From a virus, in the IMG/VR virus record IMGVR_UViG_3300045988_114464, positions 49,687 through 113,686 of that record: a stretch of DNA of 64,000 nucleotides; one strand, written 5' to 3'. Made by a program: the position numbers and the translations under genes. The notes under the pieces are model-generated. The model was not told the DNA's origin. It saw nothing but the letters and a program-made list of their open reading frames with translations, and did not search any database. This document shows, in pieces, positions 1 through 64,000 of the stretch. Positions within the stretch are counted from its first letter, which is position 1, and each line of letters begins with the position of its first letter.

Positions 1-1
1 C

Positions 2-148
2 GCTAATGACAATCAGAAGCAGATTATTCTTGATATGATTTGTGATAAGTTGGATAAGGGGCAAGAAGTTGATGGTAATATTCTTATCACTCTGTCTAAG
101 CTAAGTGGCAAGGACTTGCTTGAAATGCAAAATGCCAAGGAGGAATAA
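2..148 (+). CDS. hypothetical protein, C-terminal end (gene begins left of window)
   Basis: Frame open from the window edge to TAA 146-148; ends 3 nt before the next start codon. Confidence 0.5.
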   Translation, partial: ANDNQKQIILDMICDKLDKGQEVDGNILITLSKLSGKDLLEMQNAKEE

Positions 149-151
149 CCA

Positions 152-589
152 ATGGGTACTCCTTTTGACCGTGTAGAAGATTTGGCTACACGAAAAGTAC
201 ATGACTGGAAACTTGGCAAAATCTATAATCGGTCACTTGAAGGATACAATGCTTGGTGTGATGGCTTTCTGTTAAATGCTATTCCAAACTTTGCCAATGA
301 TTGTTGGCAAAGTTTGGAATACAATGAAGAAACTCGTGAGTTTGTATCTGACCTTACACCTACTGAGATTGATATTCTTGCTTGTTTTTGGGTGCTTGAA
401 TGGTGGGAACGTGAAACAAATGATTCGGCGCAAAACGCCGCAAAAATGCAAACATCTTCGTTTAGTACACATTCTCCTGCACAGCATATGAAGGAAGAAC
501 AAGTGATTATCAACACAAAGCGTGAATCAGCATATCAGAAAATCAATGATTATCTGGTGCAAGACCTTGATAAGATTGGAGGTCTATAA
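152..589 (+). CDS. hypothetical virion-module protein
   Basis: 145-aa ORF. RBS aaggagg at 137-143, 8 nt before the ATG. Tightly packed with the following + strand structural genes. Confidence 0.6.
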   Translation: MGTPFDRVEDLATRKVHDWKLGKIYNRSLEGYNAWCDGFLLNAIPNFANDCWQSLEYNEETREFVSDLTPTEIDILACFWVLEWWERETNDSAQNAAKMQTSSFSTHSPAQHMKEEQVIINTKRESAYQKINDYLVQDLDKIGGL

Positions 590-837
590 TGGATAGAATT
601 GATGAAATCTTCAATGTGCTTGTTCAATATGAAAAGGCGATTGATGATAATGATACTTCTGCTACGCTGGATTCTTACCTTAGTTATGTAGATAAGCTAT
701 ATGTACGGTATTTTGGTCAGAACCATAGCGATATTAGTGCTTATCTAAAAGGATTGTATTTACTGGGTGCAGACGCACATCATGATACTGTAAAACGAGT
801 AGTATTTGATATTATCCATATTCTTGAAAAGGAGTGA
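589..837 (+). CDS. hypothetical protein
   Basis: 82-aa ORF. The ATG overlaps the previous stop (TAATG), suggesting coupling. Confidence 0.55.
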   Translation: MDRIDEIFNVLVQYEKAIDDNDTSATLDSYLSYVDKLYVRYFGQNHSDISAYLKGLYLLGADAHHDTVKRVVFDIIHILEKE

Positions 838-841
838 GCCA

Positions 842-2110
842 ATGGCTAACAAATTTTTTGAGAATGAAATGGCTATGGGTATGTGTATGACTCCCAATGA
901 CGCATATAGAGGGGTACAACAAGCCTTTATTGATGACCAGTGGGAAAATACTGCTGTCGAAACCATTGTAGAAGAACAAGATTACATTGGTGCAGATACC
1001 TACCATAAAGTTCATGTGTGGATGAATAAGGTTATTGGCACTACCACTACTTTTATGAAGAATGGTACTGATTATCGTTCACTAATGTACAGAGAGTTAG
1101 ATTACTTTCCAGAGCGCGGTACTTATTTTAAGTATGATAACAACTACTGGATTTCTGATTTCGTAAATCCTTCTGATGGTGTAGTGGGCGGCAATACTAT
1201 TCGCCGTTGCACTAACTTTCTCAGAATTATCGACCCAGAAAACGGCTCAATCTTTACTGTTCCATGTGTACTTGATTACGATATGACTTCACCTTCAGTG
1301 CAAGTATCAAACGCCATTATTACACCAAATAACCATGCGATTGTTATTGTTCAAGCCAATCCAGATACTATGCGTTTGTTTACATACAATAAACGTTTTA
1401 TTATTGGTGGGCGTGCGTTCAAATTAACCGCATATCAAAATGCGCTAATGGCAAACGTAGAAGAAAAAGAACCAACTATTCTTTATCTTGATTTGTCACT
1501 CGATGAGTTGCATGACGGTGATGATTTGGTACATCAAGTAGCTAACAATGGCGCTTATGATTACGCTGTAGTTCTCAATCATTCTGACTTTGCCGTTCCT
1601 GATGCTATTGAATCGCTTGATATTGTGGCTTGCGTTACTCTTAATGGTGAGCAAGTTGACAGACCTATGGTATGGAGTTCAAGTGACACTGCTGTTATCA
1701 CAGTTAATGGCGGAAAATTACAAGTTGTTGGGAAAGGTGTAACCACTATTAAGGCACAGCTTAAAGGTAATTATGATGTTTACGCTGAAGTTAAAGTTAC
1801 AGTTGCCGATAAACAAGAGATTGTTCCAGTTGTAACAATGGAAAACGCATTCGATAGTATTAGGCAGTTTGAAGTTAAGCACGCACAATTTAGCGTCAAT
1901 GGCGAAAAGCTAACTAATCTTATATGTACACTGGATAAGGGTGTGACCAATAATAAGGTTTTACGTCTATCCAGTGATGGGACAATTATGACTATTGAAT
2001 GTATCAATCCATCAAAAGACGTACAGACATTGTATGTTGAAGGTGATACAGAGAGTTACGGTCATGTATCAGCACAATTTAATATTAAAGCACTCAGTAT
2101 GATGGGGTAA
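842..2110 (+). CDS. virion structural protein with C-terminal bacterial Ig-like (Big_2-type) repeats
   Basis: RBS aaaggag upstream of ATG 842. C-terminal segments such as VWSSSDTAVITVNGGKLQVVGKGVTTIKAQL fit the Big_2 pattern. Confidence 0.6.
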   Translation: MANKFFENEMAMGMCMTPNDAYRGVQQAFIDDQWENTAVETIVEEQDYIGADTYHKVHVWMNKVIGTTTTFMKNGTDYRSLMYRELDYFPERGTYFKYDNNYWISDFVNPSDGVVGGNTIRRCTNFLRIIDPENGSIFTVPCVLDYDMTSPSVQVSNAIITPNNHAIVIVQANPDTMRLFTYNKRFIIGGRAFKLTAYQNALMANVEEKEPTILYLDLSLDELHDGDDLVHQVANNGAYDYAVVLNHSDFAVPDAIESLDIVACVTLNGEQVDRPMVWSSSDTAVITVNGGKLQVVGKGVTTIKAQLKGNYDVYAEVKVTVADKQEIVPVVTMENAFDSIRQFEVKHAQFSVNGEKLTNLICTLDKGVTNNKVLRLSSDGTIMTIECINPSKDVQTLYVEGDTESYGHVSAQFNIKALSMMG

Positions 2111-2119
2111 GGTGATAAT

Positions 2120-2686
2120 ATGTATAACAGTATGAAAGCGTTACCTCAAATTCCATATAACATTTTAACGTATTTGGCAAAAAACGATGAAATTATCTGG
2201 AAACTGCTAAAGTATAATAGCTACGATGCTTTAAGCAAACCAGACCTTACTTTTGCAGAGAAGTTAAACCTTATTTGGAAAACTGGGGCACAAGCAGATT
2301 ATAGCATCTTTCTTACTCCCCTTGTGGAAGATGTTATGGCTGAAAGCAAGTGTATTTTGAAAATTTATGATTATTATATTCATGCCAAAGAATTGTATGT
2401 GGCAACACCAGTATATGCGTTTGATTTCTTGTATGGCGGTCAAATGTCTTTGGTAGAATATGAAAATATTCCTGTATCTCGTGGAGATTTGTTTATTCAC
2501 CGCGCTATGGCTGTGCTTAATGGCGCATATGTAGCGGGTATTGGTAAACTAACCTTTAGTGATGATATGTCAAGATACAATCTTGCACGAAGCACTATAG
2601 GAAATAGTAAAACATTTACAGGCGTTCAACTTTATATGAGTACGCTTGTGGGCGATTCTGGTAAGGATGTTGCTTGTGGCGATTGA
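2120..2686 (+). CDS. hypothetical structural-module protein
   Basis: 188-aa ORF; RBS ggtaaggtga before the ATG. Confidence 0.55.
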   Translation: MYNSMKALPQIPYNILTYLAKNDEIIWKLLKYNSYDALSKPDLTFAEKLNLIWKTGAQADYSIFLTPLVEDVMAESKCILKIYDYYIHAKELYVATPVYAFDFLYGGQMSLVEYENIPVSRGDLFIHRAMAVLNGAYVAGIGKLTFSDDMSRYNLARSTIGNSKTFTGVQLYMSTLVGDSGKDVACGD

Positions 2687-3509
2687 TTTACAATACCTCA
2701 AAGAAGTATATTTTGCTTACGATGAACCAGTCCCCTATAAATGTAAGGGGGGTAACACTATTAACATTATTCCTGTTGATGTAAAACATGGGCTTGTTTT
2801 TCAATCCAGTGTTGATATTATAGCATTTGACAAAAATAGTGTCAATGATGCAAAGGTAATTTCTATGAGTTATCTTGAGTTTATTATTGGTATGATGGCT
2901 GAAGCGCCAGTTTTTGTCCAAAAGTTTGTCAATATTTTGAAACTTTGTTTAGGGTTAGAGCATCCTGCGATAACTTTTAATGAACAAACTAACAAGCCGT
3001 TAATAGTGGATGAAGAAGCAGGAATAAAAATTACTCACAAAGATTTTGAAGATATTCGGAGAATTATTCTCTACCAGAATATTCCAAAATATGATGATGA
3101 GTATATTAACCCAGACTTGAAAAAAGCAATGGAAGAAACTGATAGGCTGAGAAACAAAGATATTGATATGCCGACTTTTGAGCGAAAGTGTGCAATTATT
3201 ACGGCTCATTGTGGCTTATCCAAGAAAGAACAGCTTGAGATGACGTTACGTTCTCATATTATGCTTTTTGACGAAGTTTGCGGCGAAATTGAATTTACAA
3301 CGGTTCGTCCCGTGGCACTTTTTGGTGGCAAGGGTAATGAACTTGAACATTGGATTTTCCATAAAAAGAAGGGTAAATTCGATGGATACATTACAGAGAA
3401 AGACCAGCTTGTTAAGCAGATGGGTGGTGAAGGTAGCTTCACTAATGCGTCTACTGATACAAGTCGTGGTGATTCTCTGGAACAATTATTTAATCAAGGA
3501 GGAAATTAA
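2646..3509 (+). CDS. hypothetical structural-module protein (start uncertain: TTG 2646 or ATG 2667)
   Basis: 287-aa ORF overlapping the previous gene by about 40 nt. I saw no motif I recognise. Confidence 0.5.
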   Translation: MWAILVRMLLVAIDLQYLKEVYFAYDEPVPYKCKGGNTINIIPVDVKHGLVFQSSVDIIAFDKNSVNDAKVISMSYLEFIIGMMAEAPVFVQKFVNILKLCLGLEHPAITFNEQTNKPLIVDEEAGIKITHKDFEDIRRIILYQNIPKYDDEYINPDLKKAMEETDRLRNKDIDMPTFERKCAIITAHCGLSKKEQLEMTLRSHIMLFDEVCGEIEFTTVRPVALFGGKGNELEHWIFHKKKGKFDGYITEKDQLVKQMGGEGSFTNASTDTSRGDSLEQLFNQGGN

Positions 3510-3512
3510 AGT

Positions 3513-3731
3513 ATGGCTTCTGCTAATATTTTCACCGCTGGCCCTGCTCGTGCGCTGTTTTTCTACGGTCAGGACTTGATTGGTGTTGGTACTACTCTAA
3601 GTGATACCACTTTCGATTCTTCTATCACCGCCGAGGAAGTACGCGGTGGTCAGGGCAACCTGCTCTACGGTCAATACTTCCATGATTCTTCACTGACCGT
3701 TTCTATTACCGATGTAACTTGCATTGCTTAA
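3513..3731 (+). CDS. major virion structural protein (probable major tail protein), exon 1
   Basis: RBS aaggagg before the ATG and strongly biased codon usage. The ORF stops abruptly at the start of a structured non-coding stretch, and the coding style resumes at 5034. Confidence 0.7.
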   Translation: MASANIFTAGPARALFFYGQDLIGVGTTLSDTTFDSSITAEEVRGGQGNLLYGQYFHDSSLTVSITDVTCIA

Positions 3732-3850
3732 TTGGTGACAATTAAGTACCGAGTGTTTAATGCTTTGAAAATGCCCTAAAGCCCTTTTACCCAAACAGTA
3801 GTTGGAAACAACAAGCTGAGTGGTTATAAAAAGTAAAGGGATTGATTTTA

Positions 3851-3879
3851 TTGACTTTTAAGTATTATTATGATATAAT
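3851..3879 (+). promoter_or_regulatory. sigma-A type promoter inside the intron, driving the endonuclease ORF
   Basis: TTGACT (3851-3856), 17-nt spacer ending in TGa, then TATAAT (3874-3879). Confidence 0.6.
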
Positions 3880-3901
3880 ATAAGAAAGGGGATGATAAAA
3901 T

Positions 3902-4819
3902 TTGCTGTTAAAAGATAATTTAGTTGAAATGAAATGGCATCCAACTAATAGAGTTAAATATGCAACTCGTGGTTATAAATTTACCGCTTTTGGCGAAAAG
4001 TTTTATGCAAAAGCGAGTGATGTACTTGAGTTAAGTAGTGGTGCTAAAATTCCTGTGCAATGCGATTATTGTGGCAAAATTTATTATCCTACTTCTCGTA
4101 ATTATGAGAAATCACAGTTACGAAAAGAGAAAGATTGTTGTGTTGCTTGTAAAGGTAAAGAAATTCGCGCAACCGTACAAAAGAAATATGGTGTTAATAA
4201 TGTAGTAGAGTTGGATGAAGTACGCATGAAGATGAAAGAAACTTGTCTTTCAAAATATGGTACTTCTTCTCCGCTTGAGAATAAAGAAATTTTTCAGAAA
4301 ACACAAGATAGTTTTAATTCTCATTATGGAACAGAAAACGGTATTAAAGATTTGCGTTCTGTTCCAGAAATTGCTACAAGAATTGAGAATACTAATATTT
4401 CTAAGTATGGTGGCAAAGCACCAATATGCTCTTCTAAAATTAGGAACAAAATCAACCAAACAATGTATGAAAACGGAACTTGCAAAACTTCAGAAAAACA
4501 ACTGTTATTGAATCAAATGGTAATTGATTTATACGGTAATTCTGAGTTGAATTATCCTTGCGATAAAGTGTCTTTGGATTGCATGACGATTGTCAATGGA
4601 ATTAAAATTGACATTGAATATGATGGTTGGTATTGGCATAAAGACAAACAAGAAGAAGATAAGCGCAGAGATTTCTTTGTAGAGTCTAAAGGTTATAAAG
4701 TTATTCGCTTTATAGCTTATGAAAACAGACTCCCTACCGAAGAAGAATTACGCAACGCAATTCATAAAATTACAACAACAAGTAGAAAATTTACTAAAGT
4801 CAAATTAAATAAAATCTAA
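3902..4819 (+). CDS. intron-encoded homing endonuclease, PD-(D/E)XK / Vsr-DUF559-like C-terminal nuclease domain
   Basis: C-terminus IDIEYDGWYWHKDKQEEDKRRDFFVESKGYKVIRF fits the D-x-E-x-DG...H...D..R...G..V.R pattern. N-terminal Cys pairs plus repeated KYG modules. TTG start after aaagggga. Confidence 0.6.
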   Translation: MLLKDNLVEMKWHPTNRVKYATRGYKFTAFGEKFYAKASDVLELSSGAKIPVQCDYCGKIYYPTSRNYEKSQLRKEKDCCVACKGKEIRATVQKKYGVNNVVELDEVRMKMKETCLSKYGTSSPLENKEIFQKTQDSFNSHYGTENGIKDLRSVPEIATRIENTNISKYGGKAPICSSKIRNKINQTMYENGTCKTSEKQLLLNQMVIDLYGNSELNYPCDKVSLDCMTIVNGIKIDIEYDGWYWHKDKQEEDKRRDFFVESKGYKVIRFIAYENRLPTEEELRNAIHKITTTSRKFTKVKLNKI

Positions 4820-5033
4820 TGGGTAGTTTAGCAGGGAAAGTCCTAAGTCTATAAAGATATGGAAAACCCCCAACGACTATCTCTTGGCGAGAGAGTAAGC
4901 TACAAGCTAATGGTAGCTGAAAAATCCTCCCCTCTTTGTAGAGGTGAACAAATAGTCTGAACATCTATCGAAAAGATAGAGCAGTTCTTTAAGAACGGCA
5001 TAGGGAGTTGCGTCCTTATGTGAACATATTGCA

Positions 5034-5918
5034 ATGTTTAATCTTCAGTACGTTGCCGCAAACCTTGGTGTAAACCTTGAGCAAGGCGGTCTATCCGTAA
5101 CTGAAGAAGAACTAACTGTTGGCGCAGTTGGTGGCGCAGTAACACTAACTAACAAGCCAATCGCATTCTCTGGTTCTTATATCGGCTGGTATAAGAAGCC
5201 TTCTGACGCTGATTGGACTATTGGTACTATTGACGCTGACCAGAAGAAGATGAATATTGCTGGTGCAAAGGAAAATGAGCACTATTGTGTTAAGTATTTC
5301 TATCAGAATGAGAACGCTAAGTCTATTACTATTAAGGCTCAGTTCGTTCCAAAGGTGCTACACCTTGTTCTGATTAACGACCTATTCTCTGGTTCTACCG
5401 CTGATGTAGCGGCTTCTACTTCTAAGTATGGTCGTCTAATTACCGATATTCCTCAGTTCCAACTCGATGGCGCACAAAATCTGGCATGGGCGGCAGCTTC
5501 TGCGGCAACCGTTTCTCTGTCTGGTAAGGCACTGGCATATTCTGATACCGAGTCTTGCGAAGTAGACCCAGTATACGGTACTATGACTCAAGAGATTTTT
5601 GGCGCTAAGTGGCAGGATGATGTTGTAGCACTCGCTTGCGAGAACGCTGAGATTGACCTTGCTGAATCTGGTACTGAAACTCTGATTGTTCGTGCGGTAT
5701 TCGGTGGCGCAATTGCTTCTCAGCGCAAGGAAAACTCCAACTTTACCTTTGCTATTGTAGATGCCCCTGCTTCTACTGCAACTGGTACTACTGTTGGTGC
5801 TAATACTGGTATTGTAACTGCTGGTACTACTGCTGGCACTGCTGTAATTTCTATTACACTTACCAATTATCCGAACGTACCACCCGCATACGCTACCGTA
5901 ACCGTAACTGTTGGTTAA
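5034..5918 (+). CDS. major virion structural protein (probable major tail protein), exon 2 with C-terminal Ig-like domain
   Basis: No RBS before ATG 5034. Same codon bias as exon 1. The C-terminus GIVTAGTTAGTAVISITLTN...ATVTVTV looks Ig-like. Followed by a strong terminator. Confidence 0.7.
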   Translation: MFNLQYVAANLGVNLEQGGLSVTEEELTVGAVGGAVTLTNKPIAFSGSYIGWYKKPSDADWTIGTIDADQKKMNIAGAKENEHYCVKYFYQNENAKSITIKAQFVPKVLHLVLINDLFSGSTADVAASTSKYGRLITDIPQFQLDGAQNLAWAAASAATVSLSGKALAYSDTESCEVDPVYGTMTQEIFGAKWQDDVVALACENAEIDLAESGTETLIVRAVFGGAIASQRKENSNFTFAIVDAPASTATGTTVGANTGIVTAGTTAGTAVISITLTNYPNVPPAYATVTVTVG

Positions 5919-5924
5919 TCTGAA

Positions 5925-5959
5925 TAGGGAGGAAGGTTATTCCTTTCTCCCTATTTTTT
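5925..5959 (+). terminator. rho-independent terminator
   Basis: 11-bp stem agggaggaagg/cctttctccct, 5-nt loop, then a T6 run. Confidence 0.75.
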
Positions 5960-5978
5960 CATAACAGGAGGTAACATT

Positions 5979-6275
5979 ATGTGTGAATATACTAATGGTA
6001 ATTTGTGCAAAGTTACCAATTCTGTTTGTCCTTATATGATGTACTGCGAAAAAATTCAAGGATATAAGCCGTCAAGATATATGCCTGACGATTGTCCACA
6101 AAAGATAAAAGCCCAAATTCCTGCTGGCTATCGCAGAGTTATTCAAGAACGAAAAGGCAAACTTTATATTGAAATTGGAGAACAAGCAGTTATTGTTCCA
6201 AATCCTTTTGACCACGTTCCACTTTATGTCAAAGCGACAAAATTAAAGAATGGAACATGGCGATTAAAGGAATGA
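5979..6275 (+). CDS. Cys-rich small protein
   Basis: 98-aa ORF; RBS caggagg; several Cys pairs in the N-terminal third. Confidence 0.55.
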   Translation: MCEYTNGNLCKVTNSVCPYMMYCEKIQGYKPSRYMPDDCPQKIKAQIPAGYRRVIQERKGKLYIEIGEQAVIVPNPFDHVPLYVKATKLKNGTWRLKE

Positions 6276-6290
6276 TGGGAGGGTTGCTAA

Positions 6291-6671
6291 ATGGCAGATG
6301 ACATCGGTATCTTATATCATAAGGTGAACGACCTGTCTGAACGAGTGACAGAATTAGAAAGCACCCGACCGTTTATGCAGGAAATGATAGAGAGAGAAAT
6401 TAAAGTAAGTGAAAAATTAGATGCTACTCTTGACGCTGTTCAGTTGTCTATGGTGCAAATGAATGTAAAGATGGACGAACAATCAAAGGCGATTGAAATG
6501 TTGCAGAAAAATTCTGCGGAGTCTAATAAAAAATTAAACAATCGACTTGACGACCTTGAAGAAAGAGGACAATTTGATTTCTTAACTTATATTAAAACAA
6601 ATTTGCCAACAATTATTCTTACTGGTATAGTTGTTGGTGCTTATGTTGCAAAACATTTTAATCTCTTGTAA
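6291..6671 (+). CDS. coiled-coil protein with C-terminal membrane anchor (XhlA-like architecture)
   Basis: 126 aa. Heptad-like Glu/Lys/Leu-rich body and a hydrophobic tail PTIILTGIVVGAYVA. Confidence 0.5.
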   Translation: MADDIGILYHKVNDLSERVTELESTRPFMQEMIEREIKVSEKLDATLDAVQLSMVQMNVKMDEQSKAIEMLQKNSAESNKKLNNRLDDLEERGQFDFLTYIKTNLPTIILTGIVVGAYVAKHFNLL

Positions 6672-6694
6672 TGAAAGAAAGGAACTAAAAGGAA

Positions 6695-7117
6695 ATGGCA
6701 ATTATTCCAGAAAAAGAAACTACATATCTTGATAAGTACGGTGTTACCGTCAATCGTTATCTGACTTATGCTCAGATTCAGCAAATTGCTGAATCAACTA
6801 TGAAATTCCATACTTGGGCTGAACGTCAACAGAATATTGATATGCTAATTCTTGTTCATGCTACGGATATGACCGTTGAAGAAATTGAGAAGCATACACA
6901 TGACGAACTTTTGCAGTGTAGCCTTATTGATGAAGTAATGTTTCATGTTGACAACGTTTATAGGATTTATGACGCTCTTGAATATCATGAATCTACTCAG
7001 CGTGCGCTTGCTCAAATTCTTGGGGAAATCAACAAGTTTATGGATACACCTGTTGGGAAGAATGTAGTGCAGAAATTTGCACGCAAGGCAATGAACGATG
7101 GCGATAACAAGCATTGA
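6695..7117 (+). CDS. hypothetical protein
   Basis: 140-aa ORF; RBS aaaggaa. Confidence 0.55.
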   Translation: MAIIPEKETTYLDKYGVTVNRYLTYAQIQQIAESTMKFHTWAERQQNIDMLILVHATDMTVEEIEKHTHDELLQCSLIDEVMFHVDNVYRIYDALEYHESTQRALAQILGEINKFMDTPVGKNVVQKFARKAMNDGDNKH

Positions 7118-7547
7118 AGCCTTAATGTCAATATGCGCTCCTGCAATTCAAAGCGCGTTAAAGTATACAGTGGAAAAGATTAAAGAAAAGAATGAGCAAG
7201 TTGTTAATCAGATAGTATATGCTGTTTATTCACCTCAAATGTATCCTCGTACTTTTGAATTACGAGAAGCATGGAAAGGCGAAGCCAATGCTTCTGGTGC
7301 AAGCGGTCATGCAACGTTTGAATATGACCCAAGCAAGATTAGTGCTCATTCTAATTTAACTGACGAAGCTGTTCCTTATTTGGCAGAAATTGTATATCAA
7401 GGTCTGGCGGGTAAGATTTACGGTGAAGGCGCTTGGACACAGGCTCGTGACGCATGGCAAGCCCTATTAGACGCTTGTAGTGAAGATGCTATTAAAGAAT
7501 GGTTTTATCAAGGCTGTAGACAAGCAGGATTGCCAATAGAAAGATAA
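7098..7547 (+). CDS. hypothetical protein
   Basis: 149-aa ORF overlapping the previous gene by 20 nt. Confidence 0.55.
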   Translation: MAITSIEALMSICAPAIQSALKYTVEKIKEKNEQVVNQIVYAVYSPQMYPRTFELREAWKGEANASGASGHATFEYDPSKISAHSNLTDEAVPYLAEIVYQGLAGKIYGEGAWTQARDAWQALLDACSEDAIKEWFYQGCRQAGLPIER

Positions 7548-7578
7548 AATAAGGTATAGTACAGAATTGAGGATAACT

Positions 7579-8112
7579 ATGGTTTATTGTGGTATTGATG
7601 CTTCAACCACTGCGGTAGGGTGGAGTATATTCAATGGTACTGACCTTATTGATTATGGGTGCTTTAGACCTAATGGTGATGATTGGCGCGACCGCACTCA
7701 GCAAATCGCGCCTTTCATTAAGCAACTATTAGAAAAGTATCATGTTAATAAGGTGATATTAGAAGATGTTCCTTTAATGGGTAAGCGAGGTAATAAAACC
7801 TTGGTTATCCTTGGTGCTGTGCAAGGAATGTTATTAGGAGTAACATCTTCTATGAATATTCCTACCGAGTTTATTTTACCAAGCGCGTGGAGAAGTCCGA
7901 TTGGACTTTTTGATGGTACGAAAGCTGGTACTCGTAGGGATGAAATGAAAAGAAAGTCAATAGAAAAAGCAAATGAACGATTCGGTCTTGAACTAAAGTG
8001 GGTGTCGCCTTGTAGTAAGAAGAACGATGACGATATTGCTGACGCTATTCTGGTAGCATACTCACAGATAAGCAAAGTTCGCTTTGTCAAAAACCCAAAA
8101 GTGAAGGAGTGA
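7579..8112 (+). CDS. RuvC-like Holliday junction resolvase
   Basis: N-terminal VYCGIDASTTAVGW (first catalytic Asp), ILEDVP (Glu), C-terminal DDDIADAILVAY (Asp pair). RBS gagga before ATG 7579. Confidence 0.7.
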   Translation: MVYCGIDASTTAVGWSIFNGTDLIDYGCFRPNGDDWRDRTQQIAPFIKQLLEKYHVNKVILEDVPLMGKRGNKTLVILGAVQGMLLGVTSSMNIPTEFILPSAWRSPIGLFDGTKAGTRRDEMKRKSIEKANERFGLELKWVSPCSKKNDDDIADAILVAYSQISKVRFVKNPKVKE

Positions 8113-8116
8113 GTTT

Positions 8117-8698
8117 ATGGCAGATTTTAAGATTTCTATTGATACTGAATTAAAAACTTCGCAAATTGATTCACAAATTAGTGAAATAAAATCTAAACTT
8201 GAAAATGCGGTTAAGGATGTTCCTTTAAGTATTAACTTAAATCAAGTAAATAATCAGATTGATGATTTACAAACACGTTTAAGAACCGCGTTTGACAATA
8301 TCAACGCAAACGTCAACTTCGGCAATGCTACACAACAAGCAGAGCAATTAGGGCAAAACTTGAGAACTGCTGGTGATAACTTTAATAGTATCGGTAGTGG
8401 CGGTGGTGGTAATAATGCAAATAACCAATTATTGCAATTAACACAAGGTGCTCAAAATGCTTCTGAGCAAATTCGTGAAACAGCGACCGCAGTTGAAGAA
8501 TCTACGCTTTCTTATCAAGAGTGGAACGTTGTTCTAAACGCTTGTATTGATACTATTAAAAGTTTTGCAGAACAAACTTTTGAAATGGACTCTGCTCTTA
8601 CAGATTTTAAGAAAGTATCTGATTTAAGCGGAGATAGTCTAAATCAATATGTAGATAAATTACAAGACCTTGGTTCTACCGTTGCTCGTACTGGCTAA
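8117..8698 (+). CDS. tail tape measure protein, N-terminal segment
   Basis: Ends ...LQDLGSTVARTG followed by a stop. Joined to SEMVEGATEF at 9280, this reads like the conserved start of a tape-measure core region. Confidence 0.7.
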   Translation: MADFKISIDTELKTSQIDSQISEIKSKLENAVKDVPLSINLNQVNNQIDDLQTRLRTAFDNINANVNFGNATQQAEQLGQNLRTAGDNFNSIGSGGGGNNANNQLLQLTQGAQNASEQIRETATAVEESTLSYQEWNVVLNACIDTIKSFAEQTFEMDSALTDFKKVSDLSGDSLNQYVDKLQDLGSTVARTG

Positions 8699-8863
8699 TA
8701 ATAACCAGAGTGTATAGATGGTAAATATGCACTGAGAAGTGTTCAAAACCCTTGAAAGCCTAAGAGCCTTACTACCACAACATAAGGATGAGATACGCCT
8801 AAGTGTGACGGTATGGAAACTCAAAAAACAGTAAGGATGATATATGGTGGAAACGCCTAAGTA

Positions 8864-8908
8864 TTGATATAAATATTGTATAGTGTTGATATAAAAATGT
8901 CAATAGTG
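8864..8908 (+). repeat. tandem approximately 22-nt AT-rich direct repeat inside the intervening sequence
   Basis: ttgatataaatattgtatagtg followed by ttgatataaaaatgtcaatagtg. Confidence 0.6.
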
Positions 8909-9046
8909 TAAAGTATTTATATAAAATGGCAGTTTGGGCGCGAAGTCCTGATGAGGGATGTGTCAACAGAGTAAAAGTTCACTTCCCTCCAAAATATATA
9001 GGGAAAAGAAGTATTCGGGCTGTAAGAGAAATCTTATAGAATTATC

Positions 9047-9074
9047 TTGACAACGCTAAATAATATGATATAAT
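9047..9074 (+). promoter_or_regulatory. sigma-A type promoter inside the intervening sequence
   Basis: TTGACA, 16-nt spacer ending in TGa, then TATAAT. Confidence 0.5.
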
Positions 9075-9099
9075 AGGCTTATAAAAGGAGTTGAATATC

Positions 9100-9276
9100 A
9101 TGGAGATTATTAAGACGTTGGCTGAATGTTTTGCCGTTCAGTGTTTCTTCTGGCTTATTGGCGGTACGGTTAATTATTTCCGTACTGGCAAGTTCTTTAT
9201 TGTACATTATAAGGCACAAAGGAATGATGAAAAATCTAAGGAGATTTATTCTAAAAGCTGGTGGGATAAAAGATAA
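9100..9276 (+). CDS. small hydrophobic protein encoded inside the intervening sequence (not endonuclease-like)
   Basis: RBS aaaaggag 8 nt before ATG 9100. 58 aa with the hydrophobic segment CFAVQCFFWLIGGTV. The stop lies 3 nt before the proposed 3' junction. Confidence 0.45.
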   Translation: MEIIKTLAECFAVQCFFWLIGGTVNYFRTGKFFIVHYKAQRNDEKSKEIYSKSWWDKR

Positions 9277-9285
9277 CTGTCGGAA

Positions 9286-12200
9286 ATGGTAGAAGGTGCG
9301 ACTGAGTTCCGCAAAAACTCTTTCAATGATGAAGATTCTGCGAACTTAGCGCAAGTTTCAGCTATGTTTCAAAACGTAGCGGATGAATCACTATCTGCTG
9401 GTGATTCTGCTTCGTTTATTATCGCACAAATGAAAGCGTTTGGCATTGAAGCTGACAATGCCATCCATATCGTAGACGCGGTGAACGCCGTTTCTAACAA
9501 TTTTGCGGTTTCATCTGGCGACCTCGCTACGAACCTTGGTAATATGTCTGCCGCACTTGCAGTAGGTAATAATACATTTGAGCAGTCTTTGGCAATGCTT
9601 ACGGGTATTACCGAAGTTACTCGTAATGCGTCTAAGGGTAGCCGTGCGTTGGTGTCCGTGCAGAGCCGTCTTAACCAAGTCGTTGATGAAAGTTCAAGCA
9701 CAGGTCAAAAATTAACTAATTGGTATAATGACCATAATATTGCGATTTATGACCAAGAAGGCGAATTAAGAAGTCTGTATGAAATCTTAGGTGACGTTTC
9801 TAAACAGTGGGACGGACTATCTAAGAATGAGCAGTCTTATTTTCTAAACATACAAGCGGGTGCAAATCAGTCTCAGAACCTTGCTTCACTTCTCTCAAAC
9901 TGGGATTCTGTAGTAAAGGCTCAAGATGTAGCACTTAATTCCGCAGGTTCAGCCGCAAAGGAAAATACGGCATATATGGACAGCCTTGAGTCCAAGGTTG
10001 CGGCTCTAAAGGCTTCTTTCCAAGAACTTGCTAACGCTGTAATTACCAAAGAAATGGTATCAGAAGTGTTGAATTTGGTCAACGCTTTTACTAAACTTGC
10101 TGATACTGGTGTAGGTAGAGCAATTATTAAATTTGCGCTATTCTCTACTACCATGAGAGCGGCTTCTGCTATTTTTGGCAATACGGCAAGAGTATTGCTT
10201 CAGATGTTCACAGGCATGAGCACTGGACAAAGAACCATTACTGAGTTGATGAATGCTGGCGGTAGAATTGGTTCGATATTCACCAATTTGATGGGTATTT
10301 TTAACGATGTTCGTATGTCTGCTTCTGGTATGGCTGGACCGATGACAGCTTCTTCCAGTGCGTTGTCAGGAATGGCTTCATCTGCACTTTCGGCTCTTAC
10401 TTCGCTAAATCCACTTGCGATTGGCATAGGTGCTGTTGTTGCCGCTGGCGCTGGGCTTGCAATAGCTATTAAACATTATGCTAATGAAGAAAAGAATCTT
10501 CAGAAGTCAGTAGACGAACATAAAAATTCTGTTAGTGATATTCAAAGTCAAATTGACGAATACAATTCGACCCTTGAATCTAACAAACAACGTCTTGAAG
10601 AAATCAATTCCTTAAAGGGTACTTCAAAGTGGAATGGCGAACTTGAAAATGAAGCAAACACGCTTGAACGCCAAAATACTCTTATCGAAAGACAGATTAC
10701 TCTACAAGAGCAAAAGCTAAAGGCAGAGCAAGCCGCACTTTGGCAAGAACAATCTAAGTTGTTTGATAAGCAGTATGGCGATAAAATGCGCTATACTACA
10801 AAGCAACAAAATCTTCGTGGTGAAGAAGTATCTGTTACTCTTACTGGCGAAAAAGCCTATAAACAAAAATTAACAGATTTACAAACAACTATCCATAAGT
10901 TTACACAAACACAAAATCTTGATTATAAAGAAGCCGCTACTGAAGCTGAAAGTTCGATTCTATCAATTATTTCTGAACTTGAAGAATATAAAGAAGCGGC
11001 TGTATCTGCTGGCGATACTACTAAAGCTGATTACATTCAATCTTTAATTGATTTGGCTGAAGCCAGTGATTCTGTAAGCGGTGGTACTATTGGTGATGCA
11101 CTTGACGGCGATTCAAAAGCAATGGAGAACGCCGCCGATAAAGCAGAACAATTACACGACCGTATAGTAAATCTTGCACAAGATTTGGGAACAACTGTTG
11201 CTCAACTTGGCATTAAAGCTAAAGACGCTTTTTCTACAGAAGAATGGTTGGAAAAACTTGACCCATCTTCTTTGAACAATCTTGAGCAAATACTAAATCT
11301 GATAGGCGACCGTGCGGGTTGGCTTGGCTCACAGCTTAGCAATATGTCAACAGAAGAAACCGTCACTTATCTATCAGAAGTTATGCGCCGATTTACTGGT
11401 GCTGTGCAAGACGCTACTGGCGCTTATGATGAATTTGACAAGGCTTTAGAAACAGATTTTGCAAAGCCTTTGCAACAAATGAATGAAATGGCTGACTACA
11501 TTGAGCAGTCAGATAAACATGGCATTCAGAATATGCAAGCGTATAACAAGGCTTTGGAAGGCGTATACGGTACAACTGATAAGAATATTATTGCGCTTCA
11601 AGACCAGAAAGCCGCTATGTCGGATTTCCGTACAACTACGGTTGAAACGGCTACTGCTCTTGATAATATGAAAGCCTACTATGATTCAGCGGGTAATTTC
11701 TTAGGCGATAAACTTCTTAAAAATATTGAGCAAATTTCCAAAAACAAGGACAAGTTTGGCGACCTTGTTAATTTTGAGAAATTTGATGACGGCACTTTCA
11801 AAGTAGCTGTTAAGGATTTTGGCGACCTTGCGGACGCTCTTGGTATAACTCAGCCAATGTTGAGCAGTTTTATGGAAGCCCTTGGTGGTTCTGTAGACTT
11901 CCAAATGGGGGACACCTTAAATGCCGCTCAAGCCGCTATTCAAGATATTCATGACGCTGTTTCTAATACAGATGCAGGTGGTATTTCAGACCTACTAAAT
12001 AAACTTGGTAGTGCTGACCCCACGAATATTAAGAATAGAGTGCAAGATTTACAAGCGCTTAATGATAAACTTAATGACCTTTCATCCTATACAAATGTAC
12101 CTTTTGATTTTGACTTTAGTAAATTAGAAGGTCAAGATTTTACTGATGCCGCAAAGCAAGTTGAAGGTTACGCAAATGCACTTAAAACCTTTACTACGGA

Positions 12201-15200
12201 TTCTGGTTCTTGGGATTTAAGTGGTACTATTGACAAGGTTAATAGTGCGCTTAAAGACGCAAGTAAAGGTACTAAAATCGAACTTGATGGTAATAACATT
12301 AAGTTTGAGTCGGAAGATGCAGTCAATGAACTAAAGAGCCAAATCGAAGATGCCTTTGATGGTATGGACTTTGAAGATATTGTCAAAACTGATGCGGGCA
12401 AGAGCATACTTGCTAATCTTTTTGACGGTATGGAAATTGACGCTGACCAAGCGGGCGATGTAGGTAAAGATTTCGCTGACGCAGTAACCGAAGCTATTCA
12501 AGACCAATTAAACACCACTCAAATCGCACTTAACGGTATTGGTGCTGAAGTCAAGGGCGAGTTAGGTTATCAAGTTGACGAAGGCATGAACGCTGTTCAA
12601 GAATCTGGTCAACGAACTGCTGATTGGTTCTCTAATAGCTTTGCGCCACAAGTACAGCAAGGTGTTCAGAGCGCTATGTCTGGTGCAGAACAATCCGCAC
12701 AAAATAGCGTAAGTGTTCTACAAGGCATATTCTCTAACATGAATATTGCTGACCCAATGCAACAAGTTCAGCAAGGTATTCAAAACGTCAACGGCGAAGT
12801 TAATAACTTTAGTGCTGGTAACATGACAAGTCAGCTTGGTGAAGTTGGCACTGCCGCAGGGCAAGCAGGAGATAAATCTGAAGAAGCTAAAACTAAGGCT
12901 CAACAACTGAGTCAAGTTTCTATGTCGAACTTTATCACTGGTATGGTGAATGGCGCAAGTTCGGCTTCTGCGCTATCTTCTATTGCTTCTACTGCTTATA
13001 ACAATGCTTCTAAGTTAAATACTACCTTTACTACCGTATTTAAGGCTGATACTTCTCAGTGGAAAGTTCCTTCTCTTCCTACGGGAGTAAAGAAGGCTGT
13101 GGGTCAAATTCCAGCTTATGCCAACGGTAAAATGGATGACCTTTCTGGCACTCAACCAATGCGTTCTCAATCCTCTAAGATTGCGCTCGTTGGTGAGGAA
13201 GGCGCAGAGTTCCGTATTACTGCTGATGGCAGAAAAGAACTTCTTGGTAAGAATGGTGCAGAATTTGTCAAGGTAAATAAGGGTGATACCATTATTCCTG
13301 CGAATGTTACTGATATGATTCGCAAGGGACAACTTCAAGGGTATGAAGCGGGCAAATTTGGTGGTAGAACTTCTGTTTCTGGTTCTGGTGTAAGCAATGG
13401 CAATCATACTATTCATGTTGGCAAAACCGAAAGTCGATATGTTGGTGCGACCAGTAGTAGCACTAAGGCTACTCATGCTAATACTAAGGCGACTAATGCC
13501 AATACTTCTGCTAAGTCTGCTAACGCTTCTGCAAGTTCCAAAGCCGCTGAAGCAACAGACGAACTAACAGACGCACAGAAAAAGCAGAAAGAAGCCTTTG
13601 AAGAAGCTAACGATGTAACCGAACACCATATTTTCTTGCGTGAAAAACAAGGCGCTTCTTACGCTGAACTCATTAAGATGAGTAAGGCTTATCAGAAGCA
13701 ACTTAATAAGCAAGCAAATTGGTGGAGAAGCCAAGGGTTTAACGATGATTCTGAAGAAATCCGCAAAATCCAAAAGGATTGGTGGGGACTTCAAGATGAC
13801 ATAACTTCCTATCAAGAAAAGGCTTTTGACGAACGCTATCAGAAATCCAAAGATTACATTGATGACCGTAATGACCTTGAAGATTGGGGTGCTGACTCCG
13901 AAATTGAAGCATGGCATCGTGTTGAAAAGTGGATGGATGAATGGTATGCTCGTGGCGAGATTAGCTACAAGTATTACCTTGAAAAGCGTAAAGAAGCCAC
14001 AAAAAAAGCCGCCGAAGCTGAAAAGAAGGCTTGGGAAGAAGCTAAAAAGTCTCAGATTAAAGAACTTGAAGATTGGCAAGACGTTTACGAAGATTTGTTT
14101 GACCTTGTAGCTGACAAGGCTCAAGAAGAAATCGACAAACTGAACGAACAACGCGATACCGTTGAAAAATATTGGGACGATAAAATTGACGCGCTTGAAA
14201 AGGCGAACGATGAACTTGACGACCAGATTGAAAAGGAAGAAGCACTTGACGCTTTGGCTCGTGCTCGTTCCACTAAAGTCATGGTTTATCAGAATGGTCG
14301 ATTCCAATATATCAACGATATGGACGAAGTTTCTGAAGCTAAGACTAACCTTGAAAAGATTGAGCGCGAACAAGCACTCAAGAAAGAAAAGGAAAATCTT
14401 GAAAAGCAGAAAGAAGCGGCTCTAAAGGCTATTGACGACCAGATTGACGCATGGGAAAAATACAAAGACGAGTGGGGCAAGGTTGTTTCTGATTACGAAA
14501 AGAAGCAGAAGGAACTTAATGTTCTACAGAAACTTGGTATTGACCTTGAAGCAGATAACTGGAAAGAGCGCCTTGGTAATCTACAAGATTACGTTAATAA
14601 GTATGCCGAAATTATGGGGCAACTTACCAAACTTAAAAAAGAAGAAGAATTGGGTAAAGACCTGCCTTCCTATGACTCTAACAAGGGTACTGCTGGCGCG
14701 GGTGCTGGTGCAATTATTGGTACTGGTGCAGGTATTGCCGCTGGTGGTGCTATTGGTGGCGCTGTCGGTGGTGCTATTGGCACGGTCATTGGCGCTGTAA
14801 CCGGTGGTCTTGGGCTTAATAAAGGTAGTTCTTCTTCTGGTGGTTCAAGTTCTTCTGGAAAAACTTACCAATCTGTTGGTGGTAAAGCACCTTCTGGCTT
14901 AAAAGCTGGTGACAAGGTAGTTACTAATGGTGGTACTTACACTATCACTGGTGTTAATAAGGACGGTTCTTATACTTCTCAGAAAACTTCTAACACTACA
15001 AAGTCCAATTATAAAGGCACTTATTCAAAGAAGGCTTCTGGCACTAAATATAATGCGGCAGGTATTTCGCTCGTTGGCGAAGAAGGCGCAGAATTGCGCG
15101 TACTTGGTCAAGGTGAAGGTATTGTTCCTCATGATATGACAGCTAACCTGTTTGAATGGGGACAAACCAGACCGAGCGATATTGTATCTGCTATCACAGG

Positions 15201-15354
15201 CGCACAAACTGAAAATTCTGGTGTGACGATTTGCATAGAAAACTTCAATCCTTCTCTACCCAATGTTGTGGATGGTGAAGGTTTTGCTAATTATCTCAAG
15301 AATAATTTCTGGCGTAATGTTGTACAATATAAGACGACTATGGGGAGGGCGTGA
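9286..15354 (+). CDS. tail tape measure protein, main segment (coding probably starts at 9280 after splicing)
   Basis: 2022 aa. Long coiled-coil stretches, Gly-zipper membrane-like segment AGAGAGAIIGTGAGIAAGGAIGG, typical LVGEEGAE motif. No RBS before ATG 9286. Confidence 0.9.
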   Translation: MVEGATEFRKNSFNDEDSANLAQVSAMFQNVADESLSAGDSASFIIAQMKAFGIEADNAIHIVDAVNAVSNNFAVSSGDLATNLGNMSAALAVGNNTFEQSLAMLTGITEVTRNASKGSRALVSVQSRLNQVVDESSSTGQKLTNWYNDHNIAIYDQEGELRSLYEILGDVSKQWDGLSKNEQSYFLNIQAGANQSQNLASLLSNWDSVVKAQDVALNSAGSAAKENTAYMDSLESKVAALKASFQELANAVITKEMVSEVLNLVNAFTKLADTGVGRAIIKFALFSTTMRAASAIFGNTARVLLQMFTGMSTGQRTITELMNAGGRIGSIFTNLMGIFNDVRMSASGMAGPMTASSSALSGMASSALSALTSLNPLAIGIGAVVAAGAGLAIAIKHYANEEKNLQKSVDEHKNSVSDIQSQIDEYNSTLESNKQRLEEINSLKGTSKWNGELENEANTLERQNTLIERQITLQEQKLKAEQAALWQEQSKLFDKQYGDKMRYTTKQQNLRGEEVSVTLTGEKAYKQKLTDLQTTIHKFTQTQNLDYKEAATEAESSILSIISELEEYKEAAVSAGDTTKADYIQSLIDLAEASDSVSGGTIGDALDGDSKAMENAADKAEQLHDRIVNLAQDLGTTVAQLGIKAKDAFSTEEWLEKLDPSSLNNLEQILNLIGDRAGWLGSQLSNMSTEETVTYLSEVMRRFTGAVQDATGAYDEFDKALETDFAKPLQQMNEMADYIEQSDKHGIQNMQAYNKALEGVYGTTDKNIIALQDQKAAMSDFRTTTVETATALDNMKAYYDSAGNFLGDKLLKNIEQISKNKDKFGDLVNFEKFDDGTFKVAVKDFGDLADALGITQPMLSSFMEALGGSVDFQMGDTLNAAQAAIQDIHDAVSNTDAGGISDLLNKLGSADPTNIKNRVQDLQALNDKLNDLSSYTNVPFDFDFSKLEGQDFTDAAKQVEGYANALKTFTTDSGSWDLSGTIDKVNSALKDASKGTKIELDGNNIKFESEDAVNELKSQIEDAFDGMDFEDIVKTDAGKSILANLFDGMEIDADQAGDVGKDFADAVTEAIQDQLNTTQIALNGIGAEVKGELGYQVDEGMNAVQESGQRTADWFSNSFAPQVQQGVQSAMSGAEQSAQNSVSVLQGIFSNMNIADPMQQVQQGIQNVNGEVNNFSAGNMTSQLGEVGTAAGQAGDKSEEAKTKAQQLSQVSMSNFITGMVNGASSASALSSIASTAYNNASKLNTTFTTVFKADTSQWKVPSLPTGVKKAVGQIPAYANGKMDDLSGTQPMRSQSSKIALVGEEGAEFRITADGRKELLGKNGAEFVKVNKGDTIIPANVTDMIRKGQLQGYEAGKFGGRTSVSGSGVSNGNHTIHVGKTESRYVGATSSSTKATHANTKATNANTSAKSANASASSKAAEATDELTDAQKKQKEAFEEANDVTEHHIFLREKQGASYAELIKMSKAYQKQLNKQANWWRSQGFNDDSEEIRKIQKDWWGLQDDITSYQEKAFDERYQKSKDYIDDRNDLEDWGADSEIEAWHRVEKWMDEWYARGEISYKYYLEKRKEATKKAAEAEKKAWEEAKKSQIKELEDWQDVYEDLFDLVADKAQEEIDKLNEQRDTVEKYWDDKIDALEKANDELDDQIEKEEALDALARARSTKVMVYQNGRFQYINDMDEVSEAKTNLEKIEREQALKKEKENLEKQKEAALKAIDDQIDAWEKYKDEWGKVVSDYEKKQKELNVLQKLGIDLEADNWKERLGNLQDYVNKYAEIMGQLTKLKKEEELGKDLPSYDSNKGTAGAGAGAIIGTGAGIAAGGAIGGAVGGAIGTVIGAVTGGLGLNKGSSSSGGSSSSGKTYQSVGGKAPSGLKAGDKVVTNGGTYTITGVNKDGSYTSQKTSNTTKSNYKGTYSKKASGTKYNAAGISLVGEEGAELRVLGQGEGIVPHDMTANLFEWGQTRPSDIVSAITGAQTENSGVTICIENFNPSLPNVVDGEGFANYLKNNFWRNVVQYKTTMGRA

Positions 15355-15376
15355 GCGTAATGCTCACCCCTCTTTT
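15344..15376 (+). terminator. rho-independent terminator overlapping the tape measure stop codon
   Basis: Stem gagggcgtgagc/gctcacccctc (one bulge) followed by TTTT. Confidence 0.6.
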
Positions 15377-15390
15377 ATTAGGAGGACATT

Positions 15391-15642
15391 ATGGACGAAA
15401 TGAACCAAGAAGCTGTACAAGCTATGCTTGAGGGCTTTAATTTGTTGCTTAAAGAAGCAATTAGTAATACTACGAAAATTTATGATGGCTTTGTCATTGG
15501 ACAGAATGGAACTAATTGGAATGTAAGATATAATGGACAAGTTCATTCTATCAAACAGTATGGCGACAATCCAGTAAAAGCTGGAAAAATCGTTAAAGTG
15601 TTTATTCCCCAAGGCAACGCCAATTTAACATTTTTTATGTAA
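15391..15642 (+). CDS. hypothetical protein
   Basis: 83-aa ORF; RBS taggagg. Confidence 0.55.
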   Translation: MDEMNQEAVQAMLEGFNLLLKEAISNTTKIYDGFVIGQNGTNWNVRYNGQVHSIKQYGDNPVKAGKIVKVFIPQGNANLTFFM

Positions 15643-15648
15643 GGAGGT

Positions 15649-16749
15649 ATGGCAATGGCTTTACCAAGACCAGTGTTAAATACACAGGTTGCGTTTGACG
15701 CTACACAGGCTCATACCTTTACGTTTACTGTATATGGGTCTGGTGCTCAAGTTACAGCAAACAAGCTAACCATTAGAAAACAGACTGATAATTCGATTGT
15801 TTATCAACAGCAACAAACTACATTTAAGTTTGAACATACGTTACCTGCTGGTTCTCTAACCAATGGTAACTATTATAATGCAACTATTATCGTGATTGAT
15901 GGCAACGGAGTAGAATCAGCAGAATCTATTCCTATTCAATTTTGGTGCTATTCTGCTCCAAGTATTGTAATGACGAATTTTCCTGTTACTGCAATTATTG
16001 ATAATGCTTCATTCAACTTTGAGTTTAGTTATAATCAAGCTGAAGGAGAAAGATTAAATAGCTATGTAGTTAATTTGTATGATAGTACAAAGACGTTAAT
16101 TTCCACTTCTGGTACAGTGTATGTAGAAGATGGTATACCGCCATATGATGGTGGTTATTTGTTTAACGGCTTTGAGAATACAACCGAATACTTTATTGAA
16201 ATTGTTGGTCTAACAATCAATGGAACTACAGTAACGACAGGACAAGTACGGTTTAATACACGATATATTAACCCAAGTATTTATTCACAGATAGAACTTG
16301 AAAACCATTGCAAAGATGGTTATATTACTGTTACTTCTAATATGATTTTGATTGAGGGTGTAAGTCAGCCCGACCCACCGACATATATAAATAATAAAGA
16401 AGTGGATTTACGCCAAAATAACAGTTATGTTGAATGGAATCAAGGTTACAATATTTCCAGCGATTTTACGACAAAATTATGGTTTAGGGGCGCAAATCCA
16501 AATTCAACTTTAATTCGCTTTAGCAATACTAATGGTCAAACGGTTGCAGTAGATTATCGAGAAGGATATAAAGACCAAACCGCTCAAGATAAGCAAGCGT
16601 ATATGGAAGTATATGTTGAATCTATCAGTGGAATGAAGTATTATATCTTTAGTGATTATCTTGATATTCTGCCAGACAGTTCATATTATTGTTTTTGGCT
16701 AAGACGAATTAACAATATTTATCAAACACATTTTGCGATTGTAGAATAA
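15649..16749 (+). CDS. tail/baseplate structural protein (distal-tail position after the tape measure)
   Basis: 366-aa ORF; RBS aaggagg. Assigned from gene order only. Confidence 0.45.
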   Translation: MAMALPRPVLNTQVAFDATQAHTFTFTVYGSGAQVTANKLTIRKQTDNSIVYQQQQTTFKFEHTLPAGSLTNGNYYNATIIVIDGNGVESAESIPIQFWCYSAPSIVMTNFPVTAIIDNASFNFEFSYNQAEGERLNSYVVNLYDSTKTLISTSGTVYVEDGIPPYDGGYLFNGFENTTEYFIEIVGLTINGTTVTTGQVRFNTRYINPSIYSQIELENHCKDGYITVTSNMILIEGVSQPDPPTYINNKEVDLRQNNSYVEWNQGYNISSDFTTKLWFRGANPNSTLIRFSNTNGQTVAVDYREGYKDQTAQDKQAYMEVYVESISGMKYYIFSDYLDILPDSSYYCFWLRRINNIYQTHFAIVE

Positions 16750-16764
16750 GAAAGGGGTGGATTT

Positions 16765-17673
16765 ATGTTTCAGTTTATAGGACTAAGTGCGTTTGCAGGT
16801 CAAGATTGCTTAAATCCAACTCCTGCACAAGTTAATGATATTAAGACAACAAGAGTAACAAATGCTATTTTTGACCAATTCAGTGTAACGAAGAATGTAT
16901 CTGAACCATTTAATGTTTCACTTCCCACTATTTGGGACTATGATACTATTATGGACGCTACATTTGACGGCAACATTGAAGCTGGCAATGTAGAGTTTGC
17001 TTTGAATCAGATTACTGAAGTCAAAATTAAGCGCCGTGTCCGTGGCACGTTTGATTGGCTGACGCTAAAATCTGTTCCTATTCACTCTGTATCTGACCTA
17101 TCTTTTGCTTTTGAAGATAGAACAAATACGCATGGTGTAGAATATGAATATGCTTTTGTTCCAGTGTTAAATAATGCTGAAGGTGACTATATCATTAACA
17201 GTATTATGTCCGACCTTGAAGGTGTATTTATTGGTGACGCTGATACTTGCTACCGATTCTTGTATGATGTGCAATATGGGACGAATGCACGCAAAGTAAA
17301 TGTTGGTACATTCCAACCATTAGGTAGAAAATATCCTATCGTTATTTCTAATGGTTTGTTAAGTTATGATACAGGTTCTATTTCTGGTATTGTTCTTGAC
17401 GATGAATTTGAAAACACTGGTATTATAGATAGCGCAAAAACCAATGAAAAGAAGCGTAAACTCAAAGATTTTCTTGCTGATAAAAAACCAAAGATTTTAC
17501 GCGATTGGACTGGCGCTAAGTGGTTGGTAGCTATTACCGATGATATTCAGATTTCTTATGCTGAATCTTCTGGTTTGCGCGTACCTTCTATGACTATTAC
17601 ATGGACGGAGATTGGTAATGCTGATGACCAAAATGATTTGTACTACAATGGTATTATTGACGCGCCATCATAA
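16765..17673 (+). CDS. tail/baseplate structural protein
   Basis: 302-aa ORF; RBS aaagggg. Assigned from gene order only. Confidence 0.45.
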   Translation: MFQFIGLSAFAGQDCLNPTPAQVNDIKTTRVTNAIFDQFSVTKNVSEPFNVSLPTIWDYDTIMDATFDGNIEAGNVEFALNQITEVKIKRRVRGTFDWLTLKSVPIHSVSDLSFAFEDRTNTHGVEYEYAFVPVLNNAEGDYIINSIMSDLEGVFIGDADTCYRFLYDVQYGTNARKVNVGTFQPLGRKYPIVISNGLLSYDTGSISGIVLDDEFENTGIIDSAKTNEKKRKLKDFLADKKPKILRDWTGAKWLVAITDDIQISYAESSGLRVPSMTITWTEIGNADDQNDLYYNGIIDAPS

Positions 17674-17685
17674 GGAGGAAGAAAT

Positions 17686-19671
17686 ATGCCAGTAACACTT
17701 GCACAATTTCAAACTTCTGTTCAATCGGTTCAATCTCGTTTTATTAAGGTTGAATTGTTGAATTATCAATTTCAAACTGTAGATGAAATATCAGGAGTTT
17801 GTACTTCTGGTAGCATATCTATTGATTCTACTGCTGATGTGCGAAGAACAGCGAGTATTGTTCTTGCGGTAAAAGATACCAGTTTTGAAGTAGCCAGTGG
17901 CGCAAGAGTATGGCTTGATAAATATATTCGTTTACTTGTCGGTACACAATCAATGCGAACTGGCGAGATTGAATATGTAAATTGTGGCATTTATATTATT
18001 GACGCTCCAAGCTATGAATATGCGCCAGAAACTAATACAGTATCATTTAGTTTGCTTGACCTTATGGCAAAATTGACTGGTACACGAAATGGTTATTTGA
18101 AGGGTGTTCCTGTTGTGCTTAAAGCTGGTGAAAACATTCGTCAGACAATCATTGATACATTGGCTTTAGGTGGGTTTACACAATATGTTGTTGAAGAAGC
18201 ACCATTTCCAAGTGTAATTCCTACAGACCTTGAATTTAGTCAAGGCGCAACTGTATATGATTTGTTGTCAGGACTAAGGGATATATACCCATATTATGAG
18301 ATATATTTTGATGTAAATGGTACGTTCTTTTATAAGCGTAAGCCAACTGGCGAAAACGACCCAGTTGTTGTTGATGATACTACGTTTATTCCAATCGTTA
18401 CCAATGAAAAGATTGAAGTTGACTTCCAAAACGTAAAGAATAGCATTGAGGTATGGGGGCGAACCCATGACCCAGCGCATTATTCTGATACTGCGGAAGT
18501 TACTGACAATACTATTAAGCTAACCATTGAAGATGTAACAACCTATACCGAAAATGTGGTATACGGTTTTACAATGAAAAATAATAAGGGTTTAACTGCG
18601 CCAAAGCTAAAAATCAATGACCTTGCTGTATTGCCGATTAAGAATGATGATGGTACTGACACCAATATCGTTGCCGAAGAAGGCGATGTTTATTTTTGTG
18701 TTCAGTATAAAACAACTTATTGGCGATGGCTTGGACATTTGCAAGCATATGGTTTCGCTGAAGATACAAATGAAAAAAGTCCTTATTATGTAAATGGCTC
18801 AGTAGGGCGTATTCGATTGCCACTGTATGATGATGATTATGCAAATTGTCTAACAGATGATTTGGCACTACAACGCGCTAAATATGAGTTATGGCTTCAC
18901 ACCAATCTGAATGATACTGTAACATTAAGTTGTGTTCCTGTATATTGGCTTGACGTTAATATGCTTGTTGAATACACATTGAATCGCAATGGCGAAAAAC
19001 GTAAGTATCTTATCACTTCAATTCAGCAAGGTCTTGCTCCAACAGATGACATGACTATTACTATGGCAAGATACTATGGTGAAAATGAAGCTGATACAGA
19101 TTATGAGTTGCTTGAATATATTGAATCTGATGGCGACCAATGGATTGATGTTGGGTTCAATCCAAAGCAAGATACTCGTGTTTACGCCAAAGTTAGTCAA
19201 TATCCAAACGCCAAGGAAGGCGCATTGTTTGGCGCTCGTGATTCTGCGGATGGCACAGTACATTATACATTCCGTACCAATGACAAAAAGTATCGTACAG
19301 AATATGCCAATGTTTACGCTGAATTTGCTACAGAAGTAAATTTTGAAGAACCGTTTACAGTGGATAAAGATGATAATGTAACCACTCTGAATACAGATAA
19401 AACGGTTACAATTGCATACACTGGTACATTCACTTGTGCCAATAGTTTGTATATATTCGCTTGTAATACTGGTGGGAAAGCCGACCTAAAGACTAAGGGT
19501 GTTAGAATCCATAGTCTTGTTATTTATGATGATGATAACGCTGTACGCAATCTTATTCCTGCTCGTCACAAAGAAACTGGCGAAATTGGTATGTACGATG
19601 GCGTAGAGTTAAAATTTTACAAAAATGCTGGTACTGGCAAGTTTATTGCTGGTAAGGCAAAAGGAAATTAA
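17686..19671 (+). CDS. tail hub / tail-associated protein with C-terminal putative receptor-binding domain
   Basis: 661 aa; RBS aaggagg. The N-terminus SGSISIDSTADVRRTASIVL resembles the N-termini of prophage tail proteins. The C-terminal domain starts YELLEYIESDGDQWIDVGFN. Confidence 0.45.
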   Translation: MPVTLAQFQTSVQSVQSRFIKVELLNYQFQTVDEISGVCTSGSISIDSTADVRRTASIVLAVKDTSFEVASGARVWLDKYIRLLVGTQSMRTGEIEYVNCGIYIIDAPSYEYAPETNTVSFSLLDLMAKLTGTRNGYLKGVPVVLKAGENIRQTIIDTLALGGFTQYVVEEAPFPSVIPTDLEFSQGATVYDLLSGLRDIYPYYEIYFDVNGTFFYKRKPTGENDPVVVDDTTFIPIVTNEKIEVDFQNVKNSIEVWGRTHDPAHYSDTAEVTDNTIKLTIEDVTTYTENVVYGFTMKNNKGLTAPKLKINDLAVLPIKNDDGTDTNIVAEEGDVYFCVQYKTTYWRWLGHLQAYGFAEDTNEKSPYYVNGSVGRIRLPLYDDDYANCLTDDLALQRAKYELWLHTNLNDTVTLSCVPVYWLDVNMLVEYTLNRNGEKRKYLITSIQQGLAPTDDMTITMARYYGENEADTDYELLEYIESDGDQWIDVGFNPKQDTRVYAKVSQYPNAKEGALFGARDSADGTVHYTFRTNDKKYRTEYANVYAEFATEVNFEEPFTVDKDDNVTTLNTDKTVTIAYTGTFTCANSLYIFACNTGGKADLKTKGVRIHSLVIYDDDNAVRNLIPARHKETGEIGMYDGVELKFYKNAGTGKFIAGKAKGN

Positions 19672-19688
19672 AGGAAAGGAGTGGTTAT

Positions 19689-20534
19689 TTGTCAACACGT
19701 TATAACGATTTATCTTTGACTTCGTTTCCTGATTCAGTAGACGTATTTAAGACATTTTTGAATATTGAAGCAAGAGATGGTACAGCTATCAAGGGCTATA
19801 CTGATGCTATGCAAGCTGGCGACCAAGTATTAGCAAATCAATATCTTGCACAGATTTCTTCTGCATCGCAAAAGATTATTCAAGCGACTGACTTAAATAA
19901 ATTAACAGAAGCTATTCTTGCGATTGAGCGTTTCTATTCTACAGATATTAACGATGATATTGAACAACGTCAAATTGCGTGGAAAGCATTGATTGATAAT
20001 TTTAGCTATATTAGTGAATGGGCTTCTGGCACACCATACAAAAAGAACAATCTTGTTTCATATACAGTTGGAACTAAGACAAATATCTATATTGCTATTG
20101 CTGATACTCCCGCTGATATTGCTCCTACAAATGGCAATTATTGGCGAGTAATGACGCAGAGAGGTAAGCAAGGCGTATCTGGTGTGGGTTTGGCTTACCG
20201 TGCGGAGTGGAACGCAAGCGAAGATTATCAGAAGGATAATGCAGTTACTTACGATGGTGCTCTTTGGCAATCTTTAGCGACAAACACTAATATTAAGCCC
20301 GGCACAAATGACAGTATTTGGAAGTTGGTTATGCCGTATAGCGTTACTGTATATCCAATTCAAGATACTGAGCCAAGTAATCAGAGCGAAGGTGAACTTT
20401 GGTTTGATACCACTGGCAATCCAACCAAATATTACAAACTTGAGCCACTTATCAATCCTGCAAGCGCATCTAATATTACCGCTGGCTTTGAAGCGTATGA
20501 TGGTCAAGGTAACTTGATTGTAGGCACAGCGTAA
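19689..20534 (+). CDS. tail fibre protein with carbohydrate-binding-like repeats
   Basis: TTG start after aaaggag. Repeats of type Y..N..V.Y.G..W......N....P......W. Confidence 0.5.
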   Translation: MSTRYNDLSLTSFPDSVDVFKTFLNIEARDGTAIKGYTDAMQAGDQVLANQYLAQISSASQKIIQATDLNKLTEAILAIERFYSTDINDDIEQRQIAWKALIDNFSYISEWASGTPYKKNNLVSYTVGTKTNIYIAIADTPADIAPTNGNYWRVMTQRGKQGVSGVGLAYRAEWNASEDYQKDNAVTYDGALWQSLATNTNIKPGTNDSIWKLVMPYSVTVYPIQDTEPSNQSEGELWFDTTGNPTKYYKLEPLINPASASNITAGFEAYDGQGNLIVGTA

Positions 20535-20545
20535 GGAGGGTTATT

Positions 20546-21607
20546 ATGGCGAATCCTAATAGCCTTTTTTCGTGGCTAAAATATCAAGATATTCAAATTG
20601 CTGATATAGCGTTACGAACGCAATTTGAATCTTATATGAGTGTAGGTAATTATAGTCAAGCGTTACGTTTACTTTCCGATAATCAATCACAACTTCAAGG
20701 CAAGGCATGGATTGGTGACAGTATTAACACGCTTATCAATGGAATTATAACGCTTGAAAGTTTGTACAATGACAATGTAATTAAGTTTTTGTCCGATTTG
20801 TCAGAAACTTTACAAAATCTTGTAGACAATTATCGTAATGTCGGTACATGGATTGTTGGCAATGAATATAAGGAACTGAACTTTGTTGCTTATGACAATG
20901 AAATGTATATGGCGTTGCAAGATGTTCCTGCAAATACGCCTATTACCGATACTAATTATTGGTTATATGTTGGCTTGCGTGGAGAACAAGGTGTAGCTGG
21001 CGTAAATGTTCGTCAGCAGTACGATTATTCTTTTGGCAAAGCATATAACACTAACGACCTTGTTGTTTATCAAGGACAGATATATGTCGCGTTAAAAAGC
21101 AACACTAATGTTCTTCCTACAAATAGTGATACTTGGTTGTTGTACGAACGAGTAGTTAAAGCCAATATTTATGTAAATAATGTCGCGCCAACTGAAGAAC
21201 TAATCAACGGCAAAATTTGGTTCAAAACGCAATCTGACCCCTATACACATCTTGCCGATACACCGATTATTGGCACATTTATGATGTATCAAAATGGTAC
21301 TTGGGAAGAAATGTACCCTGATACCATCTTTGATTGGGTAGAAGATAAAGACCAATATAGAGAAGTCGGGTTTGAGTTTCAAGTTACAATTCAAACAAAC
21401 GAATGGAATAATTTGTCAGTTGATATTAGCAATAGTCATATTACTATTGATTCTATTGTAAATATAATGCCACAATCTAATATGAGCAACACGCAATGGG
21501 TTGAGTACAATAAACTTGAATCTGTTACCGTTGCCAATGGCAAAATTACAATTATGGCTAACTCACAAATTACACAAAGTTTGCCGATAAAAATTTTAGT
21601 AAGATAA
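20546..21607 (+). CDS. tail fibre protein with carbohydrate-binding-like repeats (paralogous core to 19689-20534)
   Basis: RBS aaggagg. Shares the NYW...RG.QG.(S/A)GV block and the following repeats with the previous gene. Confidence 0.5.
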   Translation: MANPNSLFSWLKYQDIQIADIALRTQFESYMSVGNYSQALRLLSDNQSQLQGKAWIGDSINTLINGIITLESLYNDNVIKFLSDLSETLQNLVDNYRNVGTWIVGNEYKELNFVAYDNEMYMALQDVPANTPITDTNYWLYVGLRGEQGVAGVNVRQQYDYSFGKAYNTNDLVVYQGQIYVALKSNTNVLPTNSDTWLLYERVVKANIYVNNVAPTEELINGKIWFKTQSDPYTHLADTPIIGTFMMYQNGTWEEMYPDTIFDWVEDKDQYREVGFEFQVTIQTNEWNNLSVDISNSHITIDSIVNIMPQSNMSNTQWVEYNKLESVTVANGKITIMANSQITQSLPIKILVR

Positions 21608-21619
21608 GGAGGGAGTAAG

Positions 21620-21967
21620 TTGATAGAATTTCGTCTTTCTGCAAAACAAAATAATACCTATCTTGACTTGTTCCCTCGCACTACTGTCAATGCTATTACC
21701 AATGATGAGCATATTCGGGGAACGCAAGTTCTTGAAGTAGACGTACCTGCTACAACCGAAACAATTCAGACGATTACTATTCAGACAAATAATCGTATTG
21801 TAGACGCGCCATTTGAAGTTCATTATGTTAGTGGTGATAAGAATAGCTACAACACTATTAGTCAAATAGAAGTTAACGAGAACGTGCTTACTATTTATCA
21901 TATTCATAATAAGCCAGAAGCCAGTGTTAAAATCGCCTTGGTATTCTATACTATGGGGGTAGGTTGA
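21620..21967 (+). CDS. hypothetical tail-module protein
   Basis: TTG start after aaggaggg; 115 aa. Confidence 0.5.
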   Translation: MIEFRLSAKQNNTYLDLFPRTTVNAITNDEHIRGTQVLEVDVPATTETIQTITIQTNNRIVDAPFEVHYVSGDKNSYNTISQIEVNENVLTIYHIHNKPEASVKIALVFYTMGVG

Positions 21968-21968
21968 T

Positions 21969-22337
21969 ATGGCAAATAAAGGTTTTACTATGAAAGTCAA
22001 GACAGCGAATGGGTATGTTAGTCTGTATCCACAAACGCTGTTAGAGAAGATTGACGGTCTGAATATTGGCTCTGTATATAAGCAGATTGTTACTTTGTCA
22101 GCCAATAATTGGCAAGATTTACAACAAACTGTTGATGTTGCAGATATTCTTGAATCAGATACACCTATGGTTAATAAGATTCTTGAAGGAACGATAGAAC
22201 AAATGCGACTTCAAGAAAATGCGTTTAATACACTTGACCCTATTGTGGGGGTTTATTCTTTTGATGGGAAAGTAAGATTTACTTGCAAGACATTGCCGCA
22301 AGTAGATTTTAAGGTACAAATATATTGGACTCGATAA
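21969..22337 (+). CDS. hypothetical tail-module protein
   Basis: 122-aa ORF starting directly after the previous stop. Confidence 0.5.
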   Translation: MANKGFTMKVKTANGYVSLYPQTLLEKIDGLNIGSVYKQIVTLSANNWQDLQQTVDVADILESDTPMVNKILEGTIEQMRLQENAFNTLDPIVGVYSFDGKVRFTCKTLPQVDFKVQIYWTR

Positions 22338-22354
22338 AGAAAGGAGTGTGAAAA

Positions 22355-23071
22355 ATGCCAGATTATATTAAAGCCCCAGACGGTGCGTATCTATTCAGAG
22401 CCAGTGAAGTCGAAATTATCAAGGATGAGTTGGGTAGACCTATTGTAATATTTAAGTCTGCTGGTACAACTGCTGTTAAATCAGTAAATGGTAAAACAGG
22501 TGATGTTCAGATTTCTTGTGAAGATGTTCATGCTTTGCCAAATACTACTCAGTATGTAACGCCAGATAATCTCAAGATTCTTGAAGATACTGTTCAAGCC
22601 TTGAATAGTGAAGTTGGAGATTGCGAAAAGAAATTAGACGGCTTCAATATTCGTGTGACTGATGTTGAAGGTGCTATCGCTTCTAAGCTGACGTTGACAG
22701 GTGGTACAATGTTGGGTAATATTGACATGAATGAACACGCTTTGATTAACGCACAAAAAATTCATGTTGATGGTACTACACCTGTGTTCATTGGTTCAGT
22801 TATTGAAAAAACTGACGAGGGTGTAAGACTAACCAGCACTACAGAAGGTGAAGCCGCATTTGTTAAGCCAAATACTCAGAACACTTATGTTCCTGTGTTT
22901 GGTGGTGCTCCAACAAATGCAAGCCACTTAACAACCAAAACATACGTTGATAACGAAATTAGCAACATGGAATCCAAGATGGACGGACTTGTGCCATCTT
23001 TTACCACTGATATGGAAGGCTATGTCCTCACTATTAAAAATGGTGTACCGACTTGGGTTCAACCATCTTAA
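22355..23071 (+). CDS. tail fibre protein
   Basis: RBS aaaggag. Contains the SVNGKTGDVQISCEDVHALP motif common in phage fibres. Confidence 0.55.
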   Translation: MPDYIKAPDGAYLFRASEVEIIKDELGRPIVIFKSAGTTAVKSVNGKTGDVQISCEDVHALPNTTQYVTPDNLKILEDTVQALNSEVGDCEKKLDGFNIRVTDVEGAIASKLTLTGGTMLGNIDMNEHALINAQKIHVDGTTPVFIGSVIEKTDEGVRLTSTTEGEAAFVKPNTQNTYVPVFGGAPTNASHLTTKTYVDNEISNMESKMDGLVPSFTTDMEGYVLTIKNGVPTWVQPS

Positions 23072-23087
23072 TTAAAGGAGAGATTTC

Positions 23088-23288
23088 ATGCCGAAGAAAC
23101 CTATAATGGCTCCTGATGGTGGCTATCTGCTCGATGGCGATGATTTTGTTATCACTAAAGACGAGTTGGGTAGACCAGTTATCAGTGTAGTAGGTGGGGC
23201 TACGGGAGAAGTCAAAAAGATTGTAGAAGAACACAATGACGACCCGAACGCCCACGAAAAGATTGACCTCGATGGTGGCGAGTTGTAA
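23088..23288 (+). CDS. small protein sharing its N-terminus with the preceding fibre protein
   Basis: RBS aaaggag. APDGGYLL...ITKDELGRPVI parallels APDGAYLF...IIKDELGRPIV of 22355-23071. Confidence 0.5.
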   Translation: MPKKPIMAPDGGYLLDGDDFVITKDELGRPVISVVGGATGEVKKIVEEHNDDPNAHEKIDLDGGEL

Positions 23289-23308
23289 TTCCACCAAAAG
23301 TATGCAAA

Positions 23309-23350
23309 ATATGAGGATAACCTCATATAAATAAAAAATATATTTTTTAT
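23309..23350 (+). promoter_or_regulatory. 8-bp hairpin followed by a perfect 20-nt AT palindrome upstream of the fibre gene
   Basis: atatgagg-ataa-cctcatat (23309-23328), then ATAAAAAATATATTTTTTAT (23331-23350). Confidence 0.4.
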
Positions 23351-23368
23351 AAAAGGAGATTTTTTATT

Positions 23369-25003
23369 ATGGCTATTATTCAAATTAAGAGAACTTCTGA
23401 ACTTGCCAAGATTACTGCCGCACAGCTAAAGGCTGGCGAACTTGCTGTCGTACTGGGTACTGGCGCTGACGCTGGTAAGCTGTATGTCGGTGTTGACGGC
23501 GTAGCTGGCACTGCCATTCCTGTAAAGGCTTCTGGTGCTGACATTGCTAATAAGCTGGCAAACGCTCAGAACTTCTCTATTAAAGGTGACGTAACTGCTA
23601 CTCCTGTTGCATTTGATGGCACTGGTGCTGTTGCGCTACAAGCTGTTATTGCTAATAAGGCTGTAACCAAGGCAAAGCTGGCTGACGAAGTTACCGCTTC
23701 TCTTGATAAGGCTGATTCTGCTGTACAAGAAGTTATTACTGGTAAGACCAACGGTACTATCAGCGTTGATGGTACTGACGTAGCAGTATTTGGTCTTGGC
23801 GATGCGGCATACAAGACTGCTAAGTATTTTGAAGATGACGCTCAAACCAAGGCTGACGCTGTTAAGAATGCAGTAGTCAACACTATCACTGCTGGCAATG
23901 GCGTTGCTGTAACTGGTACTGCTACCAAAAAGACCGTTGCAGTTGTTGTTGACCCAACTTCTGATGAGCATCTAACTGTTGGTGCTGATGGTCTAAAGCT
24001 AACTCTACCTGCCGCTGATGAGTATAGCGTTGTTAAGGATGCTGATGCAGGTGAGTTCTCTGCTGTTTACCACCTAACCAAGAATGGTGCTAACGTTGGT
24101 GTGGCAATCAACATTCCTAAGGACTTGTTCGTTAAGTCTGGTGAAGTTGTTGTAAATCCAGAAGGTCAACTTGCTGGCACTTACATTAAGCTGACCCTAC
24201 AGAACCAAGAAGCACCTCTCTACATCAACGTTGCTACTCTAATTGACGCTTACACTGGTGTTGATGGCACTGAGATTACCGTTGCTGTATCCGAGGACAA
24301 CAAGATTTCCGCAGTTATCAAGGATGGTACTATTGCTCTTGGCAAGCTGGCTCAAGGTGTACAAGACTCTATCGCCAAGGCTGATACCGCACTACAGAAG
24401 GCTGACATTGCAGAAGGTGCTACCAACGGCACTATCGCTGTAAAGGGTACTGACATTGCTGTACACGGTCTAAAGGACGCGGCTTACTCTACTGTTGCTG
24501 ACCTAAACAAGCACGCTGATGACGCTGTTGACGCTCTAAAGGGTACTGAAGCTGACGCTACTACCGCTATCACTGTTTACGGTGCTCGTGCTCTGGCACA
24601 AAAGGGTGTAGACGATGCCGCTACTGCAAAGGCTGAAGCCGACAAGAAGGTTGCTTCTGTAACCGCTGAAGATAAGTCTATCGTTGTTGGCGGTACTGCT
24701 ACTGCTCCAACTGTTAAGGTTGGTGTATCTACCACCGAAGGCAACGCTCTGACTCTGGACACTAACGGTCTGTTCGTAGCTACTCCTTCTTCTATGGCGG
24801 CTGGCAACGGTATTACCATTGAAGGTAACACTGTATTTGCAAAGGTAGTTGCCGCTAACGGTCTATCTGTTGACGCTTCTGGTATCAAGATGGCTCTTGG
24901 CTCTGCTACCACTGCTGGTGCTGTTAAGGGTTCTTCTGAGATTGCTATTGGTGCTGACGGTGCTATGACCGTAGCTGTAATCGATGCAGGTTCTCTCGAC
25001 TAA
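23369..25003 (+). CDS. Ala/Thr-rich repetitive fibre protein
   Basis: The N-terminus IIQIKRTSELA...LKAGELAV...KLYVGVDG resembles fibre N-terminal domains. Internal repeats TNGTI.V.GTD.AV.GL.DAAY. Strong codon bias. Confidence 0.55.
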   Translation: MAIIQIKRTSELAKITAAQLKAGELAVVLGTGADAGKLYVGVDGVAGTAIPVKASGADIANKLANAQNFSIKGDVTATPVAFDGTGAVALQAVIANKAVTKAKLADEVTASLDKADSAVQEVITGKTNGTISVDGTDVAVFGLGDAAYKTAKYFEDDAQTKADAVKNAVVNTITAGNGVAVTGTATKKTVAVVVDPTSDEHLTVGADGLKLTLPAADEYSVVKDADAGEFSAVYHLTKNGANVGVAINIPKDLFVKSGEVVVNPEGQLAGTYIKLTLQNQEAPLYINVATLIDAYTGVDGTEITVAVSEDNKISAVIKDGTIALGKLAQGVQDSIAKADTALQKADIAEGATNGTIAVKGTDIAVHGLKDAAYSTVADLNKHADDAVDALKGTEADATTAITVYGARALAQKGVDDAATAKAEADKKVASVTAEDKSIVVGGTATAPTVKVGVSTTEGNALTLDTNGLFVATPSSMAAGNGITIEGNTVFAKVVAANGLSVDASGIKMALGSATTAGAVKGSSEIAIGADGAMTVAVIDAGSLD

Positions 25004-25021
25004 TTTTAGTCAAAATTCCTA

Positions 25022-25050
25022 TTGACATTTCACAAATAGTGTGATACAAT
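25022..25050 (+). promoter_or_regulatory. sigma-A type promoter abutting a terminator hairpin
   Basis: TTGACA, 17-nt spacer (tttcacAAATAGtgTGa), then TACAAT. Confidence 0.55.
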
Positions 25051-25052
25051 TA

Positions 25053-25087
25053 AGGGAGAGGGGAAATATCCTCTCTCCCTATTTTTT
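25053..25087 (+). terminator. rho-independent terminator after the fibre gene
   Basis: 11-bp stem agggagagggg/cctctctccct, 6-nt loop, then aTTTTTT. Confidence 0.75.
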
Positions 25088-25111
25088 ACGAAAAGGAGGT
25101 TTGAGTCAGAG

Positions 25112-25768
25112 ATGCGAATAATTCTGAACGGTCGTGACGTATCATATATTAACAATGACCGTGTTGTTGGCTTTGAAACAGACAACGATGTGAACGAGTT
25201 CATTTGCGTTGTAGAAGATTCTATACCTACGCCAGCTTGGGGATATAAACTTGATGTTAAAGCCAAATTGGGTGACAAGACATTCTACAACACAATTAAC
25301 TTGACCAAGAGTAAAGACGCAGATAATGAGTATAGTGTTTTGCTTGGGGCGAATATGTTACCGCAAGGTAAATGTTTATGTAATATTCGCCGTATTTCGG
25401 GCAAAAAGGTTTATAACTCAGATGTGTTTGAAATGTGGGTTAAGAAGCCTGTGCTTAGTTATTGTGGCGCATATCAGGAAGATGGATTTATCCCCAGTGA
25501 GTTCTTTCAAATTGAGCAAAGAATGGACGAAATAAATAATCATCCTCCTGTCCCTGACGCAAGTGGATACTGGAAAATTTGGAATGCTGATAAAGGCGAA
25601 TATGAAATTTCAGATATTCCTTCTTCTGGTGGAACAGTATCTTTTATTGCTGGTGACGGTCTTGATATTCAAGATAACAAAATTTCAATTAAAACAGATA
25701 AAAAGTCTATTTCCGTCAATGAAGATAACGAGATTTACGTTAATGGCATTGACGGTGATATTTTGTAA
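25112..25768 (+). CDS. hypothetical tail-module protein
   Basis: 218-aa ORF; RBS aaaggagg. Confidence 0.55.
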   Translation: MRIILNGRDVSYINNDRVVGFETDNDVNEFICVVEDSIPTPAWGYKLDVKAKLGDKTFYNTINLTKSKDADNEYSVLLGANMLPQGKCLCNIRRISGKKVYNSDVFEMWVKKPVLSYCGAYQEDGFIPSEFFQIEQRMDEINNHPPVPDASGYWKIWNADKGEYEISDIPSSGGTVSFIAGDGLDIQDNKISIKTDKKSISVNEDNEIYVNGIDGDIL

Positions 25769-25783
25769 GAAAGGAGATTATTT

Positions 25784-26431
25784 ATGACGAAGAAAATTCA
25801 ACTGCTTCGTGGCAAAGAAGTTAAGCTAAAGTCTGCTACCAATCCTTCTGGTTACGTTCTTTCTGACGCTGAGTTCTTTGTAGATACTACTCAACACAAG
25901 GTTATTGTTGGTGACGCTAACGCTACGCCAGACGGTCGCTTTGCATTGGCTAATGAGTCTGAAGTAAAGGCGGTACAAACCGAAGTTGAGGGTATTGCTC
26001 AAGATGTTGGTGATATTCAGCTTGATTATGCTAAAACCGCAAGTGGTAATACCATTGCTGCTAATAGCGTGGCTGTTGCTAATGGCGAAGGTAAGCTAAC
26101 TGGCGTTACTGGTACTGCGGGTCAATTTATTGGTTTTGACGCTAATGGTGTACCTACTGCACAATCTGTTAGCACTTCTAGCGCTCTTAACAAATCTGCA
26201 ACTGTTACTCTGCCAGTGATAAGTGGCACTACTGCTATTGTTGCTGTAAGCGGTATGGTGGCAAATGCTGACCCATTCTTTGTTATTCCTCAGTGGAGCA
26301 CTCATATGACCGATGAAAAGTCTGCGTGGAATAAGATTGTTAGCGTTGAATCTCAAGCAGGTTCTCTCAAGTTTACTACAAGTGGTAGCACTGCAACTGC
26401 TGTTACTTTTAAGGTCTTTTGGACTGCATAA
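25784..26431 (+). CDS. fibre-like protein
   Basis: RBS aaaggag. The N-terminus KIQLLRGKE...LSDAEFFVDTTQHKVIVGDA resembles fibre N-terminal domains. Confidence 0.5.
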   Translation: MTKKIQLLRGKEVKLKSATNPSGYVLSDAEFFVDTTQHKVIVGDANATPDGRFALANESEVKAVQTEVEGIAQDVGDIQLDYAKTASGNTIAANSVAVANGEGKLTGVTGTAGQFIGFDANGVPTAQSVSTSSALNKSATVTLPVISGTTAIVAVSGMVANADPFFVIPQWSTHMTDEKSAWNKIVSVESQAGSLKFTTSGSTATAVTFKVFWTA

Positions 26432-26434
26432 TAA

Positions 26435-26471
26435 TAGGGAAGATAGTTAATTCTATCTTCCCTATTTTTTT
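26435..26471. terminator. terminator at the convergence point of the two transcription arms
   Basis: 12-bp stem tagggaagatag/ctatcttcccta with a T7 run on the + strand. Lies between the last + gene and the last - gene. Confidence 0.7.
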
Positions 26472-26481
26472 GATTGTTGTT

Positions 26482-27036
26482 TTAGATGGTGCGCAGAGTA
26501 TTTTCAATTTCTGACCAAGACTTGAAAGGATAAAGATTATATTTATTATCTTTATTCCACATCTGACCAAACAAGTAACAAAATCTGCGAGTGCTTGAAG
26601 CCATATTCCATTTGTGAATATTTTCGGCGCAATCATCAATAAGAACGTCACCTTGTACCAGTTCTTTATGCTGTGTGATGACAATATGGTTGTTGAGCCA
26701 ATCTGTAGATACGCCTAAGTTTCGTTTTAGGCAAATCATCTTTTCGGCAAAGGCTGGATTGAATACATTGGACGCTGTGACAAAGTAAACTTCGTGCTCT
26801 CGGTTGAGCCAATCAAAGGCGTTTTTAGCACCGTCAATTAACGATACTTCATCGTGCCAGAATGTGCAATCTTCAAGTTCAGCCCACGGATTGATATTCT
26901 TATATACGCTCTCAAACCAATGATAATGCGTTACGTTTTCAAGAGTATACCTTGTACCGTAACGATTGTTAAGACGCTTGAGTAATGCTTCTTGAGTGTT
27001 AAGCATTACGCCGTCTACATCAATTAAGATTCTCAT
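26482..27036 (-). CDS. 5'(3')-deoxyribonucleotidase, HAD superfamily
   Basis: N-terminal ILIDVDGVM nucleophile motif; length and layout fit the NT5C family. Confidence 0.6.
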   Translation of the reverse strand: MRILIDVDGVMLNTQEALLKRLNNRYGTRYTLENVTHYHWFESVYKNINPWAELEDCTFWHDEVSLIDGAKNAFDWLNREHEVYFVTASNVFNPAFAEKMICLKRNLGVSTDWLNNHIVITQHKELVQGDVLIDDCAENIHKWNMASSTRRFCYLFGQMWNKDNKYNLYPFKSWSEIENTLRTI

Positions 27037-27301
27037 AGAAATGTTACCACCTTTGAACGTTTGCCACGCGAGTTATTGTTTCTTGACTCTAAAAATTCTG
27101 CCATGTAACGCTCTTTTTTGTCGCTTGGTAGAATATTAACAATACAATAGGGGCATGATAAACATTCTGGTATTTTCATTGCGGGCGCACTACAAATGTC
27201 AAAAAGAGTATCGCCTAAAGACTTTCTTTCTTTGTAGCACTTGCGATATTTTCTCCAACGCTTAACACTTCTAAACAGATTACGAAGTCGCATCATCATC
27301 A
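27033..27301 (-). CDS. small basic Cys-rich protein
   Basis: Starts at an ATGATGATG cluster after ggag. Contains CSAPAMKIPECLSCPYC. Confidence 0.45.
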
Positions 27302-28008
27302 ACTCCGAACATCTGACCATACCAGCCTTCTTCAGTGAAAGCCAATCTATTGTTATTATCAGTAATTACCTTGGGGTCATCTGGGTCTGTCATATCCCAA
27401 TAATCAAATGCTACATTACAATTAAGGCAAGCAATAGCAGTATCTACCTTTGCGTTTACCTTTACGCCACAGCACGGGCAAATATAAGACTTCTTCTGTG
27501 CAGGATTGACTTCTGGAAAAGTAGTATTGCGAGTATAGTCACAGATATGCGGGTCTACAATACCATCGTCAATAAGGGATTGAATGAAGTCGCAGAAAGC
27601 AGGGGTCGCTTCAGTATGACCCCAACCAATGCCTTGCGCCTTGTCACAGATAAGGTCACGGGCTTCGCACGCCTTCTTGAACTTCTTATTATGGGATTTA
27701 CCCTTACAATCAATGATACTATTAACCTTGCAGTACAGATGAATCATCTCGTGCATAAGGGTTTCGGAGGTCTGATAGATACCATCACCAAGGCGTTCAC
27801 CAGCGATGCTAATTTCGTACTTAATGTCAGTATCATCGTTGACATTAACATAAGTGTCATCCCAGAAGCACCCTGCGAGGTTATTGCCATTCTTCTTTGC
27901 GCCTACAGTAAGGGTGATATAGGGCTGTGGGAGAGTGGACTCAAAATAATGCTTATTAAGGTGCTGAAATAAGGTTTCAAGATTCTTAATTACTTCATAA
28001 CTTGTCAT
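27280..28008 (-). CDS. SprT-like zinc metalloprotease domain protein
   Basis: HEMIH (HExxH) motif and a C-terminal Cys cluster CPCCG...CLNC. RBS aaaggagaa. Confidence 0.55.
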   Translation of the reverse strand: MTSYEVIKNLETLFQHLNKHYFESTLPQPYITLTVGAKKNGNNLAGCFWDDTYVNVNDDTDIKYEISIAGERLGDGIYQTSETLMHEMIHLYCKVNSIIDCKGKSHNKKFKKACEARDLICDKAQGIGWGHTEATPAFCDFIQSLIDDGIVDPHICDYTRNTTFPEVNPAQKKSYICPCCGVKVNAKVDTAIACLNCNVAFDYWDMTDPDDPKVITDNNNRLAFTEEGWYGQMFGVDDDATS

Positions 28009-28020
28009 GGTTATTCTCCT

Positions 28021-28416
28021 TTAATCATTAGAAGTGATGGTTACAGGCGCAATCATTTCTGGCAGGAAGTTGACTTCGTAGTGATACTTGTCAACGTAAG
28101 CACCGCTTACATCTTCGACAACGTAAATTGTCCAATCGTTAAGATATACAAGGTGCTTTTTGTAAACGCCCTTTCCAATTTCTACCGTGACTTCAAGTTC
28201 GTTGGTATCGTTGTTTGCAATGGCGAAGTTGCCAATCAGTTCAAATACAGGCTTGTCGGTACGAGCGTTAATGACTTCAAGCCTACGAGTTACGTTAAAA
28301 TTATCGGCTTCTTTTGAAATGTTGTATGCAACGCGGGTACTCTGACGACCACAACCAGAAGCACATAGAAGGGTTACACCAGCTAATGTGCCAGCAATTA
28401 CACGTTTGATATTCAT
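28021..28416 (-). CDS. probable lipoprotein
   Basis: Signal peptide MNIKRVIAGTLAGVTLLCASGC with a lipobox-like ASGC. Confidence 0.55.
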   Translation of the reverse strand: MNIKRVIAGTLAGVTLLCASGCGRQSTRVAYNISKEADNFNVTRRLEVINARTDKPVFELIGNFAIANNDTNELEVTVEIGKGVYKKHLVYLNDWTIYVVEDVSGAYVDKYHYEVNFLPEMIAPVTITSND

Positions 28417-28428
28417 ATAGATTTCCTT

Positions 28429-28716
28429 TCATTTAGGGGAGCGGTTTATTCCGTTCCCCCTATTTTTCCCATCGTCATCATTGAACTCTGATAGAAGCCC
28501 ATCGTCAAATCCATCATACCAACCTTTTTCATAAAAGATTCCCGCTTGAGCAATGAATGTGGAAAAGAGATTCATAAACAGTGCTACTGTTTTTCGGTCA
28601 TCTTCAAGTGTCATGCCAAATAGTGACGCTTCTTTATTTGGAAGGTCGGTATCAACAATTATAATGACAGCGTAACCAGAGTTGTTATAATTGAAATGCA
28701 GTGTGGGATAAATCAT
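28429..28716 (-). CDS. hypothetical protein
   Basis: 95-aa ORF with a weak RBS. Confidence 0.45.
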   Translation of the reverse strand: MIYPTLHFNYNNSGYAVIIIVDTDLPNKEASLFGMTLEDDRKTVALFMNLFSTFIAQAGIFYEKGWYDGFDDGLLSEFNDDDGKNRGNGINRSPK

Positions 28717-28728
28717 AGCTTCATGCGC

Positions 28729-29301
28729 TTACTTACCAGTAGAACCCAGTCCACCATTTCCTCTTGCTGTATCGCTCAGATTCTTTACTTCGTTGAAGTC
28801 AATCTGTTGGTATCTGCGAAGTTCCATCTGTGCAATACGGTCGCCCTTGGTAATGGTAAAGTCTGTGCCAGAAGTATTGAGAAGAATTACCTTAATCTCT
28901 CCGCGATAATCTTCGTCAATTTCACCACCTACAGTAATAATGCCCTTACTTGCAAGACCAGAGCGAGAACGAATCTTGAGCATGAAGCCTTCTGGCGGTT
29001 CGCAAGCAATACCAGTGCCAATAACTGCGGTAGTACCAGCGGGAACAATCTTATCCTCAATGGCATAAAGGTCACATAGACCAGCCTTTGCGCTACCATA
29101 CTTGGGGATAATAGCGTCATCGTTCATCTTCTTAATCTTTACCTTGACCTTTGCCTTGGTAAACATTTCAAAGGTCTGCGCAGTCATCATCTGTACGAAT
29201 TGGGGAAGGTCTACTTGCATAGACTGACCGATTGGTGGTTCACCACCCATTCGCTTGGGGTCGAAATTTGGGGTTGCTTGATTGGGTAGAATGATTGACA
29301 T
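28729..29301 (-). CDS. dut: dUTP diphosphatase with an approximately 55-aa N-terminal extension
   Basis: Motifs AGLCDLYA, RSRSGLA, GEIDEDYRGEI, DRIAQM, RGNGGLGSTG. RBS aaggagg. Confidence 0.9.
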   Translation of the reverse strand: MSIILPNQATPNFDPKRMGGEPPIGQSMQVDLPQFVQMMTAQTFEMFTKAKVKVKIKKMNDDAIIPKYGSAKAGLCDLYAIEDKIVPAGTTAVIGTGIACEPPEGFMLKIRSRSGLASKGIITVGGEIDEDYRGEIKVILLNTSGTDFTITKGDRIAQMELRRYQQIDFNEVKNLSDTARGNGGLGSTGK

Positions 29302-29327
29302 AATGATTCCTCCTTAAATTTAGATAC

Positions 29328-29375
29328 ATAAAAAATAAGTGTGTACTAATTGTCTTTCCTTAGTACACACTTATT
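29328..29375 (-). terminator. rho-independent terminator after the ThyX-like gene
   Basis: 16-bp stem aataagtgtgtactaa/ttagtacacacttatt followed by TTTTT on the - strand. Confidence 0.7.
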
Positions 29376-29401
29376 GTATCATGCTATTTAGTTCTTGTCA
29401 A
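29373..29401 (-). promoter_or_regulatory. sigma-A type promoter abutting a terminator hairpin
   Basis: On the - strand: TTGACA, 17-nt spacer (agaactAAATAGcaTGa), then TACAAT. The -35 overlaps the ThyX-like stop codon. Confidence 0.55.
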
Positions 29402-30029
29402 TAGTTACTTCGTAAAAATCTTTCAAATAAGGGATTTTTTCGAGCATGGTGGAAACGAATACGCGCCACTCTGGAAGTCGATGATTTGCTCTCTGCTTAC
29501 ACATATTAAGTAGAGTTTCAAGGGAACAATCATAGGTTGCCCGAATCATAAAGCCCTGTGGGAGCATATTGCGAATCTCTTGGAAGATAACTGGGTCTTT
29601 GGTGTCCAGATAGATTTCACGCAGACGGTTCAATTCTTTAATCGTGCTATGCCACCATTCAGCGTGAACAGGGTCTTGATAAGTCATTGCTTCAACATTG
29701 AAGTCGAGCATATAAAATTCTTCAGACACGCCCTTGTGCATAAAAGAACAAGAATTACGAGCAGTGGCTACCTTGTATGTGTCAAATTCAGCCCATACAT
29801 ACGCGGGCATGATAATATCCATCTGAACGTGGATAAAGCGTAGGAACTTACGGTGCTCTGTGCCAGCCTTTACAAGACGCTTTGCAAGGTTAAGGTCAGC
29901 TTCACCAAGAGAGAATGTGCCGTCTGGGTAAAAGAAGCTGTCTGACTTAACCCATGATTGTAGCGGTGCTCTCATACCACGAAAAGCGGATTCCCAACCA
30001 CAAGTTGTAATGTTTTCAATTTTAATCAT
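29388..30029 (-). CDS. ThyX-like (flavin thymidylate synthase fold) protein lacking the canonical RHR motif
   Basis: [18 protein letters not shown].EF and LPQGF..[18 protein letters not shown]...LPEWR align by eye to the ThyX core. TYK replaces RHR. Confidence 0.45.
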   Translation of the reverse strand: [213 protein letters not shown]

Positions 30030-30030
30030 A

Positions 30031-30750
30031 TTATTTTACCTCTTTCCAAGTTTTTCTTTTTACTATATCTCTAATTGTTGACGGGTCAACATTAAACATT
30101 CTACCTAATGCGCCACTACTATAATTTTTATCTCGCTTTTTGTAATGCTCTCGGATAAATTTTATATCTTGAATTGTGAATTTGTGAGCATGATGATTTT
30201 CACCATACGATATTTTTTCCAATCCTGTTTCATAAGCGTGTCGAGTATTTTGCGAATAAGTTACCCATTCAAGATTTTCATAATTATTGTTTTTCTTGTT
30301 ACCGTCTATATGATTCACAATCATCTTATCGCCTTTAAGTAAAGGTAAAAAGGGTTGAGGAACAAAATATTGCGCGATAAGCCTATGGATATAAACAGCT
30401 TTCCCTTTATGGGGAAAATGAACATATCCTTGTCGGTCAGTGCTTACATGATATTCGTTACCCATAGTATTAAAAACTCGCCCTGATTTTGTAATAAATA
30501 TATTATATTCTTTAATATAATATAAGTCTGATATTTGAACTTCGCTGTTTGTTAAATTTTCAGCAAAAATTTTCCAACGAATATCAAGCATTTTTGAACG
30601 AGCATCTTCTAAAGTTGGGTAATTCCCGTAATATTTTGTTTTACCGTGAGTGGATATGTTGACAACATATTTTTGTTGGCGAGAATCAAAAGTAACGCCT
30701 GCACTTTGATGAATTTGATTAAATTGAGTTCTTATCGAACCATCAATCAT
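30031..30750 (-). CDS. free-standing HNH homing endonuclease with N-terminal AP2-like DNA-binding region
   Basis: IVNHIDGNKKNNNYENLEWVTYSQNTRHA (HNH_3 pattern); N-terminal ...KYYGNYPTLEDA. Confidence 0.7.
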   Translation of the reverse strand: MIDGSIRTQFNQIHQSAGVTFDSRQQKYVVNISTHGKTKYYGNYPTLEDARSKMLDIRWKIFAENLTNSEVQISDLYYIKEYNIFITKSGRVFNTMGNEYHVSTDRQGYVHFPHKGKAVYIHRLIAQYFVPQPFLPLLKGDKMIVNHIDGNKKNNNYENLEWVTYSQNTRHAYETGLEKISYGENHHAHKFTIQDIKFIREHYKKRDKNYSSGALGRMFNVDPSTIRDIVKRKTWKEVK

Positions 30751-30827
30751 TGGGGGATTCCTCCTTATAGGTGTTGTACATAGTTTTCTTTATGAATAGT
30801 GCTGTGTTCATCATTGTGGCGATTAAC

Positions 30828-31277
30828 TCAAACAGTGCGAACAACAGCAGTACCATCTGCGTTCAAAATGATAGCGGCACAGGTGTCTTTATCAGGGAAC
30901 TTGTTATTCTGCAAGCGAACAACAACCTTGGTTACGCTACCAAGTTCAAATTCAGCTTCACTTACTTCGCCGTGTAACATAGCTTTATAGCAATTATGAG
31001 GAAGGTGAAGTTCAGAAACACGCTTAAAATAGTGCCGTGTAGGGATAATAGTGTATTTCTTTCTCAAGGTGTACTGTACGGCATATTCAACTTCATCACA
31101 CCAGAATACATTTTTATTAAATGTGCCGTTAAGAGAGTAAAGGAAAGTGCTAAAAAGATAACTTTCAAGAGAACGAGATAAACTACTCCAAGTATACTGG
31201 CCATCTCGAATTTGATGCTTCGTACCGTTAATTTCAACATACGAGTCGTAAATTTCCACATCAAAAGTAATTTTCAT
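30828..31277 (-). CDS. hypothetical protein
   Basis: 149-aa ORF; RBS aaggagag. Confidence 0.55.
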   Translation of the reverse strand: MKITFDVEIYDSYVEINGTKHQIRDGQYTWSSLSRSLESYLFSTFLYSLNGTFNKNVFWCDEVEYAVQYTLRKKYTIIPTRHYFKRVSELHLPHNCYKAMLHGEVSEAEFELGSVTKVVVRLQNNKFPDKDTCAAIILNADGTAVVRTV

Positions 31278-31290
31278 TTTAATCTCTCCT

Positions 31291-31349
31291 TAAAAAACAA
31301 TACTTCTTATTCATATAGATAGTATATCACAAGAAGTATTGTAAGTCAA
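31291..31349 (-). promoter_or_regulatory. composite terminator hairpin with nested promoter
   Basis: On the - strand: TTGACT, 17 nt, TATACT. The 12-nt arms ACAATACTTCTT/AAGAAGTATTGT bracket the -10, followed by TTTTT. Confidence 0.6.
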
Positions 31350-31356
31350 GGGTTAT

Positions 31357-31596
31357 TTAGTTGTCAGAATTAAAAAGAGTAACGTTACAGTCAACCATAA
31401 TAACACGGTCACTTTCACCATAAGTGTAAGATACACTATCCACACGAGCAGTTTCACAAGTGTTGGGTGAAGTGTAGATATATTCGCCTACACGCGGAGT
31501 AGGTGAACCGAGTGGCATTTCCCACTGTGCGTATACATAGTCGCTATATTGACCTGATTCTGCGTCAAGGTCAAATAGTCTGATTAGTGTGTTCAT
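31357..31596 (-). CDS. hypothetical protein
   Basis: 79-aa ORF whose ATG overlaps the nrdG stop. Confidence 0.5.
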   Translation of the reverse strand: MNTLIRLFDLDAESGQYSDYVYAQWEMPLGSPTPRVGEYIYTSPNTCETARVDSVSYTYGESDRVIMVDCNVTLFNSDN

Positions 31597-32117
31597 TAAG
31601 TTCCCTCCATTAGAATAGGTTGTTCTTGCCCCAGTGACATATGAGATAAAATAACACGTTGATTAGATGAACCACGCCACTTTAGCGAAGGGTCGCGTAG
31701 CGAATCAATGTATTGTCCATCTACTATTACGTCACATAATGATATTAGGTTTTGGCGGTAGATTCTCATGTCAGATTCATCGTTCCATATATCTTCCCAC
31801 TTGAAGCCAGTCCATAGCCATACTGTTTTACCAAGGCTACGAGCGGTTAAAGCAAGTTGGTTCATAATATGAAAACCTGTGTTGTCTTGACATAGTGGGT
31901 CGCCACCTGTGAATGTAATACCACTGCACCAAGGTTGACGAAGCGTGTCACAGACGAAATTAAATTGTTCTTCGCCAAATTCGTCACCATTGCGGCTATC
32001 CCATGTTTCTGGGTTAAAACAGTTTTGACAATGATGATTACAACCAGATACCCAAACTACGCAACGTAAACCGCTACCGTTATTCATGTTACAAGAGTCA
32101 ATTTTAATATAGTTCAT
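31596..32117 (-). CDS. nrdG: anaerobic ribonucleotide reductase activating protein (radical SAM)
   Basis: CNHHCQNC (CxxxCxxC) cluster, GGDPL motif, located directly downstream of nrdD. Confidence 0.85.
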   Translation of the reverse strand: MNYIKIDSCNMNNGSGLRCVVWVSGCNHHCQNCFNPETWDSRNGDEFGEEQFNFVCDTLRQPWCSGITFTGGDPLCQDNTGFHIMNQLALTARSLGKTVWLWTGFKWEDIWNDESDMRIYRQNLISLCDVIVDGQYIDSLRDPSLKWRGSSNQRVILSHMSLGQEQPILMEGT

Positions 32118-32126
32118 ACTGACACC

Positions 32127-33089
32127 TCACATTGATTTGCGGTCTTTGAACTCTGCGAGTTTGTGGTCTGCATACATGGTTCTGCCTTTGATTTTAGAAT
32201 ATCCTAAATATCCGTTCATTCTCTCAATACGAGTGATGTTTTTACTGCCACATTTAGGACATTCATCTTTATCAATGAAAGAAGCGCCACAATCTTCACA
32301 ATAATCAAGCTGTAGATTTACACCTTCATAGAAGCCCATATCCATTGCTCTACGAATGAGAGTTTTCATTGCTTCAATATTGTAGTCTGTAGTATAACGA
32401 CAATATTGAATATTACCACCATTACATAGATGGAACATTGGATATTCAATATCTTGCTTTTGAATAGGCGAAATATCTTCCCATACACCACAATGAAACG
32501 AATTAGAAGTGTAAGGACGGTCAGATACGCCCTTAATAATGCCGTATTTCTTGCGGAACTGCTCGACCTGCAAACCGCAAAGGGATTCAGCAGGAGTTCC
32601 GTAGAGAGCATATAGAATGTTGTCGATTTTCTTATATTTCTCAGCATAATCATTGATAAACTTCAAAACTTCAATGGCAAAAGTATTATCTTCGGCAATG
32701 GTTTTACCGTTATACAGTACACTGGTTTCATTGAGTGCAGTAATACCAAAACTCATTGTCATAGGACGAAGGAAATCTTCGCCAATTTCTTCTTCTGGGT
32801 CAAAGTGACCATTAAGAAAACCGCCTTGACAGAAAGCAAGTGGGTTAGTACCAGCTTTCTTGTGAGAAAGATAAGTAAATGTGCGCTTGTGAATAGCGCG
32901 GCACATATCAAGATAATAAGTTAGTACGTCATAAAAATCCTTGTTTTCTTGCTTTGCTTTAGCAAGAATCATAGGAAAGTGAAGGGAGATTGCTCCGAGG
33001 TTACAACGCCCTTCATATACAGGCTTGTCTTGGTCATCTGCGGGGTACATACCGCCACGCTCATACCAAGGTGAAAGATTTGCTCGACA
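32127..33089 (-). CDS. nrdD: anaerobic ribonucleoside-triphosphate reductase, exon 2
   Basis: Starts CRANLSPW. C-terminal Zn ribbon CEDCG...CPKCG and glycyl-radical motif RMNGY. Confidence 0.9.
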   Translation of the reverse strand, partial: CRANLSPWYERGGMYPADDQDKPVYEGRCNLGAISLHFPMILAKAKQENKDFYDVLTYYLDMCRAIHKRTFTYLSHKKAGTNPLAFCQGGFLNGHFDPEEEIGEDFLRPMTMSFGITALNETSVLYNGKTIAEDNTFAIEVLKFINDYAEKYKKIDNILYALYGTPAESLCGLQVEQFRKKYGIIKGVSDRPYTSNSFHCGVWEDISPIQKQDIEYPMFHLCNGGNIQYCRYTTDYNIEAMKTLIRRAMDMGFYEGVNLQLDYCEDCGASFIDKDECPKCGSKNITRIERMNGYLGYSKIKGRTMYADHKLAEFKDRKSM

Positions 33090-33910
33090 CAAGGGAATTA
33101 TATCCCTTAGACTATATCATAATTGTTTGGTCAATTCTTCGCGCTTCCATAGCAAGAATTGCACTTGCTATGTACTCTACTTGGTTACTTTCTGATACAA
33201 CCCAAATTACATATCAGATACCCTTTCGATAGTCGTTTAACATACATATTCAAATTTGTAATTATCGAAGTAATTAGGACTTAATTCGCCTTTTAGCACT
33301 CGCGCAATTTTGTGCCTATCCATATGTAAACATCTACCAGCTTCACGAATAGAAGTGAAATTTTGCACATTGCCTTCTTTGTCAATAGCGCGAATAGCCG
33401 TGTTGTTTTTGTGTGTTCTATTGCCACTATCCCAACCATGTTGTACATTATAAGCATTAGTACACCATTCAAGATTTTCAAGACGATTGTCTGTTTTATC
33501 AGAATTGATATGATTAACGTACTTATAATTGTTAGGATTTGGGATGAAACAATGTGCTAAGATAACATGAACTCGTTCATGTACAAAACTGTGGTCAGGT
33601 AAACTACGCATTACTTGCATATATCCATCACTGCCTTTATGTGGGGTGACTTGATTACCTGTGCGAGAGTTATAAAAGTTAAAATTTTCATCTACCAAAA
33701 ATCCGTTGTATTCTTTATATTGCATTTTATCACCTTCTTTCGTATAAAATCATTTGAATATGCTTAGCACAGCGATTATTTCATACTTTTGTATGAACCT
33801 TCCCTGTTAGCAGAGATATTAACAAACCATTTCCTGTTTGAACTTACGTTATCTCCACACCATATATTTATATGTTCACGAAGTTTTACATGGGCTATCG
33901 TGTCATTTCA
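33090..33910 (-). mobile_element. group I intron in nrdD
   Basis: P1 is AUGGGU paired with GCCCAU, with a U.G pair at the 5' splice site. The 3' core is GATATAGTC followed by a P9 hairpin. Omega-G at 33090. Splicing restores ...ISRMG-CRANLSPW. Confidence 0.85.
33237..33725 (-). CDS. intron-encoded HNH homing endonuclease
   Basis: VNHINSDKTDNRLENLEWCTNAYNVQH (HNH_3 pattern). Lies entirely inside the nrdD intron. Confidence 0.8.
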   Translation of the reverse strand: MQYKEYNGFLVDENFNFYNSRTGNQVTPHKGSDGYMQVMRSLPDHSFVHERVHVILAHCFIPNPNNYKYVNHINSDKTDNRLENLEWCTNAYNVQHGWDSGNRTHKNNTAIRAIDKEGNVQNFTSIREAGRCLHMDRHKIARVLKGELSPNYFDNYKFEYVC

Positions 33911-35098
33911 ACCCATTCGACTAATAGTTACACCATACTTTTTATAAATTTCTGGTGCATAGCCATCACCTGTACACGAGATAAAATCGGGGTACATACA
34001 TTTGCTACTGCAATCAATCGCTTCATCAAACAGCCATTCCAGTTCTTTGCCTTCGCCGTGAAGTTCTTTATCATAAAGGAAACTTAGTTTAGGAAATAGC
34101 ACAGGATGTTTGAAACCTTTCTTACCTTGTCCTTCCTTGCGTACCCTTAGGCAAACAGAAGATAGCATAGATTCCATACGGTTAGTACCCAGTCCAAAAG
34201 AAACAGCGGTAAACGGATAATCGCCACGACTTGAAGCCACAGAATTAAACTTCATTTCCCATGCTTGGAAACCTTGCTCTGCTTCACGAGTAACTTTATT
34301 AAAAGCATAGGTATCTGCCGCTTGTTCAAATGCCTGACTGCTTGTATTACCTTGCCAATTATCTACGATTGCGAAATAATCTTGGTAATATTTCTCATAA
34401 CTCTTTTGAGCATAAGGAGCAAGTAGCTTATCAATCTCGCTGATTGTATAGCCACCATACTGAGCCGCCGCCATATTCATTGCAACATCAGCTACAAGGT
34501 CGAAAGCTACATCAAGGCTATGCGGTTCTTCATAATCGAGATTACCCATAGTAAAACCACCAGTAAGAATTGACTTCATATCAGCAAGGCAACAGTTTAC
34601 ACTATCAAGTCTTGAGCCACGGTCGTGAATATAGATATAGCCTTCAGACATTGCTTGTTCTTCTTCGATAGTAAGGAAGAATTTCTTGTAAAGTTCACTG
34701 TTTAATTCATTGTACACAATAGCCTTTTGTGTGGTTACAAGAGCACTATCGGCATTAGCATTGCTTCTATCTCCGATAAAAGATAGAGACAGCTTCTTGC
34801 TATATACCTTATCCAACATTGAAGCAAAGGCGCTCTTATTGTCACGATATTCACGATAAGATTTTGCTACCGCTGAATTAACCGAATCAAGAGCAACTTC
34901 CACCATATTGTGAATAGTATTGACAGGAACAGGAGTTTCATTATACTGTAGCTTGCCACGAACGGTTGATACAACCTTATCTTCGTCATTCTTAGATAAA
35001 GGCATACATACACGTTCCGCACTTTTTTGGATAGCTTTGCGAATCTTGTTTCCGTCAAAATTTACGATAGCCCCATTCTTTTTAAGGACTTTAATCAT
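33911..35098 (-). CDS. nrdD: anaerobic ribonucleoside-triphosphate reductase, exon 1 (ATP-cone N-terminus)
   Basis: The N-terminus MIKVLKKNGAIVNFDGNKIRKAIQ fits an ATP-cone. Ends ...ISRMG at the 5' splice site. Confidence 0.9.
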
Positions 35099-35142
35099 AA
35101 ATTATCACACTCCCTTGTATATAAATTTTTATAACCTACAAT

Positions 35143-35176
35143 ATCTTGTAGAATACCATAGTAACATAAAAATGTT
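35143..35176. promoter_or_regulatory. perfect 15-bp inverted repeat upstream of nrdD
   Basis: ATACCATAGTAACAT-aaaa-ATGTTACTATGGTAT. No U-tract on either strand. Confidence 0.4.
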
Positions 35177-35217
35177 ACTATGGTATGAACAAATTGTAAA
35201 CAAATTATGAACAATTA

Positions 35218-35550
35218 TTACGATGCTCTGCACTTTGCTTCACGTTCGATTTGTGCAATCTTCGGCAACAGAACTTCAAATAGAATATCAAGTTCTTCAG
35301 CATAACTGAAATTACTACCACGAGCAGGTGGCGCATCTATAATATCACGATAAGTTTGAATCAGCCAATGGTATAATAGTTTATCTCGTTCATAGAAGAA
35401 TTGCGTATTAAAATAGTTATTTACATCTTCAAAAGTATCAAAAGTAATAAGAAAACTTTTTTTCCCAAATTCATCAAAATTGACTTCATCACCAAAATTG
35501 ACTTCATCAAAGTTTACAAATCCTCTGGTTGTACAGTCATCAATATACAT
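35218..35550 (-). CDS. hypothetical protein
   Basis: 110-aa ORF. Confidence 0.5.
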   Translation of the reverse strand: MYIDDCTTRGFVNFDEVNFGDEVNFDEFGKKSFLITFDTFEDVNNYFNTQFFYERDKLLYHWLIQTYRDIIDAPPARGSNFSYAEELDILFEVLLPKIAQIEREAKCRAS

Positions 35551-35738
35551 TATCCTAAATCCTCATCAAAACCAATAGCCATTACTTCTTCAGCCCTGAC
35601 AAAGACATGATTACTGTTGCTTCTTTCGATAATCCAATAATCTTCATCATGTGGCAGTCTAAACTCTACCACATCGAAAAGAAACAATGAACTACCGTTT
35701 TTCCTAATAATTTTCAGTGTTTTCGGTGTGCTTACCAT
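35550..35738 (-). CDS. hypothetical protein
   Basis: 62-aa ORF; RBS gaggtg. Confidence 0.45.
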   Translation of the reverse strand: MVSTPKTLKIIRKNGSSLFLFDVVEFRLPHDEDYWIIERSNSNHVFVRAEEVMAIGFDEDLG

Positions 35739-35748
35739 TACCTACACC

Positions 35749-36237
35749 TCACTTCACGCTAATGCTCTTGTTCTCCACCAGCTTAACACCATGTAGCGGA
35801 GTACCACTCTGTACCATCTTCTTGAGGTCGGTCTTGCTATACTTGTAGGTTTCAATCTTAGTGCATAGGTCTTTGTGGAACTTGAGAAATTCTTCTTCAT
35901 TGATCTCGGTGCTTGTAGACTTACGGAAAGAAATCTTGCAACGTGCAGTTTCAAACTTGCTACCTTGCAGGTCATCAGACAGCATAACCTTTAGACGATT
36001 GATAAGATTTTCCTTGACCTTTCTACGCTTTGCAAGGTTGACTTCTTCCTTCTTGATAGCGTCACACTCGGCTTCAACAGACTTAATGTAACAAGCGATG
36101 TTTTCAATCTTTTCGTCATGTGCTACTTGAAGCTGGTCAAGTAGCGACATATCGGTAAGGATTTCGCCAGTTTCTTCGTCAATCTCGATGTTGTTCATAA
36201 AGTCAAGAATTTGAGAGTTAATATCATATAGTGTCAT
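35749..36237 (-). CDS. Gp157-like protein (siphovirus Gp157 family)
   Basis: RBS ggagg before ATG 36237. Coiled-coil N-terminal half with IENIACYIK...AEC.AIK.E, typical of Gp157-like proteins. Confidence 0.5.
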   Translation of the reverse strand: MTLYDINSQILDFMNNIEIDEETGEILTDMSLLDQLQVAHDEKIENIACYIKSVEAECDAIKKEEVNLAKRRKVKENLINRLKVMLSDDLQGSKFETARCKISFRKSTSTEINEEEFLKFHKDLCTKIETYKYSKTDLKKMVQSGTPLHGVKLVENKSISVK

Positions 36238-36945
36238 TTTGATTCCTCCATTAAATAGTTGTACCATGTTTCAGCCATTGCTTGCGCGATAGATGGGAAA
36301 GTTTTACTACGATTCTTAGCGCGTTCAGCTTGGTTCTTACCGCCTTGAGCGTCACACCAGTTTACTCTTTGTCCATTGTGGAGATAGTATTTAGCGTCCG
36401 GCTTATCAAAATCGTTACGTCTTTCAAGTAAAGGTAGACCCTTTAACCAAAGACAAGTGCGCTTCATGTCATAGCTTTCGTCATCTTTACTCGTGACAAA
36501 GTAATAGGGGTGGATAATCTGATTTGGCTTACGATAATGCGTGTTCATATAGCCAACAGGGTTTTCAATAGCAATATGCTTACAGTTGGCATGGACAAAG
36601 TTCATAAAGAAATCATACGCTTCTTCACGTTGCTTAATGCGTTCAGCAACTTTTTCTGGTGAGTTACATCGTAAGCTATAATGTCTTGTCCCTGCCACAG
36701 TAAGGTAAGTACAAGGTGGATGAGCAATGATTAAATCCCACTGTCCTTCCACCTTATGCACTTTGCCGTCCATTGTGGTAAATTCACAGTTACCGTTAAG
36801 TAAACTTAACACATCACCTTTAATATGCCATTCAGGGTGTCCACCGCTACACTCTTGAATGTCACAGGAGAAGCAACGCCCCCCCCAACTCACGGAAAGC
36901 CTTACAAACAGTTTGGCTTTCTTCACAAGCAATTAGAATATTCAT
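36234..36945 (-). CDS. DNA (cytosine-5) methyltransferase, reading frame broken at a G8 tract
   Basis: Motifs IIAHPPCTYL (PC) and IENPVG (ENV). The RBS-linked start MNILIACEESQTVCKAFRELGG (36945) is out of frame with the body ORF 36234-36932. G7 would restore the frame. Confidence 0.8.
36879..36886 (-). repeat. G8 homopolymer (coding strand) in the C5 methyltransferase
   Basis: Direct count: C8 on the + strand. Confidence 0.95.
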
Positions 36946-36959
36946 GGTTATCTCCTTAG

Positions 36960-37217
36960 TTATACTTCTTCGTATGTTTTTTCAAAAATATCAGGTTTAC
37001 AAGGGTAAAACTCGCCGTTTACACCCTTGATGATGTAGTCACCAACAGATGCCAGCATAGTTCCCTCAAGAGTTAAAACAAGGAACATTTTCTTGTTCTC
37101 ACTCCACACGACATTCATTCCGCAAAACTTGTCGATTTCCGTCTGGTTCTTGCCTGTCCACTGAACAGCTTCGATAACTACAGGTTTCTTACGATATTTC
37201 ATAATCATTTTCTTCAC
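36960..37217 (-). CDS. conserved small phage protein
   Basis: 85 aa, KKPVVIEAVQW...GDYIIKGVNGEFYPCKPDIFEKTYE. I recall this pattern from many phages, but its function is unknown. Confidence 0.55.
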   Translation of the reverse strand: MKKMIMKYRKKPVVIEAVQWTGKNQTEIDKFCGMNVVWSENKKMFLVLTLEGTMLASVGDYIIKGVNGEFYPCKPDIFEKTYEEV

Positions 37218-37411
37218 TCTCCGAAAATCATAATATATTTAGTCCCGCTCTCAGGGTCATGTTTGCGTAACCAATCCTTAAATTCCTTTTCAGTAGAACA
37301 GCGATATAGCATATTCTGCATTTCGTTCAAGTTCTGACGAATGATTTCAAGGTCTTTACGAACGCCGTTGATTGAATTGATAATGTCTTGTTGCACTTCT
37401 TTGTCAATCAT
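37214..37411 (-). CDS. hypothetical protein
   Basis: 65-aa ORF with overlapping stop/start. Confidence 0.45.
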   Translation of the reverse strand: MIDKEVQQDIINSINGVRKDLEIIRQNLNEMQNMLYRCSTEKEFKDWLRKHDPESGTKYIMIFGE

Positions 37412-37414
37412 TGC

Positions 37415-37642
37415 TTACTCCTTTCTAATGCCAATGCCAGCTTGCATAAGCAAATCATACAAGTCAAGGTCGCTTGAATCGGTGAGATAATCGCCGTTTT
37501 TATCATAAAGATTGTAATTGGTATAAGGTCGAGCCGTAATGCCTGTTAGATGTTGAAGTTTGGTGAGAAACACGGCATCAACGCCATCATATTCAAGATA
37601 CTCGTTTAATTCATTGAACTGTTTTTGAGAGATTGTTCTCAT
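37415..37642 (-). CDS. hypothetical protein
   Basis: 75-aa ORF. Confidence 0.45.
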   Translation of the reverse strand: MRTISQKQFNELNEYLEYDGVDAVFLTKLQHLTGITARPYTNYNLYDKNGDYLTDSSDLDLYDLLMQAGIGIRKE

Positions 37643-37863
37643 TCTACCTCACACCCCATATTCTTTGCCAGTTGTTCTACAGAAGTTTTAATTGTTGCAT
37701 TCGTCAATTTCATACCGTACTGCGGTAAATTTTCAATAATATCATTGATTTCCGCTTTGTACTCAATACCGTTATCTCTTAACGCTTGTAGTAGTTCATC
37801 TTTACGAATTAGACCACTAATCTCTATTGTGTAAGAATCACAAGTATTTGTTATTCCTTTCAT
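37639..37863 (-). CDS. hypothetical protein
   Basis: 74-aa ORF. Confidence 0.45.
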   Translation of the reverse strand: MKGITNTCDSYTIEISGLIRKDELLQALRDNGIEYKAEINDIIENLPQYGMKLTNATIKTSVEQLAKNMGCEVE

Positions 37864-38105
37864 TCCAATTCCTCCTGCAAGTCCATATTCACTGTTTCAG
37901 TACCGCAAGCATTCGGCTGTACCTTGTACTCAAAGCCATACTGCTTCTCATACCCTTGCAGTACACCTTCGATAGCTTCATAGCCTGTGTCGAACCTATG
38001 AACATCATGGTTTGCCTTGTCGATTAACTGCTCTGGGTCAATTTCATCTTCACATTCAATAATGTGATAGTGCTTGGTTAGTTCAACGATTAGATACTTA
38101 GCCAT
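37860..38105 (-). CDS. hypothetical protein
   Basis: RBS gaaggtga before ATG 38105. Confidence 0.45.
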   Translation of the reverse strand: MAKYLIVELTKHYHIIECEDEIDPEQLIDKANHDVHRFDTGYEAIEGVLQGYEKQYGFEYKVQPNACGTETVNMDLQEELE

Positions 38106-38298
38106 TGGTTTCACCTTCATTTGAAGAATTTTGTAAGTCGTTAATAAACGTCATAATCTTATTATAGCACTCGTTACATACGCAACTGTACACCTTGTCA
38201 ACAAAACCTTCGTGTTTTTCCGTCATGATGTTCCAACTCATGTACATCGTTCTCGCATTCATTTCCTTGCCACATACATCGCAAAATGTTTTAGTCAT
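38098..38298 (-). CDS. small zinc-ribbon protein
   Basis: CDVCG...CVCNEC pairs; RBS aaaggagaa. Confidence 0.5.
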   Translation of the reverse strand: MTKTFCDVCGKEMNARTMYMSWNIMTEKHEGFVDKVYSCVCNECYNKIMTFINDLQNSSNEGETNG

Positions 38299-38369
38299 TA
38301 TGATTCTCCTTTCACTAATTTTTGCTTGTTGATTGTACTATATCCGTCACGGAATATTTATCAATCATC

Positions 38370-38618
38370 TCAAACTAATAAATCTTTTATTTCTTTGCCA
38401 TCAATAGACTTAACAAAATAAAGCATAATATTAGGCGAAGAAGGACTTCCCAGCAAAATTGAAGTCGTCATATTTGTGTTGGTACAATATACTGTGATAA
38501 CATCATTTTCGATAGATTTAACATACCCAGTTGTGTTATCTTTGAATAAAATAAGCATATTAGGTTCAATCCAGCCAAATACTTGTTTTAAGTATGTGCT
38601 TGAAAATTTCGTTTTCAT
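38370..38618 (-). CDS. hypothetical protein
   Basis: 82-aa ORF. Confidence 0.45.
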   Translation of the reverse strand: MKTKFSSTYLKQVFGWIEPNMLILFKDNTTGYVKSIENDVITVYCTNTNMTTSILLGSPSSPNIMLYFVKSIDGKEIKDLLV

Positions 38619-38674
38619 TGAACGCCAACCGCCTTTCTTAGCTTTTTATAATTGCTTATACACCACAAAATGTT

Positions 38675-39389
38675 TTAATCATTATTATATTTTCCTTTCC
38701 ACCTAAACAGCTTTTCTGTTTTCTTAGGCTGATTATTCTTGTTATAGTCAAGCGTTCTTCTCAATTCCTTTTCCCAGACAACTTCAAAATCGTCTGGCGC
38801 TTCTTGCTCGGAAATAAATACAATACATCTCTTAGAAAGTTCACGCATATATTCCCAAAATTCTTCGTGGTTAAAATCACCAGTTGTATAACCAGTAGTT
38901 TTAGCATAAGGCGGGTCACAATATACAACCGCCCCGTTTGGAATATCAACTTCACGATAATCAAGACAAGTAAAATTGGCATTTTGTACACCTTGCAAGT
39001 CACGAAGTAAACTGCGTTCCGCTCGGGCACAATAATTGTCACCTCGTTTATTACTTGCCAACCCACCAAACCATTTACCACCAAACGAACAACCAAAACC
39101 GACAAAACCAGTTAATGCCTTATTCTCGTCTTTGTGCTCTTTGATGTAATAATATTCTTCTTTAGTGATAATAGAAGGTGGTGTCCAGCCAGACTGTAAA
39201 CCTTTCCACATTTCAATCAAATATGGATGCTTATCATTAAGAATTTTGGTTTCTGCTTTTACTTTCGCTTCAACAGCACAAGAGCCACAGAACAGACTTA
39301 CGAATGTCTGCCCCCCCCAAGTTCAAGGTGTGGTTGATAACTTGTGCAATCTGAGTTGAGATACGAGATTTTCCGCCCATGTATTGCAT
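38675..39389 (-). CDS. dam: DNA adenine methyltransferase (Dam-like, DPPY), reading frame broken at a G8 tract
   Basis: The start MQYMGGKSRISTQIAQVINHTLNLGG (ATG 39389, RBS ggagg) is out of frame with the body ...QTFVSLFCGSCAVE...DPPY (ORF 38675-39220). G7 would restore the frame. Confidence 0.8.
39311..39318 (-). repeat. G8 homopolymer (coding strand) in the dam-like gene
   Basis: Direct count: C8 on the + strand. Confidence 0.95.
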
Positions 39390-39390
39390 T

Positions 39391-39447
39391 GTTAATTACC
39401 TCCGAAATTTGTTTAGAAATACGAGATTTACCGCCTAAGTAACGCAT
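39391..39447 (-). pseudogene. orphan 19-codon 5' fragment of a second dam allele
   Basis: ATG CGT TAC TTA GGC GGT AAA TCT CGT ATT... encodes MRYLGGKSRISKQISEVIN. It parallels MQYMGGKSRISTQIAQVIN of the adjacent gene, and its 3' end supplies that gene's RBS. Confidence 0.65.
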
Positions 39448-39478
39448 ATAATCATCCTTTCATGTTGATGATTATATC

Positions 39479-39574
39479 TTATCTCATTTTAGTTGCTTTG
39501 TCAATACGTTCTTTGGCGATTTCAAAATAATTTTCATCAAGTTCCATACCGATGAAATTGCGGTTTGTATTGAC
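39479..39574 (-). pseudogene. orphan 3' remnant of an N4/N6 DNA methyltransferase gene
   Basis: Encodes VNTNRNFIGMELDENYFEIAKERIDKATKMR followed by a stop. This matches the typical C-terminal ..R.FIG.E.....Y...A..RI of N6_N4 methyltransferases. No upstream body is present. Confidence 0.55.
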
Positions 39575-39576
39575 AA

Positions 39577-40218
39577 TTATTCAAAATTAAACTTATATAC
39601 TCTTTTAACCCAACTTAAAAAATCTTCTTTTGACATTGTACTTTTGGCTGTGTTACAATATTTGCAACAAGGAACTGTATTTGTGACAGTATAGCCTATG
39701 TTACTATCAATTCTGTCAATTCCATTGCATTTTACAACAGTATCAGAAAATAAACCGTCTGCTTTTGTTTCGTTTCTTCTATCATATAAAACTTTAGAAT
39801 ACTCTAACCCACAATAATAACATGGCGATTTTGATTTTTTGATAAAATCTTCTATTGGCATAATTGTCCCATTAAATTTTTTGTGCCTTCTCATTAAATG
39901 GGAATATTGAACTTTGAAAATGGCGTATTCTCTATCTTCAAATAACCCAAATTGATTTCCTCTTTTTTTAAGAAACTCGGTTAGTAAGCATCCGCAACTT
40001 TTTGATTTTCCACTTGATAAATTATCGCCAACTACAATTTTTTGCTGACCGCAATCACATTGGCACAACCATGTATGTTTTCCCCTGTGGTCTTTACCCA
40101 TGTGTTTTATTACTACCAATCTTCCATATCTTTCACCCGTTCTGTCTCTAAATGCGCTCAATAATAAACCTGCTTTCTTTTTTATTGAGTTCAAGGCAAT
40201 CGCCATTCTTAATATCAA
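39577..40218 (-). CDS. free-standing HNH-like homing endonuclease (paralog family of three); start region ambiguous
   Basis: GERYGRLVVI...WLCQCDCG...SCGC N-terminal module; C-terminal GIDRIDSNIGYT..N.VPCCKYCN. The good RBS+ATG at 40222 is in another frame upstream of an A6 run. Confidence 0.6.
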   Translation of the reverse strand: MILRMAIALNSIKKKAGLLLSAFRDRTGERYGRLVVIKHMGKDHRGKHTWLCQCDCGQQKIVVGDNLSSGKSKSCGCLLTEFLKKRGNQFGLFEDREYAIFKVQYSHLMRRHKKFNGTIMPIEDFIKKSKSPCYYCGLEYSKVLYDRRNETKADGLFSDTVVKCNGIDRIDSNIGYTVTNTVPCCKYCNTAKSTMSKEDFLSWVKRVYKFNFE

Positions 40219-40253
40219 TCATTATTATTCTCCTATTTAACTTAAAGTTAATT

Positions 40254-40774
40254 TCACTTCTTCTGAATTTCTTCAAAGACAATCTGCTTTGGTAACATCT
40301 TGTGGCACACATACGCACTACTGAAAGGTGGGTTAAGGCTTGGCTTTTGGTCTGCGTAGTCCTTGAAGTAAGCAACTCTGCGGTTAAGGTACATGATTTC
40401 AAACTCATTGTTCTTAAATATATCGAACCTTCGCTGAGATTCAAACAAGCCTACAACACCCACCAGCATTGCGAACGGCTTGCCAATTTCAAACAGTCGT
40501 TCCAACACTTCTGTCTTGACGCTATAAGGTGGATTGCTGATAATCATGTCACACTGTGGTATTGGCATTGTGAAAAAGTCCTGACCATTATCAATGTGCG
40601 TACAGATTACCTTGTTGCCCTGTGCTTTAAGCATTTTAACGAAGTGTGATTCTTCTGTATCAAAAGGACACCATACCGTCAGTTGGGGGGGGCATAAGCC
40701 AAGATAGGCTTAACGGCATAGGGCGGTGTGTAGAAGTTATCGTTGCCAGAGCCAGCTACTTTATCCATTTTCAT
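40254..40774 (-). CDS. N6-adenine DNA methyltransferase (NPPY), reading frame broken at a C8 tract
   Basis: The start MKMDKVAGSGNDNFYTPPYAVKPILAYAPP (ATG 40774, RBS aaggagag) is out of frame with the body QLTVWCPFD...IISNPPYS (ORF 40254-40634). C9 or C6 would restore the frame. Confidence 0.75.
40685..40692 (-). repeat. C8 homopolymer (coding strand) in the NPPY methyltransferase
   Basis: Direct count: G8 on the + strand. Confidence 0.95.
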
Positions 40775-40787
40775 GATTGTTCTCTCC

Positions 40788-41243
40788 TTACTTAATCTCA
40801 ATAATTTTTTCTGCATCGCTCATCGTCATATCATTGGAAACGCGTTTAACATAAAAGAAATACTTCTTTGCGCCATCCTTTACTTTGTAGACGATAAAGA
40901 TATAATTTTGTCCAAGAACAAATGGCTCATCGTCTGTGTATTGAATGGTTTGGCTAACAACTTGTTCGTCAATGATTTCAGCGTGAGCGTCTAACCATGC
41001 TGAATCAATTTCTTCTACACAACAAGCGGGATAAGAAAAATTTTCTGTACCATTATAATAAGTGGTATAGTTAACAAATTTACCGTTATTATCCTTCTTG
41101 GCTTCTACAATATGCCCCCAATCTCCATATTGAGGAAGGATACCGAGAATAAAATCAATACCGTCTACAGTGTCTACAAGTCTTTCGTCAAATTCTTTGG
41201 CGCTTTTCAGCGCTTCTTCCCAAGGCTTAATATAAACTTTCAT
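40788..41243 (-). CDS. hypothetical protein (tandem paralog 1)
   Basis: MKVYIKPWEEALKSAKE...GDWGHI...CCVEEI... is shared with the next gene. Confidence 0.55.
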   Translation of the reverse strand: MKVYIKPWEEALKSAKEFDERLVDTVDGIDFILGILPQYGDWGHIVEAKKDNNGKFVNYTTYYNGTENFSYPACCVEEIDSAWLDAHAEIIDEQVVSQTIQYTDDEPFVLGQNYIFIVYKVKDGAKKYFFYVKRVSNDMTMSDAEKIIEIK

Positions 41244-41255
41244 AGCGTCCTCTCC

Positions 41256-41714
41256 TTAGTTAATTTCTCTAAAATCTTCTACAGTTTCTTCGCAACCGTT
41301 ATACGAAATACAATAAACATAAAAGAAATAAGCGTGTCTTGCGTCCATAGCCTTGTAAATCGTGATGTGGTGGGTTTCGTAACTTTCAAAGTTATCGTCC
41401 CATGCATCTGTGGTGAATACTTCTTCGCTAAACTTACTTGCGTGCTCTTCAAGCCAATTTGGTGTGATTTCTTCTACGCAACAAGCATCATAACTAAAAC
41501 CTATATCTTTAGACCGAGAATGCACTACGGTATAAGAAGTGTATTCATCATCACTGTTTTTCGTAACCGTGCAAATATGTCCCCAATCGCCCATGCGTCG
41601 AGAAACGCCCAAAATTTCCGCACGGTCAGGAAAGAAGTTTACAAACCCTTCATGCTTCTTGGCTTCTTTCAGTGCTTCAACCCACGGTTTGATATATACT
41701 TTCATAGTTTCCAT
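41256..41714 (-). CDS. hypothetical protein (tandem paralog 2)
   Basis: RBS aaggagg before ATG 41714. METMKVYIKPWVEALKEAKK...GDWGHI...CCVEEI. Confidence 0.55.
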   Translation of the reverse strand: METMKVYIKPWVEALKEAKKHEGFVNFFPDRAEILGVSRRMGDWGHICTVTKNSDDEYTSYTVVHSRSKDIGFSYDACCVEEITPNWLEEHASKFSEEVFTTDAWDDNFESYETHHITIYKAMDARHAYFFYVYCISYNGCEETVEDFREIN

Positions 41715-41768
41715 AATAAAACCTCCTTGATTTGATACTATTGTACCATTCTCAAGGAGGTCTGTCAA
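41715..41768 (-). promoter_or_regulatory. composite terminator hairpin with nested promoter and SD-containing 3' arm
   Basis: On the - strand: TTGACA, 17 nt, TACAAT. Arms ACCTCCTTGA/TCAAGGAGGT bracket the -10, followed by TTTATT and the ATG. Confidence 0.6.
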
Positions 41769-41785
41769 GCATTTATTTTAAGTTT

Positions 41786-42133
41786 TTAGAGAGAATTATA
41801 GCCAGAATTTTGTTTAGTTAAATATTGAAGCCCTTCTGATAGCGCTTCAAACATCATCTCTGCGTCATCAGTTGTCCAATATTCATCACGAATTTTATAT
41901 TTAACAACACAATCTGCTCCATAATTTTTTAGAGCGTCTTTGAATTGCTTCGCTAATTCTTCGCCATATACCGCTGGTTCTCCCATAATGGTTTTCACGC
42001 CATCTTTAGGTACAGAAACATAGTATGTTCCAGATAGATAGTTGTTAGGTTCTTGCTGTATATAAAGTCCCATTATATTTGCTTTTATAGCAGTGGTGGC
42101 AAACTCTAAATCTTTTTGTTGCTTTTCGTTCAT
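41786..42133 (-). CDS. hypothetical protein
   Basis: 115-aa ORF. Confidence 0.5.
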   Translation of the reverse strand: MNEKQQKDLEFATTAIKANIMGLYIQQEPNNYLSGTYYVSVPKDGVKTIMGEPAVYGEELAKQFKDALKNYGADCVVKYKIRDEYWTTDDAEMMFEALSEGLQYLTKQNSGYNSL

Positions 42134-42136
42134 TGC

Positions 42137-44371
42137 TTAGTTCTCCTTCAGCATATCTTTCAGCCAAGTATCTCGTGTAGTTTCTTCTTGTACTTCTAAC
42201 GCATCTCTCAACACATCTACATCGCTAATAACAATTAACTTATCACGAGAACGTGTCATAGCTACATAGCATAAGTTGCGAGATAGTAGACGCTTATGTG
42301 CTTGGTCGGCAAGGAAAATTACCGCCTTTGCACTCGACCCTTGGCTCTTATGTGTAGAAATACAATAGCCCAAAATCAAGTTTCTAAGGTCAGCACCTTC
42401 ATATACACCGTAGCCATTCTCAAATTCAACAATAAGAGCATAACCCTTATCAGTTTCCATAACTTCGCGCACATAACCAATATCACCATTCATTACTTCG
42501 ATAGGGAAAGAAGAGCTAAAAGAACCTTCATCATTCAGCGCAACAGCGGTCATGCGATAATTGTTCTTGGTGTTTAGTACCTTATCGCCCCACTTAAACT
42601 GAATCTTACCACCCTTATTGTTATCTTCGTATTCAACAGGCGTATAGTCTCTATCATTGAAATGCGCTTGGATAGCACGATTGATTGCCACTGAGCCAGC
42701 TTCACCCTTGTTAAACGGCGAAAGAATCATAATATCGTCCTTAGTATATCCTTCATCGAGCAAATGCTGATATTCTGTCATCACTTGCTTAATAGGATTT
42801 GAAATCGGCTCAAATTCATAATCGTCATACTTTTCTGCTATATGGTCAATATTACCGTTACGAGTATCAGTTGCAATCGTGATTAGACCGCTTGTAGAAT
42901 AGCGAAAAATCTTGTTTAGACTTGCTACTGGTACAATTCCACTATTGATAACATCAACGATAAAATTGCCACATTGAATAGATGCTAACTGTGCAGGGTC
43001 GCATACAAATACAAGTTTGCATTTATAGCCGACCTTTTTGAGAAGTTGTGCCATAAGGTGTACGCTTACCATTGAACTCTCGTCTACAATAACGACACCA
43101 CGATACTGCATACACTGACCTTCTTGTTCATCCATGCTATGCTGTGCAAGAAAACGATGAATAGTAGAAGCCTTACGCCCTGTGCTATTAGCCAATACTT
43201 TACTTGCAATACCAGTAGGTGCTAATAACATATAGTCTACACACATATCTTCTAACATACGAACAAGCGCTTTGGTAGACGCTGACTTACCCGAACCACT
43301 ATAACCACGAAGGACGCAAATATTCTGCTCCCAAGTATTATAAAGCACTTGCATCTGCTCATCGGTACACTTAAAGCCGTCAACTTCTCTGAACTTTTCA
43401 AAGTCTGGCTCGTTCATAGTGTATTCTGTTTCAAAGATATTACCTTGTAGTAGTCTATCCTTAATATGTTTTGCAATCGTTTCTTCGGCTTCATAAGTAT
43501 CAATCAACGCCGAATAACCAGTAGTTTCATCGTGATGAATAAAACGGCAACCGTTTACTACTTCTGGAATGTACTCTTTGCACTCTGGAATCATTTCTTC
43601 TGCCATATAACCGAGAACTTCTGCTTCAATGCGCGTATCGCCTTCAAGTTCGTTCTCATGTAGAATATTAACACAGCCATATTCACAGCGAAGTTTGCTG
43701 TTTTTTAGGTCAGGATAGCGCTTCAACACCTCTCTATCGCTCTTAGCAAACGACCAGTTAATAACATCGTGATAAATACGGTAAGGATTTTCTTCAAAGT
43801 CTTGCTGAAGCAGTTCTGGACTTGCGTATTTGTCCGAAAGTTTCTGTACATCTTTGTCTTGTGTGATACCCAATTCAGCGCAAACGGGGAAGAAAAGGAT
43901 GGATTCAAGGTTCTTCTTAATTTTATCAATATACATTTCAACGCGAACCTTGCCTACGTTATAAATGTTATGATAATCAATATCTTCTTCTTCACCGCGC
44001 AACACCATCTGAACAAAGTGAGGATATGCTTCATGCACACGTTCGGCTTGAATATATTCCATCATCGTGCTAAGAATAGATATTTCTTTTTCTTCTTCGA
44101 CTACAATCTCATCTTTTTCCATCTTTAGACCCGGATAACCGACAAGAATATAACTTGCTGGACGTTTGGCGTTCTGATTAGGGCGAATAGTAATTTCAAC
44201 TTCATCGCCTTCCTTAAAGCCAAACAGATTGCTACCAGAGATAGAGAAGCCACCCCACTTATCAAGTTCCATATTATAGTTTCCAATGGGTTTACAGCCC
44301 AAAATACGGAACTCATCAAGATAATTGACGAATACTTGCTTTCTAATTTTGCATTTAACGTCTAATGCCAT
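42137..44371 (-). CDS. RecD-like SF1 DNA helicase
   Basis: Walker A GYSGSGKS, Walker B VVIVDESSM, FVCDPAQL, C-terminal STHKSQGS...YVAMTRSR. RBS ggagg before ATG 44371. Confidence 0.85.
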   Translation of the reverse strand: MALDVKCKIRKQVFVNYLDEFRILGCKPIGNYNMELDKWGGFSISGSNLFGFKEGDEVEITIRPNQNAKRPASYILVGYPGLKMEKDEIVVEEEKEISILSTMMEYIQAERVHEAYPHFVQMVLRGEEEDIDYHNIYNVGKVRVEMYIDKIKKNLESILFFPVCAELGITQDKDVQKLSDKYASPELLQQDFEENPYRIYHDVINWSFAKSDREVLKRYPDLKNSKLRCEYGCVNILHENELEGDTRIEAEVLGYMAEEMIPECKEYIPEVVNGCRFIHHDETTGYSALIDTYEAEETIAKHIKDRLLQGNIFETEYTMNEPDFEKFREVDGFKCTDEQMQVLYNTWEQNICVLRGYSGSGKSASTKALVRMLEDMCVDYMLLAPTGIASKVLANSTGRKASTIHRFLAQHSMDEQEGQCMQYRGVVIVDESSMVSVHLMAQLLKKVGYKCKLVFVCDPAQLASIQCGNFIVDVINSGIVPVASLNKIFRYSTSGLITIATDTRNGNIDHIAEKYDDYEFEPISNPIKQVMTEYQHLLDEGYTKDDIMILSPFNKGEAGSVAINRAIQAHFNDRDYTPVEYEDNNKGGKIQFKWGDKVLNTKNNYRMTAVALNDEGSFSSSFPIEVMNGDIGYVREVMETDKGYALIVEFENGYGVYEGADLRNLILGYCISTHKSQGSSAKAVIFLADQAHKRLLSRNLCYVAMTRSRDKLIVISDVDVLRDALEVQEETTRDTWLKDMLKEN

Positions 44372-44425
44372 AAATAAGACCTCCGTTCTTGCGATTATTG
44401 TACCATAGAACGAAGGTCTTGTCAA
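44372..44425 (-). promoter_or_regulatory. composite terminator hairpin with nested promoter and SD-containing 3' arm
   Basis: On the - strand: TTGACA, 17 nt, TACAAT. 13-nt arms AGACCTTCGTTCT/AGAACGGAGGTCT (one G.U pair), followed by TATTT and the ATG. Confidence 0.6.
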
Positions 44426-44440
44426 GCATTTTATTCGATT

Positions 44441-44626
44441 TTATTCTTCTTCTCGTCTAAATTGTTCAATCCAATCAATGTAATTCTTCCAACCACACCG
44501 AGGACAATAAACTACACGATAATCTATAAGAGAAAACCAGTTGTCTTTAACCTTCCAATCAATCGTATCTTCATCGACTTCAAAGTTTTTATGACAACAT
44601 TCGCAGTTTACCTTTAGAATAGCCAT
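44441..44626 (-). CDS. small zinc-ribbon protein
   Basis: CECCH...CPRCG pairs. Confidence 0.5.
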   Translation of the reverse strand: MAILKVNCECCHKNFEVDEDTIDWKVKDNWFSLIDYRVVYCPRCGWKNYIDWIEQFRREEE

Positions 44627-44628
44627 AA

Positions 44629-44952
44629 TTACACCTCTTGGTCTACAATCTCGATAATCTCTTGCAAAGTGTCTAAAGCAGTTTGAGATTGTCGTACTCT
44701 CCCCAGTCCAGAAATACGCTGAACAATTTCCTTAATATCCATAAGAGCACGCTGAGCCGATTCAAGGTTTGCTTCATAAGATTCAAGTTCATACTTGGTA
44801 GCGTCTAAATCGTCTTGAACGTTAATAGGCTCTATGCAATTCTTGAGTTCTCTAAGAAAATCGCCACCCATATATTGATGAATATAATAGTAGCAATCTT
44901 CAAGGTCTTGAATAATTGCTTGACCACCATTCTTAATTGGTGTTACTGTCAT
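44629..44952 (-). CDS. hypothetical protein
   Basis: RBS ggaggtg before ATG 44952. Confidence 0.5.
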   Translation of the reverse strand: MTVTPIKNGGQAIIQDLEDCYYYIHQYMGGDFLRELKNCIEPINVQDDLDATKYELESYEANLESAQRALMDIKEIVQRISGLGRVRQSQTALDTLQEIIEIVDQEV

Positions 44953-45137
44953 TGTTTCACCTCCGTTCTCCTGTTCCATGCTTCAATTACTTTTTCAACA
45001 GCACTGGTTTTATAGCATTCACTATCCACCAAAATTTTAGAAGAAGCGCGACATTTAGTACAAAGCACTCTTACGCCGTCATTTACAAACAGCCTTGCTT
45101 CTCCACCACAAAAAGGACAAGATTTAAGTTCAATCAT
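44949..45137 (-). CDS. Lar-like restriction alleviation protein
   Basis: LKSCPFCGGEA...VLCTKC...AWNRR fits the Lar family pattern. Confidence 0.5.
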   Translation of the reverse strand: MIELKSCPFCGGEARLFVNDGVRVLCTKCRASSKILVDSECYKTSAVEKVIEAWNRRTEVKQ

Positions 45138-45139
45138 TG

Positions 45140-45334
45140 TTAAATATATCCCCTATTCTTCTTTTTAGCTTCGATGTTTGCCATTACTTCTGATAATTCA
45201 AAAGCGTCTATGCAACAGTTCCAACTATCTGCACCAAACGAACGTAAAATACAGTTCTGGCAACATGATTGTTCTTCGCAGAATGTGCCAATGGTTTCAA
45301 CAGCTTCTAATAATTTTTTATTGCTGATTGCCAT
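45140..45334 (-). CDS. hypothetical protein
   Basis: 64-aa ORF. Confidence 0.45.
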   Translation of the reverse strand: MAISNKKLLEAVETIGTFCEEQSCCQNCILRSFGADSWNCCIDAFELSEVMANIEAKKKNRGYI

Positions 45335-45584
45335 TTTCTTTATCTTCCTTAATCGTTACACGAAGTTCAACTACTCGACCGTCTTTGAGTGTCCACTCCC
45401 ATCCACTTGATGATGCTTTAGAGCAACCAAAACCACCAAGTAGTTCCATTACCATATGGTCACGAACGGCTTGAATTGCTTCTTCAGTAACGTCTGACTT
45501 GTTACGCCACAAGGATTTGTTCTTTGGCTCAAGCGTTCCTGCATAAATACCGAAAGCACCACAGCCAACATGATATTCAGCCAT
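45318..45584 (-). CDS. hypothetical protein
   Basis: 88-aa ORF. Confidence 0.45.
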   Translation of the reverse strand: MAEYHVGCGAFGIYAGTLEPKNKSLWRNKSDVTEEAIQAVRDHMVMELLGGFGCSKASSSGWEWTLKDGRVVELRVTIKEDKENGNQQ

Positions 45585-45855
45585 CTTTTTTACCTCCGCT
45601 CATCTTTGCCCCGCAGTTGGGGCAGTAAGGCTTGTCGTACTCTTGCGAAAAATTTCGACAATGGGTGCATTGCTCTTCATAGTTTCCCGTTTCCAGATTG
45701 AACCGTCCCGCGCCCCATTCTCCATACACTACTGGCACAACGTCAGCAGTAGGAATTTTATCAAGGAAATCTTGAATATCCTGTCTTGTCTTAAAAGCGC
45801 GTCTTGGTAATACTTCTGTTACAGCGTCACATTCAATATCTACATATCGTGCCAT
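45577..45855 (-). CDS. hypothetical zinc-ribbon protein
   Basis: CTHC...CPNCG pairs; RBS aaggagg. Confidence 0.5.
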   Translation of the reverse strand: MARYVDIECDAVTEVLPRRAFKTRQDIQDFLDKIPTADVVPVVYGEWGAGRFNLETGNYEEQCTHCRNFSQEYDKPYCPNCGAKMSGGKKDG

Positions 45856-45903
45856 GCTTTATTCCTCCTTCGGCTCATAACCGTATCTGTAACTTTGTAA
45901 CTC

Positions 45904-45932
45904 CATTGTACCATCATCTTCATTGATTGTCA
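45904..45932 (-). promoter_or_regulatory. sigma-A type promoter
   Basis: On the - strand: TTGACA, 17 nt (ending tgg), TACAAT. The -35 lies inside the last codons of the upstream HNH-like gene. Confidence 0.5.
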
Positions 45933-46585
45933 AGATTTTTTGTAGCTTGTGTATGCTTTATTGGTGTTTCAAAAGCACTCTCTACAGACCATTTAAGGCG
46001 TACTATACGATTATAAATAGCATTATAAGGAAGATTTAACTCTTTGCACCATTGTGATAAGTTTTGGGTAGTTTCTTTGTATACTAACTTATGATTAGTC
46101 TGTCTATTATTTGCTTGCATTGTTCGGTCAGTCCAACGGCAATTATTTGGCTCATAATTTCCATTGTTATCAATACGGTCGATAGTAAGCCCTTCTTGAT
46201 AGCCATTTTTTATAGACCATCTATAAAACATTTCAAATGAATTGAGCCAATCGTCACAGATTGTAATTCCTCTGCCACCATATCTATTATAATTTTCAGC
46301 GTTGGGATTGTAACATCTTGCCTTCATTGTTTTCCACACACCATAAATTTTATCGTACCTATGTCCGTGTTTGGTATGAACTTTAGCAGTAATTTCACTG
46401 TGTAAACATCCACAACTTTTTGTATTATCGCTTCGCAAGTTACCTGCTTTAACTATAAGATGTGTGTGATTTTCACAAGAACATTCACATTCCCATAGAT
46501 ATTGTCGGTCTGTGCTTTTCCCAGCAAAACGAATGACTTTCAACCGCCCAAAAGTTTGCCCCGTTAAATCATATCTTTGTTGCAT
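45920..46585 (-). CDS. free-standing HNH-like homing endonuclease (paralog family of three)
   Basis: LTGQTFGRLKVI...WECECSC...SCGC; LTIDRIDNNGNYEPNNCRWTDRTMQANN. Confidence 0.65.
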   Translation of the reverse strand: MQQRYDLTGQTFGRLKVIRFAGKSTDRQYLWECECSCENHTHLIVKAGNLRSDNTKSCGCLHSEITAKVHTKHGHRYDKIYGVWKTMKARCYNPNAENYNRYGGRGITICDDWLNSFEMFYRWSIKNGYQEGLTIDRIDNNGNYEPNNCRWTDRTMQANNRQTNHKLVYKETTQNLSQWCKELNLPYNAIYNRIVRLKWSVESAFETPIKHTQATKNLDNQ

Positions 46586-46691
46586 AATAATACCTCTTAT
46601 CTAAATATTATTGGAATAAGGGAGTATTGAGATAAGCAATACTCCCTTTACAAAGAAGTTATGCGCTTAACTTCTTTTATTCCTATTTTTA

Positions 46692-46720
46692 ATTATATCA
46701 CATTTTTATCAAGAAGTCAA
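46692..46720 (-). promoter_or_regulatory. sigma-A type promoter for the HNH-like gene, followed by a two-hairpin leader
   Basis: On the - strand: TTGACT, 17 nt (ending TGa), TATAAT. 9-bp and 12-bp hairpins at 46653-46676 and 46618-46648. Confidence 0.55.
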
Positions 46721-49242
46721 TTATTTTTTTCTTGGTTTTCACCATATCTTTGAAATTGAATCTCAATTTCGCCATTTTTTCTAACTTCAGTAATTAAATT
46801 TATTGGATAAGGAAAGATAGAATTTTTATAGGTCTTAACAACAAAAGTATCATCTCTACGGTAGCCTGTTAAAATTAACAAACATCCTCTGCCAAACCAT
46901 GATTTATCTACAATTATTCTTTCTCCATTTTTTTCGACAGAAATTTGCGCTTTATACTTAGCAAATTCAAGTCCATTAAATTTTATTTGTACTACATTAT
47001 TATTGGTGTCCAATATAGTAATACTATGATGAGCGTCATTACGCGCTATTACTGTTCCCATAATTCGACTAAGCTGATACTGTCGCCATTCACGCTTGCC
47101 GTACTTTTTAGTAACAAACATTGGCTCAGTAGGCAACTTATCAAATGTAGTAACATTGTATCTATCAGCGTCAATGCAAGCTAATTCATGCTCATTAGAG
47201 TAATAGGACAGTGCTTCAAAACTCCAATGATTAACGTTCATGTTAGGCAACTTATCACGCATACGAGCCTTGATAGATTGTTCGTTATACATTTTTAGGA
47301 ACTCTGGCTGGTTAATATAAGCCTTTAGTTCTTCAGTGACGTTCTTGAATAGCTTCTCAAGCGACTTATCTACAACAAGCGTTCTGCCTTCCTCATCATA
47401 CCACCAATCTACATTTTCTTCAAGTTGACTACGGCACATTGAATCGAAGAAAACTAATGCTCGTTCGTCAAGCCAATAGATTTTCTTTGACTTGAATTTA
47501 GGATGTGTACCATAGAGGAATTGCTTTGAACACATGTATTTTTTGAAAGCAAGTGGCATGGTAAGGGTGTTGGGTAGCTTACAGCCAATGCGTTGTAATT
47601 CAGCTAAATTAGCAGTGGTAAGTGTTTGTTTGCGAGGGGTAGAAAGGGCGAAATACGCTTGCATGACACGCATACGGTCAGGACAGAACTCATCAAAACA
47701 GCCAGCCTTAATTAGTTGGATAAACTTAGATGGTGTGATAAGTGTACCTTGGTATGAGTTGCGCGTATAGAAGTCGCGGAAAGAAGTGTAGGGGCGGTTT
47801 GCGATAATTTGTTGAGCAATTTCTGCGTTAATGGATGAAATACCGCCTAAACCGAAAAGAATGGTGTTATCTTTTTCTCTTGGCGTGAAGTCCATATCTG
47901 AACCATTAGCAGAAGGAGCACTAACATAGATATTAGATTGACGCATTTTATAGATGGCTTTAGCAATCTCTGAATAATCTGTACTGCCCTTGCGTTCGAC
48001 CTCTGATTCAACACCAGATGCTTCGGTGGATAGACACGCGCAATTCCAATATACACGAGGATAGAAATAATTAAGATTAAGTTCTTGTAGAGCAATAATT
48101 GAATAAGAATAGGAATGTAATTGGGAGAAGGAATATCCCATACTTGCCGCAAATACAACATTCCAAATATAATCAAGGAATACTTCTCGCGTACCAATTT
48201 TACGTCCATATTCAAAAAATTGTTGCTTTGCTTCTTCTTGTAGCTTTGCTGACTTCTTTGCGATGGATTTACGAAGTTTGTTGCTTTCTTTCAAAGTATA
48301 ACCAGCTACACGCTTATCCATAGACAAACGCATAACTTTTTCCTGTGAATCTGCAAGACCATAAGCGTCTGAAAGATATTCCCACAGAACTGCGCGTTCT
48401 TCGTCATTTAGTCCAAAGCTAATAGTGTCTTGTACCCATGCTTCGTGACTGTTTTTATAACGAATATAACGGTCAATAGGTGTTTCGTCTGCATTATCTG
48501 GTTGTAATCGCAATAGGCTATTAGCCGCAGACAAATCCATTACTGAGCGAGGTTTAGTTGCAGACAACGCTTTAGCCGAAATCGGAGTATCAAATTGAAA
48601 GACAGAATAAATAGATGGTAGAATATCCCACATTTTAGTATCATTGTATTCCAATACATCAGGATGTAGCCACTTGTAATATGTTGCTTTAAGTGAGCCT
48701 TCCCATGTAATTTTGCCGTTTGCTAACAGATAGTCCATTGTTTTATGAATCTTATCTGCCGCAGAAACCGATAGCATATCCATCTTAACCAGACTTGCGG
48801 CTTCGCTATCCCATAGGTCATAACAGGTGCTTAATGCTCCATCAGGCGAACGAATAGCAGAAACGTAATTAACATAAGGCTCGTTACAGAGCGTTACTCC
48901 TGCGGCGTGACGACCTCGATTAGTAATCAATCCTTCAAGACCAAGAGCGGATTCTTTAAGTCCTTCATATTTAGCCATTTCATTGACCATTTCAGTAATA
49001 GGTCGTTCTCCAAGCAAACATTCCTTTAGACTTGCTACTTTACCACGGTTGACAGGAACAAGAGATTTAAGATAACCAGCGGTATCATTTCCAATACCCA
49101 GTCCTTTACAAGCGCGTTCAATAGCTGTTTTTGCAGAAATCTTAGAAAAAGTAGTTACATTAAGAACCTTATCTTCTCCAAAGAACTCTTTCATTTTATT
49201 GACGATTGCTTTCTTTTTGGATGCTTCAGAATCGTTATCAAT
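46717..49242 (-). CDS. dnaE: DNA polymerase III alpha-type (C-family) polymerase, exon 2
   Basis: Begins IDNDSEA, completing the PD-IDND catalytic Asp motif. Long polymerase body. No RBS of its own. Confidence 0.85.
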   Translation of the reverse strand: MDNDSEASKKKAIVNKMKEFFGEDKVLNVTTFSKISAKTAIERACKGLGIGNDTAGYLKSLVPVNRGKVASLKECLLGERPITEMVNEMAKYEGLKESALGLEGLITNRGRHAAGVTLCNEPYVNYVSAIRSPDGALSTCYDLWDSEAASLVKMDMLSVSAADKIHKTMDYLLANGKITWEGSLKATYYKWLHPDVLEYNDTKMWDILPSIYSVFQFDTPISAKALSATKPRSVMDLSAANSLLRLQPDNADETPIDRYIRYKNSHEAWVQDTISFGLNDEERAVLWEYLSDAYGLADSQEKVMRLSMDKRVAGYTLKESNKLRKSIAKKSAKLQEEAKQQFFEYGRKIGTREVFLDYIWNVVFAASMGYSFSQLHSYSYSIIALQELNLNYFYPRVYWNCACLSTEASGVESEVERKGSTDYSEIAKAIYKMRQSNIYVSAPSANGSDMDFTPREKDNTILFGLGGISSINAEIAQQIIANRPYTSFRDFYTRNSYQGTLITPSKFIQLIKAGCFDEFCPDRMRVMQAYFALSTPRKQTLTTANLAELQRIGCKLPNTLTMPLAFKKYMCSKQFLYGTHPKFKSKKIYWLDERALVFFDSMCRSQLEENVDWWYDEEGRTLVVDKSLEKLFKNVTEELKAYINQPEFLKMYNEQSIKARMRDKLPNMNVNHWSFEALSYYSNEHELACIDADRYNVTTFDKLPTEPMFVTKKYGKREWRQYQLSRIMGTVIARNDAHHSITILDTNNNVVQIKFNGLEFAKYKAQISVEKNGERIIVDKSWFGRGCLLILTGYRRDDTFVVKTYKNSIFPYPINLITEVRKNGEIEIQFQRYGENQEKNN

Positions 49243-50111
49243 CAATTATACCGTTGGTTATTTATTCCCAATACTTTAACACTGATTTAACAGTCGGTTT
49301 AGACTATATCTTCATCTCTATTTAAGAGAGGATGGCGCTGGATAAGGGGAGTTTCACCCCTTACCGCTTAGTCGTTGCAGATTTCTTTATCCATTTGTTT
49401 AGTCCAAACATTAAGAGTATAATTCTTTGTTCTCCGATATTTAACTAAACTCGTATATGAAATACAAGGGTTGTATTTCTGAAGAAAATCGCGTAGTTCT
49501 GTGCCACCTACTAATATAGGCGATACTACTTCTCCGTCTTTTAATACTTGATAATGTTTATAATTGCGTAAAGCGTTTATTCCACTATCTGTATAACTTT
49601 GATGGATATTTTCTTCTTGAGTAATCCATTTAAGATTAAGTATAATGATTATTATAAATATTGGCATCTTTGTGTCCCACAACAGCACCTTCAAACCAAC
49701 CGTTTATAAAATGCAAAGCAACCAATCTATGAATTAAACAATGTTTATATATTCCGTCATTTCGCTTCAGAGTAACACAAAGATAAGCACTTGTTGAACC
49801 ACAATAAGGGGACAATTTTCTCCATTTGTTTCCCATGCGTTTTGACATAACAGTTCCGTTATCTCCGATAGCGTAGCCATCATAATTTTTAATAGCTACA
49901 AATCGTTCACCGTTAATCGTAAAAAGTGTTTCCATCAGTTTCACCTCCTTTGTATTAAAATGTTTGGATAAAGACTTTCCACAGTATTGCCATGTTGCCG
50001 ATTCTAAACAACAAGGTTTCCACTGTTAGCACCTTGTAAAGGCACACCCTGTATGTACAGGTTCACCATCTTGTTTTCTATGCGTCACCGCATAGCCAGA
50101 CTATGTTGTTA
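49243..50111 (-). mobile_element. group I intron in the DNA polymerase gene
   Basis: P1 is CCAGAU paired with GUCUGG (11-16 nt into the intron), with a U.G pair. The 3' core is GAAGATATAGTC. Omega-G at 49243. Splicing restores ELPD-IDND. Confidence 0.85.
49368..49935 (-). pseudogene. intron-encoded HNH homing endonuclease, frameshifted
   Basis: RBS aaggagg before ATG 49935. ...VVGHKDANIYNNHY ends at a stop, and the motif continues as LNLKWITQEEN in the +1 frame (ORFs 49636-49944 and 49368-49694). Confidence 0.7.
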
Positions 50112-51563
50112 ATCTGGAAGTTCCACACCTCTCATGTGATTTAAGTGTCGCCAAGACGGCATATAATCACCAAGGGGAAGAGGGTCAATTTGAGTAATTG
50201 AAAGCAAATAGCAAGTTTCAAAGCCAGCCGCAGAACCACGGGCGGGCATTGACAAACTACCAGCGTCCCAAATCAGTTCGATAATTTCTGTCATCGTACT
50301 GTAATAAGACGGCATGGAAGTATGAAGCTGGTCACTGATAATTTTAAGTTCTTTCCATTCTTCGTTTAAGCGTTGAATGTAAGGTTCTACTTCCTTTCCA
50401 CGATTTAGCACCTTATCAATCAAACCTTGTTCAGCTTGATAGAAAAAATATCGTTCATGGATAGGGCGGTCAGCACTTGCATAATAACCAAAGTATTCAT
50501 ATTTATCATAATATTCTTTGAATTTATGTCGAGTATGAAAAATCTTTGGTAGTTTGTCTAATGGAATTTGAGGGATAATAGGGTCATGTAGAATGTTATA
50601 TTCTTGTACTCTATCAGCAATCTCATCGCTCCAAGCAAACATCTTATCAATTTGCTCATTAGTAAAGTCAATAAGTAGATATTCACGCAATTCTTGTTCG
50701 CTCATGCAATATGCCGTTGCATAAAATGAGTCTACTTCTCTATCGCCTTCTTGCGAAAGCAAATAGGTCTTGTGAATAACCGCATCTTCTTTTCTAAGAT
50801 AATGTGCGTCAGTTGTGGCGATAATAGGAATATTTGTCTTTTCATGCAGTTTCCACAACAAACGATTAACCTTGCTTTGGTCTGTATCGGCTTCACTTGC
50901 TGGCTGTACTTCAAGATAAAAATTACCTTTGCCAAAGATATACTGAAAATAATTGGCTTCTTCTACCGCTTGTTGAAAAGAACCTTGTAAAAGAAGTTTG
51001 TCAATTACCGAGCCTAAACAAGCTGAACTTGCTATTACATGACCACGATTACCACCAATCACTTCTTTAAGGTCGGTATAATACGTTGGTCTACGATAAA
51101 TTTTACCTTGTTTCCATGCTCTTATCCATGCTCTTGTAGACAATTCACGCAGTTGCTTATGACCTTCAGTATCAAGAGCAAGAAGAATAAAGTGATAATA
51201 CGGTGTAGAGTTTGGCGTTTCGCGGTTAAGCAAATCATCTTCTTCTCTAACAGCGTAAATCTCATTACCTAAACCAAGAGTAAATGGTCTATCTTTCTCC
51301 ATAGACTGCCATTTCTTCAAGGCTTGAATATGGCTACTGATACCTTCGTGTTCAGTAATACTGATACCACGCAAGCCAATATCATAAGCGTATTGAATCA
51401 AGTCTGGCAATCTATTTACTACATCAGGGAATCCAAGCATTGCATTGCTGTATTCCGAGTGCGTGTGATTATTGTACACTTCTAACCCCTCCTTAAAACA
51501 AAAATGGGAATAGCTTTTAACTACTCCCATTCTATCACATATCTGTTCACTTGTCAAGCTCAA
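50112..51563 (-). CDS. dnaE: DNA polymerase III alpha-type polymerase, exon 1 (PHP domain)
   Basis: PHP motifs NHTHSEYS, ITEHEG, ATTDAHY. Ends ...GVELPD at the 5' splice site. Confidence 0.85.
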
Positions 51564-51750
51564 ATCTAATATACGGATACTCTTTTATAGCGATTACTCG
51601 TGCATTGTCTATTTCCATAGCGTTCAAAAAATTATTGATTGAAAGTACAATATTTCCATTATCTTTCAACTCGTTGGACTTGTTATCTAATGCAATACAC
51701 CTTGCAAGCATCACAACCAATCTTTCAAACTGAAAATTTGTCATTAACAT
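51547..51750 (-). CDS. hypothetical protein
   Basis: 67-aa ORF. Confidence 0.45.
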   Translation of the reverse strand: MLMTNFQFERLVVMLARCIALDNKSNELKDNGNIVLSINNFLNAMEIDNARVIAIKEYPYIRFELDK

Positions 51751-51755
51751 TTTAA

Positions 51756-52151
51756 TTACTCCTTGTCAAGAAGTTCTAACGTCATTTTTCTAAGTTTTCT
51801 GAGTTCGTCACCGCAAGCGTTCAACTGACAAAAAGCACTGTCAATTTTACGAGCAACTTTTTCATACTGCTCCAATATTGCACCCTTGTCTGGATTCAAT
51901 ACATTCTCTCCAATCTTATCAAAAGTTTTGTTGAGATTATCAATTTGTCCCACCCACGCATAATCGGTATACGCATAAATGGTTTCAGAATCACTTTTAT
52001 TTGTAACATTAACAGAATCAAAATCAAGAGGTTGTAAATCAAGCCGAATTTCTCCGAGGGTTCTATAAGTGTAATAAAAATTTATAATTCTATATCTAAC
52101 GCCTTCTTTGGTAATGGCAATATCACCAACGTGAATATCATTAAAGTTCAT
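51756..52151 (-). CDS. hypothetical protein with small beta-barrel-like N-terminus
   Basis: 131 aa; ATGA overlap with the upstream gene. Confidence 0.5.
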   Translation of the reverse strand: MNFNDIHVGDIAITKEGVRYRIINFYYTYRTLGEIRLDLQPLDFDSVNVTNKSDSETIYAYTDYAWVGQIDNLNKTFDKIGENVLNPDKGAILEQYEKVARKIDSAFCQLNACGDELRKLRKMTLELLDKE

Positions 52152-52483
52152 AGCATATTAACCTCCATTTCATCAAGTCTATATCTAAGTGCTCTAACTT
52201 CCTTAGTCAACTTAGCAATCTGTTCTATCAAAGCCTTAAAATCGCTCATACTAACTGTTTGCAAATTCTCGCCACCAATAGATTCAAAATATTTATACAT
52301 ATCTTTTTCAAGACCATGATATTCAATGTACTTTTTGGTAAAATCACCAAAATTACCAGTATCATCTGGCTTAATGCGAAGGTCATACCACACTTCGCCG
52401 TTATGACTCCTCATTTCAACCTTGGTAATAACACCAGTTGTACCTTGTAGGGTTTTAATTCCCCAGCCTTCACGAATATTCAT
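52148..52483 (-). CDS. hypothetical protein
   Basis: RBS ggaggg before ATG 52483; ATGA overlap with the upstream stop. Confidence 0.5.
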   Translation of the reverse strand: MNIREGWGIKTLQGTTGVITKVEMRSHNGEVWYDLRIKPDDTGNFGDFTKKYIEYHGLEKDMYKYFESIGGENLQTVSMSDFKALIEQIAKLTKEVRALRYRLDEMEVNML

Positions 52484-52752
52484 TGAATACACCCTCCACA
52501 ACATCCACGCGGTACATTCTCATTCACGACCTTGAGAATTTCATCCCTGTACTGCTCAAGGCTTTCGGGCAAGCCACAAAGTCGCCAATCGCCAGTTTCA
52601 ATGTACTCATTCCGTTCTTCATCAAATCCACACTTACCGCCAGACCGCAAGCAGGGTGCTTCAAGAGTAAATTCTTCCCCATTCACTCTAATAATCAGTG
52701 TACCACTGCACAAGTTCGGAAACTTACCATTATACGATACAAATTCTACCAC
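52480..52752 (-). CDS. Cys-rich small protein
   Basis: 90 aa ending in CCGGC. Confidence 0.5.
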   Translation of the reverse strand: MVEFVSYNGKFPNLCSGTLIIRVNGEEFTLEAPCLRSGGKCGFDEERNEYIETGDWRLCGLPESLEQYRDEILKVVNENVPRGCCGGCIQ

Positions 52753-52754
52753 GA

Positions 52755-53624
52755 TTATACCTCCAACAGCTTATGTGTTAACGTCCAATTATAACGTCTT
52801 ACTTCAGCACACTTCTTGTTATATTCTTCTCGCGCTTTCTTGCTACGAGCATAATTGTCTGGATATTTAGGTCTGTCCATCAGCATTTTCTTATTACAGC
52901 ACTCGCTATCTACATATACCTTGCTGTCACGAACCCACAGTTCCTTATCAGCAATGTTATCTACCTCTTTGAAAGCGTCCAGATACTTCTTTCTATCTAT
53001 TGCACTAAAGCCTTTGCGCTTCAAATAATAGCACGCTTCGCACACAGAATATTCTTCATCGGACAGTGCCAACCTTTGTTCAGCACAAAACTGCCTATAA
53101 GCAATATACTTTTCACACGCTTCATAGGTAGAGAACATCTCGTTCTCATGGCATTTAATGCTATCAGCAAGGCTCTTGCCAAAGAATCCAGTATCATGTG
53201 CTTGAAACTTCTCAGTAAGGATATAACCATTACCGTCCTTTTTAACGTCATGGTCAACATAGAATACATTCTTATAAGAAATTGGCACAAGCCAACCTTT
53301 AACAAGATACTGATATACAGCTTCTTCGTCACGCCAATAAATGACAATTTTCATGCTCTCAGGATAAGCCCAATGCTCTTCACGCTCGTAAGGACAATGC
53401 GACTTATAGGTAAATTCCTTTGCACTGATTTTACAAGATACCTGTCCAATTTCATACCAAGGCTTGCCATTGATATAGGTTTCAATGTTAGGCACGATAC
53501 GCTTTAGACCTTCGTCAGTTAAATAAACGCACATTGGGTGGACATTGCCGCAAACATAGTTAAAATCCATTGCGTTATCACAAATATTAGGGATATAATA
53601 GATGTTCTTTTTTACGATTTCCAT
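52755..53624 (-). CDS. hypothetical protein
   Basis: RBS aaggagag before ATG 53624; about 289 aa, Cys-rich. Confidence 0.55.
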   Translation of the reverse strand: MEIVKKNIYYIPNICDNAMDFNYVCGNVHPMCVYLTDEGLKRIVPNIETYINGKPWYEIGQVSCKISAKEFTYKSHCPYEREEHWAYPESMKIVIYWRDEEAVYQYLVKGWLVPISYKNVFYVDHDVKKDGNGYILTEKFQAHDTGFFGKSLADSIKCHENEMFSTYEACEKYIAYRQFCAEQRLALSDEEYSVCEACYYLKRKGFSAIDRKKYLDAFKEVDNIADKELWVRDSKVYVDSECCNKKMLMDRPKYPDNYARSKKAREEYNKKCAEVRRYNWTLTHKLLEV

Positions 53625-53648
53625 AGTTTTCACTCTCCTTATGTGACT

Positions 53649-53677
53649 ATTGTATCACATCTCTAAAGAACCGTCAA
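53649..53677 (-). promoter_or_regulatory. sigma-A type promoter
   Basis: On the - strand: TTGACG, 17 nt (ending TGa), TACAAT. Confidence 0.55.
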
Positions 53678-53864
53678 CATAAATTTCTAAAATGTTAATA
53701 TCAAAAGCGATAGATTTTACACCATACTGACAATAATTGCATCTACCTATTTCTTTTTGAAACTCATATACAAGCCCTGAAAATACACATTTATTGTTTT
53801 CTTCAAAAACTTCAATATAGGTATCACCAGCGATTTTTCTTATCAATTCATATAAGGTGAACAT
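53655..53864 (-). CDS. hypothetical protein (tandem paralog b)
   Basis: ATG 53864 is preceded by TGAAGAAAGGATTGgttggt, the same initiation region as the neighbouring gene. Confidence 0.5.
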   Translation of the reverse strand: MFTLYELIRKIAGDTYIEVFEENNKCVFSGLVYEFQKEIGRCNYCQYGVKSIAFDINILEIYVDGSLEM

Positions 53865-53887
53865 ACCAACCAATCCTTTCTTCAAAA

Positions 53888-54091
53888 TTATTCTTCCACA
53901 ACAATTTCAAAATAATTCTTTTCTCTGTTAAAATTAAGTGAGCAGACTTCTTCGCCTTTAACATATTCCTTACCAATCCAGTAAAATTCTTCAACATTAC
54001 CAATATATAAAGGCACGTTTGGCTTCTCTCTGTTAATAATTACAATATTTGCAAACGCAGGTAATACAAATATCAACTCTAACAATTTCAC
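53888..54091 (-). CDS. hypothetical protein (tandem paralog a)
   Basis: GTG 54091 is preceded by TGAAGAAAGGATTGattgaa. The longer ORF in the track overlaps the deaminase gene. Confidence 0.45.
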   Translation of the reverse strand: MKLLELIFVLPAFANIVIINREKPNVPLYIGNVEEFYWIGKEYVKGEEVCSLNFNREKNYFEIVVEE

Positions 54092-54092
54092 T

Positions 54093-54503
54093 TCAATCAA
54101 TCCTTTCTTCAGCCGTGCCAAAGTCAGTAGTATACACCACTCTTTTAACACCCAAACTCTTAATCATCTTCATGCATCCAGCACACGGTCTTGCCATGCC
54201 ATTCTCGCCATCACATTTTCTCTTACGAGCAATGTATACCGTTACTTTAGACCACTCAATTTCTTCGTTAAGTAGTGGGGCGAGTGCGTGTATCTCTGCG
54301 TGAAGATAATGCGGTTTATCATCTTCTGGGAAACGCTCTCTATTATATTTCTTCTGCAAGGGATGGGTCTTGCAAGTATTGAACGCTGTGTTAAGCACTG
54401 TGTTCTTCTGCGCTACTACACAGCCCATATGGTATCTGCCATAGTCACTGCAATCAGCAATAGACAAGGCATGAGCCAGCATTTTTTTATCGTTCTTGTT
54501 CAT
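54093..54503 (-). CDS. deoxycytidylate (dCMP) deaminase
   Basis: Zinc motifs HAEIHAL and PCAGCMKMI. Confidence 0.85.
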   Translation of the reverse strand: MNKNDKKMLAHALSIADCSDYGRYHMGCVVAQKNTVLNTAFNTCKTHPLQKKYNRERFPEDDKPHYLHAEIHALAPLLNEEIEWSKVTVYIARKRKCDGENGMARPCAGCMKMIKSLGVKRVVYTTDFGTAEERID

Positions 54504-54688
54504 AAAAATAACCACTTAATTATACTACACCAATAAAAAATCCAGAGAATGATGATAGATAAAGAAGCAAAGATAATAATGCTCCAACTTCTGTAATGAT
54601 AATATTTCCATTCATCAATAATTAACCACATTGCATTTACAGTCATAAAAATCATCGCAAATAAAGGGAAAGCAAAAAGAACAAACAT
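54500..54688 (-). CDS. small membrane protein
   Basis: 62 aa with two hydrophobic segments; RBS gaggtga. Confidence 0.5.
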   Translation of the reverse strand: MFVLFAFPLFAMIFMTVNAMWLIIDEWKYYHYRSWSIIIFASLSIIILWIFYWCSIIKWLFL

Positions 54689-54707
54689 TTATAATTTCAC
54701 CTCACAA

Positions 54708-54923
54708 TTAGCACACAAAAAGGATAACCCATGCAACCATGCACAGCAGAACAATATACCATTCAATCCAGTTCCCCCAGAACAGTACAGGTGTTTGATG
54801 CTTTCTAAGCCAATACTTCATATCTTTCCATACATTGTATGAACTCAGACAGAAAGCAAGCAAAAGAATTGGAACAACAGCCCAACGAATAAACTCTACA
54901 AAAACCTTATCATTACCCATCAT
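54708..54923 (-). CDS. small membrane protein
   Basis: RBS gggag before ATG 54923; two hydrophobic segments. Confidence 0.5.
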   Translation of the reverse strand: MMGNDKVFVEFIRWAVVPILLLAFCLSSYNVWKDMKYWLRKHQTPVLFWGNWIEWYIVLLCMVAWVILFVC

Positions 54924-54925
54924 TA

Positions 54926-55270
54926 TCACTCCCAATCAATCAGCACTTCGATATATCTCATTCTACACTGGTCATTCGGAACATCACCAGACACGACCCT
55001 ATATCCCTTTTGCTCAAGCGCTCTCATAAGTCGCTGTTCAGCCAATACAGAAATGAGGTTAGCATTGTACACGATACGAGGATTGACCGCTTGTGCATCG
55101 TTAATGCGCTTCATCATTTCAATGTGCATAGTGCTCTTGAGATAAGAGTAACCGCTTACGTCCTTGAAGCCCTGCTTACCCTTAGATAGATTGTTAAAGA
55201 TACCGATATTCTTACGAATCATCTTCATATATTCTTCCTTAGTCGGAAGTACGTTATAACTGTTTGCCAT
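54926..55270 (-). CDS. hypothetical protein
   Basis: 114-aa ORF; RBS ggaggaa. Confidence 0.5.
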   Translation of the reverse strand: MANSYNVLPTKEEYMKMIRKNIGIFNNLSKGKQGFKDVSGYSYLKSTMHIEMMKRINDAQAVNPRIVYNANLISVLAEQRLMRALEQKGYRVVSGDVPNDQCRMRYIEVLIDWE

Positions 55271-55272
55271 GT

Positions 55273-55491
55273 TTATTCCTCCGCCTTTACAATAAAACTT
55301 TTCTCAACAAGCCATGTATGATTACCCGAAGTGCCGCTATCTTCGCCCCAATTTACGAGAACCATTTTTTTATCCACCGTTGTCACTACCTCACCAATTA
55401 CTGTACAAGCGGGATAAAACTCAGGCAAAGCAATGTGTGCTACATTGCTCTTCATACGCACTTTATCACCAGCACAAAACCGAGTTTCCAT
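55273..55491 (-). CDS. small beta-barrel (SH3-like) domain protein
   Basis: GDKVRMK...YP..G.IGEVV....K.VLVNWG pattern, repeated twice in 59575-60753. Confidence 0.5.
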   Translation of the reverse strand: METRFCAGDKVRMKSNVAHIALPEFYPACTVIGEVVTTVDKKMVLVNWGEDSGTSGNHTWLVEKSFIVKAEE

Positions 55492-55503
55492 ATTTATTCT
55501 CCT

Positions 55504-55827
55504 TTATTTACGTTCAACATGATAGTTCATACCTGCTCTAAAAGATTCAATCAACAAATCCTTAATGATTTCTTGTTCTTTTGCGCTGAAATTCTTTAAG
55601 GCATTATCGTTAATGTTCTTTTCAATATAGTCCCATGACTCTGCTTTAGGTAGAACATAAGGCTTTAATTCATCTTCATCACACCAATGATTAAACTTTT
55701 CTCCTGTGACGAAATAATAATATCCACGACCATCACAGCTTACTTGGGTAACAATCCCCAGCGGAACTTTTGAGCGTTCTGATACTTCCTTAGTTACTTT
55801 GTCGCCAATCTTAAACTTTGCTTTCAT
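55504..55827 (-). CDS. hypothetical protein
   Basis: 107-aa ORF; RBS aaggagg. Confidence 0.5.
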   Translation of the reverse strand: MKAKFKIGDKVTKEVSERSKVPLGIVTQVSCDGRGYYYFVTGEKFNHWCDEDELKPYVLPKAESWDYIEKNINDNALKNFSAKEQEIIKDLLIESFRAGMNYHVERK

Positions 55828-55848
55828 AAAAACAACCTCCTTATTAAA

Positions 55849-56026
55849 TTAACCAAAAAGATAGTACACAGTAACAAGAGAAGTTACAAAATACATAATT
55901 AAGACGCATCCAAAAATAAATGCGTATTCTGAAGTAATAGCCAAATATAATAGCACTGCAAAAATAATAGTCCACAGCGAAATACCTAACGAAACCATAA
56001 TAATTGTACCTACCATAAAAAACAAC
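55849..56026 (-). CDS. small membrane protein
   Basis: RBS aaggagg before ATG 56026; almost entirely hydrophobic. Confidence 0.5.
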
Positions 56027-56084
56027 CTCCTTTGTTTATGTATCAATGATACCACAAAGGAGGTTGTATGTCAAGGGATTTTAT
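56027..56084 (-). promoter_or_regulatory. composite terminator hairpin with nested promoter and SD-containing 3' arm
   Basis: On the - strand: TTGACA, 17 nt, TATCAT. 12-nt arms AACCTCCTTTGT/ACAAAGGAGGTT, followed by gTTTTTT and the ATG. Confidence 0.6.
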
Positions 56085-56093
56085 GAAATTTTA

Positions 56094-56543
56094 TTAAAAG
56101 CCATATATAGAAATATCATATTCTACAGTAGCACTCCATTGATAATTACTACCCACTTGATGTGAAGAAAAATAACAAGGATATTGAGTACCTCCCACAG
56201 AAGAACTTACATTGTTATATTGCCAATATGAATTTCTCCTATAAGCAAATGCGCTACCTACCATTGTTGAACCACTTCCAGAAGTCGATAGTAATATACC
56301 ATCGTTTACTCCATAACCTGTTACTTGATTTCCCAACGAAGTATATAAAGATGATAAAGTGCCGTTTACATAAATATTAAATTTTATCAATAGCAAAGAA
56401 TATTCATCATCTACTGAAAAAGAATAAATATTGCAATCTGTTCTATTATATTCTTTGTTTATTGTCCCCGTTTTATGGTCGAGTAACGACAATGAAACAG
56501 AAGATGTTTCTGCTGAACCTTCCTTCATCACCTTGGCGTTCAT
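56094..56543 (-). CDS. hypothetical beta-rich protein (paralog 2 of the MxAKVMKE pair)
   Basis: ATG 56543 gives MNAKVMKEG...; preceded by the G-rich gtggggtgg. Confidence 0.55.
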   Translation of the reverse strand: MNAKVMKEGSAETSSVSLSLLDHKTGTINKEYNRTDCNIYSFSVDDEYSLLLIKFNIYVNGTLSSLYTSLGNQVTGYGVNDGILLSTSGSGSTMVGSAFAYRRNSYWQYNNVSSSVGGTQYPCYFSSHQVGSNYQWSATVEYDISIYGF

Positions 56544-56565
56544 GCTACCACCCCACTTTCGGAGT

Positions 56566-56877
56566 TTAGCCGAACGCAGTAAAATAAACCATTGTAGAGT
56601 ATTCGTGACCAATGTTGAACCGTAATGTATTTTCGTCCCAAGACATTTGAAATAGAATTATGTCGTGGTCTTCTAAGCCTTCTAAATTGTACACCTCGGT
56701 TTGACCATTGACAGCAATTCCGTATTTGTCCTGTCCGAATTTGACAGTAATAAAATATGGGTCGAATGAAAATGTTACTGTATACATTCGTGAATAGTGA
56801 ACCGATACCGATTGTACTTCGATTCGACAACTGTTGTTTTTCGAAGAAAACATTTCTTTCATTACTTTTGCATCCAT
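56566..56877 (-). CDS. hypothetical protein (paralog 1 of the MxAKVMKE pair)
   Basis: MDAKVMKEMF...; the ATG lies 8 nt after the G8 tract. Confidence 0.55.
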   Translation of the reverse strand: MDAKVMKEMFSSKNNSCRIEVQSVSVHYSRMYTVTFSFDPYFITVKFGQDKYGIAVNGQTEVYNLEGLEDHDIILFQMSWDENTLRFNIGHEYSTMVYFTAFG

Positions 56878-56885
56878 TACTTACG

Positions 56886-56893
56886 CCCCCCCC
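56886..56893 (-). repeat. G8 homopolymer 8 nt upstream of ATG 56877
   Basis: Direct count: C8 on the + strand. Confidence 0.95.
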
Positions 56894-56945
56894 AACTGAA
56901 CGAGAAGTTTGTAAGTTGTGAACATCAGGAGGATTGCTTACGCGC

Positions 56946-56990
56946 TCAACGTAAGCCCCCCCCCAGTGAAACAATGGTTTGGTTAATCAT
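56946..56990 (-). CDS. 14-codon leader ORF crossing the G9 tract
   Basis: RBS aaaggagg 9 nt before ATG 56990. Encodes MINQTIVSLGGGLR followed by a stop, as sequenced. Confidence 0.4.
   Translation of the reverse strand: MINQTIVSLGGGLR
56956..56964 (-). repeat. G9 homopolymer inside the leader ORF
   Basis: Direct count: C9 on the + strand. Confidence 0.95.
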
Positions 56991-57023
56991 AGACCAAATC
57001 CTCCTTTATAAATTATATTAACC

Positions 57024-57881
57024 TCACATAAAAGCAGAGGTTTGAATCTTAGTAATCATGTTGCTTAGAGCAACAGCAAGTTCTTGCCTTGTTACTTGCT
57101 TAGTAGGATTGAACTTACCGTGATTATCGCCTTGCATAACACCATACTTTGTTACGATTTCAACAGCATCACGCGCCCAATCATCGACATTATCCTTATC
57201 TTCGTACATCGCCAGTGGGTCTTTCTTTAGGTAAACGCAAAATGCGCTATCGACCTTGCGATTCTCAGAAGGATTGTTTACGACCTTGCCGTTGTGTAGC
57301 TTTCTTACACTGCCACCGCCATCAAGGTTCATAGCATAAACTGCATGATATTGTAGAAAAATTGCAGTCATTTGCTCAAAAGTCATACCGGGCTTATCTA
57401 CGGTCAGCACAAGAACATTACCAGTTTCGGTAACGCCAATAGCAGTACGAGCCGTTCTGTAATTCAACGTCTTAGCGTTGCCATATTCCTTGTTTGCCTT
57501 GCCGTCAATAACCAGCATAGGATAAGCGGTCATAAAGTCGCGCCATTCCTTCTCGTTATCCTTGCCATATTGTAGCGTCTGCGCCTTATAGCAAGTAGTA
57601 CCCATGCCTACAAAGCCATTCTTATAGTTTTGCTCAGCGTACATAGACACGAACGACATGACATTGTGCCCTGTTTTCATATCAAATAGACCGCCGTTTA
57701 CCATGATGTTCGGCTTGTTCTCAGCACGGTTATAGTAATGCTCAAGCATCTCTGTCGGCTCTGCCAGCTTACAGAACCTTACTTCTTGAATGCTGTCAAA
57801 AGGGATAATATCAAGCTGTGTATATTCATTTACATACACAGTCTGAAAAGCCATATATTCATTCAAAATAAATCTCTCCAA
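57024..57881 (-). CDS. phosphodiester glycosidase (NAGPA/DUF2233-like) domain protein with C-terminal SLH motif
   Basis: ...RTAIGV...NLDGGGS... core. The C-terminal WARDAVEIVTKYGVMQGDNHGKFNPTKQVTRQELAVAL fits an S-layer homology motif. Start uncertain. Confidence 0.6.
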   Translation of the reverse strand: MERFILNEYMAFQTVYVNEYTQLDIIPFDSIQEVRFCKLAEPTEMLEHYYNRAENKPNIMVNGGLFDMKTGHNVMSFVSMYAEQNYKNGFVGMGTTCYKAQTLQYGKDNEKEWRDFMTAYPMLVIDGKANKEYGNAKTLNYRTARTAIGVTETGNVLVLTVDKPGMTFEQMTAIFLQYHAVYAMNLDGGGSVRKLHNGKVVNNPSENRKVDSAFCVYLKKDPLAMYEDKDNVDDWARDAVEIVTKYGVMQGDNHGKFNPTKQVTRQELAVALSNMITKIQTSAFM

Positions 57882-59578
57882 TCATCATCGTCAGCAAGCG
57901 ACTTAACCTTGCTCTTAGGCGCAATCTCGTACTGTTGAATCATAGCTTGAGGATAGTAGCGACCGTTCCATTCGTTTGTACAAAGGGTTACTATTGCTTC
58001 AAATGTAAATTTGTCGTACTTTTCCCATTCAGCGGATTGTTCTTCACTTAGTCTAAACTTAATAAAATCTACGCCGTAAGCACTGATTTTACCTGTTGTT
58101 GTTTTCTTTCTGAATAAACGAACCCAGTTCTGATAGCAAGTAAACTTGACATAAAACGTAGGCTCAACAACACCACTACCTGCGCTACCCCACATATCTT
58201 TATATTCTTCACAGTTCATACAGAGTGGAAGATTGATTTGCTGTGGAGTCAACCTTGCTGTAACATCTATTGTATCACAAATTACATCATTTGTCAAGTG
58301 CGAATCGAGATATTTTAGAAGTTTTTTTAGATTGGCTTTAGGCATGATTAAGCCTGAAGCGCATTCGTGACCTTCAGCCTTGGCAAGTTGTGATTCATTG
58401 ATGATGCTTGCAATGGGGAAAGGTGAGCGCATACTACCAGAATATTGTGTTGGATTGACTGGACGCAGAACGAAAGACGGCTTATTCACAAGTGATAGCA
58501 TCTTATTCGCTACCAACCCAGTATAGTTAGCTTGCTCGTTCTCGATAAATCCAACAGCGGCTTTATGCTCATTATCCATATCTTCGCTGACTTTAGACAT
58601 AATCTCGTCTACTGTCTTACGTTGTTCATTTACAGCCTTACGAAGAACGGCAATACCACCTGCCATATCACATTCGCCAACAAGCGACTCAAAGAAAATA
58701 CGCTTGCCTTCTTGGTCATTACTGCGACATAGAGCATTGATTGGTGGAATACACCCAAAGGAAAAGCCGTGTGGGTCTGTTTCACCCTTGTAGTTTAGCG
58801 TCTGTACAAGTTCATTGAGTTCTGGCGCGTAGTCAAGATTCTTAATTCCGTCTATAAAATATGTTCGGTTCTCAAGACTCGTCATATCGCATACATCGCT
58901 AATTAGACTAACGGCGATAAAAGGTATATATTCTTGATAAATTTTAATCTCGGTAATTGGGTCTAAATAAAGTTCGCCATATCGCTCAATCAGCTTAAAG
59001 GTAACACCTGTACCTGACAAAGCCGTGTTTAGTCCAGTGCCGAGATGATGATTGACAACGGTAGCGTAGTTGTTGCTTGTAGGCGTAGTTTCATGGTGGT
59101 CACATACGATGGTCTGCACACCATTTTCCTTCAGCGTCATGCAAGGTTCATTGTCAGAACTGCCAGCGTCAGGAATGATTAGTAGCTTTGCGCCAGAATC
59201 AATAACTTGTTGTACCATGTTTTCTGTCGTTTTTAGCCCGTGTTGCTTCGCGGTATGGAATAGAACTTGAATTTTATCTTGAGGAACGTCAAGATATTCT
59301 TTCAGAAATTTGTACATTATGGCACTTGAAAGGTTGCCGTCAGTATCGCTGTCAACACAAATTGCAACTTTTTCGCCCTTTTCAACTGCTGTCTTAATCT
59401 CAGCACAAGCAACATCAATGTTAGGATAATTGCCAGCATAATCATAGCAATAAGCTACATCGCCATTACCAGAGAGGTCGATATAACGCTCGACCTCATC
59501 TTCCTTCACACCACAAGCGACAAGATATTCACGAATGAAATCTCCTGTGACTTTGTTTAATAGTGGGCGTACTTTCAT
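57863..59578 (-). CDS. recJ: RecJ-like DHH-family single-strand DNA exonuclease
   Basis: DHH family motifs CVDSDTDG, IIPDAGS, VCDHHE. Confidence 0.75.
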   Translation of the reverse strand: MKVRPLLNKVTGDFIREYLVACGVKEDEVERYIDLSGNGDVAYCYDYAGNYPNIDVACAEIKTAVEKGEKVAICVDSDTDGNLSSAIMYKFLKEYLDVPQDKIQVLFHTAKQHGLKTTENMVQQVIDSGAKLLIIPDAGSSDNEPCMTLKENGVQTIVCDHHETTPTSNNYATVVNHHLGTGLNTALSGTGVTFKLIERYGELYLDPITEIKIYQEYIPFIAVSLISDVCDMTSLENRTYFIDGIKNLDYAPELNELVQTLNYKGETDPHGFSFGCIPPINALCRSNDQEGKRIFFESLVGECDMAGGIAVLRKAVNEQRKTVDEIMSKVSEDMDNEHKAAVGFIENEQANYTGLVANKMLSLVNKPSFVLRPVNPTQYSGSMRSPFPIASIINESQLAKAEGHECASGLIMPKANLKKLLKYLDSHLTNDVICDTIDVTARLTPQQINLPLCMNCEEYKDMWGSAGSGVVEPTFYVKFTCYQNWVRLFRKKTTTGKISAYGVDFIKFRLSEEQSAEWEKYDKFTFEAIVTLCTNEWNGRYYPQAMIQQYEIAPKSKVKSLADDDDWRDLF

Positions 59579-60753
59579 ACGTTTACACCATTTACACGAA
59601 GATAATCACAAATCGGGATAAGAGCCTTAAAGTCAGGGCTGTGAATTGCTGGATAGCACTCTGGCATACCCCATTCGGGCTTGAACGTCAGAGACACACA
59701 CGTTTGATTACCAAAGTGCATCATTTTATTATACTCGCCAATCGCCCACTGTTTAATATAGCACAGACCCACTGGCTTATTTCCACAATACAGCGCCTTG
59801 ATAGAATCACTTCTAAACTGCTCTACCATTTCGTTAAACGGAATAGCTACATACATTTCACAATCTGGGTCATTGAGAACGTCAAATCCAAAAGACCATG
59901 AATCACCTGCGGAACTGTAAGCAATATCAGCATAAATTTCTGTCTTTCTACCGTTTTCACGAGAATAGGCGAAATTAGCTACATTATAGCTATTGTCATC
60001 CTTGTAGAAAGTGACAATCGTCTTACCGCCAAGCGCATCATCAATCGACTTTTTGCTCGGCTTCTTTCCTACCTTCGACTTAATAATAAAGCTACGACCC
60101 TTGGTAGCACGACCATAACCAGAGCGATATGCGGCGACAACCATCTTCTTGACAACAGAAGAATACATATCAATATCTCCAACACGGATTGGAACAAACT
60201 GGTTCAGTTTTGGCTTCAGCATTTCCCATACTTCGTCATCGGTGTAGTTAGGCTCAACTTCGTAAAACAGCTTAACATCGTCCTCATTGCACCACCGTGA
60301 CTTTGTGCCATCTTCCCAAACGTCAACACCCTCGGCATTGCCCCAATCAACCATTAGGGTATTCTCGCCAAACACTCCCGTGTCAATCATTTTTACAGTA
60401 CCAACAGTACCAACTACGGGGTAGAATTGACTTACCATTTCGTGCTTCTTAGCATTGGTGAAAACAACCTTATCACCAACCTTAAACTTGCTCATATTGC
60501 AAACTTCCTTTTGTGTATTTACTTGCGTATTTGCGTTGACTTTTGCTAATCTCTTCTCGCCGCACCACCAAGTATATTTGCCATTAAGATTACAGTTTAC
60601 TCCTGAATCTTGACCCCAATCAACAAGAGCCGTTTCATCGCGGAGCGAATACTGAACTACAACACCAATACTACCCTTTGCGGGATAATTCTCAGGATAT
60701 TTCGTGTGAAACTCATTTTCCATCATCATTACTTCATCGCCAACATTAAGCAT
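59575..60753 (-). CDS. hypothetical protein with two N-terminal SH3-like repeats
   Basis: ATG 60753 overlaps the upstream stop (TAATG). Repeats VGDEV...YP..G.IG.VV...VDWG and VGDKV...YP..GTVGTV...VDWG. Confidence 0.55.
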   Translation of the reverse strand: MLNVGDEVMMMENEFHTKYPENYPAKGSIGVVVQYSLRDETALVDWGQDSGVNCNLNGKYTWWCGEKRLAKVNANTQVNTQKEVCNMSKFKVGDKVVFTNAKKHEMVSQFYPVVGTVGTVKMIDTGVFGENTLMVDWGNAEGVDVWEDGTKSRWCNEDDVKLFYEVEPNYTDDEVWEMLKPKLNQFVPIRVGDIDMYSSVVKKMVVAAYRSGYGRATKGRSFIIKSKVGKKPSKKSIDDALGGKTIVTFYKDDNSYNVANFAYSRENGRKTEIYADIAYSSAGDSWSFGFDVLNDPDCEMYVAIPFNEMVEQFRSDSIKALYCGNKPVGLCYIKQWAIGEYNKMMHFGNQTCVSLTFKPEWGMPECYPAIHSPDFKALIPICDYLRVNGVNV

Positions 60754-61148
60754 TATCTTGCACGCTCCTTCATCTTGTCGCAAAAGCCCTGAAAACTATC
60801 GTGAATATAGTCCTTGACGAGACACATAACAGGATGGTCTACTTCATCAATCGCAATCCATGACTCGCACTCGTCATCTTCAAACGGACACCAATACTTG
60901 TCCTTGGTGTAAATTTTAAGAATCATATCTTCTTCGTCATACTCAATGTAATCGAAGCGAGATTCACTACTATGTTCACGAAACTTCTTGCTTGTGTCCT
61001 TCTCACGGCGGAACAGTGACGCTTCTTTAAGCATCTCACTCGCAAATTGAATGAAACTGTCAATAGGAATAAGCGATTCTGTTCCGTCAATCATGCCGAC
61101 ATAAACCAGCGGCTCACCTTCGTGCTTCAACACTTTACCAAAAAACAT
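60753..61148 (-). CDS. hypothetical protein
   Basis: 131-aa ORF; RBS aaggagg. Confidence 0.5.
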   Translation of the reverse strand: MFFGKVLKHEGEPLVYVGMIDGTESLIPIDSFIQFASEMLKEASLFRREKDTSKKFREHSSESRFDYIEYDEEDMILKIYTKDKYWCPFEDDECESWIAIDEVDHPVMCLVKDYIHDSFQGFCDKMKERAR

Positions 61149-61210
61149 ATTAAATAACCTCCTTGGTTTGTTTGTGAATACATTGTATCACATACCAAGG
61201 AGGTTGTCAA
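61149..61210 (-). promoter_or_regulatory. composite terminator hairpin with nested promoter and SD-containing 3' arm
   Basis: On the - strand: TTGACA, 17 nt (ending TGa), TACAAT. 11-nt arms AACCTCCTTGG/CCAAGGAGGTT. Homologous to the 56027-56095 region. Confidence 0.6.
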
Positions 61211-61216
61211 TAGAAA

Positions 61217-61864
61217 TTATGAAATTTTATTAGTCTTTCTTTGGTGATTACGAACGGGTGTAGTAAAGGCTTTTTCTATTGACCATTTACTTTGTCTAAT
61301 TCGACCAAATAATGTGCGATAATTTATATTTAATATTTCAGACCATTCTTTTAGTGTATGCGTAACTCCGTTATATTCAACAAAAAATGAATCTGTTTTA
61401 TTGTTGGCTTGCTGTTTTAATGTAGCCCAACGACAATTACTTGGCTCATAGTTACCGTTTACATCAATACGGTCGATAAATAGATTATCTTGATAACCAT
61501 TTGCTAAAGCCCATTCTTTGAATGTTTCAAAAGAATCTATCCATTCCTCGCAAACTTTAATTCCTCTACCGCCGTAATGCTCATAACCTCTACAATATGT
61601 TAAATAACAACGCTTTTTTATTCCATACCAAATATTAAACAATCGAGTGTTTGTTTCACCATGCTTTTTGTGACAACAACCGTTATAACAACCACAACTG
61701 GTTGTATTTCCAGTTACTAAAGCGTTACTTTTAACTTGAACCACGTTGCCACAATCACACTGACAAACCCAACGCACTTTGCCAGTTTTAGGGTCGTTTT
61801 CTCCTAAGTGTAATGCTGTCAATCGTCCGAAACGTTGCCCTGTTAAATCTTTAATCCTGCTCAT
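61217..61864 (-). CDS. free-standing HNH-like homing endonuclease (paralog family of three)
   Basis: LTGQRFGRLTAL...WVCQCDCG...SCGC; FIDRIDVNGNYEPSNCRWATLKQQANN. The ATG overlaps the holin stop. Confidence 0.65.
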   Translation of the reverse strand: MSRIKDLTGQRFGRLTALHLGENDPKTGKVRWVCQCDCGNVVQVKSNALVTGNTTSCGCYNGCCHKKHGETNTRLFNIWYGIKKRCYLTYCRGYEHYGGRGIKVCEEWIDSFETFKEWALANGYQDNLFIDRIDVNGNYEPSNCRWATLKQQANNKTDSFFVEYNGVTHTLKEWSEILNINYRTLFGRIRQSKWSIEKAFTTPVRNHQRKTNKIS

Positions 61865-62139
61865 TAGTCTTTCTTTGGATGAGTATAACTCATTGCATTG
61901 GTTGAATCTCCAAAACCGCTGGTCGTAGTATCAATTAGCGAGTTCCAAATATTAACCAGAACCAAACCCAAACAATAGGGATTGGACACTGTGTTCTTGA
62001 TTACATCAATTACACCTTGCCATGTAGTTAAATCTGCCGCTGTTAGACCAGCGTAAGCAAGTGCGGTAGTTAGTGCGCCAAGAATTACATTAAACCAAAA
62101 TACTGGATTTCGTGCGCGAACTTTAAGATTTAGATTCAT
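61864..62139 (-). CDS. holin (phi LC3-like family)
   Basis: 91 aa with two hydrophobic segments. C-terminal DTTTSGFGDS..AM.Y..P is typical of this holin family. Sits directly downstream of the amidase. Confidence 0.6.
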   Translation of the reverse strand: MNLNLKVRARNPVFWFNVILGALTTALAYAGLTAADLTTWQGVIDVIKNTVSNPYCLGLVLVNIWNSLIDTTTSGFGDSTNAMSYTHPKKD

Positions 62140-62942
62140 TACTCTTCACTCCCATACATACCCGCTCTATCGTTAATAACAAGAACTCGTAACAAATCTT
62201 CACTCAAGTCAAGACCCTTGCCATTGCCCTTGAGATAGCCCTTGTCTACCAGCTTCTTAATAGTTGCCTTGCCCCAATCTGGAACTTCAGCAACGCTATT
62301 ATATACCTTGTTATACTTGCCATATACTTGTTCAGCAATCTTGCCAGCCACTTGATTAGCAATCTTCTTGGCTTCGGACTGAGCAATAGCTGTGGTTTCT
62401 GCTTTAGTCATGTCATTCTCCTTATTCTTTACCATGTTTAGGAAATTAGTCCACTGTTCATAATGTTCCACAAAGGGCTGGGGGCAACTCTTGTGAGTGC
62501 AGTGCCAGTGCATACACACATGGTTAATATCAATACCATATTGTTCCATTAGCCACTGAACCAGCTTTACAGTGCGCTTCTGGGTTTCCATAGTAATAAC
62601 ATATTCGCCGTTCTTCCAATCGCTACACATTTCAATACCAATGGAATTAACGTTGCGACAGCTATTGTAATAATAGCCTGTTTCACTACCACAGTGCCAT
62701 GCTGTATTAGCAAGGTTTACAGTTTGCCAAATCTCGTTCTCGTCAACAAAAAAATGTGCGCTTGCATTAAGCCCACCGCAACGAGCAAAATAATCAGCAT
62801 TGTTCTTTGCAGTATCACCCTTACCAGCAGTAAAGTGAATAACAATCCATTGAATCTTGTGCTTTACGCCATTCTTAGTACGACCATACATGAAATTAGA
62901 ATCATTACATTGCTTAAATTGAAAACAAGGTTTTTCTGCCAT
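62139..62942 (-). CDS. N-acetylmuramoyl-L-alanine amidase endolysin (Amidase_2/PGRP type)
   Basis: IVIHFTAG...SAHFFVDE...AWHCG...IGIEMC...H...SCP motifs. The C-terminal segment is a putative wall-binding region. Confidence 0.85.
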   Translation of the reverse strand: MAEKPCFQFKQCNDSNFMYGRTKNGVKHKIQWIVIHFTAGKGDTAKNNADYFARCGGLNASAHFFVDENEIWQTVNLANTAWHCGSETGYYYNSCRNVNSIGIEMCSDWKNGEYVITMETQKRTVKLVQWLMEQYGIDINHVCMHWHCTHKSCPQPFVEHYEQWTNFLNMVKNKENDMTKAETTAIAQSEAKKIANQVAGKIAEQVYGKYNKVYNSVAEVPDWGKATIKKLVDKGYLKGNGKGLDLSEDLLRVLVINDRAGMYGSEE

Positions 62943-62992
62943 TATATCACTTCCTTTAGAGAAAGGGGAGAGATGAACTCTCCCCTTGATAA

Positions 62993-63208
62993 TTACTTAT
63001 GAAGCAGACCGTTATCTTCCAGTAGCTTACGATAAGGAATGCTTAGAAGTTCTGGTACACCAGTCTTTTCAGCACGCCACTGAATATAAACGGCACGAGC
63101 AAGGTCGTCATGCTTGATGTTGTGGGCGTTATCCCACTTATCAAGTTGAACTCCAATATCTCCTTCAAGTTTTGCGATGTGTCGATGTTGTAGTTTGTAG
63201 TTGTACAT
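62993..63208 (-). CDS. hypothetical protein
   Basis: 71-aa ORF. Confidence 0.45.
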   Translation of the reverse strand: MYNYKLQHRHIAKLEGDIGVQLDKWDNAHNIKHDDLARAVYIQWRAEKTGVPELLSIPYRKLLEDNGLLHK

Positions 63209-63226
63209 AATTTTTTCTTCCTTTCT

Positions 63227-63676
63227 TTAGATACGAATGAAATCTTTGTCTTTCAGAAAACCGACATTATATGGGATTTTGTCATATATATTATACCCCA
63301 AATACGGATAAGTTACACAAGTGTTTTCATAATATTTTTCGGTAAAATACACTCTTATTGTAATGGTAAGCGTATTAGGATAAGATGTGGGCGAATAAAA
63401 ATTGCCTAACTGCACTCCTACTACTGGATATGTATTAGAAGAATCATCAAAACCCGATAAATAAATATAATCATTATAAATATTGGTATCGCCTATTGTT
63501 AATGTATTAGTGCAAGTAGCGCTTAGCAATTCAGCATAAACAGCACTACGTCTAACAGACTTTTTATTACTCCACGAACCACCTCGACTAAAAGTTACAC
63601 TGAACGTATAATCTTCATAAATCAATTTGTTTTTCTGCGGGTTTTCTTCTCCGAGATGATTGATGATACTATTCAT
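63227..63676 (-). CDS. hypothetical protein
   Basis: 149-aa ORF, Tyr/Asn-rich and beta-like. Confidence 0.5.
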   Translation of the reverse strand: MNSIINHLGEENPQKNKLIYEDYTFSVTFSRGGSWSNKKSVRRSAVYAELLSATCTNTLTIGDTNIYNDYIYLSGFDDSSNTYPVVGVQLGNFYSPTSYPNTLTITIRVYFTEKYYENTCVTYPYLGYNIYDKIPYNVGFLKDKDFIRI

Positions 63677-63695
63677 GCAATCACCTCGTTTCGGT

Positions 63696-64000
63696 TTAAT
63701 AGAACGCTACTACATAAGCCGATTCTTTCCCTTGTAAATGGTCTATGGTCATTGTTTTGCCAGAGAATGTTACATCTATATAATCGTTTTCTGAGTTGGA
63801 GTCGGCATAATGGTAAGTTATTGTTTGTTTGGAATAATAAATGTTTACTGAATATCCGTAATTGTATCCACTGGCGGAATAATCCATACTTAAAGAAACA
63901 AATTTCGGGACGTGAGAGAAAGTAATTTTTATTTCTTCGTTGCGGACTTCTGCTTCTTTGTATTCCGCAGTTAAGCCTTGCGCTTGTAAAGGTTCTCCCA
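63696..64000 (-). CDS. hypothetical protein, C-terminal part (frame open to the right window edge)
   Basis: The frame of ORF 63696-63887 stays open upstream to position 64000 (...GEPLQAQGLTAEYKEAEVRNEEIKITFSHVPKFVSLSMDY...). Confidence 0.45.
   Translation of the reverse strand, partial: GEPLQAQGLTAEYKEAEVRNEEIKITFSHVPKFVSLSMDYSASGYNYGYSVNIYYSKQTITYHYADSNSENDYIDVTFSGKTMTIDHLQGKESAYVVAFY

Follow-up and report, generated by a model that had tools for sequence, protein, structure and literature searches.

Promoters nested within terminator-like hairpins that include Shine-Dalgarno sequences at gene boundaries of a phage genome

Anatomy of the modules in the window

The window, i.e. the 64,000-nucleotide stretch of the IMG/VR virus record IMGVR_UViG_3300045988_114464 analyzed here, contains five intergenic sites on the minus strand at which a promoter overlaps an inverted repeat. 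These sites had been described in the initial annotation and are present at the positions given there, and the description of their promoters is accurate in all five cases: the -35 hexamer is TTGACA in modules 61210, 56074, 44425, and 41768 and TTGACT in module 31349, the spacer between the -35 and -10 hexamers is exactly 17 nt long and holds the 5' arm of the inverted repeat, and the -10 hexamer is TACAAT (three sites), TATCAT (one site), or TATACT (one site). A feature absent from that description is the TGn motif of an extended -10, which ends the spacer at each of the five sites. The seventh base after the -10 is always an A preceded by a pyrimidine, as expected for a transcription start site (the predicted +1). 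The arm sequences had been quoted correctly, and most of the arm pairs are longer than quoted, reaching 12 to 14 bp; the spacing between the arms varies from 17 to 28 nt among the modules. The 3' arm is a Shine-Dalgarno (SD) sequence with GGAGG at four of the five sites, as had been claimed, the exception being module 31349. The stop codon of the upstream gene is located 1 to 14 nt from the -35 of the window modules.

In module 61210 (61146–61210), the -35 (61210–61205) and the TGn-extended -10 (TACAAT, 61187–61182) precede the predicted +1, A61175. The 5' arm, AACCTCCTTGGT (61205–61194), pairs with the SD-containing 3' arm, ACCAAGGAGGTT (61167–61156), which is followed by the ATG (61148–61146) of a gene for a protein of 131 aa (60753–61148). 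In module 56074 (56014–56074), the -35 is at 56074–56069, the -10 (TATCAT) is at 56051–56046, and the predicted +1 is A56039; the arms are ACAACCTCCTTTGT (56067–56054) and, with the SD, ACAAAGGAGGTTGT (56035–56022), and the downstream gene (55849–56016, 55 aa; ATG 56016–56014) follows a T-run at 56021–56017. Module 44425 (44369–44425; -35 at 44425–44420, -10 TACAAT at 44402–44397, predicted +1 A44390) precedes a RecD2-like helicase gene (42137–44371; ATG 44371–44369), and its arms, AAGACCTTCGTTCT (44420–44407) and AGAACGGAGGTCTT (44389–44376, with the SD), include one G.U pair. Module 41768 (41712–41768; -35 at 41768–41763, -10 TACAAT at 41745–41740, predicted +1 A41733) has the arms AGACCTCCTTGA (41763–41752) and TCAAGGAGGTTT (41730–41719, with the SD) and precedes a gene for a protein of 152 aa (41256–41714; ATG 41714–41712). 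Module 31349 (31275–31349; -35 at 31349–31344, -10 TATACT at 31326–31321, predicted +1 A31314) has AT-rich arms that do not include the SD, ACAATACTTCTTGT (31342–31329) and ATAAGAAGTATTGT (31310–31297). It is a classical hairpin with a T6 tract upstream of the SD: the T-run (31296–31292) is followed by a separate SD, AAGGAG (31291–31286), and by the downstream gene (30828–31277; ATG 31277–31275).

The T-rich run that had been noted after the 3' arm is strong (T5–T6) in modules 56074 and 31349; A residues break it up in modules 61210 (ATTTAAT), 44425 (ATTT), and 41768 (TATT). The T content of the spacer between the SD and the ATG is partly accounted for by the outer end of the stem, which pairs with A residues after the -35.

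Two more promoters of the window, not included in the initial annotation, have their predicted start within a hairpin that is followed by a T-run. In module 51557 (51490–51557, minus strand; -35 TTGACA at 51557–51552, -10 TAGAAT at 51534–51529), a 14-bp hairpin (51533–51501) starts within the -10 and is followed by the T-run (TTTTTGTTTT) and then by AAGGAGG; the predicted +1, A51522, is the 3' end of the 5' arm, and the fold has a 3-nt loop (dG -17.2 kcal/mol, z -4.16). This module is conserved in the relatives L001 to L003. In module 29401 (29327–29401, minus strand; -35 TTGACA at 29401–29396, -10 TACAAT at 29378–29373), a perfect 16-bp hairpin (29375–29334; dG -19.1 kcal/mol, z -5.82) also starts in the -10, the predicted +1 (29366) is within the 5' arm, and a dUTPase gene (28729–29301) is located downstream of the T-run. 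The hairpin and the T-run precede a separate SD at three window modules (31349, 51557, and 29401).

Fold stability and access to the SD sequence

In the predicted folds of the five modules, the segment between the arms closes into an inner stem, generating a rod of 45 to 50 nt with 17 to 20 bp, whose tip of 3 to 6 nt sits on the -10. The earlier placement of the -10 in a loop is therefore imprecise: the -10 is indeed between the arms, but the structure is a closed rod, and an open loop of 17 to 28 nt does not exist. The folds have dG values of -17 to -24 kcal/mol and z-scores of -4.5 to -6.6, and none of 200 shuffles is equally stable; the individual values are 20 bp with a 3-nt tip, -22.7 kcal/mol, and z -5.38 (module 61210), 19 bp, -23.3 kcal/mol, and z -5.81 (56074), 18 bp, -21.0 kcal/mol, and z -5.84 (44425), 17 bp, -23.8 kcal/mol, and z -6.55 (41768), and 19 bp, -16.8 kcal/mol, and z -4.50 (31349). 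Two promoters without a module fold with z-scores of +0.65 and -1.7. The predicted start is within a hairpin at seven of the 12 strongest minus-strand promoters (-17 to -24 kcal/mol, z -4.2 to -6.6). When a gap-free stem of at least 12 bp, with G.U pairs allowed, is considered in the module geometry, it is found at 1.1% of random positions versus six of these 12 promoters; module 51557 is counted among the six because of a G.U-rich mispairing, and a genuine 14-bp hairpin exists at this site. Clearly, the nested arrangement is far beyond chance.

In total energy, the module hairpins, which are long and have internal loops, equal the stand-alone terminators of the window; per nucleotide, their energy is lower (0.37–0.53 versus 0.59–0.72 kcal/mol), and termination could therefore be weak.

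The computed cost of opening the SD is 15 to 16 kcal/mol in the read-through RNA versus 0.2 to 4.3 kcal/mol in the promoter-started RNA: 15.6 versus 4.3 for module 61210, where the SD is predicted to be still partly paired in the promoter-started RNA, 14.9 versus 0.2 for module 56074, 15.1 versus 0.6 for module 44425, and 15.8 versus 2.5 for module 41768. Within the window, perfect SD-sequestering stems of at least 12 bp are found only where a promoter is nested.

Interrupted duplexes of 17 to 20 bp between genes would also be expected if the hairpins were RNase III-type processing sites or protective 3' hairpins, by which polycistronic early RNA is cut into stable units; a terminated upstream RNA would gain stability from such a 3' hairpin, and the early RNA of phages T7 and SP82 is processed at intergenic hairpins. 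This explanation predicts neither a promoter within the hairpin nor the T-run nor the involvement of the SD, the modules do not have a conserved cleavage motif in common, and an Rfam search gives no family match for them, such that we regard it as very unlikely.

Occurrence in other genomes and covariation of the arms

Many unrelated phage contigs of IMG/VR share this layout, as do some Clostridia genomes. A pattern scan of viral stretches, in which only TTGACA, CCTCCTT, and AAGGAGG are required, matches at least 117 stretches. Among the matches listed, a -10 is present, although not required, in 40 of 53 non-redundant cases, and 37 of these 40 are at exactly 17 nt. Also among the matches listed, pairing continues beyond the fixed 7-mers at the adjacent bases in 30 of 40 and 24 of 29 cases, compared with 4 to 12 cases in controls in which the partner is slid by one or two positions. 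At the loci of the matches listed, 78 other strong promoters, taken without anti-SD selection, have a stem of at least 12 bp across the -10 in 38.5% of cases, versus 1.2% for the background. Here, local SD variants (GGAGA, GGTGG, and GGAGT) are mirrored by the 3' arm, and some of these promoters have stems of 18 to 22 bp with loops of 3 to 6 nt and a T-run. Arms without the SD, placed before it together with a T-run, are also present in L051, L076, and L120. Outside the window, the median gap between the upstream stop codon and the -35 is about 7 nt; for 84% of the modules, a co-oriented ORF ends no more than 40 nt away, a comparison that is confounded by false promoter-like sites within genes.

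The covariation proposed in the initial annotation is seen across dozens of independent modules, as the arm sequences differ among contigs and genomes and yet remain complementary. In relative L003, the 5' arm of module 56074 has a C-to-T change that preserves the pairing as G.U. Sense folds exceed antisense folds in stability by a mean of 5.5 kcal/mol (25 of 28, p = 7e-6); among the pattern matches listed, this margin is 2.1 kcal/mol (p = 1.5e-4), and the pairs adjoining the stem include 13 G.U versus three A.C pairs.

These data also bear on the idea that the inverted repeat serves as a DNA operator across the -10, to which a dimeric repressor or activator of these promoters binds. Palindromes over a -10 are typical of operators, and some bacterial matches are located upstream of genes for putative small DNA-binding regulators (by visual inspection of the N-terminal sequence). 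An operator is nevertheless highly improbable, as the arm sequence is different in each of the seven modules of a single genome, the arm spacing is variable (17–28 nt), the arms track the SD instead of sharing a common motif, and neither the G.U pairs nor the sense-over-antisense bias of 2 to 5.5 kcal/mol is expected for a DNA site.

The comparison with relative L002 raises the further possibility that the cassettes are kept mainly as homologous junctions for the swapping of gene modules among related phages. The identity is 92 to 98% up to module 44425 and then 55 to 75% in the helicase gene, and it is 97 to 100% through module 41768 and then 55 to 60%. Such a role would account for the conservation of the cassettes but would leave their internal complementarity, covariation, and T-run unexplained, and, of the three breakpoints, the one near 42180 is away from any module. 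As the main function it is scarcely credible; it is compatible with the mechanism proposed below as a secondary consequence.

Proposed mechanism and comparison with known systems

We consider it probable that the modules combine a leaky intrinsic terminator and a translational lock on read-through RNA with a nested sigma-A promoter, whose RNA escapes both. Each site would be a compact cassette that marks the boundary of two transcription units with the same orientation in a phage block of replication and nucleotide-metabolism genes, with a putative strong host-type (sigma-A/sigma-70) promoter within the 45 to 50 nt RNA hairpin. A polymerase coming from the upstream unit would transcribe both arms, and the rod-like hairpin with the U-rich tract would bring about intrinsic termination, which is probably partial. 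In read-through RNA, the hairpin would hold the SD of the next gene in a duplex, and this gene would therefore not be translated from foreign transcripts. The RNA of the nested promoter would start about 7 nt downstream of the -10, where the hairpin is already descending, and would thus lack the 5' arm; it would not be terminated, and its SD would be free on a leader of just 19 to 37 nt. The initial annotation had suggested essentially this logic, which is supported in part: it agrees with the SD energetics, the restriction of the stems to nested promoters, the covariation, the sense bias, and the T-rich spacer; its termination and start sites are predictions. Since three of the five U-tracts are interrupted, termination may be partial, and, as the terminator is downstream of the -10, it could not keep incoming polymerase from occluding the promoter.

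In phage T4, late promoters sit inside RBS-sequestering hairpins of e, soc, I-TevI, I-TevII, I-TevIII, and segB, as is also the case for mobE of phage Aeh1; a stable hairpin hides the RBS on transcripts started upstream, whereas RNA started at the nested promoter is made without the inhibitory arm and undergoes translation (PMC2988022). This proven precedent allows a reading without useful termination, in which the hairpin only silences the gene on transcripts of upstream promoters, for example, those of another infection stage. Occlusion of the SD is the strongest predicted effect (15–16 kcal/mol), the SD serves as the 3' arm in most modules, and the interrupted U-tracts (three of five in the window) fit this reading as well. 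We find it rather unlikely. The spacer between the SD and the ATG contains 62% T in 41 module genes versus 27% in 118 further genes from the same loci (p = 2e-13); this T-richness is specific to module genes and is left unexplained by silencing alone, as are the arms that exclude the SD and precede it with a T-run. Moreover, all promoters involved look sigma-A class, which leaves no sign of a temporal switch from one promoter type to another. In T4, the nested promoter is late and its purpose is the temporal control of late genes on early RNA, whereas the window modules have a full host-type -35/-10 promoter, whose 17-nt spacer holds the 5' arm and whose -10 is at the tip of the hairpin, and a U-tract after the hairpin, and many Firmicute-type phages have the cassette repeatedly at their unit boundaries.

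Conversely, the hairpin could serve only to terminate the upstream unit and have come to overlap the next promoter and SD under pressure for a small genome, with the SD pairing as a by-product that does not regulate anything. The very short intergenic gaps, the module-specific T-run, and the modules that do not use the SD are in agreement with this. In Salmonella, terminator–promoter overlaps join tufB–secE and other operons, ribosomal ones included: the terminator of one operon overlaps the next -35/-10, compacting the junction and coupling the units (PMC6735719). The downstream SD is apparently not involved there, a start site within the hairpin does not appear to be described, the coupling is proposed to occur by promoter occlusion, and the operons are chromosomal. 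Since efficient termination would make the SD pairing irrelevant, this alternative is hard to separate from the combined mechanism; we judge it unlikely, as long anti-SD arms that track SD variants suggest that the SD is chosen as an arm and not merely tolerated, and the weak U-tracts imply that read-through RNA exists, on which a lock would act.

The combined mechanism shares with canonical intrinsic (Rho-independent) terminators a stable hairpin just past the stop codon and a U-rich tract directly after it. The module hairpins differ in being longer (45–50 nt), in having internal loops and several interrupted U-tracts, and in also holding a functional-looking promoter and the SD.

In IS10, a fold-back of the transposase leader reportedly protects from outside transcription. 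In IS10/Tn10 (and IS50), RNA from external promoters carries both halves of an inverted repeat, which occludes the translation start, and RNA from the element's own promoter starts inside this repeat. These systems have one site per mobile element, protecting one transposase gene, in Gram-negative bacteria, without a known terminator U-tract and with a promoter spacer that is not known to serve as an arm. The initial annotation had taken the arrangement to be possibly undescribed; each ingredient has precedents (T4, IS10, and tufB–secE), and the triple overlap of promoter, terminator-like hairpin, and SD as a recurrent cassette seems to be the new element.

Anatomy of the nested promoters

The five intergenic sites on the minus strand (61210, 56074, 44425, 41768 and 31349, each designated by the first base of its -35) are, on re-reading of the sequence, all organized as proposed in the initial annotation, with a -35, a spacer, a -10 and an inverted repeat. 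The -35 is TTGACA or TTGACT and the -10 is TACAAT, TATCAT or TATACT, giving hexamer scores of 10-11 out of 12 at all five sites. The spacer is in every case exactly 17 nt long, within the 17 +/- 1 nt spacing of housekeeping sigma-A/sigma-70 promoters, and it ends in TGn, forming an extended -10. The seventh base past the -10 is an A after a pyrimidine at 5/5 sites, as expected for the predicted start, and direct reading shows A-rich regions upstream. By these sequence criteria the five sites are sigma-A/sigma-70 housekeeping-type promoters, at which initiation is predicted.

The 5' arm of the inverted repeat lies within the spacer at all five sites, and the predicted +1 lies, by geometry, 3' of the entire 5' arm at each of them. 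At four sites GGAGG forms part of the 3' arm, as had been claimed, and a T-rich stretch and the ATG come next; at 31349 AT-rich arms are followed by T6, a separate AAGGAG and the ATG. The arms are indeed complementary, but the lengths quoted for them were too short, the stems being 12-14 bp. Likewise, the -10 does lie at the tip of the hairpin, but not in the open loop that had been described, because this loop closes into an inner stem, so that read-through RNA (started upstream and containing both arms) is expected to form a rod. This predicted rod comprises 45-50 nt and 17-20 bp, with a tip of 3-6 nt on the -10, and has a folding energy of -16.8 to -23.8 kcal/mol (z from -4.5 to -6.6 at the five sites), compared with z values of +0.65 and -1.7 for two strong promoters without the module. 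The predicted folds have the stable hairpin and small apical loop of a terminator. The stop codons of the upstream genes are located 11-26 nt ahead of the 5' arm.

About 1% of random positions have a stem of at least 12 bp in the module geometry, compared with 6 of the 12 strongest minus-strand promoters. One of these six, 51557, is counted only via a G.U-rich mispairing; a genuine hairpin exists there separately. The pattern extends beyond the sites of the initial annotation, as two further cases, 51557 and 29401, are found in a different register among the strong minus-strand promoters of the window. At both, a hairpin with a T-run starts in or at the -10, which places the predicted start inside the 5' arm. 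Altogether, the predicted start falls within a terminator-like hairpin at 7/12 strong minus-strand promoters.

The modules can be paired by their common A/T-rich upstream flanks on the minus strand, 61211-61235 with 56075-56100 and 41769-41785 with 44426-44440. The flanks of 61210 and 56074 have TAATAAAATTTCATAA in common, and at both 41768 and 44425 the -35 is preceded by ATAAA(A)TGC and followed by GACCT. The paired modules may accordingly be duplicated promoter cassettes with UP-element-like sequences, whose arms would later have diverged with their complementarity kept.

Occurrence in other phages and in bacteria

The modules are conserved almost base for base in the three relatives in IMG/VR, which all come from one metagenome; two of these are nearly identical (contigs of 112-114 kb) and the third has 61% helicase identity. 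The sole informative change among their modules is C-to-T, by which a G.U pair is retained. No phage isolate is matched by megablast when the window and three module-rich IMG/VR loci are compared with 50,697 phage records. The nearest isolates by protein are Enterocloster phages of 97-107 kb, with identities of 45% for DnaE and 39% for RecD2.

Scanning IMG/VR for TTGACA with CCTCCTT 1-6 nt on and AAGGAGG 20-45 nt on, a pattern in which the -10 is not demanded, gives matches in at least 117 viral stretches, on contigs of varied sizes from many metagenomes. A good -10 is present in 40/53 non-redundant pattern hits, and in 37 of those 40 the spacing is exactly 17 nt. The flanks of the fixed 7-mers are complementary in 30/40 cases, compared with 6-12 when the partner is slid by 1-2 positions; in a second flank example these values are 24/29 and 4-11. 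Stems are also seen at 78 other strong promoters of the same loci, which were chosen without any anti-SD requirement: 38.5% of them have a stem of at least 12 bp across the -10, compared with 1.2% of random positions. The arms in this set vary widely and track the local SD variant (AAGGAGA, AGGTGG, GGAGTTG), and some leave out the SD, as at 31349. Several have stems of 18-22 bp and loops of 3-6 nt centred on the -10, with T-runs behind them, and are thus shaped like strong intrinsic terminators.

Modules are also present in Clostridia genomes (Oscillospiraceae, a Clostridia MAG, Phascolarctobacterium and Tissierellia), where the matches are used only qualitatively, as real modules are mixed with chance ones, as estimated from the size of the collection. 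In three Clostridia contigs (L192, L216 and L230) a nested module precedes a small gene starting MTISLRLS.., whose product, judged from its sequence, may be an antitoxin or a ribbon-helix-helix regulator; the cassette thus also occurs beyond the early genes of phages. Among phages, this layout is not universal, as none of the 17 strong promoters in the first 50 kb of Bacillus phage SPO1 has a stem of at least 9 bp, and in Enterocloster phage PMBT24 a stem of at least 12 bp is found at 2/31 strong promoter-like sites.

RNA structure and the proposed translational lock and terminator

An inverted repeat across a promoter could also be the operator of a DNA-binding protein. Seven distinct arm pairs are present in one genome, and the arm spacing varies from 17 to 28 nt. 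Beside the stems of the pattern hits there are 13 G.U pairs and 3 A.C pairs. The sense fold is more stable than the antisense fold in 25/28 independently found modules, with a mean margin of 5.5 kcal/mol over all 28 (p = 7e-6); for the 40 pattern hits the margin is 2.1 kcal/mol (p = 1.5e-4). Arm-anchored tests on each sequence were used, as a MAFFT alignment of 23 independent modules places the 3' arms out of register. The arm diversity, the G.U excess and the sense bias point to a structure of the sense transcript; a DNA operator is rejected on the grounds of the arm diversity, the variable spacing and the strand asymmetry.

In read-through RNA, the predicted cost of opening the SD is 15-16 kcal/mol for four of the five sites, the SD at 31349 being only partly paired (6.4 kcal/mol); in RNA from the predicted +1 it is 0.2-4.3 kcal/mol. 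Perfect SD-sequestering stems of at least 12 bp are found in the window only at nested promoters. T makes up 62% of the GGAGG-ATG spacer in module genes (41, non-redundant) but 27% in the remaining genes of these loci (118; p = 2e-13), where A makes up 47%. This T-richness is evidence for a terminator, as SD sequestration alone would not predict it, and modules with non-SD arms nevertheless keep the hairpin and the T-run. The modules of the window lie just downstream of a co-oriented gene, and elsewhere 84% of modules are within 40 nt of the end of an ORF, with a median of about 7 nt behind a co-oriented ORF, in a comparison whose reference set contains false promoters. The hairpin energies of the modules are those of the stand-alone terminators in the window. 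The stem is followed by T5-T6 at 56074 and 31349, and T-runs also follow the hairpins of 51557 and 29401. Strong termination is argued against by two features: A residues break the U-tract at three of the five sites (61210, 44425 and 41768, with 4-6 T in 9 nt), and the hairpins are long for their energy. Weighing the evidence for a lock, for a terminator and against strong termination, we regard it as fairly probable that the module would act as a leaky terminator combined with a translational lock, with the RNA of the nested promoter itself predicted to be exempt from both.

Elements of this arrangement are known from other systems. In phage T4 the ribosome-binding sites of e, soc, I-TevI to III and segB are hidden in hairpins on early transcripts, and the late promoter is placed such that the late RNA misses the inhibitory arm (PMC2988022). 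Similarly, the SD is predicted to be base-paired in upstream-started RNA at four of the five sites, and the predicted transcript of the nested promoter is without the inhibitory arm at all five. Unlike in T4, no distinct temporal class is apparent, as 12/12 strong minus-strand promoters share one sigma-A-type consensus. Because the defining feature of the T4 cases, a difference in promoter class, is not visible here, the cassette is not placed in the T4 family; it would only work like a T4-type hairpin that sequesters a ribosome-binding site. A comparable protection of the transposase gene against external promoters is reported for IS10 (Davis, Simons and Kleckner 1985). As in the overlaps between enterobacterial operons, an upstream terminator-like hairpin covers the next -35/-10 region, with its 5' arm inside the spacer and its tip on the -10; the Salmonella tufB, secE, S10 and spc terminators overlap the promoters of the following operons (PMC6735719). 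The cassette merges the ideas of the T4, IS10 and Salmonella systems, yet differs from each: the promoter is complete and of the host type, its spacer contains the 5' arm and its -10 sits at the tip of the hairpin, and the SD serves as the 3' arm and the U-tract as the SD-ATG spacer. No description of this triple overlap as a recurrent element was found in the full-text literature searched, which is weak evidence, as subscription journals are mostly uncovered.

The cassettes also coincide with abrupt changes in relatedness. Between 44700 and 41100, the window and one of the relatives (L002) are 92-98% identical as far as module 44425 and 55-75% identical in the helicase gene. Identity is 97-100% between about 42180 and module 41768, the module included, beyond which it drops to 55-60%. 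Two of the three mosaic breakpoints with respect to this relative are at a cassette, which suggests that cassettes may serve as junctions for module exchange. The proximity of the two signals may have a further consequence. In E. coli, RNA polymerase that has finished at an intrinsic terminator is mostly retained on the DNA, along which it diffuses to promoters in the vicinity (PMC7957599); re-initiation might hence be favoured where about 30 bp separate a terminator from a strong promoter.

We tentatively propose that a self-insulating cassette of about 60 nt could be a general principle of organization among low-GC Firmicute-type phages and mobile elements, a large and for the most part uncultured set, in which one hairpin would terminate the upstream unit, lock the read-through RNA and accommodate the next promoter, would perhaps allow terminated polymerase to re-initiate about 30 bp away, and would mark junctions for swapping modules. 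If so, the transcription-unit boundaries of many uncultured phages could be read from sequence, as one detectable motif would yield promoter, terminator and start codon. It would also show a virus tying expression to the local promoter alone with no intergenic space spent, and the hiding of ribosome-binding sites from foreign transcripts, known from single cases in T4 and IS10, would turn out to be a recurrent architecture. For synthetic biology in Gram-positive hosts, the cassette would then supply an insulator part of natural origin, about 60 nt long, and it would be a system for directly testing the coupling of termination and re-initiation where the signals overlap.

Genomic setting and other control signals

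The window, with a GC content of about 38%, looks like part of a tailed phage genome. Structural genes occupy the plus strand from 1 to about 26,400, including an ORF of 2,022 aa (9286-15354) that is taken to be the tape-measure protein, judged from size and position alone. From about 26,400 to 64,000 the minus strand carries replication and nucleotide-metabolism genes, encoding a split DnaE-type polymerase, RecJ, a RecD2-like helicase, NrdD, NrdG, a dUTPase and an amidase endolysin, together with a weak match to ThyX (Pfam Thy1, slightly below the cutoff). No Rfam 15 family reaches its gathering score anywhere in the 64-kb window, and no tRNA genes are found in it.

Two genes of the minus-strand block are interrupted. 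In the DnaE-type polymerase, the PHP domain plus the first part of the NTPase domain are encoded by 50109-51563 and the rest by 46717-49245, which picks up at the next profile position; the intervening stretch of about 860 nt has two small ORFs (49368-49944). This interruption may be an intron or an inserted element, and the related Enterocloster phages have an endonuclease at the split point of DnaE. The anaerobic ribonucleotide reductase gene nrdD is divided into an N-terminal part (33908-35098) and a C-terminal part (32127-33092), with an HNH homing-endonuclease ORF between them (33237-33725); no group I intron reaches the Rfam threshold. A second HNH ORF is located at 30031-30750.

Two other minus-strand promoters are arranged differently. 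Promoter 46720 (TTGACT-17-TATAAT), which overlaps with the DnaE stop codon, is followed by hairpins at 46677-46652 and 46648-46618, both without T-runs. These are inside the promoter's own predicted transcript, upstream of the gene at 45920-46585, which is the reverse of the nested modules. At promoter 53677 (53677-53640) the outer arms are absent and a 7-bp hairpin across the -10, ATGTGAT-acaata-GTCACAT, is kept; it resembles the inner stem of 61210 (TGTGATAC / GTATTCACA).

On the plus strand, the region 23300-23371 upstream of the late gene at 23369-25003 contains a hairpin (ATATGAGG-ataa-CCTCATAT) that precedes TAAATAAAAAATATATTTTTTATAAAAGGAGATTTTTTATT and the ATG. The SD is covered by an AT-rich repeat (23330-23368), and a motif resembling TATAAATA is also present. 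This may be a control region of another, late type. At 280-321, inside or adjoining early plus-strand ORFs, there is a perfect inverted repeat of 18 nt, gapped by 6 nt (TATTCCAAACTTTGCCAA / TTGGCAAAGTTTGGAATA), with no T-run after it. Finally, the 14-bp hairpin at 26433-26466, where the plus- and minus-strand genes converge, is followed by a T-run on the plus strand and resembles a classical terminator that may act in both directions; it served as a reference terminator.

Follow-up and report, generated by a model that had tools for sequence, protein, structure and literature searches.

Probable frame-switching G/C tracts in the DNA methyltransferase genes of a human gut phage

Introduction

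Why would a phage carry long G/C homopolymers near the 5' ends of its DNA methyltransferase genes, each leaving its gene one base out of frame? The question is raised by a 64-kb window (the whole stretch of DNA analyzed here) from a phage of ~114 kb that looks virulent and comes from the human gut. An initial annotation had proposed that five such tracts form a hypermutable switch network controlling three methyltransferases. Our analysis bears this out for tracts 1-3 and departs from it for the two leader tracts, which control no methyltransferase. Very probably, tracts 1-3 are frame-switching contingency loci, which would hedge the methylation of the phage; the remaining two are part of a separate leader unit.

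Results

A run scan of the window returned exactly five G/C runs of at least 8 nt, the same five that had been annotated (C8 36879-36886, C8 39311-39318, G8 40685-40692, C8 56886-56893 and C9 56956-56964 in plus-strand notation). Pooled over G and C, run lengths form two groups, with almost nothing at 6-7 and a second peak at 8-9: there are 16513 runs of length 1, 3175 of length 2, 440 of length 3, 82 of length 4, 10 of length 5, one of length 6 (G6 at 2747), none of length 7, 4 of length 8 and 1 of length 9. The expectation for runs of at least 8 is 0.05 by geometric extrapolation and 0.2 if bases are independent, in line with the earlier estimate of well under one; with the extrapolated mean, the Poisson probability of at least five runs is ~3e-9. 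Methyltransferase genes make up 3.1% of the window yet hold three of the five tracts (binomial P = 2.9e-4), and a motif scan of the window detected no methyltransferase-like ORFs beyond MT1, MT2 and MT3.

36234..36945, minus strand: MT1, 236-aa DNA methyltransferase (phrog_757, PHROG E = 8.6e-57)
36879..36886, minus strand: tract 1, a coding-strand G8 that covers codons 21-23 of MT1 and puts the gene out of frame; G7 or G10 would restore the frame
38675..39389, minus strand: MT2 from its copy-2 start, Dam-like D12-class N6-adenine methyltransferase (DPPY), 237 aa at G7
39311..39318, minus strand: tract 2, a coding-strand G8 at codons 25-27 of MT2, after the N-terminal motif and ahead of motif I
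40254..40774, minus strand: MT3, small 173-aa NPPY-type N6-adenine methyltransferase (phrog_799, PHROG E = 3.5e-31)
40685..40692, minus strand: tract 3, a coding-strand C8 that covers codons 28-30 of MT3 and puts the gene out of frame; C9 or C6 would restore the frame

All three genes lie on the minus strand, and frames were read on the coding strand. Tracts 1-3 fall at codons 21-30, where the initial annotation had placed them (20-30 codons into the genes), always within the first 20% of the gene and at variable linker positions. Each gene is one base out of frame, and the corrections differ in sign, as had been noted: G8 to G7 for MT1 and MT2, C8 to C9 for MT3.

MT1 starts at the ATG at 36945 and is intact except for its tract. 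It carries the motifs PPC and ENP, rather than the PC/ENV first reported, and has no match to Pfam PF00145. An AF2 model of an in-frame ortholog (83% identical) reached a pLDDT of 92.9, and its best Foldseek matches in the PDB were DNMT3A/B, M.HaeIII and DNMT1; the original C5 assignment is thus supported only at the level of the fold. The tract is G7 in the relatives L098 and L102, while L099, L100 and L101 share the G8 of the window, and the 15 members listed of 200 in the public 90% protein cluster comprise 6 in-frame and 9 out-of-frame alleles. Other MT1-family homologs have (AG)6-9 instead of a G run, and in the closest homologs that lack a tract, LGHEAYSCD stands in place of the LGG(G8)RCFSCD of the window. 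The dN/dS of MT1 is 0.05-0.14.

MT3 starts at the ATG at 40774; its score against Pfam EcoRI_methylase is 21.7 bits, under the cut-off of 26.4. The tract is C9 in L002 and L003 and C8 in the window and L102, and the 90% cluster holds 4 full-length and ~10 truncated proteins among 15 of its 213 members. Across the broader MT3 family this site is occupied by C7-C10 or G6/G7, with polyC in some lineages and polyG in others, and most lineages have no tract. MT3 has the lowest dN/dS values (0.01-0.05).

MT2 matches Pfam PF02086 at 73.9 bits (cut-off 22) and also phrog_56. Upstream of its start ATG at 39389 lies a second copy of the N-terminus, inside which the ribosome-binding site of copy 2 is located:

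39390..39447, minus strand: MT2 copy 1, the N-terminus duplicated upstream over 58 nt, MRYLGGKSRISKQISEVINN, in frame -1 relative to copy 2

Since the two N-terminal copies are one frame apart, two of the three length classes yield a complete enzyme: G7 and G10 give a short isoform, G9 and G6 a long isoform, and G8 is OFF. The one-base-fewer repair proposed for MT2 in the initial annotation therefore works (G7), but one base more is productive as well, through copy 1. MT2 would thus be a three-state switch, with a short isoform from copy 2, a long isoform that begins at copy 1 and includes a linker of ~26 residues, and an OFF state. In an AF2 model of the long isoform the copy-1 helix is placed confidently and the linker is disordered.

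All three states occur within one 90% cluster (P0270 G7; P0275 G10; P0267 and P0276 G9; P0143 G6; P0263 G8, the window allele), with lengths other than G8 coming from protein-cluster members only; MT2 is G8, hence OFF, in all four distinct genomes read as DNA (window, L002, L003 and L102), and dN/dS among these four G8 alleles is 0.03-0.11. Across the MT2-family loci L161-L191 the duplicated N-terminus and the repeat co-occur one-to-one, the repeat being polyG or (GA)8-11 depending on the lineage, and in 12 lineages the offset between the copies is always 1 mod 3 (+1 frame). One allele (L180) has an interrupted tract and is fixed in the long-isoform frame. Both copies have a dN/dS of ~0.17-0.18 in their own frame against more than 1 in other frames (for copy 1, 0.18 against 1.3 in the alternative frame), a pattern from which we conclude that both are under selection at the protein level.

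Related genomes, which had been suggested as a check, differ in tract length and show both frames (G7/G8 for MT1, C8/C9 for MT3, G6-G10 for MT2). All of this variation is between assemblies rather than within one population. Three assemblies of the source sample (ENA ERZ27260741, ERZ28663390 scaffold_83 and Logan ERR1136711) give identical tract lengths, making assembly error unlikely. L018 and L020 share 99.77% identity; they are separated by 23 substitutions and by 5-6 indels, and the indels all fall in G/C tracts; L078 differs from L080 and L083 by 4-5 indels, every one in tracts. A/T runs in these alignments are almost free of indels. A G8 in an RNA-ligase-like gene is unchanged and in frame in six relatives, which argues against generic homopolymer miscalling. 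Repair of the tract alone restores a full-length ORF in every methyltransferase allele, and no other lesion was found in the gene bodies of any allele examined. Across MT1-MT3, dN/dS is 0.01-0.14 at dS 0.2-0.8, including pairs in which both alleles are out of frame; judged by these ratios, purifying selection on the gene bodies is strong. Comparison of the sequences further indicates that the repeats arose independently, as polyC, polyG or (GA)n at the same sites depending on the lineage. Length variation, purifying selection and agreement between assemblies thus back the core of the original reading, hypermutable frame switches on three intact methyltransferases.

A fourth methyltransferase is present in the window as a remnant:

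39577..40222, minus strand: MT4, remnant start MIDIKNGDCLEL (40222-40187), body replaced by an HNH/endonuclease VII-like gene

Relatives retain MT4 (N6_N4_Mtase), and its codons 17-19 contain a polyC tract, which is C8 and in frame in L003 and L101 and C9 and out of frame in L002 and L099. Their other tract carriers are a Mom-like gene, classical C5 methylases and PAPS-reductase-like genes. Among the fetched loci, 129 of 163 unique tract contexts (79%, a figure inflated by ascertainment because these loci were centered on methyltransferases) fall inside a DNA-modification gene or at most 400 nt from one, the genes being C5, NPPY, Dam, phrog_757 and N6_N4 methyltransferases, Mom-like and PAPS-reductase-like genes; 29 of 163 are other contexts, including leaders and unassigned ORFs. 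Gut phages with such tracts are linked to Clostridia (Oscillospiraceae), and prophages are among the carriers.

Tracts 4 and 5 belong to the structured leader of two small hypervariable genes, not to methylases:

56946..56990, minus strand: leader mini-ORF, MINQTIVSLGGGLR and stop, 14 codons, preceded by a strong ribosome-binding site, AAGGAGG, at 57006-57000
56956..56964, minus strand: tract 5, G9, inside the leader mini-ORF at codons 9-12
56936..56956, minus strand: hairpin GCTTACG-N7-CGTAAGC, directly after tract 5 and followed by an anti-SD-like CCTCCT
56886..56893, minus strand: tract 4, G8, at the ribosome-binding-site position of the 103-aa gene, 8 nt before its ATG
56566..56877, minus strand: 103-aa gene (MDAKVMKE...), only its N-terminus conserved in a relative
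56094..56543, minus strand: 149-aa paralog-like gene (MNAKVMKE...), its body divergent in a relative

Both tracts had been placed in the leader ORF; this holds for the G9, whereas the G8 lies beyond the stop and before the next ATG, after an intervening 52 nt (56945-56894), and the ORF would reach it only if tract 5 were G8 or G11. In the relative L085 tract 5 is also G9, and tract 4 is G7 against G8 in the window; the downstream paralogous gene has GGGGTGG at the place equivalent to tract 4. The predicted RNA fold of 56860-57010 has a free energy of -46 kcal/mol (z = -2.97), with tract 5 paired to CCUCCU at 56932-56927. The leader RNA has no family match in Rfam, its structure shows no covariation (only two sequences exist), and the 103-aa gene matches nothing in Pfam, PHROG or NCBIfam. 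We infer that the lengths of tracts 4 and 5 probably decide whether a ribosome on the leader gets as far as the start of the pair of hypervariable genes and couples to it.

Discussion

Slipped-strand mispairing during replication of the phage DNA would gain or lose one G:C pair in a tract, and the resulting frame shift would uncouple the N-terminus, with its ribosome-binding site, from the catalytic body. Each orphan DNA methyltransferase, with its putative activity and specificity, would in this way toggle ON and OFF, heritably and reversibly, presumably also within one population; because the switches are independent, phages with different methylation phasotypes would coexist in a population. 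Most of the population represented by this assembly would have MT1, MT2 and MT3 OFF, which is compatible with random phase (P ~0.15) and also with selection for loss.

The strongest competing account, though an unlikely one, is programmed recoding, in which the out-of-frame state is functional and sets a low level of enzyme by ribosomal frameshifting or transcriptional slippage, perhaps beside switching at the DNA level. Long homopolymers promote slippage of RNA polymerase, MT2 is G8 in every genome read at the DNA level, and in the copy-1 frame its run reads G GGG GGC, a putative -1 slippery heptamer that would lead to the long isoform. However, every gene commonly shows all three length phases, which is unexpected for a fixed signal, and the (GA)n found at the same site is not a classical slippery sequence.

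Somewhat less probable still is a neutral origin, with replication expanding G/C runs that are tolerated only in dispensable genes and no selection for switching. The tract carriers are indeed accessory genes, and the 29 contexts away from modification genes are of the kind such a process would leave. Yet it does not readily account for the gap in the run-length spectrum, the confinement of tracts to linkers in the first fifth of the gene or the convergence of distinct repeat types on one site, and it is difficult to account for an N-terminal duplicate that is frame-offset, protein-selected and restricted to genes with a repeat unless frame switching itself is selected.

Decay into plain pseudogenes is very improbable: MT1-MT3 are all out of frame here and an HNH gene insertion destroyed the fourth methyltransferase, but instead of fixed frameshifts with further disabling mutations, the signature named beforehand, we found in-frame alleles to be common in the same 90% clusters, the frameshift always at the tract, and dN/dS of 0.01-0.14 even between two out-of-frame alleles (dS ~0.2-0.55). 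Equally implausible, and already largely refuted, is an artefact in which one-base miscalls hide in-frame tracts, for although all three genes are off by exactly one base and several platforms are error-prone at homopolymers, the concordant source assemblies come from different pipelines with contig names of short-read assemblers, the corrections differ in sign, both frame states recur in dozens of independent public assemblies with lengths of 6-10 and even 13, (GA)n takes the same site in other lineages, the equally long RNA-ligase-like run is invariant, A/T runs show almost no indels, and miscalling leaves the existence of the tracts unexplained.

Frame-switching contingency loci have relatives in several known systems. 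The phasevarions of Haemophilus, Neisseria, Helicobacter, Streptococcus suis and Actinobacillus rely on a repeat near the methyltransferase 5' end for slipped-strand ON/OFF switching, and one bacterial genome can hold several independently switching methyltransferases (PMC5909438, PMC10123105, PMC6265453). The phage genes share the 5' simple-sequence repeat and the presence of several switching methyltransferases per genome. Phasevarions, however, are chromosomal, employ type III Mod or type I HsdM and target a host regulon, whereas the tract genes here reside in phage and prophages, encode orphan type II-like enzymes (Dam, small NPPY, C5-like and N6_N4) and are expected to target the phage's own DNA. 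In the strict sense, a phasevarion is a regulon under methylation control, and none of our results indicates one in the phage.

In Bibersteinia trehalosi group G, slipped-strand regulation of a prophage methyltransferase has been suggested, with an association called "less obvious" (PMC4996451); the prophage-borne methyltransferase is a common element, but that case concerns a single gene without comparative or architectural analysis. A precedent for opposing defenses is provided by the contingency loci of coliphage T2/T4, including the T2 agt A9 tract (Gomez, Barrick and Waters, bioRxiv 2025, PMC12633550). There, too, a homopolymer in a phage DNA-modification gene undergoes reversible frameshifts, and the opposing defense systems TgvAB and McrA/BC select for OFF and ON. 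The T2 tracts are A runs of at least 6, near compositional density, in all gene classes, with mutant frequencies of ~1e-4 to 1e-3 (PMC12633550). In contrast, the tracts here are rare G/C runs of 8-10 or (GA)n, heavily concentrated in DNA-modification genes, polymorphic between most near-identical genomes, present in several genes per genome and accompanied by a dedicated dual-frame N-terminus.

Campylobacter phages reportedly use hypermutable polyG tracts in receptor-binding and host-recognition genes to generate phenotypic subpopulations, and Campylobacter itself is said to use polyG switching; this is how the work of Sorensen et al. (Cell Rep 2021) is cited by others, in agreement with the initial annotation. 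PolyG in phage genes is the shared feature, and DNA-modification targets are the difference. A further parallel concerns MT2. In the lic loci of H. influenzae, start codons in different frames upstream of tetranucleotide repeats give three expression states, and as in MT2, initiation in several frames ahead of the repeat allows more than a single phase to be productive. Whereas lic yields two expression levels, MT2 duplicates a whole motif of ~18 residues, conserved as protein in both copies, and would yield two structurally different isoforms.

We regard the contingency loci in phage DNA-modification genes as real, and the duplicated, frame-offset N-terminus of the MT2 family as a new detail. 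The likely benefit is bet-hedging: methylation would shield progeny DNA from restriction-modification systems, and would cost fitness or kill on hosts with methylation-dependent (type IV-like) nucleases. Restriction-modification and type IV restriction are the presumed selective agents. The phage population would thus probably keep a changing mix of methylation patterns, hedging against bacterial defenses.

Long G/C tracts in the window

The window has a G+C content of 38.5% over 64 kb and contains exactly five G/C homopolymers of at least 8 nt. These are the five runs reported in the initial annotation, and none occurs elsewhere. The pooled G/C run spectrum of the window drops about 6.3-fold per extra base up to length five, and the counts from that length onwards are 10 (five), 1 (six), 0 (seven), 4 (eight) and 1 (nine); the longest A/T runs measure 7 nt. 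Runs of at least 8 nt would be expected 0.05 times by extrapolation of this decay and 0.2 times with independent bases, against the five observed. The genes at all five tracts lie on the minus strand. Three of the tracts (1, 2 and 3) fall within the methyltransferase genes MT1, MT2 and MT3, which occupy 3.1% of the window sequence (P = 2.9e-4). Since a motif scan of the window found no methyltransferase-like ORF beyond these, all methyltransferases of the window bear a tract.

Assembler error is unlikely to be the source of the tract lengths, because they agree across assemblies of the source sample. The window is identical to ENA ERZ27260741 k119_134353 (113,687 nt) and to ERZ28663390 ZEEV15-1_SAMEA3664508 scaffold_83 (113,623 nt), whose scaffold name points to a human gut metagenome, and the region of tracts 4 and 5 is also identical in the Logan assembly of run ERR1136711. 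Megablast of both tract regions against GenBank phages gave no match, and a helicase query against 185,579 species genomes retrieved no relative. The SLH domain of the NAGPA protein encoded near tracts 4 and 5 only hints at a Firmicutes host.

Three unrelated methyltransferases broken near their N-termini

The tracts of MT1, MT2 and MT3 lie at codons 21-30.

MT1: ATG at 36945, preceded by AAGGAGA; minus strand; N-terminus to tract MNILIACEESQTVCKAFREL; G8, in frame at G7 or G10; 236 residues when repaired
MT2: ATG at 39389; minus strand; N-terminus to tract MQYMGGKSRISTQIAQVINHTLNL; G8, in frame at G7 or G10; 237 residues when repaired
MT3: ATG at 40774; minus strand; N-terminus to tract MKMDKVAGSGNDNFYTPPYAVKPILAYA; C8, in frame at C9 or C6; 173 residues when repaired

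The reading frames bear out the earlier claim that the corrections differ in sign, from G8 to G7 in MT1 and MT2 and from C8 to C9 in MT3. Gene calls fragment these genes into pieces of 31 + 126, 39 + 178 and 230 residues.

MT2 falls in the Dam-like D12 class by its match to PF02086 (73.9 bits against a gathering cut-off of 22), and it has a DPPY motif and SLFCGSC as an FxGxG-like motif I; its TIGR00571 score falls below the cut-off, so it is no equivalog of E. coli Dam. MT3, a candidate gamma-type N6-adenine methyltransferase, carries an NPPY motif and matches phrog_799 'DNA methyltransferase' (E = 3.5e-31), with a score for Pfam EcoRI_methylase (21.7) below the cut-off of 26.4. MT1 matches phrog_757 'DNA methyltransferase' and contains PPC and ENP motifs, and its homologs are named 'DNA cytosine methyltransferase' in their source records. 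The C5 type initially assigned to MT1 is supported at the fold level: in the AlphaFold (AF2) model of an 83%-identical in-frame ortholog (pLDDT 92.9), the best PDB matches are all C5 methyltransferases, namely DNMT3A/B, M.HaeIII and DNMT1 (E 3e-5 to 1e-3, TM 0.4-0.5). MT1 has no match to Pfam PF00145 (C5 family), and its hhalign comparison with C5 methyltransferases was not significant (E = 0.18), with motif IV alone aligned. A PDB sequence search with MT1 gave nothing meaningful, and NCBIfam offers no name for MT1, MT3, the Mom-like gene described below or the small genes at tracts 4 and 5.

Several features of the surrounding region were also recorded. A promoter-like site (TTGACA, 17-nt spacer, TAAGAT; a consensus match only) lies at window 39476-39504 on the minus strand, just upstream of the first of two MT2 N-terminal copies. 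A fourth methyltransferase gene, MT4, survives at 39577-40222 (minus strand) only as its 12 initial codons (MIDIKNGDCLEL) and about 93 nt of 3' end; the rest has given way to an HNH/endonuclease VII-like gene (phrog_374, phrog_1035), and relatives keep an intact N6_N4 methyltransferase with a polyC tract. At about 32127-35098 on the minus strand (coordinates by the gene calls of locus L095), an HNH_3 homing-endonuclease gene interrupts the anaerobic ribonucleotide reductase NrdD, leaving ORFs of 396 and 307 aa, and a second HNH_3 gene lies just downstream, adjoining a ThyX-like gene. This arrangement suggests invasion by an intron or homing endonuclease.

Tract length sets the reading frame of intact genes

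We compared the tracts with those of mosaic relatives from IMG/VR and other metagenome assemblies, which carry the same genes with other tract lengths. This comparison, proposed at the outset, yielded alleles both in and out of frame and no further disabling lesions.

Tract states in the window and in related loci (L-numbers)
Gene; in frame; out of frame
MT1; G7 in L098, L102; G8 in window, L099, L100, L101
MT3; C9 in L002, L003; C8 in window, L102
MT4 (N6_N4_Mtase, PF01555); C8 in L003, L101; C9 in L002, L099
Mom-like gene (phrog_1384, E = 6e-57); none seen; polyG in L100, L102

The Mom-like gene adjoins MT1 in two relatives. Members of the public 90%-identity protein clusters (200 for MT1, 121 for MT2 and 213 for MT3) extend this picture. 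Among the 15 MT1 members listed of 200, six are in frame (MNILIACEESQ...LGGRCFSCD) and nine are truncated or start in another frame (MKKAKLFVRLSVSWGGRCFSCD); the MT3 members listed of 213 comprise four full-length proteins and about ten with a truncation or an other-frame start. The window's own MT2 cluster contains all states, which include two in-frame isoforms, short and long.

MT2 states in the window's own cluster (P-numbers, cluster members)
Short; junction NLGGQTF; G7; P0270
Short; junction NLGGGQTF; G10; P0275
Long; junction LELGGGQTF; G9; P0267, P0276
Long; junction LELGGQTF; G6; P0143
Out of frame; truncated, 174-180 aa; G8, read for P0263 only; P0263 (window allele) and five others

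Since the clusters contain the different states, all three phases are common in nature for MT1, MT2 and MT3. This bears on recoding at the tract, by ribosomal or transcriptional slippage, which could provide leaky expression from out-of-frame alleles. A programmed -1 ribosomal frameshift site would go with invariant DNA, but tract length here varies in all three phases.

Sequencing artefact, which would make the out-of-frame lengths spurious, is effectively excluded by the agreement among source-sample assemblies and by a G8 run in an RNA-ligase-like gene (MVGGGRT; L068:2107 and its equivalent in L077, L078, L080, L081 and L083) that keeps both its length and its frame in each of the six loci, while the methyltransferase tracts of the same loci vary. 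This invariance points to purifying selection at the RNA-ligase-like tract and disfavours generic homopolymer miscalling. Close pairs show where change is concentrated. L018 and L020 (99.77% identical over 12.5 kb) differ by 23 substitutions and 5-6 indels, every one of the indels in G/C tracts, and in the length of five of their seven tracts; L078 differs from L080 and L083 (98.3% identical) by 4-5 indels, in tracts and nowhere else. Pooled over all fetched loci, the run lengths likewise show a bimodal distribution, with counts of 27 (six), 30 (seven), 63 (eight) and 36 (nine).

Pseudogenisation, under which the frame breaks would mark genes in decay, is likewise effectively excluded. Repair of the tract alone restores a full-length ORF in every MT1-MT4 allele, and pairwise dN/dS is 0.01-0.14 at dS 0.2-0.8, also where both members of a pair are out of frame (e.g. 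four G8 MT2 alleles). The MT genes are therefore not decaying pseudogenes, and the catalytic bodies behind the frame breaks are intact, as had been claimed. The genes thus display three hallmarks of contingency loci: a long repeat within the ORF, frame-toggling length polymorphism and an intact gene under purifying selection. Frequent, reversible switching within a clonal population would be the predicted fourth.

A duplicated, frame-offset N-terminus in MT2

Upstream of the MT2 start, in a different frame, lies a 58-nt copy of its N-terminus, MRYLGGKSRISKQISEVINN (ATG at 39447). Across the MT2-family loci L161-L191, the N-terminal duplication is present if and only if the repeat is present: both occur in L161-L162 and L166-L185 except L167 and L168, and a single N-terminus without repeat is found in L163-L165, L167, L168 and L186-L191. 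Two members of the duplicated set stand out: the only tract of L180 is interrupted (G4AG5), and in L183 a single copy was detected. The two starts lie 55, 58 or 85 nt apart, in every case 1 mod 3, and in some lineages the tract itself is also duplicated. In their own frames the two copies have dN/dS of 0.18 and 0.17 (dS at least 1), and in other frames of the same nucleotides the ratio exceeds 1; both copies are under protein-level constraint.

Because the two N-terminal copies lie in offset frames, two of the three repeat phases give a complete MT2 enzyme. The short form would consist of copy 2 and the body, and the long form of copy 1 and the body, joined by a linker that is copy 2 translated out of frame. 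Observed states in the family split roughly evenly between long, short and out of frame, and L180, with its interrupted tract, is fixed in the long-form frame. In an AlphaFold model of a long form, the copy-1 helix is confident (pLDDT ~91) and the linker disordered. The dual-frame N-terminus represents an escape from the one-in-three limit of frameshift switches. A literature search found no description of this design, and it is the most original element of our findings.

Convergent repeats across phages and prophages

Different repeats occupy equivalent positions in different lineages. Among 80 homologs at the MT3 site, most are tract-free (e.g. K-P-N-S), several lineages carry C7-C10, and in another the same codons are occupied by G6 or G7. 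Non-permissive tract lengths are found in precisely those homologs that are out of frame. In place of the LGG(G8)RCFSCD of the window, the nearest tract-free MT1 homologs have LGHEAYSCD. In the MT2 family, the segment linking the N-terminal motif to motif I carries polyG (7-13) or (GA)8-11, depending on the lineage, and MT1-family (phrog_757) homologs contain internal (AG)6-9 repeats at about codons 100-107 (L093:3309, L118:1603, L122:2779, L135:6298). In L135 the (AG)n match length is not a multiple of three, and that copy appears out of frame. Selection for mutability is almost the only explanation that readily accounts for different repeat chemistries at one permissive site. These convergent repeats, the 5' position of the tracts and the dual-frame N-terminus contradict an origin of the tracts by neutral mutation alone.

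In a clade of 65-141-kb gut phages, the surroundings of the MT3 homolog contain 7-11 tracts per 12 kb, and tracts also occur in a genomic island or prophage of cultured Dysosmobacter segnis BX15 (L141; NZ_JACOQI010000002:306430-316948, six tracts) and in a Pseudoflavonifractor metagenome-assembled genome. The tract-bearing genes are classical C5 methyltransferases (PF00145), MT3 and two PAPS-reductase-like genes (PF01507). Overall, 129 of 163 unique tract contexts lie in or beside DNA-modification genes, a fraction biased upward by the choice of loci around methyltransferases; the unbiased figure for tracts in methyltransferases is the window's three of five.

Two further observations are of note. 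Directly upstream of the tract-rich island of D. segnis BX15 (L141:2081-4346) are two ORFs that by eye resemble nicotinamide phosphoribosyltransferase and NAD synthetase, and that could form an NAD-salvage counter-defence module. Codon 11 of two MT1 homologs (L089:3001-3666 and L092:3001-3666) is an in-frame TAG, against Gln (CAA/CAG) in every other homolog, a pattern compatible with phages recoding TAG as Gln.

Tracts 4 and 5 in a leader unit

Tracts 4 and 5 concern no methyltransferase. The gene order is a NAGPA-SLH gene, a strong ribosome-binding site and a mini-ORF, MINQTIVSLGGGLR*, containing the G9 run of tract 5; a 7-bp hairpin directly follows the tract, and then CCUCCU, for which pairing with the G run is predicted. 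A spacing of 8 nt separates the G8 run of tract 4 from the ATG of the 103-aa gene that follows, and the paralog of this gene has GGGGTGG at that place. Both tracts had been placed in a short leader ORF; this holds for the G9, but the G8 would be reached only if tract 5 measured G8 or G11. A fold energy of -46 kcal/mol (z = -3.0) was obtained for the leader. The sole relative with the leader, L085, has G9 and G7. The genes after the leader (window 56094-56877; L085:6001-6814) start with MDAKVMKE and MNAKVMKE; between the window and L085 they share only their first 6-9 residues, the rest being unrelated. The two small genes form a cassette-like diversity hot spot, with the NAGPA-SLH protein and a small membrane protein as neighbours.

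A change of tract 5 to G8 or G11 would lengthen the leader ORF as far as tract 4, whose length would then set the outcome: a stop 4 nt before the ATG, a stop in a UAAUG overlap, or out-of-frame read-through of the gene. That the two tracts represent phase-variable translational coupling is a conjecture we regard as rather doubtful. Fusion of the leader ORF to the 103-aa gene was ruled out by a TAA in that frame just before the ATG. An Rfam scan of the leader RNA gave only a chance-level match, an exact-pattern scan for the hairpin returned only the already known relative, and promoter and terminator scans at the leader were uninformative. In the relative L084 (720-810), a 126-aa gene is likewise preceded by a mini-ORF leader that contains G8 and is followed by a short hairpin and a ribosome-binding site, and the polyG leader may be a reusable module.

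Discussion

Slipped-strand switching of independent DNA-modification genes, giving rise to a mixed population of methylation phasotypes, would best explain our observations. The initial annotation had proposed a switch network of five tracts controlling three methyltransferases. Three tracts do lie in methyltransferase genes, but a single co-regulated network is not upheld, as each tract acts on its own gene and the states vary independently among relatives. We have also set aside the label phasevarion, which would call for evidence of regulon control; such control by the prophage relatives is conceivable. The selective logic would be a trade-off between shielding from restriction-modification and exposure to modification-dependent nucleases, for which T2 agt provides a direct experimental precedent (PMC12633550).

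Taken jointly, the data might describe a guild of gut Clostridia phages and prophages that act as generators of a combinatorial 'epigenetic coat', a reading that we offer tentatively, as a possibility somewhat short of even. Nearly every DNA-modification gene (C5, Dam, NPPY, N4/N6, Mom-like and PAPS-reductase-like, with up to about ten tracts per island) would have its own hypermutable repeat, yielding many phasotypes per burst. The frame-redundant N-terminus of the Dam-like enzyme would create a ternary switch with two isoforms that may differ in activity or specificity, and the methylome of a lysogenic host would become phase-variable from its prophage.

Phase-variable methyltransferases are classical in bacteria, and polyG tracts are already known from Campylobacter phages. 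Contingency loci in T-even phages are the subject of a 2025 preprint (PMC12633550), and a repeat near a prophage methyltransferase was hinted at in a 2016 paper (PMC4996451). A 2026 review of prokaryotic methyltransferases includes no phase-variable phage-encoded enzyme among those it covers. The initial annotation knew of no described phage phasevarion with several methyltransferases, and our full-text literature search likewise found no repeat-switched methyltransferase sets in phage genomes.

The orphan methyltransferases of phages are usually viewed as fixed anti-restriction equipment. If they are instead stochastic switches, annotation pipelines systematically mis-call such genes as fragments, methylome-based phage-host linking in metagenomes would be confounded, and host range and efficiency of plating would be population properties that shift within a few generations. 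Our findings move contingency loci in phages from a T-even laboratory observation to a trait that is widespread in human-gut viruses and clearly under selection, with Dysosmobacter segnis BX15 as a cultured entry point.

Follow-up and report, generated by a model that had tools for sequence, protein, structure and literature searches.

Within the window, by which we mean the whole 64-kb stretch of viral DNA that was analysed, a methyltransferase-like gene on the minus strand is divided between two reading frames by a run of eight G residues (Table 1). The frame opened by the ATG reads MNILIACEESQTVCKAFRELGGALLLL up to its TGA, with MNILIACEESQTVCKAFRELGG encoded ahead of the eight G and ALLLL between the run and the stop. 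The rest of the gene lies in the adjacent frame, within a body ORF that reads ...SVSWGGRCFSCDIQECSGGHPEWHIKGD...AHPPCTYL...ENPVG, and it runs into the beginning of the Gp157-like gene that lies downstream. An earlier sequence-only reading of this DNA had described a ribosome-binding site and ATG whose frame closes beyond the G8 run, and an intact body carrying both motifs in the neighbouring frame; all of the coordinates were confirmed, and the body was found in the list of ORFs.

Table 1. Features of the methyltransferase-like locus and of the other G/C tracts in the window.
Feature	Coordinates	Strand	Description
Shine-Dalgarno site, AAGGAG	36957-36952	-	Read directly; 6 nt (ATAACC) before the ATG
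ATG start	36945-36943	-	Read directly
ATG-frame ORF	36862..36945	-	27 aa
5′ coding segment from ATG	36887..36945	-	Encodes MNILIACEESQTVCKAFREL; holds family-invariant C7, E8, E9 and Q11
G8 homopolymer tract	36886-36879	-	Starts at ORF nt 60
TGA closing the ATG frame in the G8 state	36864-36862	-	27-aa product
Body ORF	36234..36932	-	232 aa from TTG
Methyltransferase-like body, +1 frame	36234..36878	-	Stop codon 36236-36234; invariant PPC (AHPPCTYL) and ENP (ENPVG)
D12-class (Dam-like) N6-adenine methyltransferase gene	38675..39447	-	G8 at 39318-39311; in frame at G7 or G10
Third methyltransferase-like gene (NFYTPP...NPPY)	40254..40774	-	Own Shine-Dalgarno site, ATG 40774; C8 on coding strand (G8 on window + strand, 40685-40692); in frame at C9 or C6; weak EcoRI_methylase match
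Two further tracts between NAGPA-SLH gene and small ORF	56886..56964	-	G9 at 56964-56956; G8 at 56893-56886

Deletion of a single G joins the two parts into a 236-aa ORF containing ...AFRELGGRCFSCDIQ..., in which the tract codes Gly21-Gly22. When other tract lengths were tried in silico, G10 likewise restored the frame, while G6 and G9 gave a product of 45-46 aa; this gene is therefore in frame at G7 and G10 and out of frame at G6, G8 and G9. The TTG at 36932 was considered as the true start of the body ORF and was rejected. It lies 13 nt within the ATG ORF and about 19 nt from the sole Shine-Dalgarno site, and the first 15 residues read from it represent the conserved N-terminus in the wrong frame, without the invariant CEE.Q loop.

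The sequence-only reading had also held that G7 would give an N-terminus of the length normal for the family and that the gene carries no other lesion. The consensus of 44 relatives across the junction, EFRxLGHEAYSCDI, equals ...AFRELGGRCFSCDI in length, which makes G7 the state expected for the family. The repaired protein matched PHROG 757 ('DNA methyltransferase') from residue 1 to residue 234 (E 8.6e-57). Alignment of the repaired protein had been set beforehand as the check on the repair. A tblastn search with it matched 412 of 50,697 phage records, and in 176 of the 412 a single piece covering at least 80% of the query ran across the junction (residues 1 to ~227), at identities no higher than 58%. 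Neither a failure to align over the junction nor a second frameshift or stop in the repaired gene was found, and both earlier claims stood.

The family to which the protein belongs was examined for the marks of C5 methyltransferases. In 44 family sequences P76, P77, C78, E127, N128 and P129 were invariant, and the Pro-Pro-Cys and Glu-Asn-Pro that they form recall C5 motifs IV (PC) and VI (ENV). A test for motif I, F-x-G-x-G, failed: in the 44 sequences and in a structure model the loop after strand 1 is an invariant A-C-E-E-S-Q that holds no glycine. The model was made with AlphaFold2 for an in-frame relative, P0002, which is 83% identical (pLDDT 91.1, pTM 0.88). It has a strand at residues 2-6, a helix at 8-19 and a strand at 23-28, which places the tract in a loop that joins helix alpha-A to strand beta-2 and makes the 5′ segment of the gene the predicted strand beta-1 and helix alpha-A of a Rossmann-like fold. 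All 45 Foldseek matches in the PDB with E ≤ 0.001 were C5 DNA methyltransferases (DNMT3A/3B, DNMT1, M.HaeIII), with a probability of 0.99-1.00 but a query-normalised TM-score of only 0.38-0.49; viral predicted structures in BFVD named cytosine methylase were also among the matches.

Sequence models did not assign the same class. Neither the repaired protein nor any of the 44 family members matched Pfam, PF00145 included, even at E ≤ 10; NCBIfam gave no match for the repaired protein, and neither did a profile search of PDB sequences. The hhalign probability against M.HhaI, the sequence of which was confirmed against the PDB (E 6e-226), was 0.5%. The name C5 methyltransferase in the sequence-only reading is thus supported by the predicted fold and not by the sequence models, and we call the protein C5-methyltransferase-like, a label given at the level of fold. 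Its predicted fold matches the catalytic domain of M.HhaI, M.HaeIII and DNMT3A (PF00145), from which it differs in its length of 236 aa, in having no recognisable target-recognition domain and in carrying A-C-E-E-S-Q in place of the glycine-rich motif I. Judged from the model, the Gly21-Gly22 loop would be expected to accommodate the additional glycine that G10 brings. A product made out of frame would be without strand beta-1, helix alpha-A and the invariant loop, and the enzyme would presumably be absent.

Close relatives of the gene came from a large protein collection, with its source contigs, and from one pattern scan of metagenomes. Megablast searches with 2 kb around the gene and with 25 kb of the window gave no match among the 50,697 phage records; the relatives returned by a search of IMG/VR proteins did not exceed 58% identity, and nothing there matched the exact flank pattern. 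A collection of 5.8 billion proteins held relatives at 73-98% identity. These amounted to 27 distinct called proteins (clusters at ≥90% identity), of which 10 were in frame (MNILIACEES...LGGRCFSC), 13 were the out-of-frame body ORF (M(K)KAKLF...SWGGRCFSC) and four had been called from an internal Met (MDGKVHK...); the DNA of two of these four proved to be G9 and G6. The longest of the relative contigs are phages of 110-114 kb, and one source is labelled pig gut metagenome. Their gene order is that of the window: helicase, small ORFs, a Sequestin-like gene, the methyltransferase-like gene, the Gp157-like gene and nrdD. AAGGAG-N6-ATG is kept in the closest relatives, and related lineages have an AAGGAG-type site at a spacing of 6-7 nt. 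In distant family members the corresponding loop is LGHEAY, coded with TTAGGACATGAA, and the tract is absent; a scan of genome collections found family members without the tract only, in Clostridium, Oscillospiraceae, Scatovivens and Treponema MAGs.

Tract length was compared at the identical codon position in 23 sequences, made up of 18 fetched contigs, four found in metagenomes with a degenerate flank pattern, and the window itself. G6 was observed in two, G7 in six, G8 in 12 and G9 in three. Since some contigs with identical genes probably stem from public samples that were assembled twice, the set represents about 13 independent lineages and not 23; by lineage the counts were seven for G8, four for G7 and one each for G9 and G6. 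Out-of-frame G8 is seen more often than any other length, and each of the four major clades includes it. As an observation on a pure on/off switch, balanced selection would not obviously favour the off state so consistently.

These counts bear on whether the window simply carries a sequencing or assembly error, with a true tract of G7 and the extra G a homopolymer miscall. In favour of an error, some platforms are prone to mistakes at homopolymers, and each of the four genes with a tract in the window is out of frame. Contigs of several further samples and assemblers, however, carry G8 as well (L010-L012, L014-L018, L027, L035 and L036), and other assemblies have G6, G7 or G9, which a uniform bias would not produce. 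Repair would also have to run in opposite directions in different genes, and A and T runs in the window have an ordinary length distribution with a smooth tail and reach only 7 nt. We regard a miscall as very improbable. The earlier reading of a single frameshifted gene was right that one extra G parts the start from an intact body; the tract proved to be one of several, and its length varies among relatives, and on both counts it is better read as a switch than as a frameshifted gene.

Selection on the gene was estimated as dN/dS by the method of Nei and Gojobori after all tracts had been set to G7. Values were 0.05-0.13 for every pair with a computable dS, including pairs in which both members are out of frame; for one such pair, L010 (G8) and L019 (G9), the value was 0.05. 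In the most divergent pairs synonymous sites were saturated (dS ~1 or not computable). Over the first 24 codons, which lie before and across the tract, synonymous changes between lineages equalled or exceeded non-synonymous ones, which indicates that the ATG frame upstream of the tract is under selection as well. The tract is kept across lineages in which synonymous sites are saturated and is absent from distant members of the family, and we therefore consider it a maintained feature of one phage clade.

A gene that is out of frame in the window and in most related assemblies might be a pseudogene, inactivated recently and no longer needed by the phage. Such decay is hard to reconcile with dN/dS of 0.05-0.13 at divergences where synonymous sites are saturated, with the lack of any further frameshift or stop in all 23 copies, and with the conservation of the start codon, the Shine-Dalgarno site and the 20 codons upstream. 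In-frame alleles are also interspersed on the gene tree. Of the explanations considered, decay is the one to which we give the least credence. By these measures of sequence the gene is intact and under purifying selection, and is not a pseudogene. Purifying selection of this strength on lineages found off in every assembly requires either frequent switching or some expression of the off allele.

The tract belongs to a set. The G+C content of the window is 38.5%, and its G/C run lengths are bimodal, with ten runs of 5 nt, one of 6 nt, none of 7 nt, four of 8 nt and one of 9 nt. The pattern GGGGGGGG has six matches (five tracts) in the window, as compared to a mean of 0.13 in 100 dinucleotide-preserving shuffles of it, none of which reached six. 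All five tracts sit in the minus-strand early/replication module. Three interrupt three different methyltransferase genes, each 60-83 nt past an ATG linked to a Shine-Dalgarno site, and in the window none of the three genes is in frame. The Dam-like protein, when repaired to G7, matches PF02086 (E 2.2e-20). Its gene has an upstream duplicated start module, in which ATG 39447 (MRYLGGKSRIS...) joins the body at G6 or G9, and a second start, ATG 39389 (MQYMGGKSRIS...), which joins it at G7 or G10; at G8 neither start is joined to the body. The remaining two tracts are of a different kind. The G9 is part of a short leader ORF (MINQTIVSLGG...) that has a strong Shine-Dalgarno site, and the G8 sits 8 nt before ATG 56877 of an ORF at 56566-56877, the position expected of a ribosome-binding site; a Pfam search of the ORFs near these two tracts gave no match.

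Tract length in the other genes could be followed in some of the relatives. The third methyltransferase had C8 (off) in all three lineages in which it was seen (the window, L027 and L038), and Dam had G8 (off) in both of its two. Variable tracts were seen in relatives in two small ORFs as well, and in a PAPS-reductase-like gene (C8/C9).

The pace of change was assessed on a neighbour-joining tree of the methyltransferase-like gene from which the tract had been removed. At least four changes of tract length are required by this tree. The nearest pairs that differ in length are a G8/G6 pair at 98.7% identity (1.3% apart) and a G8/G9 pair at 97.7% identity (2.3% apart), and identical methyltransferase genes always share a tract length. 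Comparison of longer alignments between related contigs placed the only indels at tracts. Over 6,925 bp aligned at 99.96% identity, L010 and L012 differ by one indel, in the tract of a Mom-like gene (G9 vs G7), and the same Mom-like tract holds the sole indel between L019 and L020 (4,550 bp aligned, 99.6%). The sole indel between L016 and L017 (13,199 bp aligned, 99.6%) is in the Dam tract (GGGAGGGGG vs GGGAGGGG), and that in the methyltransferase-bearing segment of L014 and L022 (1,879 bp, 98.9%) is in the tract of the methyltransferase-like gene (G8 vs G6). Since near-identical contigs have indels in tracts only, the tracts are the fastest-changing length characters in these genomes. Different genes were also found in different combinations of states: in L012 and L019 the methyltransferase-like gene is off and the Mom-like gene on; in L010, L011, L020 and L021 both are off; and in L038 the methyltransferase-like gene is on with Dam and the third methyltransferase off. 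As far as the assembled contigs tell, the tract states of different genes assort independently.

In sequence terms, the locus has three of the properties that mark a contingency locus, namely an overlong repeat within an ORF, a length that differs between close relatives, and a gene that is intact and under selection. We consider it probable that the tract is a slipped-strand contingency locus that toggles modification of the phage DNA, and that it is one of several in this clade. We infer switching within populations, loss of the enzyme when out of frame, enzymatic activity of the protein and a selective reason for the switch. The proposed order of events is as follows: slipped-strand mispairing during replication of the phage DNA would add or remove a G. 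At G7 or G10 the ATG linked to the Shine-Dalgarno site would read into the catalytic body, and the full enzyme of 236-237 aa would be made. At G8, the state of the window, translation would stop after 27 codons, and at G6 or G9 after about 45; in each of these states the body could not be made with the first strand and helix that bear CEE.Q, and there would be no enzyme. A phage population would then be a mixture of modified and unmodified genomes. The same device in the Dam, third methyltransferase, Mom-like and PAPS-reductase-like genes would yield combinations of modification states.

The chief alternative is that the G8 allele is expressed at some level. RNA polymerase slippage, or a +1 shift of tRNA-Gly from GGG to GGG, could give some in-frame product from G8, in which case G8 would be a low setting and the tract would attenuate a potentially harmful enzyme; such leaky expression may coexist with switching at the level of DNA. 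It would suit the status of G8 as the modal length, found in every major clade, and the exact length of eight in the Dam and third methyltransferase tracts wherever these were seen. It would easily explain a dN/dS of 0.05 between two off alleles (L010 and L019), and a run of G would let tRNA-Gly re-pair perfectly after a shift of one base. A fixed programmed site, however, would stay out of frame. All three phases were found, with the in-frame G7 common (6 of 23 contigs; 10 of 27 proteins in frame), so the locus does not behave as a programmed site. The direction of the shift needed also differs by gene, being one base fewer for the methyltransferase-like and Dam genes and one more for the third methyltransferase, which is a misfit for a single ribosomal mechanism and would be accommodated only by bidirectional polymerase slippage. 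The zero-frame codon after the tract is GCG, GTG or GCA by lineage, and is not a conserved stop or rare codon. A frameshift-suppressor tRNA encoded by the phage was ruled out within the window, where ARAGORN found no tRNA genes. Efficient transcriptional slippage in bacteria has been documented mainly for A/T runs, which also counts against recoding. Overall we judge leaky expression unlikely as the explanation of the tract. Were leaky enzyme to be made, ribosomal slippage is a less likely source of it than RNA polymerase slippage, and the prevalent eight-base off length may be a tuned low-expression state that is read through by slipping polymerase.

If the tract is a switch in the DNA, as we prefer, its occurrence as one of a set on modification genes suggests a benefit in bet-hedging. 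By analogy with other phage systems, the hedge is probably between opposing types of restriction: some hosts would carry restriction-modification systems that methylation blocks, and others Type IV nucleases that attack methylated DNA. More tentatively, it is quite possible that the clade has a 'modification phasome' of four to six DNA-modification genes, each with an independent poly-G/C switch, such that each burst would be epigenetically mixed. If this is true, each burst would also be pre-adapted to hosts with varied combinations of classical and modification-dependent restriction.

Phage methyltransferases are usually viewed as fixed anti-restriction equipment. If several of them do switch stochastically, then modification state, host range and sensitivity to restriction (classical and methyl-dependent) would each be a property of the population and not of the genotype, which bears on the persistence of phages in communities with diverse defences. 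There are consequences for annotation as well. Most assemblies show genes of this kind as truncated ORFs or pseudogenes, and a homopolymer 'frameshift' in a metagenomic phage genome is often thrown out or corrected without comment; the handling of both would be affected. Several public samples hold near-identical phages that differ only at tracts, and the system is thus directly testable.

Both phase-variable methyltransferases and phage contingency loci are already known; the tract studied here is probably one of several such switches on the modification genes of one clade of uncultured gut phages. Phasevarions occur in Haemophilus, Neisseria, Helicobacter and Campylobacter and are formed by mod genes that belong to Type III and to some Type I/IIG systems. 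These phase-variable bacterial DNA methyltransferases (e.g. PMC4889913) resemble the window gene in that the 5′ part of the ORF contains a simple-sequence repeat, with frameshifting between on and off. Phasevarion genes, however, are chromosomal and belong to restriction-modification systems, and their switching alters expression of host genes, whereas the window gene is a methyltransferase-like orphan of a phage replication module, and no restriction partner was seen beside it.

Phage T2 offers a mononucleotide repeat in a phage DNA-modification gene, as in the window. An A9 tract in T2 agt toggles DNA glucosylation between the opposing Type IV systems TgvAB and McrA/BC, which lets the phage evade either of the two, and gain and loss of bases in the repeat are frequent and reversible, as experiments and read counts showed (Gomez, Barrick and Waters, bioRxiv 10.1101/2025.10.21.683753). 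The T2 genome that holds the A9 is rich in A+T and has over 100 runs of at least 6, and the wild type is 'on' (bioRxiv 10.1101/2025.10.21.683753). In the window phage, in contrast, the runs are of G or C in an A+T-rich genome, are few and strongly non-random, are concentrated in modification genes and are mostly off in assemblies. Switching in T2 was observed experimentally, whereas in the window phage we infer it from the comparison of relatives.

Campylobacter phages also have poly-G tracts within phage genes, with switching of frame. Changes in the length of these tracts reportedly shift the frame and give rise to phage subpopulations that differ in phenotype, and the Campylobacter host itself relies on poly-G phase variation. 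Poly-G tracts in genes of these phages are credited in PMC12823448 to Sorensen et al. (Cell Rep 2021;35:109214). The setting of the tracts differs between the two groups. The window phage is an uncultured gut phage of ~113 kb with a G+C content of 38% and Firmicutes-type ribosome-binding sites, and its tracts are in DNA-modification genes, whereas those of the Campylobacter phages are in receptor-binding or tail-fibre genes.

The N-terminal module of the Dam-like gene was present twice, in tandem, the two copies differing in frame. As judged from the sequence, the GGAGG at the end of copy 1 serves as the ribosome-binding site for copy 2. Copy 2 is fused to the body of the gene when the tract is G7 or G10; copy 1 crosses the tract in another frame and is fused to the body at G6 or G9. 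A long open reading frame with the GGK motif is thus expected in two of the three tract phases, and the copy 1 fusion probably carries a non-native linker, longer by 19 residues. Coordinates of this and the other features are collected in the table.

Features of the window and tract positions in related phage contigs (L handles, each followed by the tract position)
Feature	Sequence	Position	Strand	Content
Dam-like gene, duplicated start region and tract	window	39311-39447	minus	
Dam-like module, copy 1	window	start ATG 39447	minus	MRYLGGKSRISKQISEVIN
Dam-like module, copy 2	window	start ATG 39389	minus	MQYMGGKSRISTQIAQVIN
Paired tracts	window	56861-57030	minus	G9 and G8 tracts, leader ORF and small-ORF start
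nrdD (anaerobic ribonucleotide reductase), split	window	32127-35098	minus	
nrdD, N-terminal piece	window	33908-35098	minus	ATP-cone and NRDD profile positions 2-243
nrdD, C-terminal piece	window	32127-33092	minus	NRDD positions 264-560
HNH/I-HmuI-like homing endonuclease ORF	window	33237-33725		between the two nrdD pieces
DNA polymerase III alpha (DnaE-type), two pieces	window	46717-51563	minus	
Polymerase, piece 1	window	50109-51563	minus	PHP and start of NTPase domain
Polymerase, piece 2	window	46717-49245	minus	rest of polymerase, finger and HHH
Mom-like gene tracts	relatives	L010 7140, L011 1397, L012 5878, L019 2750, L020 1635, L021 2536		
Further tracts, set 1	relatives	L013 379, L014 5737, L015 2565		
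Further tracts, set 2	relatives	L016 5845, L017 5846, L018 1511		
Further tracts, set 3	relatives	L022 2429, L023 399		

The position of the paired G9 and G8 tracts is apparently regulatory. The G9 tract lies inside a short leader ORF (MINQTIVSLGG...), which has a strong AAAGGAGGA site. The start codon of a 103-aa ORF (MDAKVMKEMF...), ATG 56877, is preceded at a distance of 8 nt by the G8 tract, which occupies the place expected of a Shine-Dalgarno sequence. The distance from the end of the leader ORF to the next start varies with the lengths of both tracts, which hints at translational coupling. A paralogous ORF follows downstream of the 103-aa ORF, with an internal MNAKVMKEG... within 56094-56612; a Pfam search returned no family match for the ORFs at these paired tracts.

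Variable tracts also occurred in the relatives. In some of them a Mom-like gene (PF25680), absent from the window, is flanked by the methyltransferase gene on one side and the Gp157-like gene on the other. It contains a tract of its own, whose context (TAC TTG GGG GGG C) is the same; at G7 the product is 210 aa long, and at G9 it is broken into pieces of 71 and 143 aa. Length variation was further observed in or next to a PAPS-reductase-like gene (C8/C9), in a 188-aa ORF upstream of the helicase (C6/C8), and after a Lar-like restriction-alleviation gene (G7/G8, where the called genes consequently have 105 and 129 aa).

The context TT-G(n)-C is common to the coding-strand G tracts (window 36879, 39311 and 56886; position 4317 of relative L018; the Mom tract). 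Read in frame at the coding tracts, it gives Leu (TTG) and then Gly-Gly, with the peptides ELGG|R, NLGG|Q and YLGG|Q, and EIGG|R in L018. This context may be either the sole easy route to an in-frame G7 or the mark of a common tract origin or mechanism.

In the window, nrdD and the DNA polymerase III alpha gene are each in two pieces. Because a homing endonuclease ORF sits between its pieces, the insert in nrdD looks like a mobile intron; in relatives, nrdD is unbroken at 703 or 716 aa, or takes a 1,032-aa form that may contain an intein. The two pieces of the DNA polymerase III alpha gene are separated by a gap of approximately 860 nt. Where the polymerase gene of the window is split, relative L024 has a LAGLIDADG-type ORF; in relative L016 the gene is unbroken, at 1,296 aa.
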